From NCBI GenBank assembly GCA_004764695.1, contig SMSO01000032.1, positions 6,666,483 through 6,730,482 on the forward strand: a stretch of 64,000 nt of DNA, given 5' to 3'. Numbering within the stretch: the stretch's first letter is position 1; each line of letters starts with the position of its first letter. Both the position numbers and the translations under genes were made by a program. The DNA is from Schizochytrium sp. TIO01 (taxonomy: Eukaryota > Protista > Bigyra: Labyrinthulomycetes). Of this stretch, positions 1-64,000 are shown piece by piece. Under the pieces are notes generated by a model. That model was given only the letters and a program-made list of their open reading frames with translations. It did not search any database and was not told the origin of the DNA.

Positions 1-430
1 GATATAGTGTAAGGAGGCCTCTGCGTAAGAAGGAGATGCGGGTTTGTGAATTTCGAGAGGCAAAGAAAAGAACTGAGCAAAGAAAGGAAGCTGAGAAAGA
101 GCGCCGCTGCGACGACAATCCCCGAAGAAGGACCCAGTCAATTATACTCGCACCATAGTTAACGCTCGAGCCAAACGCGGACTCGGGATACTTGCGCGGG
201 CCTAGTGACTCACGCAGTCTCCTCAATCTACACGCGCCTGCAGAGCTCAGGCGTCTCGGACTCCTTCCAGCGTGTTGATCGACGGATACACATATATACA
301 TACAAATACAATATTGTCGCAGTATCAGCAGTACTGTGTCGATAAGTTCGCAATCTGGAGGAGTACGTAGACATTGATCAACCTTGCTTTTGAGCGCATT
401 TGTTGTTATCACACAAATTAGAAAGAGATC

Positions 431-1312
431 ATGGAAGCCCCTGAGGTTAAGCGCGCAAAGGAGTTGGTCTCCAAGGCTGAGTCCACACTCAAGTCGTGGA
501 GCTGGTTTGGATCCTCCTCTGCGAAGTATGATGATGCCTGCGATTTGTACGGCAAGGCCGCCAACAACTATAAGATGGTCAAGCAATGGGGTGATGCTGC
601 GACATGCTTCTTGAAGTGTGCTGAGATTAAAAATAAGCAGGAATCACAATTTGAGGCAGCATCCAATTATGTGCTCGCCGCAGAGATGCTCTCCAAGGTA
701 GATCAAGGAAGATCCATTCCGCTCTACCGTGATGCAATTGCAATCTACTGCGAGCTCGGACGTTTTGGTACTGCCGCCAAGCATGCCGAGGCAGTGGCAG
801 AAATGTACGAGCGTGACAACAACCTCGAGGAGTCTATGGCCTACTACCAGCAGGCCGCTGACTGCTACTCTGGTGAGAACTCCACTGCTCGCGCTGGCAA
901 GTGCTTAGAGAAGGTCTCATTGCACGCTGCCATGCTTAACGACTATGCCAAAGCAATCCAGGGCTTTGAAAAGCTTGGAACCTCTGCTCTTGAAAGCAAT
1001 CTGCTCAAATTCAACGCCAAAAAGCACTTCTTGCACGCCGGATTTTGCGCTCTTGCTAGAAACGACACGGTAGCTGCTCAGAATGGCATTCAGCGCTACA
1101 GCGAACTTGATTTTACTTTTCGGGATAGCGCAGAGTGCAAACTGCTTGTTTCACTTACTGAAGCTTGTACGGAGATGGATGTTGATAAGTTTGCTGATGA
1201 GCTCTTCAAGTATGATTCTATTCGCAAGCTCGATCCTTGGGAGACCTCAATTCTTCTCCGTGTGAAGAATAGCCTCAACGAGACTGCCAGTGGAGAGGCT
1301 GACCTTTTGTAA
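431..1312 (+). CDS. NAPA: alpha-soluble NSF attachment protein (alpha-SNAP/Sec17)
   Basis: 293-aa ORF with SNAP motifs (KAANNYKMVKQW, GRFGTAAKH, YYQQAAD, LLKFNAKKHF, KYDSIRKLDPW) and a C-terminal DLL; start context GAGATCATG. Confidence 0.96.
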   Translation: MEAPEVKRAKELVSKAESTLKSWSWFGSSSAKYDDACDLYGKAANNYKMVKQWGDAATCFLKCAEIKNKQESQFEAASNYVLAAEMLSKVDQGRSIPLYRDAIAIYCELGRFGTAAKHAEAVAEMYERDNNLEESMAYYQQAADCYSGENSTARAGKCLEKVSLHAAMLNDYAKAIQGFEKLGTSALESNLLKFNAKKHFLHAGFCALARNDTVAAQNGIQRYSELDFTFRDSAECKLLVSLTEACTEMDVDKFADELFKYDSIRKLDPWETSILLRVKNSLNETASGEADLL

Positions 1313-1585
1313 TCTCAGGAGTACACGTGATCTGCATGTCACCCTCTGTACCACGACCATCGTTATGAAGCCATAAACCTTCCTTACGCGATATCTACTT
1401 CGAAATGCTTACTACCACCCAACTACAAGGTGTCACATATCAAACCCGTATAAGAACTAAAATCGTTTTTTTAAGCATAATATAAAGTCGTAAAAGTGTA
1501 TTTCTGATATCAATCTGCTCTTCCGTATTCTTAACATAAAAGGTTTAGTTGTAACGCAAACCTTGCCATGCACATTTTCCCATCA

Positions 1586-4500
1586 TTATGGTGCCAATGG
1601 ACTTAAAAATTTAATTGTCCCAGCACATGTACCCATGAAAATTGTGTTAGAGGTGCAGTGCAGTGCAGTAATACTTTGGGTTGGTAGCGACCGATCCATT
1701 TCGTTCAAAGCATCAGTGCGGCTACGCTTTCCTCCGTCAACATCATTTATGTCCCGGGGTGTTTTATAAATAGTGCGCGCAGCACTTCGACCCATCATAC
1801 TGCCCATGAAGTTTACATTGCACAAAGACACACGACCGCAACTCGTGCCAAGGACAGCACAAAGCCGGTCTGGAGTAATTATGGAACATGTGACATAACT
1901 TTCTGGAGGTAATAGGGCATCTACCGAAATGGCAGGTGACTGAGATCCACTCGCCAAGTCATAAAGATCTACCACACCATCTTTCCCACAGATCGCAACA
2001 GTTGTTTCGTTCTGTGTCCAGTGTACAGAAACAGCATGGGTTCCACGATCTTTACAAGAAGGAAAGTTCATCACCACCTGGTCGATTCGCAAGTCATGCA
2101 GGAGAACATCTCCTCGTTTGCTTGCAGAGAGTACGAGGCTACCCGAGGCGTCAACATCAAGAGCTGTCACCTCGCTTTCGTGATCATAGACAGCGCCAAT
2201 ACAACTAATTTGTTTGCTTCCGCGTACGCTCCATACTTTCAAAGTAGAGTCCCAAGATCCGGTCACTAACATCCTGCCTGACGAATTTGTTGCCATGCAA
2301 GATACCGCAGCGTCATGCGCGTTGATACGATTCACGACACGGCCATGTTCTAATGCGCTGACATATAGAGAATCGTCCCAACTACCGACTAAGAGATTGC
2401 CATCACGCAAAGGTGTACAACACGAGAGCGCCAGCTGTCCGACAGCCATCCGACGTTTGACACAGCGGGTCTGTACACTAAGGCAAGTCACCGAGCCATC
2501 GTGAGAGGCCGAAAATATGCTATCGTCTTCCTCCGAGCTGCATATCCAGCTCACGAGACCACGATGCGCTTTCACCTCGCCTTGCCCTTCATAATTTTGC
2601 AAGGTGTTACTGTCCACTCGCCACCACCCAGACCATGCTGAAGAAGCGCGCGGGCTCGGTGATGGGTGTGGAACAATGTGATCACCAGAAGAATGAAAGT
2701 GTGTTGGAGTTGATGAGATGCTACTGGAGGAGGCGTTGAAGGAAGAAGACTTTAATGAATCAAAGTCAACGCGCATAGGCACCTTTGGGGTGCCATCAAT
2801 GGTTTTCCGCGAGGATGTAGATGAGCTTGTGGACGATGAAGACCGAGTAGATCGAAGACGATCTGCCATTGGATTCGTACTGGTTTGGGGGGAATTTACA
2901 GAGACATACAATTCATCTGCTATGACATTGTCATTTGCACTGGGGGTCAATTTTTGGTCCGGTGATTGCGCAGGTGACTTGGGCTTCTCCGGCAAGCCAG
3001 GGGGTGACGGTGACTGCAGGATAGGACTTTGTGCCGGAGATGATGGGGTAAGGGTGATGGGAGATCCAGCCTCTTTGTTTACAAATTCTCCTCCAGGGAT
3101 TTCACCAACCATTAAAGTCTCAGAAGACTCATCGGGGCTGGAGGCTACACGAGGAGGGTGTGGCTCCGAGAACAATTGTTTTGGGGTTTGCCCGAACTCA
3201 TAGATCTGCGCTTCATATGATTTGCGTTCATTTGGGTCCTGAACTTTGTCAAGATCTACAGCACCCTCGTATGTAAGGTAATAGAATAGGTTGTCCGCTT
3301 CAATCGCTGCTTCTCCGCGTTGTTTAAAACCAAAGATAAGATCAATCCACTCATGTAGATGTGCTGACACATAATCCGATTCAAGCGCTTGTCTGCATTT
3401 TTCCACAAAATCGCGAGGGCTTGAACACCATGGTGGAAGTTTGACATCGTCCACAAATTCCCCATCCTGTTTCTGACCTAAGTCGAGATTGTGCATGTTC
3501 ACCAGAAACTCACCGTCAGAAGCATAAAATTCTGGAATGAGTTCTTTTAGGTCTGCCGTATTGTTCATAACGCTATTCCACGTTGCATCCATACTATGGA
3601 ACGAGCGATCTGGACGGTCAAACTCTCCATTTTGAAGCCTCAACATTAGGTCAGGGACTCGCCGAACAAGATAGTATAAAACATATCCTGGGGTCGTGTA
3701 GTGAGTTCCATACAGAAAAGGCGGCACGTGAGAGTCTGAGTCACTAAGCATATGCTCGAAGCGCTCTTTAAACCCCAACAACCGAGTTGGATTCAACGCT
3801 CCAATGGGCTTAGAAAGATCACGAAAGGTCTCTTTCTTAGTCAAGTCCAAAGTAGTACTTGTATAGTCTGCAATGACCCAGGGAAATACAGGATATTGAG
3901 TTAGATCTGCAATGGAGCGATCCGCAAGGGTGTTAAGCTGCATCAAGTACTCGAAGTTGCTCATGCGTCGTTCTTGCCAAGCATGCTGAAATTCCAAGAG
4001 ATCAAGAGTTGGGGCGATGGATCGCGGTTGCCCATTTCTAGTCTGCAAATAGCTAAAGAGCAGGTCGTGAACCACATCACGCGCGTTCCTTCCATCCTCA
4101 AAACACACGAGCAGAATTTTCTCCTGCTCATGAAGTCCTGTATCTGCAGTTCCTTCATCATCCTCTCCACCTTGACTCATGCCCCCTGAAAAGCTTGGGT
4201 AGTCTTTACAAAAGCGAACCTCTAATGCACGCTGACGAAGAAGAAAACGACGCTTGTATACACCTGTAAGACGAGATAATGAATACGCTTGCACAACTTC
4301 GCCAATGTTATTTAGCTGTGCAGGTTGAAAGTACAAATGCTGGTCTGTGAGAAGAATGCACCCCGGAATATCTGTGAGCTGGGAAATCAAGCTCACGCGA
4401 AGTTCTTTAGGCGTACGAAGTTGCTCTCGGAAATCTAGCAATCGAGATTTGTCAAAGGGCTGGTTCTTACGTTTTTCAAGAATCGGACGCAATAAACTTT

Positions 4501-4978
4501 GCTCCATCGAGGCCCGTGCTCCACGCGGCTCGGAGAGAAGGTCTCGTCGCACAGACCAGAGCTTCTTAATAAGGGCTAATGTTTTTTCTATTGATCGGTG
4601 TTTAAGTTTAAAGACACGTTTGCTTGTCGTTTGATAAGTTTCATATGGCCTTGACTTACCTCCTTGCTTTAGCTTTGTGAGCGCAGAGGCTTCCATAAGT
4701 AAAACTGGTTCTTCTTGGCCTGTCGCGTTAGAGACAAGGCTGGCACCTCCTGGAACCTGAGCCATGTCATCAAAGCGATACTTTTCCAATGGCAATGAAA
4801 AATCACGAGGCTCAAACACCAGACATCTTGAGCAAATCCACAACCTGCCATCTCCGAGGCCTCCTCGCATACCACCTTCCCCTGCTATTTGCGTTACATC
4901 TTCAGCTGCAGCTGATTCGAGCAGATATTCGTCATGATCAAGAAGGAGCAGATTAAACCTGCGGTTTCCAGGTTCCAT
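1586..4978 (-). CDS. NSMAF: FAN/NSMAF-like PH/GRAM-BEACH-WD40 protein
   Basis: N-terminal RFNLLLLDHDEYLLE is FAN-like. BEACH signatures are present (MSNFEYLMQLN, DLTQYPVFPWV, YGTHYTTPG, KELIPEFY, LHEWIDLIFG, FGQTPKQLF), followed by C-terminal WD40 repeats. The first ATG is at 4978; the track start at 5002 is non-ATG. Confidence 0.9.
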   Translation of the reverse strand: MEPGNRRFNLLLLDHDEYLLESAAAEDVTQIAGEGGMRGGLGDGRLWICSRCLVFEPRDFSLPLEKYRFDDMAQVPGGASLVSNATGQEEPVLLMEASALTKLKQGGKSRPYETYQTTSKRVFKLKHRSIEKTLALIKKLWSVRRDLLSEPRGARASMEQSLLRPILEKRKNQPFDKSRLLDFREQLRTPKELRVSLISQLTDIPGCILLTDQHLYFQPAQLNNIGEVVQAYSLSRLTGVYKRRFLLRQRALEVRFCKDYPSFSGGMSQGGEDDEGTADTGLHEQEKILLVCFEDGRNARDVVHDLLFSYLQTRNGQPRSIAPTLDLLEFQHAWQERRMSNFEYLMQLNTLADRSIADLTQYPVFPWVIADYTSTTLDLTKKETFRDLSKPIGALNPTRLLGFKERFEHMLSDSDSHVPPFLYGTHYTTPGYVLYYLVRRVPDLMLRLQNGEFDRPDRSFHSMDATWNSVMNNTADLKELIPEFYASDGEFLVNMHNLDLGQKQDGEFVDDVKLPPWCSSPRDFVEKCRQALESDYVSAHLHEWIDLIFGFKQRGEAAIEADNLFYYLTYEGAVDLDKVQDPNERKSYEAQIYEFGQTPKQLFSEPHPPRVASSPDESSETLMVGEIPGGEFVNKEAGSPITLTPSSPAQSPILQSPSPPGLPEKPKSPAQSPDQKLTPSANDNVIADELYVSVNSPQTSTNPMADRLRSTRSSSSTSSSTSSRKTIDGTPKVPMRVDFDSLKSSSFNASSSSISSTPTHFHSSGDHIVPHPSPSPRASSAWSGWWRVDSNTLQNYEGQGEVKAHRGLVSWICSSEEDDSIFSASHDGSVTCLSVQTRCVKRRMAVGQLALSCCTPLRDGNLLVGSWDDSLYVSALEHGRVVNRINAHDAAVSCMATNSSGRMLVTGSWDSTLKVWSVRGSKQISCIGAVYDHESEVTALDVDASGSLVLSASKRGDVLLHDLRIDQVVMNFPSCKDRGTHAVSVHWTQNETTVAICGKDGVVDLYDLASGSQSPAISVDALLPPESYVTCSIITPDRLCAVLGTSCGRVSLCNVNFMGSMMGRSAARTIYKTPRDINDVDGGKRSRTDALNEMDRSLPTQSITALHCTSNTIFMGTCAGTIKFLSPLAP

Positions 4979-5795
4979 CTTCCCCTTGCTAGGTTTGATC
5001 AATATCCAATGGTCAAGACCTTTTCTTTGAAAGCTTCACGTTCCTAATTTGGCAGACTTCTTTCCAGGATTACAGATCTCGATGTATTTCTGTTCTGTAG
5101 GTTTTGGGGCATCAAAGAACTTCTCAACACGTACTAGTGGCTACACAATGAGCTACAACCTGCAGTCCAACAGGTCAGATCCTCCACTCGCTTCTTGACC
5201 TTTGGCCAACTGTCAGGAGGCCTTTAGCAAGCCTTTAGATCCTCCCACAGTAATCTCAGCCTTCGCAGTTGTCCTCGCAGGCTTGCACGGCGACTGCGAA
5301 GTTTGAGTTAGAGTTTTGATATCTTTATTTCTTCAAGTTATCTATCTTGCTTTATAGTTACAAGAACAAGTTTAAACGAAGAAAACAAAAAACAGTAACT
5401 GAGCACGCATTTCATGCAGTCCTTGAGTTCAGATGGACGATCTTGATACTCCAAGAAAAAAGGTGGAATTTAAAGGGCTTAAACAAGAAGTGTTCCCTTG
5501 TTTGCGTGTCTTTGAATTGAAGCATGTCTTGTTGAACAGAGTAGGTACCAACAGCCTATCTCCCTGCGACTACAGCATTATATAAATTTAACTTTTTTTT
5601 TTTTTTAGTAATAAAAGAAAAAGGCGCAAATCGAAGCGCCACCGCGAATATCAACATTTTTATAGAACAGCAAAGCGGAATCTCTGTGGAGACGTTTTTG
5701 CTTGTAGCCTCTACCTCTGCCGCACTACGTGTGCCTCCACCTCAAACTCCGCATCTGCGTATTTCCCCAGACCTCGTGCAGCGTTGCTGGCGATC

Positions 5796-7958
5796 ATGGC
5801 ACTCTCTGCACGGCAAGGTGCCGTAAGGTGCGCGTCTGATGAGTGGCGGTCGCGATCCCAAGTCGGTGCTCAAGTCGTTTCCGCTGCACCATCGTCATTA
5901 TCGCAAGTCCTTGTGCGTGTAAATGGCCGCACCATTTGTATTGATGCCCAGTTCGACCGCAACGGCGATCCTGCACCTGCTGAAAGGTACCTAACGTTGG
6001 CTCTTCAGAAGGCTTATTCGTCCTTGATTTGCAGGAAGTCTTCACATACAGGATCAACTTCCTCATGTTCAGCAACGTTGTCATCATCACTTACACGAAG
6101 GACCCCGGGAAGATCTCTTTCTGAAAGTACCTGCTCAACCTCTGCATTGACACCAAGATCAAGCCCGTGGCAGCTGTGGAGTTCTGATTCAGGTTTTATG
6201 GAACCGGGAGATCCTGTTAGGCCTGGCGCATGGGTTGAAGCACGTTTGAGACATGGTCTTCGAGGTGGTAAAGGTGGGTTTGGAAATACACTCAGGGCAT
6301 CTGCACGTCGTGGAGGTACTGGAACTACAGACTTTAGTGCATGTCGAGACCTGAGTGGTCGCAGACTTCGTCACGTAAACAATGAGATTCGCCTTCGCCA
6401 TTGGCGCGAAGAACAGGCCGATCGGGCGCGTGAAAGAGATGGAAATGTTAACGAGGATGATCAGACCCATCGAGTCGCACCAAAGACGACCTCTGGCATC
6501 AAAAACTGGTTTTTGCCCGTCCCTTCGTGGGCTGATAGCGTTCCTAAAGGAAAAAAGAATGCAGATACCGGACTCAAAGTAGCGGGTCGAGGCAGAAGAT
6601 TGTGCCAAGATTGGGCTCGAGCACGCGTATTCTCTAATCTCAAACCTGCAGCAGATGCTCCGGTATGGATTGGATGCCCAAGAGGACGTTCGTGCCCGTT
6701 TTCGCATCGTGAAGATGAGCTTACTCCTGCGAAACGTGCGGATATTGTATCTGAGAAACGTAAGTCTGACCGTGCTGCTGTAGATGATAAAATGCGCGAA
6801 TTTGTAACGCAAATGCAGGAGACCGAATCAACAATGCAGTCGTCAATCCTTGAGGGATTACGCAGGTCTAAACAGGCATCAGTACAGCTTAAGGCAAAAG
6901 CAAAAGCAAACGCTCAGTCCATGGAAGATGATGTAAACCAAGACCTTGAAGATACCTCCACAAATGACACTGATCGCATTCAGTGCCTTTGCGGCGATAT
7001 TGACGTTGGTGAATTTGGGGAGGTGCTTGGGCGCACCAAATTTAGTACAGCGATTGTTCCAGCAGTGGCAGTTACAGATGAATCATGGTATTTTGAGGTT
7101 ACATTGCTTGCAGATCCAGCGGGCTCACTACAGATTGGCTGTGCTACAGAGCTGTTTGAGGCCTTGGAGCATTCCGAAGACGGGGTTGGAGATTTACCCT
7201 TTAGTTGGGCTCTTGACCCCATTCGTGGCAAATTCTTTAATCAAGGCGCAGAGCTTGATGCGATGTTCAACAATGAGCTCCTCAAGGATGCCGATGTAGT
7301 CAAGTCTGGCTGTACAATAGGCTGTCACCTTGATGTATGCAAACGTCAAATTTATTTCTCCATTAACGGCAGCCGAGTTTCTATCGCGGGAAAGTCTGTC
7401 TATGAACCCCTGTTTCTGACCTCTAGGTTTATGAGAAGGTCTTCTTCCCTTTCTTCGTCTTCTTCGATATCATCTACTCAAACTGCAAGCAGTGGTATCG
7501 GTGCTGACTCTCATTTTTTCTATCCAGCGATCTCAATGGATGAAGGAAGTTTTGTTCGTATTAACCTAGGAGAACGCCCTTTTCAGTGTGTGCCCTTGGA
7601 TCGTCGTGTACACGGACTTTGTGGTGATTCCAACCTGCGACTTTTGTGTTCAGATTCTAGCTTCGCATCCGACAAGGGCGCTATTGCCGCGGATAGTATG
7701 GCCTTTTCCAAGGTCCACATTCAGCCAGAAATGCCAGGCGATGACTACAAACCAGTCGATCTGGATGCAGTCGAAAGTGTCAAAGAGCTTGAGGCACTTG
7801 GTTTGGGAGCCTTAAAGCAGGAGCTTGACTCTAGAAATCTTAAGTGTGGCGGAACACTTGAGGAGCGCGCTGCAAGACTTTTCTCGGTCAAAGGGCTGGC
7901 ACCGGAAGATATTGATTTGTCTTTGCGCCCTAAACGAAAGAAGCGTCGTATTGTTTAA
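5796..7958 (+). CDS. SDE2: SDE2 (ubiquitin-fold splicing/replication-stress factor) with extra CCCH finger and SPRY domain
   Basis: LRGGKGGFG...CRDLSGRRLRHVN is the SDE2 signature, and the C-terminal SAP domain reads LKQELDSRNLKCGGTLEERAARLF. The central WYFEVT...GVGDLPFSW...TIGCHLD...YPAIS segment is SPRY-like. First ATG at 5796. Confidence 0.9.
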   Translation: MALSARQGAVRCASDEWRSRSQVGAQVVSAAPSSLSQVLVRVNGRTICIDAQFDRNGDPAPAERYLTLALQKAYSSLICRKSSHTGSTSSCSATLSSSLTRRTPGRSLSESTCSTSALTPRSSPWQLWSSDSGFMEPGDPVRPGAWVEARLRHGLRGGKGGFGNTLRASARRGGTGTTDFSACRDLSGRRLRHVNNEIRLRHWREEQADRARERDGNVNEDDQTHRVAPKTTSGIKNWFLPVPSWADSVPKGKKNADTGLKVAGRGRRLCQDWARARVFSNLKPAADAPVWIGCPRGRSCPFSHREDELTPAKRADIVSEKRKSDRAAVDDKMREFVTQMQETESTMQSSILEGLRRSKQASVQLKAKAKANAQSMEDDVNQDLEDTSTNDTDRIQCLCGDIDVGEFGEVLGRTKFSTAIVPAVAVTDESWYFEVTLLADPAGSLQIGCATELFEALEHSEDGVGDLPFSWALDPIRGKFFNQGAELDAMFNNELLKDADVVKSGCTIGCHLDVCKRQIYFSINGSRVSIAGKSVYEPLFLTSRFMRRSSSLSSSSSISSTQTASSGIGADSHFFYPAISMDEGSFVRINLGERPFQCVPLDRRVHGLCGDSNLRLLCSDSSFASDKGAIAADSMAFSKVHIQPEMPGDDYKPVDLDAVESVKELEALGLGALKQELDSRNLKCGGTLEERAARLFSVKGLAPEDIDLSLRPKRKKRRIV

Positions 7959-7984
7959 ACTTTATTATGCTAGACACTAACTTA

Positions 7985-8875
7985 TTAATATGAGATTCCG
8001 TCATTATCATAGATTGCGAGGTAATCTTTGAGGATAAAGAAAATACATTCAGCAGTAAATGTCTGGTAGAACATGTCAAAGTTGTTTTCTTGCTTATCAA
8101 AGTATGTATTGAAAAGCCTTCGCCAGGATTCGCTAGGAGGTAACTTTGTTGTAACATCTTTCTGATCCATCAATTCGTAACCTTTAATGCGGGCAAGGAT
8201 TTCGTGGAAGTTGCCTAATTTTTTTGATTCAATGTCTTCAATGACTGCGTCGATCTATTCGTCGAAGTCACCACCATAGGCTACGCGAATGATATTTTTC
8301 AAAAAGTCATCAAATTGTTCGTGACGAGTGCCAAACTCATTCGTGTTGGATGGCATGGTTTGCTGTCTCAAAGTTGTAGCAATGTGATCTGGTGGTGCGT
8401 GAAGTGGTAGAATGGAAGTACATTTGGAAAGGGATTTGAAGCAACTATTAATCATGCAATAAGCGTGGGCTGCGAACTTCAAGTTTAATCCTGTTTCATT
8501 AACAATGAGGGAACTATCAATATTTGGAAGTCCTAATTTCTCTTTTGTGTGGTCTTTTGTGATTGCCCAAAATACAATCATAGCCTCAATGTGTTGTAGC
8601 TCGCTTAGAATGGATTGGATACTAACATTTGTTGGCATTCTTCCGTCATCAGAAAATGTGTAAAATGTGATATTGAGGATTTCCCAAAATTCTGCGGCTG
8701 TTAAATCCTGGAGAATAATTTGTGAAAACTGATTTGGAAAGTATTGTTTGGGTAGAAAGCTTCTCAATGCATGTAGGTACCATTTTTGTGAGCATGTAAG
8801 GTGAACGTCCTGTTTCCTTTCAGCATACCAGTTCCAGATTTCATGAGAGAAGACAATGTCATTGACAATTAGCAT
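7985..8875 (-). pseudogene. Hypothetical viral protein (~296 codons) interrupted by one in-frame TAG
   Basis: ORFs 8255..8875 and 7985..8173 share a frame. Reading through the TAG at 8255-8257 gives ...GGDFDE*IDAVIEDIESKKLGNFHEILARIKGYELMDQK... Confidence 0.75.
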
Positions 8876-8969
8876 TTATTTTTTTAGCTGGTTGAAATTG
8901 TTTGCACCAATGTTATTTTGCGCTGGCAATATATAGTAAAAGCAATGAGATTACTTATTGTTAGATAGA

Positions 8970-11969
8970 ATGATCCGGTGTTTGCTTTTTGTTTTGATTG
9001 TTGGATTTGTTGATGCGAGCACTTATAGCAATGGTGTGACTACAGATACAATTCGAGCGGTCAGAATTATACCCAACAGCAGCTACTCTTCGTTGGTTCC
9101 GAGTGATGAGATTATGGCCGATATAGGCAGCGATTTGAGTACGTTCTATGACTCAAGTTCTGGTGGTAGTTTTGATGTTCACTTATTGGTTGATGAGACT
9201 ACCTATGTGATGGAATCTTTTAGCATTGATGAATCAGATAATTGTTACATCAATGGAGTAGAGGTGACTTCGAGTAGCATGCTTGTTTATGAAGAAGCTT
9301 TTGCTCTCGCGGAAGATAGTGCAAATGCGTCTACATATGACTCTGTTGCTCTGTTCACCCCTTATTGTAACCTGGGGTATGTTGGAGTTGCTTATGTTGT
9401 TGGTTCTCGGTTACATATGAACGTTGCTGCAAGTTCAGTGAATTCAACCGCTTATCTCATGGGAGTTTTAGCGCATGAATTTGGTCACAATCTTGGTTTG
9501 CTGCATGCTCATGCTATTGATGGAGAATATGGTAATGAATATGATGAGATGGGTTCAAAGGCTGAGCCGCTGTTAGCTCAATTTAGTACCTACTACAAGT
9601 ACTTTTTGGGGTGGATTCCGGAAGAGAGTATTTTGCAAATGTCACATGGTTTGTATTGCGAAGCGGACGAGTCTTGTGTAAGTGATGATACAACTGTGTG
9701 GCTCTACGCTCACGATACAGGAGAGGGGTTTAATTCATCTCTGTACTACTGTATTCTTTATCGGTTGGAGTATCCAAATACATACATGACGTTGGAATTC
9801 CGATCACTCTATGAGAGTGATCTTCCAGGCGTGATGATGGAATGGGTAACAAGGCGTTATGAAGATATTGCAGGTCCTAGTTACTTGATCGATCCAACTG
9901 GCTTGCCCAGATTGGTGACTGATACAACTGGAGCTGCTTTTGTCCCTGTAAATTCTACCTATGTGTATGATTATCGCGAGGGGGGGAATGCAGTTGCGGT
10001 GACTGTCTTAGAACTTGATGAGGATACTCAGCGCGTGAAAGTCAGAGTAAGGCATATGAATAAAAGTGCCAATGATGTAGATGAATTTGAGAATGAACTG
10101 CAAAATTTGGCTTCTATTTCTTGTGGCGACACAGTGAATTATACAGAAGCGGTGGGGCGTACATTGTTTCATTTGGAAACTCCCAACCCTTCAAAGGTTT
10201 CTTTGAATGTAACTTGTGGTGACTACCTAGACGCTTACATTTTTGGAGGCAAACCATTTCATCTATTCAGTGATAGGCAAGGTGAATTTAACCTTGCCAC
10301 ATTTAATTCGACTAGCTTGTATGATTGGAATCGGGCATTTGATGTTTCCGGTGTTGAATACTGTTCTGCGGATGCTTGCAATGTTGCTTTAACGGTTTCT
10401 CCATTTCTAAGTTATGCGGGCGAGATGATCTTTTATGCTGTTCCTGGAGTCTCAAGTGGACCCGCTGGGACTGTTTATGTGAATGACCAATATGAAGTGT
10501 ACCTTAAATCAGTGTACATGGGGTACTATGGGATTTATTATTATTGCTGGGTCTTTTGCACCAGTTTGGCATGCGGTTCGTTTTACGGATTGGTCGGTTC
10601 GACCACACTCATTTATCTATCCGAACTGACGGAGGACGATATTGCTTTTACTTATCCTATTACCACCAGTTCTTCGCGAAGTTGGACCTCCGCTTGCACT
10701 TCCGAAAGCCGGACTGCAGATTTACAAAATGCTTATGCATACCCTACCCGATACTTTACTGAAAATTTTGAGGTACACACCTTTGCCAATGACAGTAACT
10801 ATCTTCTCATTACGGGCGGTGTAGATGGTGCTACTGCGGAAGTTGTTTGTGATGTGATTTACTGTGGTAGTAATATGTTCATGAATGAATCGAGTGGTCT
10901 TTGCGAACCATGTGGTCAAGGTATGATGTCGGAACCGAACAGCACTAGCTGTGTTGTGGATTGTTCTTATCTAATGCTGGAATCTCCATACGTGAGTTCA
11001 ACTGGAGTGATGAAAACGACGGGTAAATATGTAGATTTAAAGGATTCTTGGGAGTTATATTCTAATGGTGGACGGGATACGAGTTATTTACTATACTTCC
11101 TTAATACTCAGGGGTGGGTTCTTGGGACTGGTTCTGTTGCTTCTGCAGCCTATTCTTATGAGGTGAGTGCGAGCAATTACCGACATCCAGTGCTCGGTGA
11201 ATCTGGAGTTGAATCTGGATATTCCTTGACATGTATGTGTGCAGATTTCCCTTTTTGTGGAGAATGCGATGGTCTTGGCGATGGTGCAATGGTAAGTCCT
11301 CTCGATGGTACCTCTTGTTTTGTTCCGTACGAATCTATCTACGTAACATCTAACGAAAATCATAGTATAGCAGGGAATTATAACTTCAGCACTATGACAG
11401 ATGGTTATCCAGTCTTTAGCTCTGCGAATTATACTCTGACTCGTGATTACTCTGGTGAGTGGTCGTTCGTTGCTCTTGTTAACTCCTCGACTGTGGCTAC
11501 GAAGTCAGAAAGCATTAGCGTCTTTTGGCCAACGAATATTAGCAGTACAACGGCGTGGTCAACTGGTTATCTTTCTATTGCTCCACAAGAGAACTCTCTT
11601 GTCATGCAGGACATCTATTCTTCAACATTTTTTGCTATAACTCCTGCACCAACATCGTCACCTACTATGCCGACGCCTTTACCAACATCGTCACCTACAG
11701 TTTCACCCACGGCTCCAACTCCTGCACCAACAATGAGACCTACGCTTGGAAATCCTTCTTCAGCACCTACGATTTCAGATGATACTAGTCTTTCTTACTT
11801 AAAGGAACTGTTTGAACAAATTGGTTCAAATCATATTTATCTAGGTCTCACAGTCGGTGCACTTTCTTTGCTCTGTTTTATGGTGATTTATCGTTTTGTT
11901 TATTATAATAGGTCTCATCAGATTGCAACACAGTATAATTTCGCGAATCAAATTGATGACTTTTCATAA
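8970..11969 (+). CDS. Type I membrane zinc metalloprotease, M11 (gametolysin)-like, with Cys-rich region and Pro/Thr stalk
   Basis: Signal peptide from ATG 8970, HEFGHNLGLLH zinc motif followed by EYGNEYDEMG and KYFLGWI, Cys-rich CEPCGQG...TSC, PTSSPT repeats, and a C-terminal hydrophobic helix. Confidence 0.85.
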   Translation: MIRCLLFVLIVGFVDASTYSNGVTTDTIRAVRIIPNSSYSSLVPSDEIMADIGSDLSTFYDSSSGGSFDVHLLVDETTYVMESFSIDESDNCYINGVEVTSSSMLVYEEAFALAEDSANASTYDSVALFTPYCNLGYVGVAYVVGSRLHMNVAASSVNSTAYLMGVLAHEFGHNLGLLHAHAIDGEYGNEYDEMGSKAEPLLAQFSTYYKYFLGWIPEESILQMSHGLYCEADESCVSDDTTVWLYAHDTGEGFNSSLYYCILYRLEYPNTYMTLEFRSLYESDLPGVMMEWVTRRYEDIAGPSYLIDPTGLPRLVTDTTGAAFVPVNSTYVYDYREGGNAVAVTVLELDEDTQRVKVRVRHMNKSANDVDEFENELQNLASISCGDTVNYTEAVGRTLFHLETPNPSKVSLNVTCGDYLDAYIFGGKPFHLFSDRQGEFNLATFNSTSLYDWNRAFDVSGVEYCSADACNVALTVSPFLSYAGEMIFYAVPGVSSGPAGTVYVNDQYEVYLKSVYMGYYGIYYYCWVFCTSLACGSFYGLVGSTTLIYLSELTEDDIAFTYPITTSSSRSWTSACTSESRTADLQNAYAYPTRYFTENFEVHTFANDSNYLLITGGVDGATAEVVCDVIYCGSNMFMNESSGLCEPCGQGMMSEPNSTSCVVDCSYLMLESPYVSSTGVMKTTGKYVDLKDSWELYSNGGRDTSYLLYFLNTQGWVLGTGSVASAAYSYEVSASNYRHPVLGESGVESGYSLTCMCADFPFCGECDGLGDGAMVSPLDGTSCFVPYESIYVTSNENHSIAGNYNFSTMTDGYPVFSSANYTLTRDYSGEWSFVALVNSSTVATKSESISVFWPTNISSTTAWSTGYLSIAPQENSLVMQDIYSSTFFAITPAPTSSPTMPTPLPTSSPTVSPTAPTPAPTMRPTLGNPSSAPTISDDTSLSYLKELFEQIGSNHIYLGLTVGALSLLCFMVIYRFVYYNRSHQIATQYNFANQIDDFS

Positions 11970-11993
11970 ATGTTTTATTTTTAATTGAGGTTT

Positions 11994-14132
11994 TCATTTT
12001 GGAGTTGTTCTTTCCCTCTCCAACGCAAGTCGAAGTCTAGCAATCTCTCGACTAGCGCTTAGTGCGAAGTCTTCCTCACTCATTTCTGACTTGCCAACGG
12101 ACATGCCGAAGTCGATGATGACAGGCCTTTGAGTTTCCTTGTTGTATAGGATATTACGGGTCGCCACATCACCATGCAGTACACCATGGGAGTGAATGTC
12201 ATCGAGAGCATCCACTGCCTTTTCCACAAAGTCATCGGTGATGTCTTCAGGTCTTAAAGGTTCGCCAGAATACTTTGTTCCGAGGCCGTAAAGAAATCTT
12301 TCATCGAAAACGCCACAATCGATGAACACTGGGATGTGTATTCCTTGCAGCGGTTCTAATTGCTTGTAAATTTCAGCTTCATTGTCAAGTTCGTGCATCT
12401 GATCTGCTTGCTTAACAAGGTCCAATACCTTCACCACGTTGTCGCTCTTATCATCTCCTGCTTCGTGGAAGTTCAAACGAAATACTGACCCTGTGCGACC
12501 GGGTGAAAGCGCGGTGCACCCAGCCTTGCGTAGCTTGACTAGTTCGACCGCTTCACCATCCTTTGTATATTTTGCACCATACTTATTTAGTGTCGAAGAA
12601 GGTGGTCGTCCATTTGGTGACGAAGTCCGTGGTGATACATTTTTCGGCCTCTTTTCGTCCAGTGCGCTATCACATTCACGTGGTAGATTTTTCCTACCAA
12701 TCGGATCATTCGATTTGCAGGGAACCATCATAGAATCTCCATAACCTTGGAAATCCATAACTCGTTCATCAGCAGCGAGAAGAATAGCGAGTGCAACGAG
12801 CTGCAACGTACTGATTTTCTTATTTTCAGTATCACCCTCTTGATCCCATAAAATAGCTTCCGTGATAAGCAGATGTCCCCGCCCGTCTCTAATGAAAACA
12901 TGAGTGTGTATATAGTTCGTGTAAATACCAACCAAAACCTCATTCGAAACCATGTAGTTGTAAAGTTGACGAATGACCGAATGGTCTTCATGCCGCTGTG
13001 AACCACAGAGAGGATTTAGGCATTCTTTATTACAATAATCATTAGCGAGTTTAGTAGTGGTGGGAAACCCAGGACCTTTGAATTCGCCCATGATCAACGG
13101 TTTGCGGTTACCGTCTTCTGACTTACAATTGATAGCAAAGTCTGCGCGACCTACTAGTCCTCCAGTCACAAGGTTTCCATACAAAGAGAGATCTTGAGGA
13201 ATGGAATTGTTTTCAGCGGACGTCTGATTGAGTGCACGTGTTAGACAATGGATGGCATTTCTAAACGCATTGTCGACTGAACTTTCATTGTTAAGTTTTA
13301 CGTTGAGACTATAACATGCAAATTCATTGACAAAGTCGACTGTAGTCTCGACGTTATTCAGGATATCAATGTAGCCATGGTCTTCACAATAGTTCCAGAA
13401 ATCTAATGTATAAAAATTTTCCACCTGCAAGGGTGATACAGGGTATGACATTAAGTTCGCAAGACTTGTCTTGTTTGCGGTTAATTCACCCTCCTGTTGC
13501 CAGTTTGGTAGATGTACTTTGGTGGCATCCATCATCTTCTTCGGTTCCGGAGATGACTGTAACCGTTCTCTTAGCGTTGAGATGTCTTTATCGGTAGAGG
13601 TTATAATATCATGCACTTTTGCAAGGCGGACCTTATCTGTAAGAATTTCTTGCTTGGTCACTTCTAACGACTTTTCTTTTTTGAGAAGGTCTTTCATCGA
13701 ATCAATGCAAAGGGCCATGGACTTGTGACTGGGTAAAACCCCGAAATGCTCTTCGAAATCTATTGCAGTAAACATATCACGACAAAAAGCTCTAAGAAAG
13801 TCGTAGTCATCATCATTTCCTAGCTTTTTTATTATTCGCTGCTCGAGTCGCTCGATATCTCGCGAAAGCTTGGCTTTTTCATCCTTGAGGTCCTCAAGTG
13901 CTCGATCCATACGCTTGTACTCCTCAATCTTTTCTGCATTCAAAGTTAAAGACCGTTGCAAGAGGGATTCATCATCTCCTGGGAGTGTGCTTACGCGCCT
14001 GAAAGTGGTGCGTATGTTTGGACTGTTTGTGAACATCTGAATTGATGAGGGGCGAGATTCACGTCTACTAGCGGCACTCCTTGCGAAATTGGAGGCTGCA
14101 TTTCTAACTCCCCTGATAGTAGCACCTATCAT
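11994..14132 (-). CDS. Coiled-coil + PD-(D/E)xK nuclease + kinase protein, copy 1 (Spok/Crinkler REase-kinase architecture)
   Basis: Nuclease motifs NESSV, GRADF, GEFK and RQLYNYM...GIYTNY. Kinase motifs GRTGSVF, VVK, NEAEIY, HGDVATRN and DFG. Heptad-rich N-terminal region. Confidence 0.8.
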   Translation of the reverse strand: MIGATIRGVRNAASNFARSAASRRESRPSSIQMFTNSPNIRTTFRRVSTLPGDDESLLQRSLTLNAEKIEEYKRMDRALEDLKDEKAKLSRDIERLEQRIIKKLGNDDDYDFLRAFCRDMFTAIDFEEHFGVLPSHKSMALCIDSMKDLLKKEKSLEVTKQEILTDKVRLAKVHDIITSTDKDISTLRERLQSSPEPKKMMDATKVHLPNWQQEGELTANKTSLANLMSYPVSPLQVENFYTLDFWNYCEDHGYIDILNNVETTVDFVNEFACYSLNVKLNNESSVDNAFRNAIHCLTRALNQTSAENNSIPQDLSLYGNLVTGGLVGRADFAINCKSEDGNRKPLIMGEFKGPGFPTTTKLANDYCNKECLNPLCGSQRHEDHSVIRQLYNYMVSNEVLVGIYTNYIHTHVFIRDGRGHLLITEAILWDQEGDTENKKISTLQLVALAILLAADERVMDFQGYGDSMMVPCKSNDPIGRKNLPRECDSALDEKRPKNVSPRTSSPNGRPPSSTLNKYGAKYTKDGEAVELVKLRKAGCTALSPGRTGSVFRLNFHEAGDDKSDNVVKVLDLVKQADQMHELDNEAEIYKQLEPLQGIHIPVFIDCGVFDERFLYGLGTKYSGEPLRPEDITDDFVEKAVDALDDIHSHGVLHGDVATRNILYNKETQRPVIIDFGMSVGKSEMSEEDFALSASREIARLRLALERERTTPK

Positions 14133-14806
14133 GGTGTTCGTTCGAACGATTGGGTTTTGCTGCTCTTGAGAACTAGGTTTGGATGCTTCCTCTATTGTTT
14201 ATACTTGATTTACTAATGAATGGTACTAGTAGATATTCTTACTTATTTATTTGTTTCTTACACACAAACCCATGTCTTCTTCTACACTGCACGAGGGATA
14301 AATTATAAAACAACCTCTGAATATCATTACGATCTATATAGGTGAAATAATATGCTAAGTATTCTTTTTTTTAAATTACTAGCTAGTATTTTGCGAAACC
14401 CATAATAATCCGCGAATTAAAGTCTGCAGTGCTCGTTTGCATAACTTTGATGCCGTGGCTGGTGGCGTGGCCGCAGCGTCCACGAATCTATTTCTCTCCT
14501 CGCACGCGCCGTATGCCGTGTGCGCGCACGCACACGCGCTCATTCTACCCATCTCTCCCTCCACTGTTCGATCACGCAAGTCAAACGTTGTGATGATTCG
14601 ATGCAAGTGGGTAAGATCGATGCCCCCGCTCGCCAAGGCCAAGGACAACTTTCCATGCATCGTTTGACTGCGTAAGTCGAAAGTTGTGCAGGTTGTGCTG
14701 GCTCGTGCCGGTAGGTAGGAGAAGAGAAGATCGGTCATCGACCTCGATCAAGCGTAAGTCGCGAGTTGTGCAGGCAGTGCTAAGCAGGAGAGGAGAATTG
14801 AAGATC
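14133..14806. repeat. Duplicated upstream non-coding region, copy 1 (homologous to 22842-23552)
   Basis: Long exact blocks are shared with copy 2, e.g. TTCGAACGATTGGGTTTTGCTGCTCTTGAGAACTAGG...TTCTTACACAC. Internal CGYAAGTC...GTTGTG motifs lie at 14575, 14671 and 14753. Confidence 0.95.
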
Positions 14807-14859
14807 TTTTCCGTAGGATTCGCATTTGTTGGACGTGTGAAAAGAGAGAGGAGCGTCAT

Positions 14860-15324
14860 ATGAGACTAGAAAATGAGTGGAACGAGCGTTTTCATTCTTG
14901 GGGATTTCACCCTTCGAGCCATGATCGCATCATCAAAGATAGTGCATGTAAGGTAGTAAACCGTCGGCGTGCTGACTTTGTTTTTTCAGATAATGACTTA
15001 CCCTATTATATTGTGGTCGAATGCGATGAAGAAAGTCACAGTGGTTATGACATAGCATGTGAAATGAAAAGATTGCAGGAAATTCATGATCAGTTAATTG
15101 GTAATGGAAGAAGTGTGAAGCCTTTGGTGATTATCCGTTTCAACCCGAACTCTCGACATGAAAGCCTGGAAAAGGAAGTTAAAGGAGCCCTAGAAGATGC
15201 ACTCAAAGGGCAAGTGGACTACTCTGATGCGCGTGGAGTCAATTTATTTAAAGTGATAGGTTATGGACAAACGCGGCAAGAAAAATACAGAGAGGAGCGT
15301 CTTACCTATCGCTTAAAAATTTGA
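14860..15324 (+). CDS. Giant-virus-type PD-(D/E)xK (VSR-like) endonuclease, probably 5'-truncated
   Basis: RADF...IVVECDEESH..Y...CEMKRL...PLVIIRFNP matches the pattern of NCLDV restriction-like endonucleases. The frame stays open upstream with a CWTC at 14827 but has no ATG before TAA 14755. Confidence 0.75.
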   Translation: MRLENEWNERFHSWGFHPSSHDRIIKDSACKVVNRRRADFVFSDNDLPYYIVVECDEESHSGYDIACEMKRLQEIHDQLIGNGRSVKPLVIIRFNPNSRHESLEKEVKGALEDALKGQVDYSDARGVNLFKVIGYGQTRQEKYREERLTYRLKI

Positions 15325-16043
15325 CTCGATTCCACCAAAGCATATCCACACTAAAAGCAACTTGGAGGTCAGTGACAAAAGGTTGTACCATCCATCCATA
15401 GTAAGCACAGCACTTCCTCGTCAGTTAACATGCGTTCTTCCCTCACCACATAGATATACTGTACTAACGCAAAGCATGAAAACATGAAGAATTCAATGAA
15501 AAAAATAGCAATGACAAAGTGTGGTACGTCATGGTTGATTTCTGCAAAGAAAGACCAACTGATAATAACCCATGCGAAAAGGTAAGGAATGCAACCGAGC
15601 CAGAATGGTTTGATCATCAATCTCGATTTATCACCTGTAAAAGGGAGGATGTCTTCTAGATACCCAAAGACCATTGTTGTCATCATGAGACCGGCAATGC
15701 CTGTGAGAGTGAAAATGTCATCTATTCTGCATAAGATTGCAATAATGACGGCCATGATCGATGCAGTGATGGAGTACTCTAAAAAGCGCATGGAACCGAT
15801 GTTTCCAATGCGAATAAGATATGCGTAGAAGCAGTGAAACGCGGCCGTAATTCCTGAAAAGAGGGCAAGTCCGCTGAAGACTGAAGGCGTCCACCATGTG
15901 GTATCTATGTCACCTAATGTTAAGACCACTCTCCCTTTGTTTGGATCCACTGAGAGAACAACCATAGCAATGGTAGACGCAAGGTGCAAAAGTGCACAAA
16001 CAATGTTGAACTGCCATGTTGAACAATAGGAAATGATACTCAT
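15313..16043 (-). pseudogene. Heliorhodopsin, frameshifted by a 5-bp duplication before TM7
   Basis: Motifs NIVCALLH, TAAFH, RFLEYSITASIM, MVFGYLED, PFWLG...AW and PHFVIAI. Removing one AGCAC of the tandem pair at 15404-15413 restores WYNLLSLTSKLLLVWICFGG, with the retinal Lys codon at 15361-15363, giving 241 aa. Confidence 0.9.
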
Positions 16044-16104
16044 AGACTAGTCATTATATGTATAAAGTGAATCTGAATTATAATAATAGTAGCTGGCTTA
16101 CATC

Positions 16105-19100
16105 ATGTCGGAAGCGGTTTACGAGGATGTGCTTAGGCGGGCAGTTCGTCTAAGAGATGAAAACCCACAGTTCAAGCGTCAACTCAATCGAATCATTCTC
16201 CACATAACCAACAGTATGTCGTATGCAGAGGTTCTTGAACAGAATGCGAAACTAGATGAATTTGATCATCAGGTTGAAGATGGTACGAATGAAGGTAGTA
16301 AAACCGTGCAGGATGCTGAAAATACGCTACCTGAGTCTCCACAATTGCTTGCTCAAACATCAGGGGACGGGAAAAAGAGAGGACGGTCGATTGTCAAAAA
16401 GGAGGATAAAGAGTTGAACGCTTCGCTCACAAGAGAATCAGAGCAATACTTGAAGGAATTGTTAACCACAAAGGGTTTTCATAAGCTAAAATCTTTCGGT
16501 CCAGCTATGTTGGAGTCTTTTGGATTCGATGATGGCAACTATTTGGGTTATTCTTCGGCGGATGCGAGGGTCTATGAGATTGTTCATATCCTCGAGGATA
16601 TCATCAATAAAACAAGTCCTGATCAAGAACATGTTTCGATTCATATTGAAACTAATATTACTTATCACGTTACAACTCAAAGATTTCATAACTTGGACGA
16701 CACTGTCAATTTTATTTACAACATTCTTGTAGAAGATCCGGATGAGGCTAGATACTATTCGTTACCAATTGTTCTAGATAATTTTGAAGATGATTCAAGT
16801 GAGGAAGATGATCAAGAAGAAGATGACCTCCATGCAAATCTTTTAATTTTAGATTTAAAAGAGCATTCTGTCATTCATTTTGAACCACACGGGAGGGGAA
16901 CACGGCTGTATGATGTTGAAGTGTTCACAGCAAGGATGAGGGAATTAGTTGAAAGGTCATTTAGGAAGTTCAATAAACAAGAGAAAACAAAGTACTTTCT
17001 GTTGGTTGTGGGGTCAGGGGCTGAAGCAGAAGAGAATTCAGAGAAAGATGGGATTCCCTGGAGATTTCTTACAAACTTAAGTCAATCATTCGGCCGTATC
17101 GGTCCTCAATCAAGTTCAGGGCGTTGGTACCGCCAGAATGTTAACTTACGCGTTACGAAAAGAACATCTGATCTTGAGACTCTTTGGACGCAAAGACTCA
17201 CAGACGGATTCTGTTTCGCGTGGTGTTTGCTAGTTACCTATGTGGTCTTGGCTCCAGTTGATTATACTGATGCTAAATCCAAAGTAGGATTCAAAGGAGA
17301 ATTTGGGGAGGCCTCTGCTGATGGAACCACTTTGCGTGACAGGTTTGACATCACTGCCGAAAGTTTTGATCCTACTCTTCTTTTCGATCGATTTGTGAAT
17401 TTCCACAATTGCTCAGGCGAATTTATGGGACAGACCATGCTGCGCTTTGCTAGTTTTATCGCTAAATGTGATAAAACTCTCATTCGGGAACTGGCTATCT
17501 TTGGCGATCAGATAGAAATTGACGAGGGTGACTCTAGGACATTATCTGAAGAACTCATCCCCGTGCGACTAACTTCACTAATGAGTCCTTACTTTGAGCA
17601 TGTTGAAATTTTATCGACGAGAATTTCCATGACTCCTGGAAATATTGTCATCCCTCCAAATGTAATCAATCTATTGTCTCATCATGCAGACAGTGGCGAT
17701 TCAAGCAATTCTCCAGGGTCCTTGTCTGGTTATGCACAAATGGTCATCGTAATCGTTCAACGGGACAACGCTTTATTGTATTTGATGCTTTCACCGCGAA
17801 AGAGGCAGTACTGTATTCAATTCACTTCCGATAGTCTCTTACAGCGCATTCCTATCGATGAAAGTCTTGATCGAGAAATTGAAAACTATGGTAAGGGTAC
17901 ATGGAAGAAACAATTATTAAATACGAAACAATTGGTTCCGACGAGTTCAATTGTTGATGGCTTTGCGCTGAATTATGAATCCTCGGCATTAAGCACTCTT
18001 GAACGTCAGTTTCTTACCATACTATTGCAAGTTTGGTTGTTTTGTGTTGTTCACATTTTGAATCCTCAAGTCGATGGGGGGGACTTATTCGAAATGGTCA
18101 AGTTGAAAGATGCAATTTTAGATGATTCTGATTTTGCGGTAGTCAAGTTTAAATTGATTCGAAAAGATGCTCAAAATAGGCGCTTAAATTGGACAAAGCT
18201 AGCCTTGCTCAATAGGTTCAGACTTTACCTTTTGGACGGTCTTGAGCTGGAATATTGGCAGTCCATAAAGCGTTACTCAATCGATATCATTCCTGAATCT
18301 TATAAAGAAGCGATCGATGAATCCTTGAATAGTAGCGAATTTATAGAGGAGCTTGATGGAGAAATCATCCCAACAATCCTATCTCAGTTGGACACTGAAG
18401 ATCCTGAAGACATGCAATGGTTAAGCTCAATGACTAAACTAAGGGATTTGGGGATTATGTACAAATTATGTGAAGGTTATTCAGAAGTTAATGAGAATAA
18501 TGCCGATGAAGTGCTCGCTCTGTTTGATCAGATTCTGAATTATAAGTACATGAAAGTGCAGGAGGTCATTCCCAAATTACTCAACAATCTAGATAACGAG
18601 GCAATTCGATCAATGGACGAATCATCAGTGTCGTCTAGTGTTTACTTTAAAGTTGTGGTCCATTATCTAAAGGTTTTCATGCCCGGTGCTCCTTTGGATA
18701 CCATCGCTGGCTTGATCTTGTGCGCTTCACTTTTGAAACATATTCCTCATTTTTGGATGATTGTTGCAAAATCCTACATGGAATGCATTGACATGGTATC
18801 CACTAATGATTTTACCAATGGCTTCGAGCAATTGTGTATTGCGAGTCAAATGACCATTTCTTTGAAAATGTTCCCCCGTAAGACTTTCATCATGAAAAAG
18901 GTGAATTTCAGAACCTTTAGAAAAATGTTTGACGAATCTATTCAACAGAAGGAGGTGATACAATTTCAAGAAATCTTCCAGTCATTGGAAGCGGATTTGG
19001 AACCGTTATCATGGGTGATGAAACAAGTACCACCTGAGCAATTTCCTGATGTGATCTTGGCAATTTTTGACAATGATAGCATTCCTCCATCTAGCAAGTC

Positions 19101-20637
19101 TACTTTATTCGGTCTTAGAGGTATAACATCTAGCATGGTTTACGATGCCATTCTTAAGCAGGCAGATAAGGTTGCGGATTTTTCAAGGAAGTTCTTCAAC
19201 TTGGAATATGGTACTCACTTCTTCAGAGACAACGAAAGGTCAGCTAAATTTTTCTTGTTGGAACTCATAGATGCTTATCCTAACATGTATCTTCCATACT
19301 TTACTACACATGATATGTTTAGGAGTATCATGACTGCTGAATCGCTCTCTTTTAATGAAAAGCTAATGGATATAGAGAGGATCAGTAATATCATCGACAT
19401 ATTTTACACATACAAGGAAATCTTGAATTCAGCCAACTCATCAATTGATGATCTTATTTCTAAATTAGACGGTAGCACTTTTGATAGGTTGATCCTCCTG
19501 CATGGACTAAAAAAATTTAAAACGTATGATGACGGCGATCGTGCAGATCTAATACACAATCTACCAAACTTATTAAAGGGTGATTATTTTATGTTGTCTT
19601 TGCAGCGCGAATTGGCTCGTCGACTAAATCTTCTAAGGAACGAACCTTTTCTCGGTACCGAGATTGCTTCAACGGATCATCACTCATATCGCTATGATGT
19701 TCTTCCGCACTTTCACTCTTTGCCTGAGCAGAAGAATATGCACAAAAGAATATCGCACCTGTACTTAAGAGAACAAACAGAACATTCATACACAGCTCCT
19801 CACAAAGATCCTGATTCACGAAGTAGAGGATCAGTAGGAGAAAGGGAATTTCAATCAAAGGAAGGAGTAGAAGAAGAGGAAGGGTCAGAAGAAGGGTTGG
19901 AAAAGACAGTGCAGGGTAAAGCATATAGAGATGAATACAGAAAAGTAAACAATAAACAAAAAGGTACAAACAAAGGCCCTGTGTTAGACTTAGACGTGAT
20001 TGTTGAGCAGAACTATCCGCCATCTTTATTCAAAAGGATTCAGAAGGATATTTATCGATGGAATTTGATACTTCGTGTAGCTGATGGAGAAGACTTTTTA
20101 AATAATAATGAGTCTCTTGTTGAAAGCGATTTGGATGAATCATCAGATGAAGAAGAACAACCGTTTGACCACGCCATTGCAAATCGTAGTACTTTATTTT
20201 TGAGTGAAAATGAGGGGCATCATTCTGCAGAATCTCAAGAAGAAGAGGATTCTGAAGAAGAAGAAGAGGATTCTGAAGAAGAGGATTCTGAAGAAGAGGA
20301 TTCTGAAGAAGAGGATTCTGAAGAAGAATCTGAAGAAGAAGAGGATTCTGAAGAAGAAGAGGATTCTGAAGAAGAATCTGAAGAAGAAGAGGATTCTGAA
20401 GAAGAAGAAGAAGAATCTGAAGAAGAAGAAGAGGATTCACAAGAAGAATCTGAAGAAGAAGAGGATTCACAAGAAGAAGAATCTGAAGAAGAAGAGGATT
20501 CACAAGAAGAATCTGAAGAAGAAGAGGATTCACAAGAAGAATCTGAAGAAGAAGAGGATTCACAAGAAGAAGAATCTGAAGAAGAAGAGGATTCTGAAGA
20601 AGAATCTGAAGAAGAAGAGGATTCACAAGAAGAATAA
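16105..20637 (+). CDS. 1510-aa viral-type protein with CE-clan-like cysteine protease domain and acidic C-terminal repeat
   Basis: HANLLILD...HFEPHG (His at 16831), GPQ and DGFCFAW (Cys at 17212) give a His-Glu-Gln-Cys order like Ulp1-type proteases. The remainder is unrecognised. Confidence 0.65.
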   Translation: MSEAVYEDVLRRAVRLRDENPQFKRQLNRIILHITNSMSYAEVLEQNAKLDEFDHQVEDGTNEGSKTVQDAENTLPESPQLLAQTSGDGKKRGRSIVKKEDKELNASLTRESEQYLKELLTTKGFHKLKSFGPAMLESFGFDDGNYLGYSSADARVYEIVHILEDIINKTSPDQEHVSIHIETNITYHVTTQRFHNLDDTVNFIYNILVEDPDEARYYSLPIVLDNFEDDSSEEDDQEEDDLHANLLILDLKEHSVIHFEPHGRGTRLYDVEVFTARMRELVERSFRKFNKQEKTKYFLLVVGSGAEAEENSEKDGIPWRFLTNLSQSFGRIGPQSSSGRWYRQNVNLRVTKRTSDLETLWTQRLTDGFCFAWCLLVTYVVLAPVDYTDAKSKVGFKGEFGEASADGTTLRDRFDITAESFDPTLLFDRFVNFHNCSGEFMGQTMLRFASFIAKCDKTLIRELAIFGDQIEIDEGDSRTLSEELIPVRLTSLMSPYFEHVEILSTRISMTPGNIVIPPNVINLLSHHADSGDSSNSPGSLSGYAQMVIVIVQRDNALLYLMLSPRKRQYCIQFTSDSLLQRIPIDESLDREIENYGKGTWKKQLLNTKQLVPTSSIVDGFALNYESSALSTLERQFLTILLQVWLFCVVHILNPQVDGGDLFEMVKLKDAILDDSDFAVVKFKLIRKDAQNRRLNWTKLALLNRFRLYLLDGLELEYWQSIKRYSIDIIPESYKEAIDESLNSSEFIEELDGEIIPTILSQLDTEDPEDMQWLSSMTKLRDLGIMYKLCEGYSEVNENNADEVLALFDQILNYKYMKVQEVIPKLLNNLDNEAIRSMDESSVSSSVYFKVVVHYLKVFMPGAPLDTIAGLILCASLLKHIPHFWMIVAKSYMECIDMVSTNDFTNGFEQLCIASQMTISLKMFPRKTFIMKKVNFRTFRKMFDESIQQKEVIQFQEIFQSLEADLEPLSWVMKQVPPEQFPDVILAIFDNDSIPPSSKSTLFGLRGITSSMVYDAILKQADKVADFSRKFFNLEYGTHFFRDNERSAKFFLLELIDAYPNMYLPYFTTHDMFRSIMTAESLSFNEKLMDIERISNIIDIFYTYKEILNSANSSIDDLISKLDGSTFDRLILLHGLKKFKTYDDGDRADLIHNLPNLLKGDYFMLSLQRELARRLNLLRNEPFLGTEIASTDHHSYRYDVLPHFHSLPEQKNMHKRISHLYLREQTEHSYTAPHKDPDSRSRGSVGEREFQSKEGVEEEEGSEEGLEKTVQGKAYRDEYRKVNNKQKGTNKGPVLDLDVIVEQNYPPSLFKRIQKDIYRWNLILRVADGEDFLNNNESLVESDLDESSDEEEQPFDHAIANRSTLFLSENEGHHSAESQEEEDSEEEEEDSEEEDSEEEDSEEEDSEEESEEEEDSEEEEDSEEESEEEEDSEEEEEESEEEEEDSQEESEEEEDSQEEESEEEEDSQEESEEEEDSQEESEEEEDSQEEESEEEEDSEEESEEEEDSQEE
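20230..20634 (+). repeat. Coding minisatellite (GAAGAAGAGGATTCT/GAATCT variants) encoding EEEEDS/ES repeats
   Basis: Directly visible purine-rich tandem array. Confidence 0.95.
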
Positions 20638-20729
20638 TTTAAAGAAGAACCTGAAGGAGAATCATAGTATAATTTCGTAAATGATAACTTTTCCTTTTTT
20701 AAAGAAGAAATACAACAACTGTAAATGTT

Positions 20730-22841
20730 TTAGTTTTTTACTCCTCTTACTTTGCCCAACGAATGTCGAAGTTCATTAATCTCTTGATCGGCAGCTCTTG
20801 CGAAGTATTCATCACTCATTTCCATCTTGCGAACGGCTATGCCGAAGTCAACTATGACAGGCCTTTGAGTTTCCTTATTGTATAGGACATTGCGGGCATC
20901 CACATCACCGTGCAATACACCTTGGGAATGAATTTCATCGAGAGCAATCACTGCCTTTTCCACAAAGTCATCAGTGATGTCTTCAGGTGTTAAAGGTTCG
21001 CCAGAATATTTTGTCCCAAGACCGTACAGAACATCGCATTCAAAAAGGCCATAATCGATAAATTCAGGGATGTGTTCGCCTTGTAGCGATTTTAACTGTT
21101 TGTAAATTTCAGCTTCATTTTCAAGCTCTGGTATCTGTTCTTCTTGCTTAAAGCAATCCAGTATCTTCAAAACGCTGTCGATCTTCTCACCTGTTGGTAG
21201 GGGGATACCAATCCGAAGTGTCCTACCCGTGCGACCGGGTGGGAGTTCAGTGTACCCATCAAGTTTTAATAAAGGTAAATGAATCGACGCCCCATCTTTG
21301 CGGAAATGTTTAGGGTCCTCGGAATTTTGATTTTCGTGCTTCTCTATCTTCGCGTCATTACTGGCTTTACACACTGCAGGTAGAACGACGCGTTCTGGAG
21401 TCTGCCCCGGGCCGCCTAAACAGGGAACCAAGATGCTATTTTCAATTTCACTGAAGTTCATCTCGCTTGTATCCGCTGCGAGCAAGATAGCAAGTGCGAT
21501 AAGTTGCATCGAACTGAGTTTGCCGCGAGCGATATCACCAACATCTTCAGCCCGAACAGACTTTGTGATCATTAGATTTCCTTCACAGTCCCTGATAAGA
21601 ACACAAGTCACTTTGTAGTTCGAGTAGACGCCAACCAGTAGACCATTCAAAAACATGTAGTTGTATAGTTGACGAACAACTGAATGCTTTTTATGACGGT
21701 CTGAATCACATCCAGGACAGTCATGATCACAATAAGTCTCACTGAGGTTGTCGTAGGAGTACTTCTCACCAGGACCTTTCAACTCACCTACGATCAACGG
21801 AATATGGGTACCATCTACTGTCTTAGCAGCAAAAGAAAAGTCTGCTTTACCCTCTATTCCTTTCGGGTCAGCCGTATAGATGGAGACCTCATAAGGGACT
21901 TTTTCGTTGGATTCTTCGGTCATGGCTTCTGTTACAAGAAACATAACCTGATCAAATGCTGTCGTGACAGTTGCTTCGTTTGAGAATGTTTTTTTATTAC
22001 TCATCCTTTCAAAGACATCTTCGAAGTTGACGGTAGATTGCAGTTCATTCAGAATATCAATGTACCCTTTCTCGTTACTGTAGTGCACGAAAGACTCCAC
22101 TAACAAAGGTCTGACCTTCGCAGGCGAAGCGGGGTAATTTTCGAGGTTCGAGATATCTGTCTTGCTTGTTCGTATTTTGGGTGAATCCTGAACATTTGGT
22201 AGACGATGACTGGTGACCGACAGAAAATTTTGCGGTTCCGTACGAGAAATCAAATCACTTAACCTCCTCACTTCAGCTTGGTGATCATCGATTATGTCCT
22301 GCGTTTTTGCAAGGCGTTGTTCTTTGGCAACAATGTGTTGCTCTTTCAGTCTTAAATCCTCTTCTTTTTGGAGAATTTTTTTGAAGAAAGGATATAATTG
22401 ACGAATACTTTTATCTATATCTTTTGGTAAACAATCGAAACGATCTTCAAAATCTTCGTCCGTTACGGTCTCGTCTTTCTTGTTCCAAAATGCATGCAGA
22501 AAGTCGTAGTCGTCCTCATCTCGTAGCTTTTCTTTAATTTTTTTCTCGATTTGCTCGATTTCTTGCGAAAGCTTGTCTTTTTCATCCTCGAGGTCAGCAA
22601 TGGATTCTAACGCGTCATCGTACTCCTCAGTCTTTTTTGCATGCAAAGTTCTAGCGTCGGCCAAGAGGGAAGCTAATTCCTGATTCAAGACTACGTGTTT
22701 CATAGGAGTGGGTCTGTCTGAATCGGTTGTGAACATCTGAATTGATGAGAGGCGGGGTTCTCGTCTTCTAGCGGCACTCCTTGTCTGGTTGGTGATCTTG
22801 GAGGCTGCATTTTTTAATCCCTTGATAGTAGCACCTATCAT
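20730..22841 (-). CDS. Coiled-coil + PD-(D/E)xK nuclease + kinase protein, copy 2
   Basis: Nuclease motifs NEATV, GKADF, GELK and RQLYNYM...GVYSNY. Kinase motifs GRTG, VLK, NEAEIY, HGDVDARN and DFG. Paralog of 11994-14132. Confidence 0.8.
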   Translation of the reverse strand: MIGATIKGLKNAASKITNQTRSAARRREPRLSSIQMFTTDSDRPTPMKHVVLNQELASLLADARTLHAKKTEEYDDALESIADLEDEKDKLSQEIEQIEKKIKEKLRDEDDYDFLHAFWNKKDETVTDEDFEDRFDCLPKDIDKSIRQLYPFFKKILQKEEDLRLKEQHIVAKEQRLAKTQDIIDDHQAEVRRLSDLISRTEPQNFLSVTSHRLPNVQDSPKIRTSKTDISNLENYPASPAKVRPLLVESFVHYSNEKGYIDILNELQSTVNFEDVFERMSNKKTFSNEATVTTAFDQVMFLVTEAMTEESNEKVPYEVSIYTADPKGIEGKADFSFAAKTVDGTHIPLIVGELKGPGEKYSYDNLSETYCDHDCPGCDSDRHKKHSVVRQLYNYMFLNGLLVGVYSNYKVTCVLIRDCEGNLMITKSVRAEDVGDIARGKLSSMQLIALAILLAADTSEMNFSEIENSILVPCLGGPGQTPERVVLPAVCKASNDAKIEKHENQNSEDPKHFRKDGASIHLPLLKLDGYTELPPGRTGRTLRIGIPLPTGEKIDSVLKILDCFKQEEQIPELENEAEIYKQLKSLQGEHIPEFIDYGLFECDVLYGLGTKYSGEPLTPEDITDDFVEKAVIALDEIHSQGVLHGDVDARNVLYNKETQRPVIVDFGIAVRKMEMSDEYFARAADQEINELRHSLGKVRGVKN

Positions 22842-23710
22842 GGTGTTCGAACGATTTTTGAGGTGTTCGAACGATTGGGTTTTGCTGCTCTTGAGAACTA
22901 GGTTTGGATGCTTCCTCTATTGTTTATACTTGATTTACTAATGAATGGTACTAGTAGATATTCTTACTTATTTATTTGTTTCTTACACACCCTCAAATCA
23001 AACCCATGTCTTCTTCTAATGACTCATACACTGCACGAGGGATAAACTATAAAACAAGCTCTGAATATCATTACGATCTATATAGGCGCAATAGTATGCT
23101 AAGTATTCTTTAAAAAAAAATTACTACTCAAGAATAAAATGTAGTTATCTTTCATAGTGCTAGTATTTTGCGAAACCCATAATCCGCGAATTAAAGTCTG
23201 CTTTGTTGCATAACTTTGATGCCGTGGCTGGTGGCGTGGCCGTGGCGTCTACGAATCTATTTCTCTCCTCGCACGCGCCGTTTGCCTTGTGTGCGCACGC
23301 ACACGCGCTCATTCCACCCATCTCTCCCTCCACGCAAGTCAAACGTTGTGATGAATCGATGCAAGTGGGTAAGATCGATACCCTCGCTCGCCAAGGCCAA
23401 GGACAACTTTCCATGCATCGTTTGATTGCGTAAGTCGAAGGTTGTGCTGGCTCGTGCCGGTAGGTAGGAGAAGAGAAGATCGGTCCTCTCAGTAGACCTT
23501 GATCAAGCGATTTGTGCAGGCAGTGCTAGGCAGGAGAGGACAATTGAAGATCGGTCGTTTGATTGAGCAGTGTTGTGTAAAGAACGATTTTCGCCAGTGG
23601 TAGAGGTTTGACTACTCATCTTTTGATCACCGTAAGTTGAGAGTAGTTGTGCAGTTATAGAAAGATGGATACCCTCGCCCACCAAGGACAACCTTTGATC
23701 AATCGTTTGT
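22842..23710. repeat. Duplicated upstream non-coding region, copy 2 (longer)
   Basis: Aligns with copy 1 up to GAAGATC at 23552, then continues with further degenerate sub-repeats (CGTAAGTTGA at 23631; GATACCCTCGC...CCAAGGACAAC). Confidence 0.9.
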
Positions 23711-23728
23711 TTTATTTCAAAAGCTGTA

Positions 23729-24688
23729 CTATTCAGAGTTTATATTCATGAGTCCTCTACCAAACGCACACTGATTCGGTGCTTCTTTTTGAAGCTTATA
23801 TCTATACTTTACATAATAATCAATGTCATTCCAACACTCAGGCTCCACTGTGCTCATAAGTAGGTACTCTTGAATGTCAGAAGCCCAGGGGGGGATGTCC
23901 AAAACATGTGAGACAATAAAGGCTCTCTGTGTGATATCTTTCATTTTAATTTTATCCCTTAGCCATCTGTCAAATCCGCGCTTGTCACCAGTCTTTAGTA
24001 TGCCATATGCAAAATTTCTCAGGCCTGATACGGAATCAAAATGCCCCTTTTCACACATTAAATTAGCTCTCCAAGGTCCAACATATCTGATACAAGTGAG
24101 ACACTCATCTACAATCGTTTCTTCGTTCTCAAGATCATCAAGTTCCTTAAGCAGATCGCGCTTCGGTGCAATCCATTCTTTATAGATGTTTTCCAAAGCG
24201 AGAACGTCTGCATCAGCTCGGTGCGCATTCTCAATAGGTTTGCCAAACATGACCTCATGAACATCCCCCAATCTAAATGATTTCATATTGGGGTAATTTT
24301 TCCTTAACCAAGGTAAAGAGTCCCAAAATTTAATTTGTTGAGGAACAACACCATTCAACTCTTTGAGGAGAATTAATTGATCAAAATATGTGTTATTGTG
24401 AGCAATCATTTCCACATAATCGAAATCCTCGACGTGGAACTCCTTAAACATTTTAGCAACGGCCTGTTCGATGGTGGGTGCATCTTTGATGTCTTGGTCA
24501 TGAATGTTGTGAATCAATGAAGAATTAGGAGGAATTCCTCCCTTAAAACCGGGATTGACGAATGATGTAAAAATGGGTCCATCTACAATTTTTGCGCATA
24601 TTTGTAGAATTTTATGATTTTTACTAAACATTGGCATGTTCCGAAAACCGGTCGTTTCCAAATCGTATATAATATGAAGAACTTTCAT
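23729..24688 (-). CDS. DEDDh 3'-5' exonuclease (DnaQ/TREX-like)
   Basis: ExoI YDLETTG, ExoII AHNNTYFD, DSL, and ExoIII AHRADADV. Likely ATG at 24688. Confidence 0.9.
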   Translation of the reverse strand: MKVLHIIYDLETTGFRNMPMFSKNHKILQICAKIVDGPIFTSFVNPGFKGGIPPNSSLIHNIHDQDIKDAPTIEQAVAKMFKEFHVEDFDYVEMIAHNNTYFDQLILLKELNGVVPQQIKFWDSLPWLRKNYPNMKSFRLGDVHEVMFGKPIENAHRADADVLALENIYKEWIAPKRDLLKELDDLENEETIVDECLTCIRYVGPWRANLMCEKGHFDSVSGLRNFAYGILKTGDKRGFDRWLRDKIKMKDITQRAFIVSHVLDIPPWASDIQEYLLMSTVEPECWNDIDYYVKYRYKLQKEAPNQCAFGRGLMNINSE

Positions 24689-24789
24689 GTTTTTAATAGC
24701 GGCCGCTTGTCGTTTCGAGTTTGCATTATATTTTTTATTTTTTTTTGTTTCTGTTGAGCGGAGGAGGGTTCTTGGATTAAGCTCTCCAA

Positions 24790-25817
24790 ATGTATGTTTC
24801 AACCGCTTATTGTCTCGTATTCACAGCACTAATCTGTATCCTTGGACCTGCTTTAGGATCAGATGTCTCTGTGACGACATCCGATGGGATAACTGAAGAA
24901 ACAGGTGTAGAGGTGGTCGGCAATGAAATAGTTTCATGCAATCTAAACACTGACACTGGTAATATGCTGTGTGCGAATAGAGGTTATGATACTATCATCC
25001 AATATCACAACGTTAGGCAGTTAATGATGTGTGAATATCACTACTGCGTAACCTTCACAGACGATGAAGATGTGTTGACTTGCTCCGGCTATGTGTATAA
25101 ATCTAACGCTGTAGGTAGCTCCAAATTTTATAACCCATTGACTCCATGGGTTTCTGATTCCGATTCTAGCACTCGCTCCGATGGTACTGTTGTTGAATTA
25201 GGTACTCCATTTAATGGTTATAACATACTAGTCGATCTTTTTGAAAATGCAGTGCATAGTGAATTTTCTACAGAAGTGAGTAACATTTCATGTTTCGAGA
25301 AGTATTCAACATGTGTGACCTTTAGCAACGGGTCGGAAACCTGCTTCGGACCTTTAGAGATCACTTTCCTCAATTGGGTCCAGTCCAGCCTTGTTGGAGT
25401 TGCAATGATGGGCTCTATTGCCTTCTTCTTTTATTCCTTTGGTGGTATTTGTATATCTGAGAGGTTAGTGAAGAACCCTTGTGCTATTGTGGTGTTGATT
25501 CCATCTCTAGTTTGTTGCTGTTCATTTCTTATACTTTTCGTTGGAGAGTCTGTGATAGTGCAGGTCTCCAGTTTTATTCTGTTTCAACTTACGGGATCGC
25601 ATTAGCATATCTGTTAGCATCGCCGTTCGTATCAATCGTGGGCAAATTAAGAAAAGCAAGGATGGCGAGGAGAATGGACTATGAAAGTGAAGCTACTAGT
25701 TTTCCACTCGATCAGGAACAAAGTGACAATCGCTACCAAAGGTCAACTTCACTTGATGTTGAACAACATGAAAACACAACCATTGAATTGAAAGGTGTTG
25801 CAATTGGAACGATTTAA
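24790..25817 (+). pseudogene. Signal peptide + Cys-rich ectodomain + 3-TM membrane protein, split by a 1-nt frameshift
   Basis: Adding one G to GGG at 25593-25595 joins ORFs 24790..25605 and 25479..25817 (FQLTGIALAYLLASPF), giving 342 aa. May be an assembly error. Confidence 0.7.
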
Positions 25818-25830
25818 CTCAACATTTTTA

Positions 25831-26369
25831 TTATTTGTTATCATCTGACGCTTTTGTTGTCCTTTGTTGTTGAAGGTCTACATATTTCATGATACTTGCG
25901 ACGTGCGTATCTGTGTGATATGCAATATCAACAATACTGAAGTCTGATTTTGTTTGAATTGAGATTTGGTAAACGCAGAGTGCCATCCGCGTGTTAGGAT
26001 TCATTGATGGGTATTTACTGCACGCCTTCTTGTACAGTAATTTCAGTTCACCATTGTACCTGTAGGGAAGTTTCATGCAGGAAATTAAAAAGGGTATGGA
26101 CGAGGTGATCATTATGAAAGAATTGATTCCTAAAATTTTAGAAACTTCTTTCAATACATGATCAACTTTAAGACCCTATCAACGAGTATTTGATAGTTTT
26201 TGGTGACTCTTTTCGATGAAGAACTGACGGCAGGCTGGTTGCTGTAATCGATATCTGCAAAAGTGTCTCTATAAGTTTTCACAATGCCACAGACTGTACA
26301 AACGAGATTTGCTTCCTTGTGGTCGAAAACGTAGCGAATGCTTTTACAGTTCACACACGGGGCGTTCAT
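25831..26369 (-). pseudogene. TFIIB-like factor (Zn ribbon + short cyclin-like core), split by a 1-nt frameshift
   Basis: CVNC...DHKEANLVCTVCGIV is a TFIIB zinc ribbon. Adding one base to the CCC run at 26174-26176 gives DRGLKVDHVLKEVSKILG and a 179-aa protein. Confidence 0.75.
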
Positions 26370-26429
26370 GATTATTTTTAGTATTAGGGTTTTGCTTAAG
26401 TGAGCTTTTTTTTTATTTTTTATTTTTTT

Positions 26430-26984
26430 TTAATGTTCTTTCCCTGTAGGTGTTGTACTCCTAAAGTCATTTATAAGAGTTATTAATCCGCGAATAACAT
26501 TTTCTACCATTTCATCGCTGTTACATCCCGCAACAACCACAGCGCCGCTATTTAAAAAGTTCGCTTTAATTTTGGTGTTTGGGATTGTGTACGTGCAAGA
26601 AGGAAAGAGCTGCATGTCACAGGAACAATTCCTTTGATCCCATTCATACAAGTTATCAACTTGACGTGTGTTTTGAGAGAATGTAACTACCACGTTTGTA
26701 AGTTTAATGTTGATATCCAAGGACAGTTGCTTTTTAATTTTGTGGAGTACAAAGAGTGCACCCCACATTGAGCTACATCCCATGATTGTGATATTTCCGG
26801 TTGAAAATATAATGATCGTCGCAGCCAGGTTTTTGTGTTTAAGGGTGAGTGCACTAAAAGAACAAGGCGTGTGTTTGCCATAGCCGAGTGGCGCAAAGGT
26901 TTCTTTGATGCACCGCCGGCCGTATGTCTTTACTGTAATAACATGATTGGTATTCCTGAAAGATATCTTTGCACAAGTCGACAT
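26430..26984 (-). CDS. TBP: Divergent TATA-binding protein (viral type)
   Basis: Two TBP repeats: TNHVIT...FSALTL...IIIFSTGNITIMG and TNVVVT...LFPSCTY...ANFLNSGAVVVAG. Likely ATG at 26984. Confidence 0.85.
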   Translation of the reverse strand: MSTCAKISFRNTNHVITVKTYGRRCIKETFAPLGYGKHTPCSFSALTLKHKNLAATIIIFSTGNITIMGCSSMWGALFVLHKIKKQLSLDINIKLTNVVVTFSQNTRQVDNLYEWDQRNCSCDMQLFPSCTYTIPNTKIKANFLNSGAVVVAGCNSDEMVENVIRGLITLINDFRSTTPTGKEH

Positions 26985-27058
26985 GTTGTATTTTGTTGAC
27001 TTAGGAAAGGTGTGAGTATATATGGAAAACGAAGCATACATTTTCAATGAGAGCATAA

Positions 27059-27525
27059 ATAAGTGACAATCATGATCAGAGAGAAATCCACGATGTGAGC
27101 GACGCGGAAGACTTAAGGGAATACTTGAAAGGTTTAAAATTGACTGACGGCAAAAGTAATAGAGTCATTTCAGATGTTCATGCAATCGATACTCTCGCCT
27201 TTATTATAACCAAAGAAGAATTGTATAATGAGTACATTGAATAGCTTCTTGATGTTTGTACACCCGCTCAGATTACTATGTTGATCAAGGCTCTTACAAT
27301 TAATCCATCAAAAAGAGGTTCAGCAAATTTCTTAGACACGAAGAAACTACGTACACACGTAACTAGACTTGCTTATTCGATTCGGTATCTAGCGCTTTTG
27401 AGACGTTTACTTGAGATTGGCAAACGTCATTGTTTTCGAATTTTGATTATTTGAGATGTAGTCAAACATCATTTCAAGGGAAGAAGTACAAGGCTAAAAT
27501 ACTTATTTCTCGAGTTAAAACCTAG
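27059..27525 (+). pseudogene. Decayed hypothetical ORF at the right edge of the viral block
   Basis: A frame from ATA 27059 to TGA 27454 has a single internal TAG (27242), and a second frame continues to TAG 27525. Protein-like composition but no recognised family. Confidence 0.45.
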
Positions 27526-27793
27526 CGCCCACTTTACATATTTCTGAAGGGGGATCTCTCGAACAACACTGTTGAGCGCAAACACACCAATAGCATTAAA
27601 AAATAGAAGATAAAAATATGTAGAATACCTGTTCTAGATGAAACCATGCCTCGGTCCAGAAATCTCCAAGACCCTTTAAATGATTTAATATAGGAATCTG
27701 CTTTAGTATGAACAGCTTTTTCCCCTTTTTGGCGCATATGTATCGCAAGTGTCATGGTAATTGCAGCTTGTACTATTCATCTTCAGACAGCTA

Positions 27794-28153
27794 TTATGTA
27801 GTCAGTTTGAGAAAAAGCAGAGTTCCAGCAATTGCAAGCCAGACAACCCAGAACAGCATGCACTGGCAAACATTAGGATCTATTACTTCTGCATTCTTTC
27901 TTCGCAATGATGGCTGTGATTGGACTTTGTGAGGTTCTCCTCCGTCTTCCTCTATGCCTGCGAGTGATGGTTCATTTGAAATTGCTAGAAGAGCTTTAGT
28001 CGATGAAATCGAATCTGGATCTGTGTTGTCTGGTGTCACTTTTGCTTCTTCTCCCTTTGGGGTTCTTGGGACCAGCGGATTGGCCACAGATAGAGAGGAA
28101 TGCATGTCCTCCATTTCGAGCTCGTCGAGCTTAGTAAACTCCTTTAGCGTCAT
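27794..28153 (-). CDS. Small tail-anchored membrane protein, unknown function (probably host)
   Basis: ATG at 28153 in ATCATG context, hydrophilic body, and a single C-terminal hydrophobic helix MLFWVVWLAIAGTLLFL. Confidence 0.6.
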   Translation of the reverse strand: MTLKEFTKLDELEMEDMHSSLSVANPLVPRTPKGEEAKVTPDNTDPDSISSTKALLAISNEPSLAGIEEDGGEPHKVQSQPSLRRKNAEVIDPNVCQCMLFWVVWLAIAGTLLFLKLTT

Positions 28154-29137
28154 GATGATCCACAAGTCTAATTTTTTTGAAGTATTGCTCAAGTCCTGAC
28201 CTCACTGCTTTGGAACGAAGCTTTATAGTGTGTTTGTACAAAGAAGCAGAACTACTTCACAACTGAGCTGAGAGCAAAGCTCTTCCTCGGCTTTCCCTCC
28301 ATTCAAGTGTAAAACGTGTCGATCCTAATGCTGCTACTGCCGCGGCATGCAGAAAATCGCAAAGACTTTGGTTTTCTCTCCAGATTTCGACGCACGGATT
28401 AAGCGCATAGGTAGGAAAACTGATAGCTATTATTAGAGACAAGACCATACTGGAATAGGTCTATTTATGGGTCTAACGGATCATTCAAATATTAATATTT
28501 AGGGAATTACGGGACGCATGTGATTGACTTCATGAGCGCGTGTTCAATCCCTGAGTACGAAACAGAGAAAAATTCTTAAGTTTTGAAATACTTAAAGCTG
28601 CAACGTCACCTCCGCCATGCAATGAAAACAAAAAGCAACGACTTATTACTTTGATTAATGTTATATATAATTATATGTATATCCTAGATTTAGAAACCTT
28701 ACCAGTTTAGTGGTATCTTTTACTCGAACGAAGCAGGTAATCTGTGGTTAGCATATTGATAGATACGTGGATAATGTATATATCTAGATAGATATTTGAA
28801 GCAAGCGTGATCAGTATTGAAGCCCAAGACGGAAGCTACCATCTCGATGTAATTGTCCGGAAATCCTAGTCTTGAACAGATAGAAATCATCCTCAGTATC
28901 AAAGTTGGAATTGACTACAATCATTACGAAACTGTATAATATTACTGCGCATGAAGGCAAACCTTAAGCTTGCACAGGAAATAATCTTGAGTCCAGGACA
29001 CACCGTAATTTGGCCCTGGCAGTTTTTATTTTCCATCATAACCTTGTTTAGAATTTCCAATTTGGATTCTTATTTGTTTGTTTATTTTATAAAAATAGCA
29101 ACTCCCTTGTTTGAGTTTTACCAAAAAGACAAACAGT

Positions 29138-31078
29138 TTAAAAGGGGTGCTTGGCAGGCAGGGTATGGTATTTCTGAAGATGTTTGCATTCTTTGCATTC
29201 GCTGGGTCGGAAAAGGTTGGGTTGGAAACCCGGACAGCTATCGCATGTTGTGCAGACTTTGTTTTTGAATTGAGTGAGATCCACAAGGCCATTGTCGGTA
29301 GTTGCGATTGTTTCTCCTGCAATTTTGGCTGCTCGAGCTTGTGCTTCGGCTGCGCGTTGTTGAAGGAGTTGCAGTTTGTATTCTTCTTCCTGTTGCTCAG
29401 CCTCCTCCTCCTCCTTACGTAACTTGACCTCTTCTTCTGTTTCGCCTACATACTTTGAAGTAGCGACGATGCTGAAGTTCCGTCCGCACGCAAAACTTAT
29501 TACATTGCCACGGCCGACTCGGTCCACAATAGTGTTAAACCCTGGAACAAATCCAGGAATCGGTGTATATTCACGCTCTTCGTCCTCCTCGTACTTGAGT
29601 TCCCTCGCAAGCTCTCCATAGGGATTACTTCCCCACGAATAAAGATCACCATCAATCGTAAGTGCCATGCAATGCGTAGGACCGCACTCGACTCGTGCGA
29701 ATAGTAAGCGCATGTCCATACAAACCTGTGATGCGGTCGGAGTTACACAGCATGTTGTGTCACCTTGGGCAAGCTGGCCATGGTAGCCCGAGCCCCATGT
29801 AAATAGCCATCCTCCATTGTAGCATGGAGGGACCTGGACAATTGCAGCAGTGTGCCAAAACCCCAGAGAAACATCAATAACAATTTCTTTAGCTAGTGAT
29901 TCAACGCGACAGGGTTCAACCCTGTCGCGATGGTCACCATGTCCAAGACGGCCACCATCTCCGGAACCCCAGGTATAAAGTCCCAAATTTGTAACCGCTG
30001 CAGAATGATTTGCAGAGCACGCGATACGGAGAACTTTAATGGAGTGAAAGACTGTAATTGGTGTGGGCGTTGGAAAATATTTGTTTGCAGGGGGTTTCAC
30101 GCCTTTTCGCTCGGTTGTACTGAGGCCGAGTTTGCCAGAGTTTGAGAATCCAAAACTCATAACGTCAGTATCCTGTTCAAGGAGAATCATTGAGTGGGTT
30201 TGTCCTACAGTCACTTGGTTAACCACCAGTCCAGTTTGAAGTGCCTCAACTAATACTGGGCTGTTTTCGATTGCTAATCGCCCGGTTCCACATTGACCTC
30301 GTGTACCATCTCCCCACATGTACAAGTCACCACCATCTGAAACAGCACCACAATGGTTTGGCCCAGCAGCAACTTGCACGATCCCTTCACCTTGTAGTGG
30401 TTCGATAAGGCGAGGTTCGGGCAGTCCATCTTCACCAACATCGCCAATCTCGCCAACTGTGTATTCAATCTCCCCGGATTCCTCCATTTGTTTCTTTCGC
30501 CTTCGAGCACGAGCGTCAAGAACCTTTTCTTCTTCAGCAGCTTTCACTTTTGCCATGTTTCCACCTGTTCCAACACCGCCCCATGTAAACACGTTGCCGT
30601 TTTCTGCCAATGCTATCGCTACATCACCACCTGCTGAGACCTGCTTGATACCTTTACCTCGAAGACGCTTCACGACGGTAAATATGAAACGTTCCTCACG
30701 ATCCCCGACACCAAGTTGGCCCTTGCGATTTACCCCGCACGTATAAACGCTACCTGACTCCTCCAAAGCAGCTTCTGCACGACGAGCAGCCTCAACCATT
30801 GCCAAATATTCAAGTTCCTCTTCTTTTTCTTCATGGACAGATTGTTGCAATCGCGCTTGTAGTGCACGCTTATTTCCCTTTGTACTGAGGCCTCGGGCTT
30901 CTAAAGCAGCACGAAGCTCGCGAATCCGTAAACGCTTGACATCAATATCGGCCCAATAATCTTCACCTTCATCCTCTTCATTATAAACTTTTGCGCTGCC
31001 ACGAATCGACGTCAAGCCTACGGCCAAGTCTGCCCTTTGATCGGCAAGGGTGCCAGGTTTCACCTGGTTGTTCGACAT
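29138..31078 (-). CDS. SAP domain + RCC1-repeat protein with C-terminal Cys/His cluster
   Basis: SAP motif ELRAALEARGLSTKGNKRALQARL, multiple YTWG/GQLG RCC1 blades, and terminal CTTCDSCPGF...CKECKH...H. Confidence 0.9.
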   Translation of the reverse strand: MSNNQVKPGTLADQRADLAVGLTSIRGSAKVYNEEDEGEDYWADIDVKRLRIRELRAALEARGLSTKGNKRALQARLQQSVHEEKEEELEYLAMVEAARRAEAALEESGSVYTCGVNRKGQLGVGDREERFIFTVVKRLRGKGIKQVSAGGDVAIALAENGNVFTWGGVGTGGNMAKVKAAEEEKVLDARARRRKKQMEESGEIEYTVGEIGDVGEDGLPEPRLIEPLQGEGIVQVAAGPNHCGAVSDGGDLYMWGDGTRGQCGTGRLAIENSPVLVEALQTGLVVNQVTVGQTHSMILLEQDTDVMSFGFSNSGKLGLSTTERKGVKPPANKYFPTPTPITVFHSIKVLRIACSANHSAAVTNLGLYTWGSGDGGRLGHGDHRDRVEPCRVESLAKEIVIDVSLGFWHTAAIVQVPPCYNGGWLFTWGSGYHGQLAQGDTTCCVTPTASQVCMDMRLLFARVECGPTHCMALTIDGDLYSWGSNPYGELARELKYEEDEEREYTPIPGFVPGFNTIVDRVGRGNVISFACGRNFSIVATSKYVGETEEEVKLRKEEEEAEQQEEEYKLQLLQQRAAEAQARAAKIAGETIATTDNGLVDLTQFKNKVCTTCDSCPGFQPNLFRPSECKECKHLQKYHTLPAKHPF

Positions 31079-33064
31079 CTTGGTCGCTCCTCAGTATCAA
31101 GATAATGAGTTCCTTACGTTAATAAATTAGTATGGAGCACTGTGGCTCAGATCCTCAGCTGTCAGGTTCCGTGCTCGATGTGGGCCGGAGGCCAACCAAC
31201 CACGCCCACCTATGGAGCCTCGCCAAATGTCACAAGACAAAAGAGGTGATTGGTTTCTTGTCATCGCTTAGCGATTTTTTATTGCTGCATAATAGTAAGA
31301 GCATATCACACACACTCTTATGCAGGGTCCGAGAAACCTCGCGCTACGTGCGCATTCCTTCCCACAATATTATGTTCTACTAGATCCTTAATTCTTCCCA
31401 TTTCTTCCCATTACTCTGAAAAAGGTGTGTACTCGATCTTTCCTCATAACGGATCTCTTAGCTGCAGGGGTTGATTTGAGGAGAAACGCAGATGCAGAGA
31501 AAGCTACAGGTTATAGAATCAATCAGGGCTCCAGGACAACAACATCAAACCCAACCTTGCTTAGCGGACGCAAGCGGAAAGCTCGGAGTTAGGGTTAAGC
31601 CTCATGTTTTAATGATGGTGCGTCTACTTGTAGTCGGAGCTCGTGATGGGCAGCTTAAAGCAGAACAGAAGAGCACAGATGAGTCATTAGCTCATAATGC
31701 TATACAGAGACCAGGCGAGGTCCAGCAGATTTTGGATACTGGTCCGCTCGATGCCTGCTCGGACCCCATGAAGACAGGCAGTTTTCTCTTTGCACTGTAC
31801 TCCTCGACAGCTACCGGGGTAGAGCAGGATCTCGAGAATATTAGAATAGGTCAATACAGTATTTTCTTTCAGATGGTGAAAAGTGAAGGCTCTTTAATAT
31901 GTGTTATATACCGTCAGAAGGTACACGAGCTATTTGGGTTAGCTACGTGCACACTATGTGCGAATTCTTGGAAAGCGAAAAAGAAGTTACCAAAATTAGA
32001 TTCACTTTACGAAGACGCATTAATGCTTGCGTCAGGGATCTCTTGGCTTGTTATTGGTCGACCACCTCGGCAAGAGATAAGACCATCAACATGTCACGGG
32101 TTTCTTCCGTTCAGTTGTTGTCACCCTAAAAGTATAGTTGTCCCTGGTAAGTGCGTCGCTTTCCCACCTGAAGATGCAACTGCACTGGCTACTCAAGAGT
32201 TTCTATTACAAAATCGGCCCTTGGTGTATGGTTCTGGAGCTATTCATCTAGCATCGGTTTCGATTGTAGTATCATCGGCTGATGCAGACATTGGGCTTAC
32301 CACAGTATGGCAAATCATGACAGGTGGCTTTTCATAGCTTTCGTTTGTGACTTGAATATCCAGAAGAATTCAAGATAAAGGTTTGCAGTAGGGATGATAT
32401 AATTGGAGTTCCAGTCGTTCGTGTTCGTGTATTCTTCTTAACCTCGTATTACAACAGAGCAAAACCTTCGTGAGTGCCTACATTACTAGGTTTGATGTCT
32501 TACTAGGTTCTATCTCCTCAACGTCGGGGCATGACACTAAAGAACAACTTTTCGAATGCATCTTATTCTCCTGTCACCAAAGAAAACTATTCTATTATTT
32601 GAACTACTAAATGATCATCTAAGTACTTTTATAAATTTTGTTCCACCTTCCTTCCATGAGTATCTTTTGGGTTTACCTTGTGAAGCTGTGGTTTTATTGG
32701 TACCTTCTACGACTCGGACGGTATTAGTAATTTTTAATTTTAAACATAAATTAATTAAAAAAATATATATAAAAAGGTGCGTTCACGAAGAACCTGGTCA
32801 TCAAAGGACCCCAAAGTGACACTTATGTAGAAGCGGCTCAACCACCGTCGCAACTTCTCGGTTCTCGAACTCCGAAGCGAAGCAAACTCCACTGTCCTTC
32901 GCCTGTGTTGGTTGGCTTTGACCATCGCCACTGCTGTAGCGTACGACTCCATCTTCTACGTTTGACGTGGTTGTGAAAGGCGAACGTTTTTCTTTCCTTA
33001 TTCTTGTCGGTCAGAAGAGCTTCGTTCCTTTTTTCTCACAACTGTTTGGACTTGGGCGGCTGTC

Positions 33065-34711
33065 ATGTCTGGAGTCATCGCGAGGCCTACCAACGGTGAT
33101 GTTGAAGATGATCAAACGATTTGGCGAGACACAGCTCTGAGTCAGCTCGAGCGCGTTGAGAGTACCTTACGGTGTCCAATCTGTCAAGACTTTATGCGAT
33201 CTCCGTGCAGCTTGAAGACCTGTGGACATGGGTTTTGTTCGGAATGTTTGCGGCGTGCCATTCAATTAAAAGGCGAGTGTCCAACATGCCGTACGCGCTG
33301 CTCTGCCACAGATCTCGTACCCAACAAAGTCGTACGTGCGGTGATCTCAAGCTTTATGAGCGAGCGCGCAGGTCTTTTGGAAATTGCTCGTCAGATGAAG
33401 GCATCATTCATGGCCCAAAATAGCCAAACATCAGTTGAACAGAAACTAGAAAATGATGACATTAAAGACAACGCTCGCGTAGAAAATAACAACGCTACAA
33501 AAAGTTTTTTAGATATCGGTTCTAGTTCAGACACGGTCACTGCCAGCAAAGGCCAGCCAGTTCAAAAGCAACGGCTGGCCAATATGAACTTTCACATTCT
33601 CAAAGATCGCAAAATTAAGGAGATTGCTGCGCAATACAAACTCTCAAATGCAGGCCCACGCGCAAAGTTGGTGCGTCGTATCAAAGAATACATTCTACTT
33701 TTCAACACTCTGGTGGATGGTGATGAGCCTATTACCGAGGTGGACTTGGCTCGGATCCGTCACAAGGTAGCAGCGATGGAGAGCATTTTAGATAAAAAAA
33801 GTGGCCCCAGTCTTGTTGGAGAAGGTGGTAAAAAGGGAACTTTGCCGCCTGTCATTCTGAATGATACTATTAAAGAATTATTTCGATCTCTTCGTCGTCA
33901 GGTAGTGGAGCGAGACAACATTAAAAGGCCAAAACGGAAGGGTGGAAAGAAGAAGAGAAAAGCGTGTAGTTCTTCGGAGAGACCAGAGGTAGAAAACAAG
34001 GGCGCTGTTGAAAATTCTTCAACTGTGCTTCAAGCAACAACAAAAGAAGAAACACCAATATCGATTAACGTATCAGATGGTACGCTGCAGCGGGGCCAAG
34101 TGAATAGGCTGGTTGCTTCGGTGATAGACTCGCCAAAACAGTTTGCTAAAGCCGATTCCGCTGGTGTGGAAGCATCCGATGAAGGTTCATCATCTTCCTC
34201 CACTAGCGTGGGTGAATTTTCTGCACCTGTTCCAAAGTCTCAGCGTAAACGCGTCTCTGCTAAGAATGAATCTAGCGGAGCAGTGTGGCGAAAGGTGGCA
34301 AGTGACCAGATCCCTGGGTTTATGATTCATTTCAATACGGCAACTCAAGAGGTTTTTCTGGAGCCTTGTTCTCAAAACACAACGATGCCAAGGGCATTGT
34401 CAAGAGCAGACATCAATTCATCTTCAAGTAACAAACCACATATTCCACCTGTAGAAGTTATTCATGAAGATGTAGTGAACTCCCACGATAATTTTGTTGA
34501 GGTTGTCGAGCTCCAAGGTCGGCCATCAAAGCGCCGAGCTTTAAAAACGCCTGCTGCGAACTCATCAACGACAGGATGGACTTGCCAAGCGTGCACGTAC
34601 TATAATCCAAGCGACCTTAAGTTGACATGTGAGGTTTGTGAGAAGGCGCGTAATCGTGCACCTTCTAGCAAACTCCCTGTAGATCTTTTGCGAAAAAAAA
34701 ATGCACTATGA
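33065..34711 (+). CDS. RAD18: RAD18 E3 ubiquitin ligase
   Basis: RING CPICQDF...CGHGFCSECLRR...CPTCR, Rad18-type SAP segment (LANMNFHILKDRKIKE...EYILLFN), and a C-terminal RanBP2/NZF finger. Confidence 0.88.
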   Translation: MSGVIARPTNGDVEDDQTIWRDTALSQLERVESTLRCPICQDFMRSPCSLKTCGHGFCSECLRRAIQLKGECPTCRTRCSATDLVPNKVVRAVISSFMSERAGLLEIARQMKASFMAQNSQTSVEQKLENDDIKDNARVENNNATKSFLDIGSSSDTVTASKGQPVQKQRLANMNFHILKDRKIKEIAAQYKLSNAGPRAKLVRRIKEYILLFNTLVDGDEPITEVDLARIRHKVAAMESILDKKSGPSLVGEGGKKGTLPPVILNDTIKELFRSLRRQVVERDNIKRPKRKGGKKKRKACSSSERPEVENKGAVENSSTVLQATTKEETPISINVSDGTLQRGQVNRLVASVIDSPKQFAKADSAGVEASDEGSSSSSTSVGEFSAPVPKSQRKRVSAKNESSGAVWRKVASDQIPGFMIHFNTATQEVFLEPCSQNTTMPRALSRADINSSSSNKPHIPPVEVIHEDVVNSHDNFVEVVELQGRPSKRRALKTPAANSSTTGWTCQACTYYNPSDLKLTCEVCEKARNRAPSSKLPVDLLRKKNAL

Positions 34712-35637
34712 TTCGAGTATTTGATTTTCTTCAAGGTGTGGCTTGATGATAATATGTGAAGATTTATTATTAAAATACTTATCAGTACATGAAACTTCAA
34801 GTAGCTCATCAGAATAATGAAACCATTCAAACAATCCATCAAGTATTTTAAAAGAAGAGTTCATTTCCCTTTATCTTCTCAGCATTATAGAAGTATTGTT
34901 CATTGAACAGGAGCTTGTCTCCTGGTACATGCACCCAGCCACACATCAGATACTAAATCAAATATCAACAACATCTAAAGCGCAACGCGGAGGTCGTTCT
35001 CAGGTTCTGTACCAAAGCGATGTACCTCTCAAAAATCTAATATTAGGTTATATGGAGTTTTCCTCTGATCACGAAGCACCTTTCAAGTAATACCCAAGCT
35101 CTGTTCCAAGTTGTGCTCCCTGGTACACCATTACTCATCAGTATGTAAAATCATTCAATGGAATGAGAAAAGGAGTGTGAGCGGCCGGGCGATAACTCAC
35201 AAGAGCATAGTCGTTTTTGAAATGCATAGCATGACAAAGTAGCACAATCAGTCGGTCGATGTCCGTAAGATCAAGTTTGCTGCTTTATCATGGGGGCAAC
35301 ATAAGTTCTAAAAAACAAATATCTAAGAAAAAGGTTCACCGATGAATCCTGTGGTTCTCGGATGCTTTATGGAGAAATTGGTTTTTGCGCGTAAGTATGT
35401 AGTCATATTTATTTTGTAGTACAAATGTGGTGTGATAATGGTTGTCGTGTGGCAGTATAGGGTGTGGTTTTGATTATTCTAATGCTGACATTAGTTGCTC
35501 GTCATAAATTGAAGGCCGAAGACGTCCATCCATACGAAGACTTCGTAACCTTTATAAAATCAATTTTACAGTAGTCGAGCACACGTTATCATGAATAGGG
35601 AAAAAAAAAGGAAGTAGAAGTGACGCGATGAAAGATC

Positions 35638-36456
35638 TTACAAGCCCTTGAGCTTGAGCTCGTCGCGCGGGCTCTTGCCACGGTAGCGGCTGGGTTCACG
35701 GTAGGTGCCGCCAATGCGGTCCCAGAAGGTGAAGTACTGACCGTGGTTATAGTTGAAAAAGAGGTGGTGGTCCTCGTGGTGTGCCTCGTCATTTACAACC
35801 TTGCGCAAGAAAGGGCCCATCTCAATTCCGGAGCCGTGAATGTAGACAGTCCAGATGTTGACCGCAGCAAAGGCAGCCAAAAAGAGGTACTTGTTGATTG
35901 GGTGCACGAACACGAAGAGGTGGTATGGGGAGCCCTGGAGAGCGCCATCGAGGGCAGTGAAGGCGTGGGAAGCGAAGGGGGTAGAGACAAGCCACTTGTG
36001 GTGTTGCTTGTGAACGTACTTGTAGACCCAACGGTGGTGGAGACCACGGTGGATCCAGTAGATGAGACAATCGTTCCACATGATGTATGCGAAGATACTC
36101 CAGACGTTAAAAAGCATACCGCGCTCGTTGATGTCGTCAAAGAGAAGAGACATGCCACGGACTTCAGCCAAGAAGAAGGGCACATACATGGCAGTCATGA
36201 CGGGGATGGCCTTGACAGTAGTCATAATCTCCATATAAATCTGGTTCTCTAAGAACTTCGGGTGCTGCATGAGTCGCTTATCAAAGAGAAACTCGTAGCT
36301 AAATCCTGCGCAGGTAAAGTACAGGATGTTGCCACCAATGGTGGTAATGATCCACAAGGTCAAGGCCTGGCGGTAGATATCATCCTCTGCCCACGTCTCT
36401 GGGTACACGTAGGGCGTGAAGAATTTTTCATCGCAGAACGCAAGTACGTCATCCAT
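35638..36456 (-). CDS. ERG3: Sterol C5-desaturase (lathosterol oxidase)
   Basis: His boxes HRGLH, HKQHH and HHEDHH; TPFASHAF; NHGQYFTFWDRIGGTY; strong codon bias. Confidence 0.95.
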   Translation of the reverse strand: MDDVLAFCDEKFFTPYVYPETWAEDDIYRQALTLWIITTIGGNILYFTCAGFSYEFLFDKRLMQHPKFLENQIYMEIMTTVKAIPVMTAMYVPFFLAEVRGMSLLFDDINERGMLFNVWSIFAYIMWNDCLIYWIHRGLHHRWVYKYVHKQHHKWLVSTPFASHAFTALDGALQGSPYHLFVFVHPINKYLFLAAFAAVNIWTVYIHGSGIEMGPFLRKVVNDEAHHEDHHLFFNYNHGQYFTFWDRIGGTYREPSRYRGKSPRDELKLKGL

Positions 36457-37792
36457 GGTGCCTAAACGAACAAGACTCTTACGACTCTCGCTCTACCCAC
36501 GGTCTGCTCGCTGGTCTTGTGCTCCAACGACAGTAACTAGGGAAGCTACTGCTATCGTTTGTCTCCAATTCAGGTTCTGCTGCCAACCTGAATCGTATGC
36601 AGTTTGCAGTTTTGTTTTTGTTTAGTTGTTTTGTTTGCTTGCCAAGTGTTTGTGTTACTTCTTTTTAATATTTTTTCTTTCTTTGTTGATTTGATTTCTT
36701 TGCTCGCGACGACGAGCGGTGATGGCGACTGACGGAGATCCGGTTGGGCCAATGCGAGCGGCGCTGGCGGGAGCTCCTGCTGGGCCTTTTGGCTGGTTGA
36801 AAGGTTGTCCGGGGCCGCCGGCAGTGTTCAGGTCGACCCGCTGTTCTCGTGCGAGGCAAGTTTCGCTCCTGGCTGTTACTGTCGTAGCTGCTCTCGTCGT
36901 GGCGCCATCTCCGAATGGATGCGCCTGAGCAGCGAGCACTCTTCGAAAAAGAAAAAATTAGAAAGAAACAAAGAAACAAAGAAAGAAAGACTCAAAGAAA
37001 GAAAGAAAGAAAGAAAGCTTTGTTTTGCTCAGTGTCTTGAAAAATTCGAGAGAAACCACCCGCTCAGGAGGGTGTAGGCACGCTCTAAATAAAATTGCCA
37101 AGGACGTCCACGATGTTCAAGTCCGGAGCAGATTTATCTAGCCGAGACGTGCCTCAGGACACCTTGGGCCGGACGTCGGACGGCGGGTTTTATTTAATTC
37201 GTTGCTTTCAATCTCACGGCTGTTTTTATTCTGGTTTCTGGCTAATCATAGCGCGGCAGCTACATCTTATCCTATCACAGCTCAGAGAGCATTTCGTAGA
37301 GGCAGGCCTCTTTCGTACCATGGTACGTTATATTTATGGAAATAAAACAAACAGCTAAACAGCCAAACAACTAAATGAACATAGACTTTCATTGTATGCA
37401 AGAAGTACATGTCTTATCGCTAATCGCCGCTGATTCCAGGAGGACCAGAGAAAGGTAGAGTAAGAAAAGGAAGGAAACTAAAACTGTCATCATCATCATC
37501 ATCATTCATTAATTTATAATTTTAAAGATAAATAAATATAAATAAAAAGACACCAAAGCCAAAAGTTCTTCCTCACGGACAGATGGATGGAGTCCGAGAT
37601 GGTGGTGATGGTGCTTTGATCTTCATGCGTATGCAGACTGTGGATTTTTCAGCTGCCTGCGTGCTTGCCGACTTGCTCACAAACCTAACCTACGTCCGCG
37701 ATGTGTTTGCCCTCTTCTCCTCTAGACCACCTCGGAGAAAGGATGGTCACTTGCGAAAGAGGAACTCAGAGCCGCCATTTTTTAATTTTCAT

Positions 37793-37835
37793 AAAACAAA
37801 ACAAAACAAAACAAAACAAAACAAAACAAAACAAA
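37793..37835. repeat. (AAAAC)n microsatellite
   Basis: Directly visible. Confidence 0.95.
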
Positions 37836-40800
37836 CTAACCTTGAACAAACCAAAACATTCTAAAATAACTCGAAACAATTGCCGAAAGAATAAAAGCGC
37901 GAAATAATTAAACTCGGAGGCTTTTTCGCATCGAAGAGGGGGTCTTGCCAAGTTTCCCAAGCTCCTTTGACGACTACTACAATGATTTAGGAGCACTTTG
38001 GCTTTTCACACGTGTATTCACTCTTCGCACATACGGAAACAGTAGGTATTCAAAGACTTCGACGACGACTAAAAGGCTACTACTACTACTAATCAATGTT
38101 AGTGCTAGCTAGTTAGTTACCCATGTGCAATCATAAACATTGACAGCTGTAGGTACTAGCCATCTATATATCGTCTCCGTCAGCGACTACAACTCCCGCT
38201 CGGTGTGAAACCAGCGAGGGTCGGCCAGCCAGCAACACAGTGATCGATTGGGTGATTAGGTTTACTTTGGCTGCCTTCTTCTCAGGCTCCACGTCCCAGA
38301 GCTCTCGTTCGCTTTCCAATGATTACTCACGCCGCTTGCTTCGTGCACACCTACGGCGGCTGCTTAGACGCGCGCTTTCCGACTTTCCACACCAAGTTCA
38401 AGATCAAGATCAAGATCAATATCAAGATCAAGATCAAACTCAGGATTGAGATCGAGAAGAAGTCCAAAGCCAAGCGAAGAAGCGAGTTTCTTTCTTTCCA
38501 TTCATGAGCTTTTGTCTGTAGTTTGCCAAAACTCCTTCGTTCATTCATCCCTCCAATTCGCTGTAGGTCTTATTATTTATTTATTTATTCATTCATTTAT
38601 TTATTTGTTTCTTCACTTATTCATACATTTTATTCATTTATTCAATGTTTCATAGGCAGCCCTTCCAACTTTCGCTAACAAGTCAATGTGTCTTTTCTAT
38701 TCGTCTCTATTCGTCTCTATCACTCCTTAGTAGCACAAGGCCAAAAGGACCTCCTACCGCAAACAACGCGAGCTCACGTATTCATTCACGTTTGCGCGAT
38801 CGTAGCTGACGCGCGGGGCGGTCCGGTACGGGCACACCACAGTGTTAAGTATATTAGGTGCCTTGAAGAGAGGGTGTCGGGGACCACGGGACCGGGGTAT
38901 TTGGGTTGCCGCGGAAGTTGGACGGGCAATGAGGTCCGTGCACCACATTCTGCACATTTCGGAGATGGGAGTAAGAATGTATAACTTGAAGGTGGAGGCA
39001 AAAGTCCTCGCTCGCTCTTGAGGTTTTAGGATAGAGAAGGAAGTGGACCGAATGACCTACTGAATGAATGACAGTCCGGGTGATTACTGCCTTAGCATAT
39101 GAAGGGTCTGAGTGAAGCTCGCTTGGCAGAATGGAATGATGTCATCTTGCAGCACATGCTCAGTGGGTTTCGTCAAGATGTGATAAAGAGTCCTGCCAGT
39201 TCTCTTTGATTGCTGGCGATCGCTAGAGGGAGTTCAATTAATTGGACGAAGCATCGTTAAATGGGCACAGCCATCTTGACTTAAAGCATGAAGAAGTGCA
39301 GCGAGAATACCTCCCTCCCTCCCTCCCCCAAAGAGCGCCGTGGTGTCTTTATGAATTGTGGATTTCAGGAACCGTCACTTCTCTAGGTAGCTCACATAAG
39401 TCGCTATCAGAGAAGCAGGCAGCAAGCAGGAAGCTAATGAAAGTCCTAAGTCACTGTGATGGCCTTTTTGCAACTTTGGATGAAGGTGGTGGTACTATCA
39501 TGGTAATATTAGTACCTACATATTTATTTCTCCACTATAGAAGGGTTGAATTTTGCCAGTCAACTCTAGAGAATTTCTAGGACCTATACATTGGAAATGT
39601 AGAGTGAGCAAAACGTTTGTCTATTTTATGTTTTTATGTAGCTCCAGAGGTGTAGTAGGTAGGTGTGTCTATTTCTAATGGCGTCGATTTGGGGAAGATC
39701 ACTTGCCCGCGGGGATTAGATAAATTTGTTTCGCACAAGTCAAATAAGTCCAATTAATCTTTGCTGCACTATGCTTTGAGGTTGTCTACTTGACCAGGAA
39801 AATCAATGCCTGACTCGAAGGCGGGCATATGCACACTGCATTGAGTTTTTTTGTTTGTTAAAACTGGGTAACATAGGCAAATTAGAGAACTGATTCTTTG
39901 CAAGAGTAGCATGCACTATGCACTTGTGACATTGCACCCCCAAAGCTCGGACGCTGGCTGACCCTGGCTGATGATTCATTAATCCTTGAAATATATTTTC
40001 CAAGTTATCTTATCGCGAACCTTTTCCATGGCCTTTACCATTTTAGTATGACCACATCAAGCTCTGCAAACCCAAAGCCGAGCAAGAAATCCCAAATATG
40101 TGTTGAATATAATTCCTAGAAACTCTAGAGAGAAACTGAACAATCATACGCCGCGAGTTTCTTGGGATGCATGAGGGCGATTCGCAATATCTCGGTGATT
40201 GCGAAATTGAGAGCTCGGGGACGGCACCCGCCCGACCGTTCAACCACACGAAGATGTGACATGTTAAATATTGCAAACCACCAACAACCACAAAACTTTT
40301 GTTTCTCTCTCTTGAGAACTAAATAAACTAAATAGGTAGCACCTCGCTAGTGACTAACTACACTTTGCCCTTTGAGTCTCTCGCACTTCTGCTATATTCA
40401 TATCTTATCTATCTATATCTATCTATCTATCTATCTATAATGAAAGAAAGAGAGGAAGTTATTTTCTTTTTTAGTCGTGAAAGAGCTAGAAACGTCGATG
40501 ATTACCTGCTGAAAAAGAGCCTAAGATATTTTTATTATTTAATTTTATTTAAAAGAAAAAATGGGGGAAAAGGGGGTTGGTTCTCTGTTATATTTTTAAA
40601 TTTATTTTATCATATCATAATATCATATGATATGATAATATTTTGAAAGTTCAATTTTGAAAACCGCATTGAAAAGAATAGTTAAAACATAAAAGAGTAT
40701 GATGCAATATTGTGCTCTCGAAATGATCGACAAAGATATCGCGAGCTGTAAAACAGCAAGCTATCGAGTTCTCGCTTGAGCTGACCAGAGCTTCGCTCCC

Positions 40801-41566
40801 CAAGTCGCTTGCTGCTCTGCGATACAGGTGGCAATCATCGTTCCAGGCTTTAGAGGTTTCGTGACACAGGGGGCGTTTCGTGCCGTTGATGCCTTCCCGA
40901 GGCTCTGTGCCGAGCCCTCGGCCTGCATTTCCAAGTTCTTCTCCGTTGCAGGTCCGTCATCCGGTGGCCAGCGAAGCCTCGAGTGCCTTCGACGTGAACG
41001 CGATGCGACGATTCTCCTTCTCTCTCGCGCAGCGCTCTGCTGCGCACCTCCCCGTCTGAAGCGAGTTGTCTTCTTGATCGTTTCTCTCGCGCTTCGACGT
41101 AACCCCACGCAACCTCGAGATGGGACTGCGCTTCGCCGAATGCAGTTCTGCGCGTCCGAGGGAATCCAACAGGAATTCAAAGAAGACGAGTTCGTCGCGA
41201 GGAAACCCTCGAGGGAGGGAGTGCCTTGTTAGCCGAGCCAATGCTAGCTAGGCTCTTCGAGGTTGTTAGTTGCTCAGCAGCGCTGACCCTGCCTGGATTC
41301 CTGCTCAGCTGTAAGCCCTTGAGCTAACCAGCTGCTGCAACTCGGTTCTGGTTTGGTTTATATCGTTCTATCACTGTGCCGTTGAGTGCGAAGGGTCTCA
41401 CGGATGCTCCGCCAGTTGAAGTGGCAGCTTGGCCAACGTTGGTGGCGCCTGTGGCATCCACCCAAAGAAGGCGCAGCATGCAGGCGTGGCACGAGGTGTT
41501 TCGTTTCCACCGCGATGCAGCTGGCAAAGCTTTGCAATTAGTCAATTGCATTGCGAAGTCTAATCC

Positions 41567-42320
41567 TCAAAGGACTTGAGGGCAAAGGCCCATCCTTGCC
41601 AGCTCTCCGTGCATCATGCTTTGCCAACAATCCGTTGATCTGCAATGCGCAGGCCGACATTGAGAACACCAGACTAGAGCAGAAGAGGATATTTCTGAGT
41701 CGTCGTCTGCCTGAATGGCTTTGCATTTAGCTGAGCTTATTCGTCGATGCCAAAGTGAAAGGGTTGGTTGCCTGTCGCAGTAAAAACATTCATGAGCTGA
41801 TCCACCGCGCAATAAACCACAATGGCGCCAACGAACCGGTATCGGAGGGATCCTTTGAGAGGTCTTCTTCTTGTGCCAACCTCGCTACATCTCTGACTCT
41901 GCCCTTTTACAAACCTCCTGGCCAGGACTAGAGTAATTGTTAGCCAGACTTCGCTTTTCGCTTAGAGAGTTCTCCTTCCTTTTTTCAGCAGCAATCAATG
42001 TTTATTTCGTTCGCGAATTAACTTCTTTAACGATAGCTTGTCAAGCAGAGTCCATCTCGTATTGGGTCTCTAAACCCTGTGCATCTTGCTCATGCGCCTG
42101 CCGTGCCAAAGCAAGCTCCAGCCCACCCGCAGCGTCAGATCATGCCACCATCGCCATACCTACCTGGCCAATTGTCGAGTTGATAAAGGAATCCAGGACT
42201 TGCTTGATCAATCAATGAGCAAATCAATCATCCCTGAGCATCGTAATGCAAAGCTGACATGCATAGGACGTGCGTGACCTTGGTCGATCCTATCCTAGTG
42301 ACGCCATCGAGCGCATACAA
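41567..42320 (-). pseudogene. Decayed piggyBac-like transposase C-terminal remnant
   Basis: Minus-strand frame with scattered stops. It contains DGV[5-nt insertion]DRIDQ (compare GGVDxxDQ), LDSFINS, and H...CFYC...WCSQC...HC...CW...H resembling the piggyBac Cys-rich domain. Confidence 0.45.
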
Positions 42321-42768
42321 CGTCAATCATTATGACCTCACGAATGCGAATGCTTTACTTTACCATGGGTGGCAGTGCAAGCAAGCAAGGATGGATTTAC
42401 AGGAAAGAATTGCAGAACGAACAGAGATCGCGTGGAGCGCTGACTCCCGTTCTTCAAAGTTTGCTGCTTTGTAGTTGCATTGCATTTGCAGCTTCTACTG
42501 TTTGCCCTCTGTCTGGGTCCATTCGCATTCGAGTCTCGAGGCTCGCTAGCACTCGAAGTTCTTCTGCCCGTTCTCTGTGCCTCGCCAGATGTGAGAAACC
42601 TCTTGGTAGGTAGAAGATAGATCTCTGTCGTCGCCAGTTTTGGTGGATTGCGATTGCTGTGTCTTCGGCGCTTCCGAGATTTAGCAGAAGGGCGCTGCAG
42701 TGAGTGTGTATGAGAATACGAAGTCGTTTTTTGTTGAAGAGTGCTTACTTGTCATTCGCGAGACGTGC

Positions 42769-42816
42769 ATGAATGAATGAATGAATGAATGAATGAATGA
42801 ATGAATGAATGAATGA
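42769..42816. repeat. (GAAT)n microsatellite
   Basis: Directly visible. Confidence 0.95.
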
Positions 42817-45800
42817 AATAATGAAATCAACAAATGAATAAATGAATGAATGAGTGATTGATTGATTGATCCTGCTCCACGGCTTCTCATTGCTCTCGTG
42901 GCCACGAGCAAGCTCGACCCGCTTCAAGTTCAACAGATTGCCCTGCGAATGCAGCAACACGAAAACCCGAGTCAGTATGATAGCTGGTGAAAATTGGACG
43001 CAGCGAAGGAATCGATCGATAGATCACGTGTTCGTCCGCAATGGCGCCAGCATCCATTCTCAGACTCACTCGCTCCTTGGATTGGCCGCTACGAACTACT
43101 GTTGTTTGTTTAGTCCAGCGCGAGTAGATCAGCGCAAGCATTTGCCTGAACTGTCTTGGACCGAAGATCGAAAGCACCCGCTTGACATGCTAATATGCTG
43201 CTGCAATATCATCAGCTGACGGCAAATTCCGCAAAACAGCGACATGCATCGCGGCATCCATCCGCCCGTACAGGGAATCAACCCATCACGAGCCAGGCAT
43301 TTCGAAGAGCAAGAACTTCGTCCAAAAGACTCGAGGAAAACATAATGGATTGACCGAGAGATTATCGTCAGGAATCACCATCCATCTTCCAATCGCTGAC
43401 TCTCGATGGTGGAGTAAGCAAGCAACAGGTCATAGCTAGAAAGCTCTAGAGTTACAGAACATTGGTTGTAGTTAGAGGTTCAGAGACCTTGCTCGTGATT
43501 TCTATATGAGCCAGCTTGCTTGAGAGCTTTGGCACTGATGTATAAATTAGTTATAATTCTTTTGCTTCATTCATTCATTCATTCATTCATTCGTTCATTC
43601 GTTTGTTGCTGAGAGACTTCTGGAGAACGCCAGAACCTCTTGCTTTTAAATTAGTGAGACGCATCGCTGTGAATCGATGGGAGGCCAATTGCCTAACCTC
43701 GTGATCGTCATTCATATCGAAGATAAATAAGCTGTAGGTCAACTTTGAGAAGACTTTTCACGCTCTGCAAAAAATATAATTAAATAAATTACTTTTAAAA
43801 AATAATTTATAATTACATGCACTGATACTGCAAGCTTTCAGGAGGGGGGGGAAATTTAAAAAAGTTGAACTGCTAAAATAAATACTATTTGTTAGGATAA
43901 TCAACTTGAAACTATTTCTTTAAAATAAAATAAAAAAGGAAATGAACAATTTCAATTATACAATATTTCTAATTTAAAAAAAAAAAAATCCCCTCCGGCT
44001 CGTAAAAATAAAATTAACCTATGACGTATAAATGTCTTGCTTTCCTTTCGCTCGTTAGAGGATATCCTCGCTTAGAGCTGACACGCGGGAACCTGTGGAA
44101 CATGAGTGGTTCCGCGGTGTTCTATGTAATGGTTCAAGCAGCAGGGCCGGATGATGGTGCAATGCTTGGATGCATGCGTGCATGGATGCCGATAGCAAAG
44201 AATGATTGCGAAGAAGGACGGATGCGAAGCAATGGAAAGTTGAACTTCAAGGCTTGGAAGTCTGCGAGACAGCCAGCTGGGTCGATCAGCCCCAAGGACG
44301 GCCCGACCGCCAGAGGCGATGGTGTCGATGTTGGTTCCAACGATTTCAAGAGAGGCTTGACCGGCTTATTGATTCCTCGGCTGGCTCATTGATCGACTTA
44401 TCGATGGAATTGTCGATTGATTGATGCATCGATTGCTCGATAGAGGAAGAAGCGCTCATGACATAGCTATCTACCTAGCTACCTATGGCTATAGCTATAG
44501 CGATTGATTGGGTTATTTATTATTTATTCGCAAATGCGACTCGTGGCGAGACATAAACCAATTGAATGAATTGGATTAAGCGCTCAGAGAAGTTTCCCTC
44601 TGTTCAGGGTTAGGTACCAACCTCCTTTTCAACAGCTTCGTAGGCAATGAGTGATTGATTGTTTTGGCTTGAGTTATCATCCAAACATGAAAGATTTTGG
44701 ATGTATCGATCGATCTGGTTTAATCTCTCTCTAGCTAACTCAACTAGAGAGAAAGAAACACACTCTTCGTTGAGCAATATGATAGGTAGGGATGAGGTGA
44801 TGAGTTATCTACTCCTTACTTGGTCACTACGCCTTGGGGAGGCTTTGCTGCCTTCCTGGAAACCTATTTGGGAGGGAGAGGAGAACTTCAAGTAAGTGAC
44901 GCAAGCCTGCAAAGCTCGCGCAACAATTTTGGTAGGTACCTATGCTTGCAGTGGCCGGAGCTCTATAGGTAGACCCCCTCTTTGACTGGAGACGGTCTGA
45001 AATGGTCCTGAAGACAAGAAAATATTCTAAAACAGTCTTGGCGCCTTAAGGTCGTACAAAACAACTTAGACTGCCACGAATCTGTGCTTCCGCGAAGAGT
45101 GTTGATTTGAGGTTGCTTCCGAAGACGCTTTCAACGTAGGTAGACTTAGAGAGCGAGTCGAAAGAATCAGAGCATTTATATTCTCGGCGAGGCGTTGGAT
45201 GGTGGTACCTGGTATAGTATAAATAAACGCCAGGGGTTTAGACAGAGTGCAACGCGTTGAACGAGAACTAGCAAGTATATCGCTATAGCAAGGAGGTTCT
45301 TCAAGAGGTTCGAGCACTCTCATTTCACTTGGGTAAACTATTAGAAGCAATTGACCGCCACTTCAAAGTTCTTCACAAAGTACCGAACAAATTGCTTATA
45401 TCGCACACGCACAGTTTGGCGGGCGGTTCAACATCAGGCTGAATACCATAGTCAAACTCGCCGGGACGCCTCGTGCGCAACCACACGACATCACTCACTC
45501 ACTCGCTCGCTTGCTCGCTTGCTCGCTGACCTAAATGATGTTAAGAAGACTCTTCTAGACCGTCAGGCGTTCGAAGAAGCACGCTAGATATTCATAAATC
45601 GGTCAGCATCGTGTCTACTTGGAAAGTACCAATAAAGATAGAATGCTACCAAAATGTAGGTGTGCACTTGCACAACTTTTTCAAGTTCAATTGAGCCTCT
45701 ACCTAGGTACCATCCCTACGGTTCAGCTATTGCAACAATCGCAGGCTCCATAGGTAGGGAGGTACCTTCTAAAACAGAATGCTATTATCATTTATCATAT

Positions 45801-48800
45801 AGTTTTCCTTGGCACACAAATTGGCTACGGTGACCTCGCGATAACTATCTATCGCTAGGCAAAACTTTTTGAAAGACAAAACCTCTACACAGAGTAAGAA
45901 ATTATACACTTGCATATACTAAAGCAACTGCAATGGGATATACAACTTTCTGTTGTGGAAGCTATCAAAGATCCTTTTTGTTGACCAAATGAATACATTT
46001 CTTCAATTGCTTCACCTAATGTCTTTCTTCCTGGAAAGCCGAGTGCGTCTCTTCGAGAAACTGCATTATAGAATATTGAAATAAGACTGGATTGGCTCTG
46101 CCGGAAAAGTCAAGTAATCAATCGGAGGACAAATATTCATAAATCGCGAACCCAAAAGTTATAAAAAGCAATGTGAACCAACTCTTTTGTGGATACTATT
46201 CACATGAAATCAAGTTTGTTTCAGATGTGCTTTGCTATCAACGGAACAGCAGAATTTGAAGCAAACCTTATTACGAATGAGTCAGATACATGCAATCCCA
46301 CCATTGCATACATGCAGCATCTATCAATATGTCAATCCATCTTTGGACATGACACTGGCGCAAAAAACTATGCTCAAATTTAAAGACATATGCTCCTCCA
46401 GTGGGAAATCTAGCAACTCTCAATTGTTAAGCACAAGACAAATAAAGTATATCACGCCAGGTCTGATCCATCCAGAATACCAGAATTAATTCGATTGTGA
46501 CAGGTTATACAATAATATAATCGCATTTTATGAGCTTGGTTTCGTATTCATACTCCTTAATATTCTGAGCCGAGACTCAAGAAGTGTTGCTTGATCACAT
46601 TTCGTTTCAACGGAGGCAACTCAAACTACCATAGCCTTCTTCAAAGCTGTACTCGCAGCAAAGACTTAATGATGCGCAGATTGTTAATCATTCTATCTCC
46701 TGGCAACGTCCTCTCTGTTGAGCATATTAACCTTCAATATAGTACGAAAGCCTTAACTCTTTGACGTACTTGAACAATACAGAGTCGTTTTGATTGATTC
46801 ACAACATATAACATCAAATCATGTCAAAACTTTTGGAGAAAACGACAAAAACAAAAAATGCAGCCACAACAACAAAGGCAGAGTCTTGTTCACTGAATGT
46901 AGTGGCACAGCTGGAAGGCTAACAAGCACATCGTTCAACTTTGAAATCAACAAGGTATTTACCATCACTTGTAGTTGCACATGCTACAGCTCTATGTTGA
47001 TAAGTATTGCTTCCCTCAAAGCAAAGTCTCTATAATCCTAACTAGAAAACTTTCGTAAAACGACCGAATCTAAGAAGGAGAACCTTCTATAAATTGATTT
47101 TCAACTCCACGATTTTTCCATATGAATAAATGATTCAAAAAGCATAAGCACGAGGGTAACTCTAACTGTTGGTATGAATATCCTACGAACCATACACGCA
47201 AATATCTAGCTATTTACGAATGCGTAGGTTCTTCTCGCACATGGTTGGCAAAGAAAGCGCCCAGTATATCGACTTGGTCACCAATGCGGCACCCTGACTC
47301 TTGAAAACGCCTAATCCATTCAATCACAGGATTTCAATCCTAAAGATTTATGAGGCTGAGCTATTATCAGAGTCTTTGGTGTACTATTGTGAGGCCCAAC
47401 ATTTTGGGTATGGTTTTGGAAAGAAGGCAGGCAACCAAAATCGTGAATGTAAGGCGAAAGGAGCCCATAACTAAGAGTGCTGGATGCATTGGAGAGACTG
47501 TGCGTAAGAGCAAAATAAATCGAGGATTGAAGGAAATCTAATTCCTTTCATTACATCTGTTAAAATCTCCAATCAAAAGACCACGTGGATAAGATATTGC
47601 CGGAGTGTTGGGGTATCATTGCAAGTCCTGTCCTCTCCAAGAAAAAGAGACCTACATAGGATTACTAAGAGAAAATTAGACAAGCAGATGCGTTGATATG
47701 ACTCAGAGGAAGTCAAAGACTACAATTGCGTGGACATTTAATAGAATGTGTATGGTGAATCAAGATTGCTGGTTGAAAACACAAGCCAATCTTTTGAACT
47801 GTGAATAATTCAGATCAAGTCTAATAATGGCATGACGTAGTTTACCTTAGAATCCGTCTTCAGGGATAGACGATCGGTAACTCTAAAATCCAACGTATAT
47901 TTATTCTTTTTTATGTCTTCTTCATGGCTCTTGCTTTCATCTTCATAATCATTCTCTAGCTGATCAAGTCTACCTCTCAGCAATGAGTGCTACAGATCTA
48001 GCTCAGTTTGGTCTTATAATTATGGATGAATCACCTTGGAATTGGATAGCAGAACACAAACTCTAAAATCCACAAATACAAAACTCTCTCAAGGTTTTGA
48101 CAATTATTTTGCGTTTATCTTACGAGTCAACGAAAATAAGGAAACCTAGGATGACAGCAAGGCTGGGGTGTGTCTCAAGTACATGAATAATAACTTTATG
48201 TAAAGTTAATTGAAATCAGAACTCGTGTTTGCAGGCCTATATAAAATATGACTCTGTCCATAATGGATCTCATATAAATTCGAGATCATGACAATCTCTG
48301 GAATTAAGTTCCACGACCACGGAACTGCTAACTCCAACGAGTATGGGTGCTTTAAATATTCTCAAATCTTCGGGAAGCTTTCGAGAGTCTGAACCTTATC
48401 CCTTATCCCTTATCCCTGTCTGTCCGCCTTTGATATATCACTATATTCAGTGGTGTTCTTAGTGTCAGCCCTGGGCACAGCTTTTGTACTCATATAGAGG
48501 ATAGCTTTGAACCTTGGGCGCAACCGTGGTGAGAAGGCAGCTATACAACAAGGTATCGGGAAAGAGAAAGTATGACAGGACAGTATTCAACCATTTTGAA
48601 GATGTTTAGAGAAATTTACCGGGTTTGTTGCAACGGTATACTTGAAGAAGCTGCTTGCACGTGATGAGTGTTCAGTGGCACTCGTCCTTTGTGGTAAAAT
48701 CCTGCACTCTAATTCTACACCTTTAACACAACGAGTATATAGAGAGGTACAAGCTAAATGCGTATCATACAATATTGCTGAAAGGTGATTCTGGCCAGCA

Positions 48801-51800
48801 TGTGATTGGCTGTACAGATGATTCTGGCCAGCTTGAAATTGACTGTAAAGATGAAGATAAATGTCTTTATGAAGGTTTCAAGAATGTCTTAACCTCCATA
48901 ATTACTTCGTGAATCCATCTACCCTGGAATTCGTTTCCAAGATAGCAGTTCGCTAACTCTTAAAATCAACCTTCTTAAAGCCTGCATCAAGGCTCTTGCC
49001 TTCATGTTACACCATGCTTGATTCTAGGTAATGTGTAGTCATACTTTGGTTCTTGACTCTGGTAACCACATGATTCTGGCTGTCTACTCCTGCTCTCTTG
49101 TAAGCCTTATGTCTGCACGGGTTTTACAAAGGGACACCAAGAACTCTAGCTATGTGTTGTCAACTAGTTCCTTCGATTGGAGATCTCAGCAGATATCTTC
49201 CTTCAAGTTTCCTAAGCAGAAACTAGGAGATGATAGTTTAATGAAGGTAATGGTATGCTAAAAACAGACCGAAACGTAGTCACAAAATTTAATTAAGATA
49301 AAAATGGAAAGTTGCAAACATTTTTTTTTGCTGTATGACGGTTGTTTTAGCAGGTGGCTATATGGAAATTGCTCATCGTAAGAGCAAATATTTATTTTGA
49401 GCTCGTCAGTCTGAGACTAGAGCTCATATTTCCTTCAGCACTTTGGACATTTTCTTCTTTGGTGTTGAAAGTCCCGAGCCTACTGTATGGTGTGATAATC
49501 GCTAAAGAAAGCACTTATGATGTAGGCATGCGCTCTTGAGTTATAGAATAAATAGTAAAAAGTGGCAGTCATCTATTCTTGGAAAAACGTAATATTAACT
49601 GCATAATGCTATTTGCCTAGTTAAAGTTGTTCCGTTTTATTGAGATCTTCTTGTCAAATTGTATCATGTTGCTTGAAACGATATTCAGAGATCCCGCTAT
49701 AAAATTAATATAATGCGAAGATGAAAAGGGTTGGCAGAAATTACAATGTCGCATCCATCTCCATAAAAAGAATCTGTCAACGTTCAAAAAGCAAACCTTC
49801 CTTGCCATGAATGAAGACATTATCCTTTACTATTGAATGATAAAAGGCTATGTTGAGATTGCAAATCGAAGGTTTATGTGAATAAGACATTATTAGAGTC
49901 CTTGGTGCATTGCCAGTCTTAAGCTCTTTGTAACTGTTTACGATTAGAATATAACTGTCAGATACCAAAGTGCAAGGCCAAGGTAACTCAAGAGTGAAAG
50001 TGCACTACATATTCAAGGAATTCGCAAGAGCACACCAAAATGAAATATTGAGGAAACACAACTCTTTGAGTATTGCATAATATAAATGAAGACTCTCTTA
50101 CTCTCCTGCTGAAAGATGAATCTAGTTAGCTAGACGTTGACTATAAAGATAAAGTCGACAAGCTTGATAAACTTAAGCTTTAGGGATTAAATAACTGCTG
50201 TCCTTGGAATCCAATTCCAGAGCAGATCGACTCACGCTCTTATTCTGAGACTATGGCATCCTTGATTTGTGCTAGACATAAGTGAGGAGGTTAGGTGAAT
50301 TTGTTTCTTCAACTTTCACTGAATATCCCCCCATATTAGATTCTAGCGAATGTGTAAGCACGCCTCTGGTTTATGGCTGCACAACCACATGAGTCAGGTT
50401 ATCTCCTGCTATTCCTATGCCACAAGTCCTAAATTCTTGAGGTCTTACAAGGGGACGCTTGAACTATTGGTGGTGTCCTGTTCACTTAATCCTTCGATCA
50501 GAGATCTCTGCATCTCCTAAATAGAATATGGGCCAGTCCACGTTGATGTTTATATCCAAGGTTCCCAGATAGCTAACTCTGTAAGGATATGTATACAATT
50601 CCCTTTTAAGTCTCATCATGTATCCAAAGCTCATTGTCTTCATCCTCTTAGTTGACCTTTGGCTGATCAGGGACTAACTTTCAATAAGCTATGAAAGAAA
50701 AAGTGGTGGAGCTGCTGTTACAATATTCTACCAGAATGTTTGTCCGGATACTACAGAACCATGATCTCTGGCAAAACAGCTTCAGCCGAGATTATTGCTG
50801 TGTAAGTCGCAGTGGTAGTGGTCTTAGATTATACCTTGAAAGATCTCCCTCAATTTGGAGCTGTATGTATCTAGAGAGTGCTCGTATGAAATTGATTCTA
50901 TTTGCGAATACGCTGAGTTACAACAACTTTCCACAAAAGCTCAGCTACCGGGGTGATTTCAGAAGCACTAGCGTTCATGTAGCTTCCTAGCTTAGATCAT
51001 GGGCTGAAGTTAAATTAAACAACTTTGATATTTCAGATTGCTTTTTCCTGAATATTCGGTGCGAGGAAGAGAAAATTGTGATAAGTGATCTCATACCTGT
51101 CATTCTGTAAAGAAATTTTGAGATGGAAGTAGATAAAATGTATATCGTAGCAGGTTAAATCAGTCGAGGAAGAGCAGTACTGGTTCAAATGTTCTTAATG
51201 TCAAATGCACCAAACGAATAAGTTGGAAAGAAGAACTGAAAGATTATTCAAATTTGGTAAAATTGATGTATAGTAATGTTACTTATATATTTCAAAAGAA
51301 GGTACCTAAAGCATCGATGACGCAATCTTATTGCTGCATCGTCCTTCTGAGCATATGCATATGCACTTGAACATCAGTCAAGCGCAACGAAACAGAGACG
51401 TTTCTCGCAACTCGTAGAATTGGGCTGGAGGCAGTCAGTCACATGGGCTGCCTCATTTGGAATTCGCCACTCCTTGTAATTTGAACAAAGAATGCAGTGT
51501 GAAGCGAATTATTTATCTGACTCGACCAAACAATGGCGAAGTCTGACATGATATCTAAACGTCTGTTGCGTCCTTAAAACACCTGGGTGTGTGATATGAA
51601 CAATGGGTCACAACATGGGAATTGAGACATTTGAGTCTCCCTTAATCCTATGATGCCGATTGGCACGCAGGCTTATGTTATAGTCAAGTCCACGCATTGA
51701 CACAATAATACTCAATGATATTATGCGTAGAGTGGCTCTTCAAGAGGCCCTCTAGGTCAATGCGAAGGCATGAGCTAAAATTTACTGCTTCACATGTTTG

Positions 51801-51846
51801 TTTCTGTACTGTGCGCAGAGCCGGGTGCTTATCTTAGGCATCCCTT

Positions 51847-52047
51847 TTAGTTGTTGTTCTTGTTTTCGTTGCTCTTGCCGGCCTTGCTGGCGAGGTCCGG
51901 AATGTTGAAGAAGAGTTTCCAGGGCGAGCGGTGTGCCTCTGCGCACTTGTCCTTGTAGTCTTCATATGCCTGCTGGCGGCGCTCTGCCGCAGTCTTCGGC
52001 ACAACCGGGAGCTCCGGTGAGAGCACTGCTACGCGGGCGTTGGTCAT
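51847..52047 (-). CDS. 66-aa microprotein, unknown function
   Basis: Start context GAGATCATG is identical to that of alpha-SNAP. Host highly-expressed codon bias (AAC, AAG, TTC, CTC, CGC) stands out from the flanking DNA. Confidence 0.6.
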   Translation of the reverse strand: MTNARVAVLSPELPVVPKTAAERRQQAYEDYKDKCAEAHRSPWKLFFNIPDLASKAGKSNENKNNN

Positions 52048-52087
52048 GATCTCTGTTTATTCTTTTCTCTACTGTCCTCTGCTGATC

Positions 52088-52103
52088 GCTCGCTCGCTCG
52101 CTC

Positions 52104-52143
<40 letters not shown>

Positions 52144-52147
52144 GCTT
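52088..52147. repeat. (GCTC)n/(GCTT)n compound microsatellite
   Basis: Directly visible, upstream of the microprotein ATG. Confidence 0.9.
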
Positions 52148-54895
52148 CGAAGTCTTTGACTGTCTCAGTCGAGTCAACTCGAGTTTCGGGTTTGCTTTCT
52201 CAACAGCTCTGCTCGCTCTGCGGGCTCTCCATACTACTCCCTTCTGCCGCCCCAATCCGCTAGGTCCGGATAGGACCCTCCTACCGCGCTCGCTAGCCAT
52301 TTGAGAGTGGCTCAGCGCGTCTTCCAGAGGGGACACATCTGTCGAGTGTCCTTCCTTAGTCAGCGCCACAGTCCCTCAATCCGCCAAGCTCAGCCTCTTT
52401 GCGCCTATTAACGGTGGGGAAAAGAAAGAGTAAAAGAATGAGAGAGGAACTTTAGTCGTGAAACTTTTTTCAGCTTCATCTCCCTCACTGCGCCTCTGAA
52501 AACAAAAAGAAAAAGGCTTTCAAGTAAAAGGAAAAGAAGAAGAAAGAACAAAGGGGAAAAAAGCTGGTGAAGAGAAAGAAGAAAAGGCCCCTCTTCTTCC
52601 TCTTCGCCAAACACTCGCACGAGGTAGGCAGGCACGTCAGCCAGCCAGCATGATAGCAACTCCGAGGCGGAATTGTCAGCGAACCCGGAAAAAGGAGAGA
52701 GAACAGAGCTCTTCGTTCGTTCTTCTCTCCTCTCTTCTGGAATAGACGAATAATTACCCCCTCATTGCGAGGCTTCTGCTCTCTTTGTTGGCTTCATTGT
52801 TTGTCTGTCTGTCTGTCTGGTGCTTCTTCGCTGGTTCAGAGAGTCCCTCTCTCGCCTCGTTTGCCGCCCGTTCCGTCGCGGTCTCTCGAGTTGAGTTGAG
52901 TTGAGTTGAGTGTTGTGCGCCTGTTTCTTAATTATCTCTCTCTCTCTCTGTGTCTGTCTGTTTATCTGTTTATCTGTTGTTTGTCTGTCTTTTGAGAGAG
53001 AGAGAGAGAGAAACAGAGAGAGAGAAAGAGGCACATTCGATGGCCGTCTCTTCAAACTTACTTGCGAGTTACTTTGTGGCCACAATGAGTGCTCCAGCGA
53101 GCCAGAGGCCCAAGCAGCCAATGCAGAGGTGTACGTGGGCAAAGGCGGCGAGAGAGCGACGCCACTTGCAAAAAGTCGCCGCTAATCCACACACAGAAAA
53201 GGTGGCATGGAACAGTTTATTTATTGCGTTCTATTTTGAGAGACCCCTCATTGGTGGATAGATAAACAAACAAACAAACAAATAAACAAACAAACATGAA
53301 ATAGATAGATAATAGCTCCCTCCGCTTGCATCGTAAGAGTTACTCAATCAATCAGATCAGATCAGATCAAGTTAAATCAGATCAAATCAAGCAAGCGACG
53401 GGATGGAGACGCTATCGAGGCTCCCAAACTTTAGTTTCCCCTACCTATTCGAATGCATGCCGAAGTTCGATGAAGAAGTGGTCTCCGAATTCTGAATCCC
53501 GTGCTTCTCTGAAAAACGTTTTTACTTTTTATTTTTAAAATTGAGCTTGAACTATTAATTGCTTTTCTAACTTTAAACAGTGCGAGAGAAAGAAAAAAAG
53601 AAAGAAAAGAATGGAAAGAAAGAAAGAAACCCCTGTGACCGAACTCGAGAAAGGCGCTTCCTTTCTTCTCTTTCGAGTTCGCCGCCATCCACATCCACGT
53701 ATACATCCATCCATCCATCCATCCATTCCTTCATTCCTTCATTCCTTCATTCCTTCGTTCCTTCTCCGTGCGGCCCAGACGGACCTCAGGCAGGGTAGAG
53801 AGGCCTCGCGGTGCGTGGGACTCGAAACGGGGCCCACGGCTGCTCAATTGGGGGCTTTGCAGGGTTGGTTTTATCGACGGTGCTAATAAGAGAGAAATCT
53901 ATGCTCGAGAGGGCATAAACGATGGAACAACCCATAAAGCAAAAAACAACCCATAAAACAATCAATCAATCAATCAATCAAACAAACAAACAAACAAACA
54001 AACAAACAAATAAATAAATAAAGCAATGAACAAATAAATACACAAACAAACAAGCAAAGTCCTGCACAGGAAGGAGGAGAGAAGGAAAGAGACCACGTCT
54101 GAGATCGCTTTTCGCTTTTCTGAGAGGTCTTCTTTGCTCTTTGGTTTGTCCCGTGCCAGAACGGCCGCTGTGCGTCGCATGCATGCCTCTGAGGGACTGA
54201 GAGACAGACAGACAGACAGACAGATAGATAGATAGACAGACAGACCTGCGCCGCAGAGCTCTGCTGGCGTGCCACGAATCGTTGGCGCTGTCTTGAAGAC
54301 AGAAGACCTTCTCTTCTGAAGACAAAGGCGAACTTTCGAATAATTTATTTTCACCATTAAAACTTAATTAATTCAACACAAACTCATCAAACAAAAACAG
54401 TGAAAACAGTCACATTCTCACAGAGACAGAACAGGCTCCTAGCGAGGCCCTATCCACCCCTAAGCTTACGGCGCCCGTTCTCTCCCCTCTCTTTCTCTCC
54501 CAGCTCTTGCGACAGCTCGTTCTCTTCACAGGCCAGTCTTAACGGGACACCTAGCTAGTGCTACCCCCAATCGGGGTTCCGCAGTCTGAGCGACGACGAA
54601 GGGCTCTTTTTCTCTTTCCTTTTCTCCCGTGGCTTACAGTTACACATAGGTGGAGCCTAGTGGCTTGGGATTTCAAACTCGGTTTGAGAGGGAGAAAGAA
54701 ATCAGGAGTGAGTGATTCAGACGCGTGAGAATTCAGTGTCAGTTCTCAGAAAAGGACTGCAAAGTTCGGCACAGCGGCGGCGGAAGTTTGGGCAGTCATT
54801 CATTCATTCCTTCATTCATTCTCACATTGATTGATTGATTGCTTGTTTGTTTGTTGAGGCAGCCACAGGCAGTCAAAAGCAGTCGGGGCGGCTGT

Positions 54896-54977
54896 GGCCA
54901 ATCAATGGTGCGTCGCAGGGCTTTGGGCGGACCTCGCCCCGGGCTGATTTATCGGCGAGTCCGTGAGCTGATTGGCC
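54896..54977. promoter_or_regulatory. Inverted pair of CCAAT boxes in a GC-rich island
   Basis: GGCCAATCA at 54896-54904 and its reverse complement TGATTGGCC at 54969-54977. Confidence 0.35.
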
Positions 54978-56594
54978 GCCCGCACGTGTCTCTGGCTTCA
55001 GTTCCTTCGCTCATTTTGCCGAATTTATCTCTCTCTGTTCTGTCTGTCTAAGCTGTGCATTGTAGTATATGGCATAGATTTTTTTTTTTTTTTAATGTTT
55101 TTGTTTGTTGTTGTTAGAATAAATTGAGAGTACAAATAAAATATTGTGAAATTAAAAAAAGATAAAATGGCAGGAGAAGGGTCGTGGTGGAAAAGAACAG
55201 CATTGGGGATGATTAGAGTAGTTCTAGCGAAAAGAACGACCACGGAAGCGACGAGAAGGCCTCTTTGGAACATCCTCCTCGAGACACCCACTGCTATCGT
55301 TTCGCGTAGGAGGTGCTACGCTTGAAAGAGATACGGGCTGATAAGAGTTCCTAGGATGTGCTAGCCTCGCAGAGTTGGCAAAGCTCAGCGAGACCTGGGA
55401 AGCAAGGAGCCAGAGGGCAGGCCCTCCCTGAGCTTGTATCAAACCGATCGACGCAAAGAACACCTCTGACGAATGAAGTGCGGAGAGTGTTCTAAAGAAA
55501 AAGTAATGAACGAACAGGCAGAATGCAGACAATATAAATATACGGACCAAGTTCAACTTTCGAAGACATCCTTTGCACTGCTGGACGCGGGTTTTCAGCT
55601 CTTTGGCTCAGCTTTCATGCATTCTCTTAGATACTCAGTTCGGCGAATCGATTCATAAACGGATGACTGATTGATCGAGTGGTGAATATTCGAACGAAGA
55701 TCCGAAGGGGAAAGCAGACAGACCTCAAGAAGAAAGCAAGAAAGCAAGAAGCGACACACCGATGGGGTCCTTTCTTTAACGTTTAAGTGCGATTCGTATC
55801 TTTCGTATCTTTTGTACTTTGCTTTTTCAGGTTCTTTGAGTCGTCTGTCACCTTCAGCGCTGTTGATAAATAAATAGCCAAATACAAAGAAGACTCCGCC
55901 ATGGCCATGAGTTTCAAGAAACGAGGGAAACGGTAGCCAGCCCGCCCTCGAAAGCTCGGCAGCACTTGGGAACCATGCACGCACGGGCCACTTCGAACTT
56001 AAGTCAGCATGGCATTGGACGCGAAGACCCAACCAAAGAAACGGCCCACCTCAGTCCCAACTTCTTCTACAACGTTTTCTGTCTTTCTGTCTGTTCAACT
56101 CTCTATCTGTTCACTCTATTTGTTCTATTCCTTCAAGTTGTTCTAACCTGTTCATCTGCACTACTACTACCCCCTACATAGCTAGGCACTAGACAAATCC
56201 ATCCAGTGGGCCACAAGCTTGAACGTCCCCCCCCCCGCCGCCCGACCCCTACTTCATACGGGCCAGAACTCACCCGTTCTATGTTCCAGAGGCTCCAGAG
56301 GTTCTGGGTCCCGCAAGATCTAGGGATTCCGACCGCCTTTGTCCGTCTGGGATTTCTTTGAGTTCATGATGGTACTTGTTCAAGTTAATTAGTACTTAAT
56401 TGGGGGGCTGTCGCGATGGCTGGCTGAGGATATATGTCTCTAGCCAGAGCCAAGATGAAGGCGGAGATCAAGATTGGGAGGCACAGACGCCTCGCCTCGT
56501 TCGAGTTGAAAGGCCATTGAGCTGTTTCCAGGTTTCGTTTGATTGATTGGTTGATTGATTTGCCGTGGTTTTGAGATTTCTTGAAACTTGCGAC

Positions 56595-56646
56595 TTGTTT
56601 TGTTTTGTTTTGTTTTGTTTTGTTTTGTTTTGTTTTGTTTTGTTTT
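56595..56646. repeat. (TTTTG)n microsatellite
   Basis: Directly visible. Confidence 0.95.
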
Positions 56647-56924
56647 ATTTTGTTTGATTACGTATGCTTTCAAGTTTGCTGGTGAGAGTGCCCTCTTCAA
56701 GTTTGATTGGAGACACCAATGTTCCGTGACGAGTGCTCGGGACTGGGACCTCGAGGGCTGCCAACTTCAAAACGGGGGCGGCCTTTGACACGCCCCAGTG
56801 CGCTCATGTCGCGACCAATTGGAGATGCGAGGCCATGGGTCACTAGGGAAACGAAGCGACTTGAGCTTTCGAAGCTGTCTGTTTCTTCGTCTTGACTTGA
56901 ATATCAAAATATCAAAAACGAAGG

Positions 56925-57119
<195 letters not shown>

Positions 57120-60100
57120 CCGCTTAGTTTTGCTATTTTCTTCTGTTTTTAGTTTTGAGGGGTTCTGAAGAGAACGGAACGCGCGGCGGCCACCACCGTC
57201 GCCTTCATCATACTGACTTAATTCTTTTCGTGTTGTTAGAACTAACTCTTTTTAAAATTTGATTTTAAACATTTAAATTTTAAAGTCTTACTTAAAAAAA
57301 GATTTTAAAAAATTAATAAATTTTAATTATAGATAGCAAAATGATTAGAAGGAAAAGCTTAGAAGCCGAAACTTCTGCCTAAGAGGTGCTGGTTCAAGAG
57401 AATAAAAACTCAAATTAGTATTTAAAAAAATCCAACCCGAGCCCAGAACTGCTCGATTTTTGAAATTTGAAATTTGAAATTGCGGAAATGAATTCTGCTC
57501 GTCTCGCAAACGGAGAACTTGAGATCGATCCCTCGGGACCCTAAAGCCGCTGCAGACTCGCAGCTGCGCAGAGACTGCGTCGCGAGACCGTGCCAGGCAC
57601 GGGCGTTCCAAGCGGACCGGCGCAAGAGACGCCTCCCGGAGAGAGAAACGACTGCGCAGCGTTGACGTGGGAGACGAGCTGGCAGGCAGGCAGGCAGGCA
57701 GGCTGGCGCGGCGAACTTCCTTCGTGCCAAGCTCGAGTTCCTCGAGAGCCATAGGGAGCTTGCGAGCGCTCCAGCTAGCTCCAGCCAGCTCCAGGGGGCT
57801 GGAGGAGAGCCAGGTCGAGGAGATACCGCGAGGTTGCAGAAGTCTCAGGGCAACGGGATACATGCAAAGGAGAGCGCCAGCCAAAGATCTTCAAGAAATC
57901 GGTAAATCGATCGATCTTTTCATAACCTTAGGGGGAAAATCATCTCGTATGGCGTGCAAGTGCAAGCAATAGATGATAGGTCCTCAGGACCATCAATGGC
58001 AGCTTCCAGAGCTGGGCATGGCTTTGAGAATAATTTGCTGGAGACTGTCGGAGATAATTCTTTTTTCTTTATCTTCTTTTGGAAAAAGGTGGGATAGCTT
58101 AAATGTTTGCTATCAATCAATCGATCAATGGATTAATCAATCAAAGTATTCAGAGACGGCGAAGATTGAACTTCGAAACGGAAAGTGCCTTGGAGAAAGT
58201 AGGACTGGCGTAAACGTCTTCTTGAGGCGCCTTGATCACGATCTCAACGACTAATGGGCGATAAATGGGGGAGCAAGGTTGAATAGCTTAAGAAAAGAAA
58301 TGAAGGAGCTTCCCCGTCTGCGTCAGTAGAGCCGCTGAACATATTATTTAGTCGAAGAAGTTATAGATTGGTTCGAGAGGCTGAATTCGTACTTAGGCTT
58401 CGTGATTCAGGTGCAGCGACACCGAATTGTGCGGACTAAGGGCAGAGGAATCCCGTCTCCTCCTGCTTCTCCTCGGCACGACCTGCAGGTGGGAGCGTGG
58501 CCGGACATGCCGACAGGTTTTAAGTTCATCGATTGCTAAAAGTACATTCATTTTCCAGTTGCCTGCATACGACAATTTCTTCTCGCTTGTAGCTTGAGGA
58601 GTCACGATCACTATTGCTTCCTCTGATACACTGGCGAAAACATTCCACTTGCGTCGTGTGGTGCTTATAGCTGCTATTTCTAGTGAGACGGGATGAAAAG
58701 AAAAGTGATTGATCAATTTTTGTTACGTTGCTCTCGAATGATACGTACCTTCTTACCTGCTGCGATCTTGACATTGAGCGTAGCGATAATGACAGAGTTA
58801 TGATCCCTGTCCGCGAGTGCTGGAGACCGCTCCATAACAAAACACAAGGACTTGTAGCACCGGGAATCGTCGACCAAGCAAGCAGGCCTTTGCTGTTGGC
58901 TGTGAGTACATACTAAGACTTTGGGGAGGACTGAAGATACCATCCCTCCACTTATGCAGTATGATCGTAGAATATGATCGGTGCTGGTTTGGTTGTGCAG
59001 GTTCGAGTTGGGCTTTAGTTCGTAATTCAGAAGTAGGCTGGCGCCCAACGCATGTTAATTGGAATGGTTTGAATCTAACAATTATATTCAGACTCGAGCG
59101 ACGAACAAGAGCTGTTCATCTCTTCCTAACGGCTACCGCTTAGGTACTCTTCTGAGACAGTTGTTTCGTTATCTTTTCAGGTACAATCAGAAGTACAGGA
59201 TATCTTCTTATTCGTTAGACTGGTATTATTCAAGGGTTTCCAAAAAGATCAAGTACCTCAAAAGCTCATTGACTGTTTAACCTTGGAGAAACTTTGCAAA
59301 AAGTAAAAAAATGAAGTTAAAACTTGAAGTTCGTCTCGTCTACTTTACTACTACTACAATCAGTGGTCATGGGTAGGCCAGGCTTACTTGTGGCAACGAT
59401 TCTATTAGAGAGGGAAAAGTCGGTCGCGAGATCCTACAATTTGCTCCCAAGATTCCAAAGCCAAGGTTGAAGTCAGGATGTCCTCCTCAAGCAGGGCAAT
59501 TTGGATATTGGACTCGAAATTTGTAGCATTGCGGCCACATGCGGCAGATTGAGCGCCTTTACAAAGGCTTTACATTACAGCTGCATTCTTCGCTGGCGAA
59601 TTTGGTCTATTGAGCTCACAAGCCAGTCTTGGGGATGTTGGTGTGAGAAGAAAGTACCGGCTGCGTGAAGAGGTATTTCCACGGGCTCTTAACAATATCA
59701 TGGCAACGGGCCTGGTACTCTTGATAGGCCATTTGTCTACGCTGGCCACGGCTCAAGATGGGGCCGACAGATGCAACAACACGTGGAGCAGTCATGATGA
59801 TTTAGAGCGAGGAATGTGTATTCTTGTTGTTCAATGCAAAAGTCCTGTGGCTTGGGATGATTGAGGTTTTGCTGACGAGCTTTCAAAGATCTTTGCTTCT
59901 TGTGAATGCTTGTGGATAAGCTGTAGAGCTTGTTTCGGGTCTGCTGCTGACTTGCTGCAGGTTTTGATCTCGACGAAGTAATCTTTAATCCGTTGTCCCA
60001 ACTATGCAGTAATGCCATTTGTGTGCTTTAGAACTTGCTTCTACCAGTCTAATAAAATCTCTAACTAATCTTAACCGTCCTGTAAGCATAAATTGTGCAT

Positions 60101-63014
60101 GACTTTCGCCTTAACTATGATTGCCAGACATCCATCTGTTCTCCGTCTCTTGCGCACTCACAAAACTGACTCGTCTCACAAGCACAACGAATACATCCGC
60201 TATATATTGCCACGAATTCTGCCCGATGAACACCTGCTTCACCCTCTTTCGACAACATTATAAATTGTCTTCCCCCCCACTACCAAGGATAACGAAACAC
60301 TGCCAATAATTTCCAGCCAAAGTTCTTCTTCGGTTTTGGGACCTCGGCTCTGCCACTCAAACTCACCCTTGCACTCGTGCAAATAAAACTATCAGTACTA
60401 CGGTCCCCCTCCAAGGCTCCATATTGCTTTTGCTTCGTAGAACCACTTCAAGCGCCCCGGTAGGTACAAGGCTTTACTATCCTCTCCACTAGGAAGGCAC
60501 TAGGGCATCTCGAATCAGCACTTGTAGGTACCAGCAGGAAACAAAACACAAACGGAAGCTGGCCACATCTGATGCGTCCCGCCCGCATCGTCCCAGGTTC
60601 TTCAAGTTCGTCTCTTCATCTTCGCCACCCTGAGAAACAGAAACGAACTGTGTGATTCTCCACTCTCTCGACATGGTATTGGAGTTCAAACGGAACGCGC
60701 TGTCTTCTGGAGAATGGCTAGCCAGCAGGAGGCAGCCAGGCAGGAAGTCTGATCATACAGCATGAGACTTCCCTCTGATTCACCCCCGTCGTGGCGGACG
60801 GCTTGTGCTCCGAGGCAGTACGAGTAAGGCGTGATATTGAATGCATCGTCAAGCAACGCTGCGATCAACGAACACGGTAAGTTGAAGACATAATCAGCTA
60901 ACTTGCCTCATCACGTGCGGCAAGTTGCCTTTGCAAGCACGTGCAGCTAGCTGCTCATGAATATGGTGATGACGTGAAGAAGCTCGAGATCGCCGCTTCC
61001 GCAAGGGTGCCACGAGAAATGAGTGACCCTCGCGGAGCCGGGACCTGGACACCCTAGGAAGTTAGTTGGTGCTTCTTGGCGAACCGTTGGGATGCACGCG
61101 TACGCCGCCGCCTCTTAGATTTCTTTGATGGCTAGAGATTGGGCAATCGAGCGATTGGTCGGTTGATTGGGTGCTTGCGAAAACCGACGCATGCTAACGA
61201 AGAATCAGCAGGAAAACCACCAGCAAGGGTTCTGTCAAGATGCGTGCGTACCTCACTCGGAGTTTACAGCTTCTTGCCGGGTTTTCTGAGTGGACAGCAT
61301 GCTGAGAATCAGTTTGAGTAGCCTGAGATGCTACGAGGAGCGGTCGACGGTGGTGTGTGATTTGCGACAGGGGTTCTTGCACTTAGAACGAGACTTGTGC
61401 AACACGAAAACCTTAGTTTGTACTGTCTGCACTCGCACGAATATGCCCCGAGACGGTAAGTGAATTCACTCGTTCTTGGCCTTGGCTCTGGAGGGCGGCG
61501 TGCGTATCGATTCTCACCAGCATGCGCGGCCTGTTCTGGAGTTCCCTTTGTCCTGTTGGCTAAGTCGGGGGGTGGTGGTGGCTCGATCGACCATGAAACT
61601 TTGAGCAATTGAAAAGGAACGGGTCGACAAATTTGTGGCGATGACGCTGCGCTGGAGTGGGCCGATTGAAGAGAAGACACAGCCAAGGTTCCATCAATTG
61701 GTTTATAGTGCACAAAACACATGGGTGCCGGAATCATCGCCAACTTGATGGTCAAGACCTCTGGCCGTGCTTGACAGTTACATGATCTTGTAGAAAACTT
61801 CAACCAATAAAAACGGCGTCAGAGGCTGCTACCGTGAACGAGGCTCACGGCTCGGTTTCAACACAGGAAATATTTCACGGCAGAACCCATAAATGTAAAT
61901 CGAAGAAAGCTTGAGCAGCACGTGCGAGAGATAGTCAATAGCCACAATACATCATGATAGTAGCACTATAGAAATGGCCTGTAATACAAATGAAAAGCTT
62001 TACACAAAATGTTAAAATGTTTACGTTGGTCCATCGTTTCATGACTTGCTTCAAAAGCTGCGTGCGCTCATGGGAAAAGATAAAAGAGGCCTATCTCGAA
62101 CTCAATGTACAACTATCCTAGTAAATGCATGCTTAACTTCGTTTAAAAGAAAAGAAAAGGAAAATGATGTAGGTTAAGTCCCGGCAGATAAACGCACGAT
62201 GGGATTTTCTTGGCTGTTTTCAAACAGCAAATGATAATAGTGATTTAATCACGAACAAACCTATGAAAAATGAAGATATGAAAAATGAAAAGTTCCTCCA
62301 AATACATAATCAATTCTATTGGGTAGAGACCCTGTCGAAATACAAGTGAAATTCATATAACAAGGTGACTGGTAACAATGCCCTGATAGAACATTGATAC
62401 GATCTGGCAGAATTATAATTCTTTGTGGCGTAAATTTGCCTATACAGTATAGTGGAGTGGAAACATTTATTCTCTAACGCCCACAATGTGTTTGATCATT
62501 TTGATATGATCGCGCAAAATGTATTCCTTAACTGCAAACTTGCCATCGTGCAATGTTGAACGACAACTTGCAAATCCCCTCCATTATTCTACTCTATACC
62601 TCCAGCCAGCCAACTCGACTATTTTTTCCATAGCCCTTGCTCGAACTTGAAATCCCTTTTTCGTCTTCTTAACTGTATCTCCTCGACTCCTGTGATTTCT
62701 TCACTAGCAGTTACCCTCAATTTTCTTGCCCTGCTACAGCTTGAGTTCAACCCATGTATCCCAATCCTGCGTTTTCCAAATGTGGTAGGTTGTAGAACTA
62801 AATTTCTTGACTTGCTTTACTATTTATTACCTAGGTACTTACTAGTGTTTCAAGCAAGGATAGAATTGGGTTGCTGCCAATATTCTTACCATAAAATTTC
62901 TCCTCTTCTCTAATTTATTTTTGCCCATCAAGAGTCCGAATCGCAGTCAAAACCAGGTTCGCCAAGTCTAGGCCCGCAGGTCTAGTGATTGGTGATTGGC
63001 GAGCTGCCTTTGCG

Positions 63015-64000
63015 ATGAGCTTGCTGACGCTGAAGGACCCGTTTGCGAGCGACTTCCCGAGCTTTTTGGAGGAGTCGCTGCAGGCGCCGCTCGCATTCCG
63101 CGCGCTGCCGCCGCCGCCACAGCCCGATGGTCCCCCCAAGCGCGGGCGAAAGCGTGTGCGAAAAGACGCTTTACCATACGAAGTGAGCCTGTGTGCCACA
63201 TTTAGTGGAGCAGGATCGTATGTTACCACCGGAATGATGCGATCTGGCTTCGTGGCGGTGCGGGACCTCATGACAAGACACGTCCTTTTAGCGCAACAGT
63301 GTCATGAAGACAGCGTCAACTCCGTTGCGTATGTCCCGCAACAACGAAGTAAATTACTGGTTACTTGCAGCTCAAATGGTGAGTTCGCAATCTTTGACAT
63401 GGATGGCTTTAAGCGCCGCATCAGGTGGCGCCAAGCTCTGCCTGTAATGAGAGCAACAGTCAGCAAACCACTAGAACCAGCTGAAGAAATGCATGTGGAC
63501 GCTCAAGAAAGTGAGCAGCATAATAATGAAAAAGCTTCTAATGATCTGGATCCAAAAGTTAAAGATACCGAAAACAGCGAATCTAAGGAGGACGATTTTG
63601 AGATAGGAAAGTCGAAGAATGAAGACTCTAAAAATGAAGACGTCAAAATGGAAGACTCCGAGAAAGGAGAGTTGAAGAATGAGGACTCAAAGAATGAGGC
63701 CTCAAAGAATGAGGCCTCAAAGAATGAGGCCTCAAAGAATGAGGGCGAAAAATTGGAAGACTCTAGGAATATTGATGTGACTGCCGATGGCAAACCTTCA
63801 TCCACTGGAGCTGCAACTACAAACGCAAGTGAAAATAACCCTAAAGGAGAGCTAGAGAAAAAGTTGAAAGAAGTTGTCGAAATCCCGAATTCTTCTTCTG
63901 CTTCGTCTTCTTCTCCCAAAGAGGGGCCGGCATCTCAGAAAGTCTTAGCTCCTGGGGGGCAATTTGTATTGCTATGCCGTGCACTGCCGTCGCCTCAGGA
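63015..64000 (+). CDS. RBBP5: RBBP5/Swd1-like WD40 protein (COMPASS subunit), 3'-partial
   Basis: Not in the ORF track because it runs off the window. MSLLTLKDPFASDFPSFLEESL...CATFSGAGSYV...VAVRDLMTR...HEDSVNSVAY...LLVTCS parallels the RBBP5/Swd1 N-terminus. Confidence 0.7.
   Translation, partial: MSLLTLKDPFASDFPSFLEESLQAPLAFRALPPPPQPDGPPKRGRKRVRKDALPYEVSLCATFSGAGSYVTTGMMRSGFVAVRDLMTRHVLLAQQCHEDSVNSVAYVPQQRSKLLVTCSSNGEFAIFDMDGFKRRIRWRQALPVMRATVSKPLEPAEEMHVDAQESEQHNNEKASNDLDPKVKDTENSESKEDDFEIGKSKNEDSKNEDVKMEDSEKGELKNEDSKNEASKNEASKNEASKNEGEKLEDSRNIDVTADGKPSSTGAATTNASENNPKGELEKKLKEVVEIPNSSSASSSSPKEGPASQKVLAPGGQFVLLCRALPSPQ

Follow-up and report, generated by a model that had tools for sequence, protein, structure and literature searches.

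A block of 19.3 kb with 12 tightly packed genes lies between host genes in the genome of Schizochytrium sp. TIO01. With a probability of roughly 0.8, we regard it as a randomly cut piece of a mirusvirus that was poor in introns and distinct from both AurliV-1 and AurliV-2. The piece was likely taken up between two host genes, where the DNA had a staggered break, and is now decaying. The block was analyzed within a window of 64,000 nucleotides (GenBank assembly GCA_004764695.1, contig SMSO01000032.1, positions 6,666,483 to 6,730,482 of the forward strand), and all positions below are those of the window. Four flank proteins are 98.9 to 100% identical to named cluster members. Three of these clusters carry the taxon label of the AurliV-1 TBP transcript cluster, 87120, which formally denotes a fungus and is likely a transposition of 87102, Aurantiochytrium limacinum; the host is thus probably A. 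limacinum or a very close relative. Among 10 block proteins, one has an exact sequence match in the protein collection.

Extent and composition of the insert

The insert spans positions 7988 to 27298, flanked by SDE2 on the left and an RCC1-like gene on the right (Pfam), in agreement with the original prediction of a position between host genes. The ends given there, 7960 and 27525, were corrected to these values by contigs that cross the junctions. Both ends lie inside viral genes, since a longer copy of the sequence, found in public sequencing runs, continues past each of them and extends the terminal reading frames.

As predicted, the block is AT richer than its surroundings. Its GC content equals 40.8%, versus 47.4% in the left flank and 44.5% in the right flank, and all 12 block genes have a lower GC content than all seven flanking host open reading frames (ORFs) (Mann-Whitney P = 4e-5). 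The coding density is 0.89. The anticipated head-to-head pairs at about 60 to 100 bp were also recovered, with four gaps of 94, 61, 101, and 75 bp, whereas host intergenic gaps measure 273 to 926 bp. The flanking host genes encode SNAP, BEACH, SDE2, RCC1-like, RING, and fatty-acid hydroxylase proteins by Pfam. The block genes indeed lack introns, but this feature is not discriminating, because the adjacent host genes are likewise single long ORFs. Similarly, the proposed internal chromosomal site agrees with the absence of telomere repeats from the 64-kb window, which has no Rfam match either, but host DNA on the left amounts to only 8 kb.

On the host side, the stretch that separates the RCC1-like gene from the right junction includes a 119-aa ORF (27794 to 28153), which lacks a Pfam match and has a hydrophobic segment at its C terminus. 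Positions 36500 to 64000 contain 23 arrays of 4- to 5-bp microsatellites (none in 1 to 36500) and almost no long ORFs, in contrast to the compact single-ORF genes to their left.

Junctions and integration

Public sequencing data were screened for the insertion. Among 24 listed runs, 20 runs that stem from 10 studies contain at least half of the sampled words of positions 5000 to 12000, and one of them may be the source of the window. Junctions and copies were compared in contigs of runs X1, X3, X15, and X19 for the left part and of runs X1, X3, X7, and X12 for the right end. The right junction, between 27298 and 27299, is bridged in all four runs by contigs with 67 to 274 viral-side bases and 0 to 7 differences. 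The left junction, between 7987 and 7988 and 29 bp past the SDE2 stop, is bridged in one of four runs, by an X15 contig (5000 to 8269) that extends 282 bases past it. In two more runs (X1 and X3), the contigs of the flank reach as far as 8017, 30 bases beyond the junction and one short of the bridging criterion, while an X19 contig stops at 7983 and X3 has a loose end before 7988. The integration, as originally claimed, is real. No empty-site allele was seen in the run contigs, which drop rare variants.

The insert is bordered by a direct repeat, ATTAAT, at 7984 to 7989 on the left and 27299 to 27304 on the right. The last two bases of the left copy are common to the viral sequence, and the arrangement equals either a 4-bp duplication or a 6-bp duplication with two bases shared with the virus. 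In 20,000 draws of random junctions from the same surroundings, a repeat of at least 6 bp within 2 bases of the junctions occurred in 0.8%; a 4-bp repeat at the exact junctions occurred in 0.7% of 20,000 draws. When 3 bases of slack were allowed, the frequency was 1.7%. The ATTAAT motif is frequent in the AT-rich window, with 20 copies in 64 kb. No terminal repeats were found, and alignments of the terminal 300 bases score at shuffle level. Retroviral-style TG...CA ends were rejected, as the right end fits and the left is one base off.

In line with the original prediction, neither an integrase nor a virion gene was recognized in the block (Pfam and NCBIfam). A complete giant endogenous viral element would be defined by inverted repeats at its termini and a full set of hallmark genes; the block has no such repeats, and no hallmark gene for replication or the capsid was found in it (Pfam). 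The notion of a recent integration holds only loosely, as the insertion is common to runs of several studies and six of the 12 genes carry lesions.

For the route of entry, we lean slightly toward nuclear viral DNA, from a persistent infection or a larger integrant, as the source of a broken, internal piece in linear form. Either the end-joining machinery of the host or a trans-acting integrase would then have inserted this piece where the host DNA had a staggered break, 29 bp past the stop codon of SDE2. Joining at such a staggered cut would leave the 4- to 6-bp ATTAAT duplication with 2 bp of microhomology.

Gene content and decay

The left terminal gene (7988 to 8875, minus strand) is of virus type with no assigned function. 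Its 3' end is cut at the junction, and it contains an in-frame stop at 8255 to 8257. A homologue in an environmental contig, L002, aligns from 8875 to 8015 across this stop at 28% identity (tblastn E value, 1e-19). It is followed by an intact gene (8970 to 11969, plus strand) for a 999-aa zinc metalloprotease, secreted or membrane bound, with a match to Pfam Reprolysin_4 (E value, 5.7e-8) and a metzincin-type HExxH motif at residue 169.

A likely endonuclease gene (14806 to 15324, plus strand; ATG ORF, 14860 to 15324) shows a PD-(D/E)xK-like motif by eye and no Pfam match at the cutoff; its 5' part has been replaced by a kinase cassette, discussed below. The adjacent heliorhodopsin gene (15311 to 16043, minus strand; PF18761, E value, 3e-27; NF038020) is frameshifted by a 5-bp tandem duplication (15404 to 15413) upstream of the helix-G lysine. 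This duplication is missing from the contigs of three of four runs, the fourth having no coverage there. An intact gene (16105 to 20637, plus strand) encodes a 1510-aa protein with an acidic repeat tail. Its N-terminal His/Glu/Cys motifs (243 to 373) seem, by eye, to resemble those of clan CE cysteine proteases. The protein has no Pfam, NCBIfam, or PDB match, and its single-sequence structure model is unusable (pLDDT, 34.7). The tail (20190 to 20637) is an array of 12- to 18-bp repeats coding for Glu/Asp/Ser runs. The endonuclease and the 1510-aa protein may resemble giant-virus families.

In the right part of the block, a DEDDh 3'-5' exonuclease gene (23729 to 24688, minus strand; PF00929, E value, 1e-16) is intact. 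Besides its own near-identical record, the protein has 52 relatives, of which the best is environmental (50% identity) and a Hondaea protein reaches 37%; the family is common to AurliV-2 and Hondaea viral DNA. The gene for a Cys-rich membrane protein (24790 to 25829, plus strand), homologous to AurliV-2 ORF 674 (by eye) and to a gene of L002 (tblastn E value, 1e-10), has a 1-bp frameshift near 25581 in the window, and the contigs of all four runs have one base more. TFIIB (25831 to 26371, minus strand; PF08271, E value, 2.4e-7) is split over two frames by an internal deletion near 26170, at which contigs of X1, X7, and X12 have loose ends. The TATA-binding protein (TBP) gene (26430 to 26984, minus strand; PF00352), which could also begin further upstream at an ATG at 27056, is intact and of viral type according to the trees and AU tests described below. 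Head-to-head with TBP lies a remnant gene (27060 to 27298, plus strand) with an internal stop at 27242 to 27244, cut at the right junction and continued by a longer copy in X1 and X3. It has a weak match (E value, 0.003) to the gene at the same position in a second environmental contig, L001, while a tblastn search of the divergent gene of L001 against the window gave no match. The role of TBP and TFIIB in the donor virus would be to bring an RNA polymerase to the viral promoters.

Altogether, six of the 12 genes are intact (the metalloprotease, both kinases, the 1510-aa protein, the exonuclease, and TBP). The other six are broken (the two terminal genes, each cut and with an internal stop, the endonuclease, heliorhodopsin, the membrane protein, and TFIIB), which bears out the predicted decay. 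The heliorhodopsin and membrane-protein frameshifts are not present in the run contigs. Such frameshifts may be private to the window, assembly errors, or masked by other copies. The gene list of the original prediction stood for the five families above Pfam cutoffs, namely, TBP, the TFIIB zinc ribbon, heliorhodopsin, the DEDDh exonuclease, and one M12B-like metalloprotease, but the endonuclease and the second protease are motif assignments by eye. The list was also incomplete, having missed two kinase genes (11994 to 14132 and 20730 to 22841) with duplicated upstream DNA. By itself, the piece would make no virus and is a relic, because no polymerase, capsid, or packaging gene was recognized in it.

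Kinase cassettes

Both kinase genes are on the minus strand. Cassette 1 (11931 to 14806) contains the gene of a 712-aa kinase (Pkinase E value, 1e-7) and approximately 670 bp of upstream DNA. Cassette 2 (20668 to 23630, ends approximate) contains the gene of a 703-aa kinase and its upstream DNA. One kinase scores just above the Pkinase cutoff and the other just below it, and by eye the layout is coiled-coil, nuclease-like, and kinase. The two proteins are 45% identical overall. The cassettes share 79% identity over 1102 bp, with upstream blocks at 93 to 100%. This upstream DNA (14140 to 14806 and 22865 to 23552) is far more conserved than the middle of the coding regions, and reads show more members of the kinase family elsewhere. 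The cassette is possibly a mobile or recombining unit. No homologues of kinase 1 were found at an E value of ≤0.001 among 7994 candidates of 391 to 1246 aa.

Upstream of 14806, other copies in X1 and X3 diverge from the window; by eye, the DNA that they carry there prolongs the endonuclease frame and adds a cysteine knuckle to it. Cassette 1 therefore likely arrived after the endonuclease gene was in place. More generally, both cassettes are rather probably later insertions that would have entered after the viral gene layout, one of them cutting the endonuclease gene. In thraustochytrids, multi-copy kinases are described as moving between host, mirusvirus, and skiavirus (10.64898/2026.07.28.741200).

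Longer copies in public sequencing runs

The picture of a single fragment needs qualification, as near-identical longer copies are present in all four runs compared at the right end. At 27025 to 27235, each of these runs has one contig with 0 to 2 differences from the window and another with 14 to 17. The other copy leaves the window sequence before 7988 (X3) and beyond 27298 (X1 and X3), and by eye its letters extend the frames of both terminal genes. Contig depth, which is not copy number, rises at approximately 8017 in X1 and X3 and drops after approximately 27300 in X1, X3, X7, and X12. Differences between the window and the run contigs are distributed patchily, with 34 in 970 bases (25186 to 26154, X3) versus 3 in 2373 bases (15023 to 17400, X1); this pattern may stem from gene conversion among the copies or from more than one donor strain. 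Further loose contig ends at 25215 (three of four runs), 26387, 13102, and 24857 are exit points of other partial copies and candidate insertion junctions.

These copies bear on an alternative that we rate as a serious though minority possibility, in which the block arose by duplication of part of a larger viral region integrated elsewhere in the host genome, rather than by capture from free virus, and the copies would keep exchanging sequence. The second copy occurs in four of four runs, at nearly equal contig depth in X7 (34 versus 33) and X12 (101 versus 106), and its divergence varies from place to place, with as few as 3 differences in 2373 bases and as many as 14 to 17 in 209 to 272. Loose ends at 25215 (three of four runs), 26387, and 13102 suggest several partial copies. 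In addition, a table for AurliV-2 lists "two host genes" resembling the membrane protein (PMC12606086), which may be copies of the block. However, depth ratios at the same place vary by run (41 versus 91 in X1; 646 versus 403 in X3), contig depth not being copy number, and the 6 to 7% divergence seen at the right end exceeds what a recent duplication would suggest. Such an origin would alter only the route of the fragment, not its viral nature.

A bolder and unlikely proposal assigns the longer copies to a third mirusvirus that still resides in A. limacinum, either as a low-copy episome or as a large unrecognized integrant. It would shed fragments into interstitial sites through a staggered-cut integrase acting in trans, with heliorhodopsin and exonuclease transcribed in ordinary cultures. 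Contigs of X19 cover the endonuclease-heliorhodopsin pair, kinase 2, and the exonuclease; X15 and X19 are RNA by guess, and level, strand, and copy are not readable from them. Scans of viral contig collections with TBP, the TBP alignment, the exonuclease, and a 22-base motif of the other copy gave no match.

Gene order and related environmental loci

In AurliV-2, the membrane-protein gene is head-to-head with the exonuclease gene, followed by TFIIB, and TBP lies approximately 2.5 kb away. The exonuclease/membrane-protein/TFIIB/TBP neighborhood of the block thus recurs in AurliV-2 and in an environmental contig. L002 contains five homologues of block genes (four by tblastn; TFIIB E value, 0.002), and in L001 a TFIIB-like ORF directly follows TBP. 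In three of five TBP loci (L002, L003, and L004), TBP is adjoined by a terminase-like gene, with matches below the Pfam cutoffs (PF02499, E values of 3e-4 to 5e-4; PF03237, E value of 1e-3). This order ties the block to mirusviruses. L002, L003, and L004 are environmental contigs in which the block-type TBP family stands beside full-length terminase-like genes, and they are likely pieces of mirusvirus genomes. L002 measures 20.5 kb, has a GC content of 0.68, and also carries TFIIB, an exonuclease, a PIF1 helicase, and a topoisomerase-like gene.

The same loci weigh against a nucleocytovirus donor, for instance a skiavirus (SmDNAV-like), carrying acquired mirusvirus genes, an origin that we regard as improbable. 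The presumed likeness of the endonuclease and the large protein to giant-virus families would fit such a donor. Moreover, skiaviruses are described as persisting in thraustochytrids and as trading genes, multi-copy kinases among them, both with the host and with mirusviruses (10.64898/2026.07.28.741200). However, the four-gene neighborhood is common to AurliV-2, the relatives lie beside terminase-like genes, and no MCP, A32, or VLTF3 match was obtained in the block (Pfam), itself a partial piece.

TBP phylogeny and donor lineage

A homologue search with the block TBP returned 35 relatives with 43 to 62% identity, and a profile search over 1.84 billion representatives returned 26 at an E value of ≤1e-30. 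When compared by eye to the published sequences, the profile set includes P0098, which is the TBP of AurliV-2, and P0119, which is a C-terminal portion of that of AurliV-1; the weakest of the 26 matches is one canonical eukaryotic TBP. A tree of 83 rows (23 of the 35 first matches and the top part of the profile list) and a second tree of 38 rows were built. The viral TBP family is split from canonical TBP by a branch with 100% support, and a clade of the block TBP with canonical TBP is rejected (p-AU = 0.005). The predicted mirusvirus-type origin is thereby supported by a TBP of the AurliV family, its separation from cellular TBP, and the common gene neighborhood, and the donor was very probably a mirusvirus. 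TBP and heliorhodopsin, core accessory genes of Mirusviricota, are both in the block. No HK97 capsid, triplex, portal, or terminase gene was found (Pfam and NCBIfam) in the fragment, which is well under one-tenth of a 300-kb genome.

The position of TBP outside the canonical TBPs, together with a GC content and gene spacing unlike those of the host, also makes it very unlikely that the block is a cluster of ordinary host genes. An assembly chimera is equally hard to sustain: some window frameshifts are missing from the run contigs and one run may be the source of the window, but the junctions are present in contigs of several studies.

Within the viral family, the block TBP is 37% identical to that of AurliV-1, 41% to that of AurliV-2, and 51 to 62% to the top 27 environmental rows, whereas the TBPs of AurliV-1 and AurliV-2 are 61% identical to each other. 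A clade of the block TBP with AurliV is rejected (p-AU = 0.003), for a grouping that was named after the first tree and in which the AurliV-1 row is a partial protein. Instead, the block TBP groups with environmental sequences at moderate support (SH-aLRT, 81 to 90), and no starred clade contains it. In an exonuclease tree (41 of 53 matches), the block exonuclease has no settled position, and the exonuclease identities (best match environmental; Hondaea, 37%) agree with the TBP picture. An origin of the block from AurliV-1 or AurliV-2 is extremely unlikely: host and gene families are the same and the GC content is near that of AurliV-2 (41.6%), but the TBP identities and the AU test contradict it, and, by eye, the block proteins clearly differ from the heliorhodopsin published for AurliV-1 and the exonuclease published for AurliV-2.

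Neither near identity to AurliV-1 or AurliV-2 (family Sopora_03) nor one clade with them was found, and the donor, as far as these sequences tell, differs from both published A. limacinum mirusviruses. An AurliV-type TBP and the common gene order, a proxy for Soporavirales that is not formally defining, are both present. We somewhat favor a donor from Soporavirales outside Sopora_03, the named Soporavirales TBPs in the comparison being those of AurliV-1 and AurliV-2. A Demutovirales donor was considered less likely, given that the TBP is a member of the AurliV-type family; one survey reports no endogenous Demutovirales (10.1101/2025.04.19.649669).

Relation to known viral elements

AurliV-2 (LE-Chr15), an integrated Soporavirales mirusvirus of A. 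limacinum, resembles the block in its host, its integrated state, its GC content (approximately 41% versus 45% in the host), and its TBP family (10.1101/2023.06.15.545109; PMC12606086). It also shares the membrane-protein gene head-to-head with the exonuclease gene, the adjacent TFIIB, and the nearby TBP (PMC12606086). It differs in size, at approximately 270 to 300 kb with a virion module versus 19 kb, and in location, as AurliV-2 is placed between rDNA/LORE-TEAR arrays at a chromosome end, whereas the block lies between single-copy genes and is cut mid-gene (10.1101/2023.06.15.545109). Moreover, AurliV-2 is scored as intron rich (PMC12768974), whereas the block is intron poor, with a TBP only 41% identical. 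The AurliV-1 episome and the intron-poor mirusviruses of Sopora_01 and Sopora_02 carry TBP and heliorhodopsin, as the block does (PMC12768974), although the AurliV-1 TBP is only 37% identical to that of the block. The same source describes TBP and heliorhodopsin as core mirusvirus functions, assigns AurliV-1 and AurliV-2 to the intron-rich family Sopora_03, other Soporavirales being intron poor, and lists 11 genomes for the intron-poor Sopora_01, with GC contents of 30 to 50% and including an episome from a thraustochytrid culture (PMC12768974). Collier et al. report that the TBPs of AurliV fall outside those mirusvirus TBPs that were available in 2023 and that A. limacinum contains two viral elements and one pseudogenized viral polymerase on another contig (10.1101/2023.06.15.545109).

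Beyond mirusviruses, giant endogenous viral element relics in Chlamydomonas are likewise flanked by a 6-bp duplication and have no matching integrase in the element. In contrast to the block, which ends inside genes without terminal repeats, they are nucleocytoviruses ending at terminal inverted repeats (10.1101/2024.09.03.611062). The giant-virus fragments of Acanthamoeba, attributed to "scattershot integration," are similarly small, degraded, and dispersed, but have nucleocytovirus donors; for the block, the donor is likely a mirusvirus and the junctions are placed to the base (PMC12210455).

That mirusvirus regions can be endogenous is well documented (PMC10827195), and a genome-wide catalogue could include the region studied here (10.1101/2025.04.19.649669). 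Our literature search, with subscription papers outside its scope, returned no description of the block or of a third A. limacinum mirusvirus. A. limacinum is a laboratory model for mirusviruses, with two viral elements described so far, and a further virus lineage likely infected this host. This third lineage, to which the block points, has environmental sequences as its nearest relatives in the present comparison and would thereby be tied to a cultured host. Mirusvirus DNA also enters sites other than rDNA-flanked chromosome ends, the search places recommended in a recent review (PMC12911909), and the base-exact junctions make the integration route testable. Finally, reads or primers for viral-type TBP, exonuclease, and heliorhodopsin in A. 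limacinum may stem from chromosomal pieces rather than from AurliV-1 or AurliV-2.
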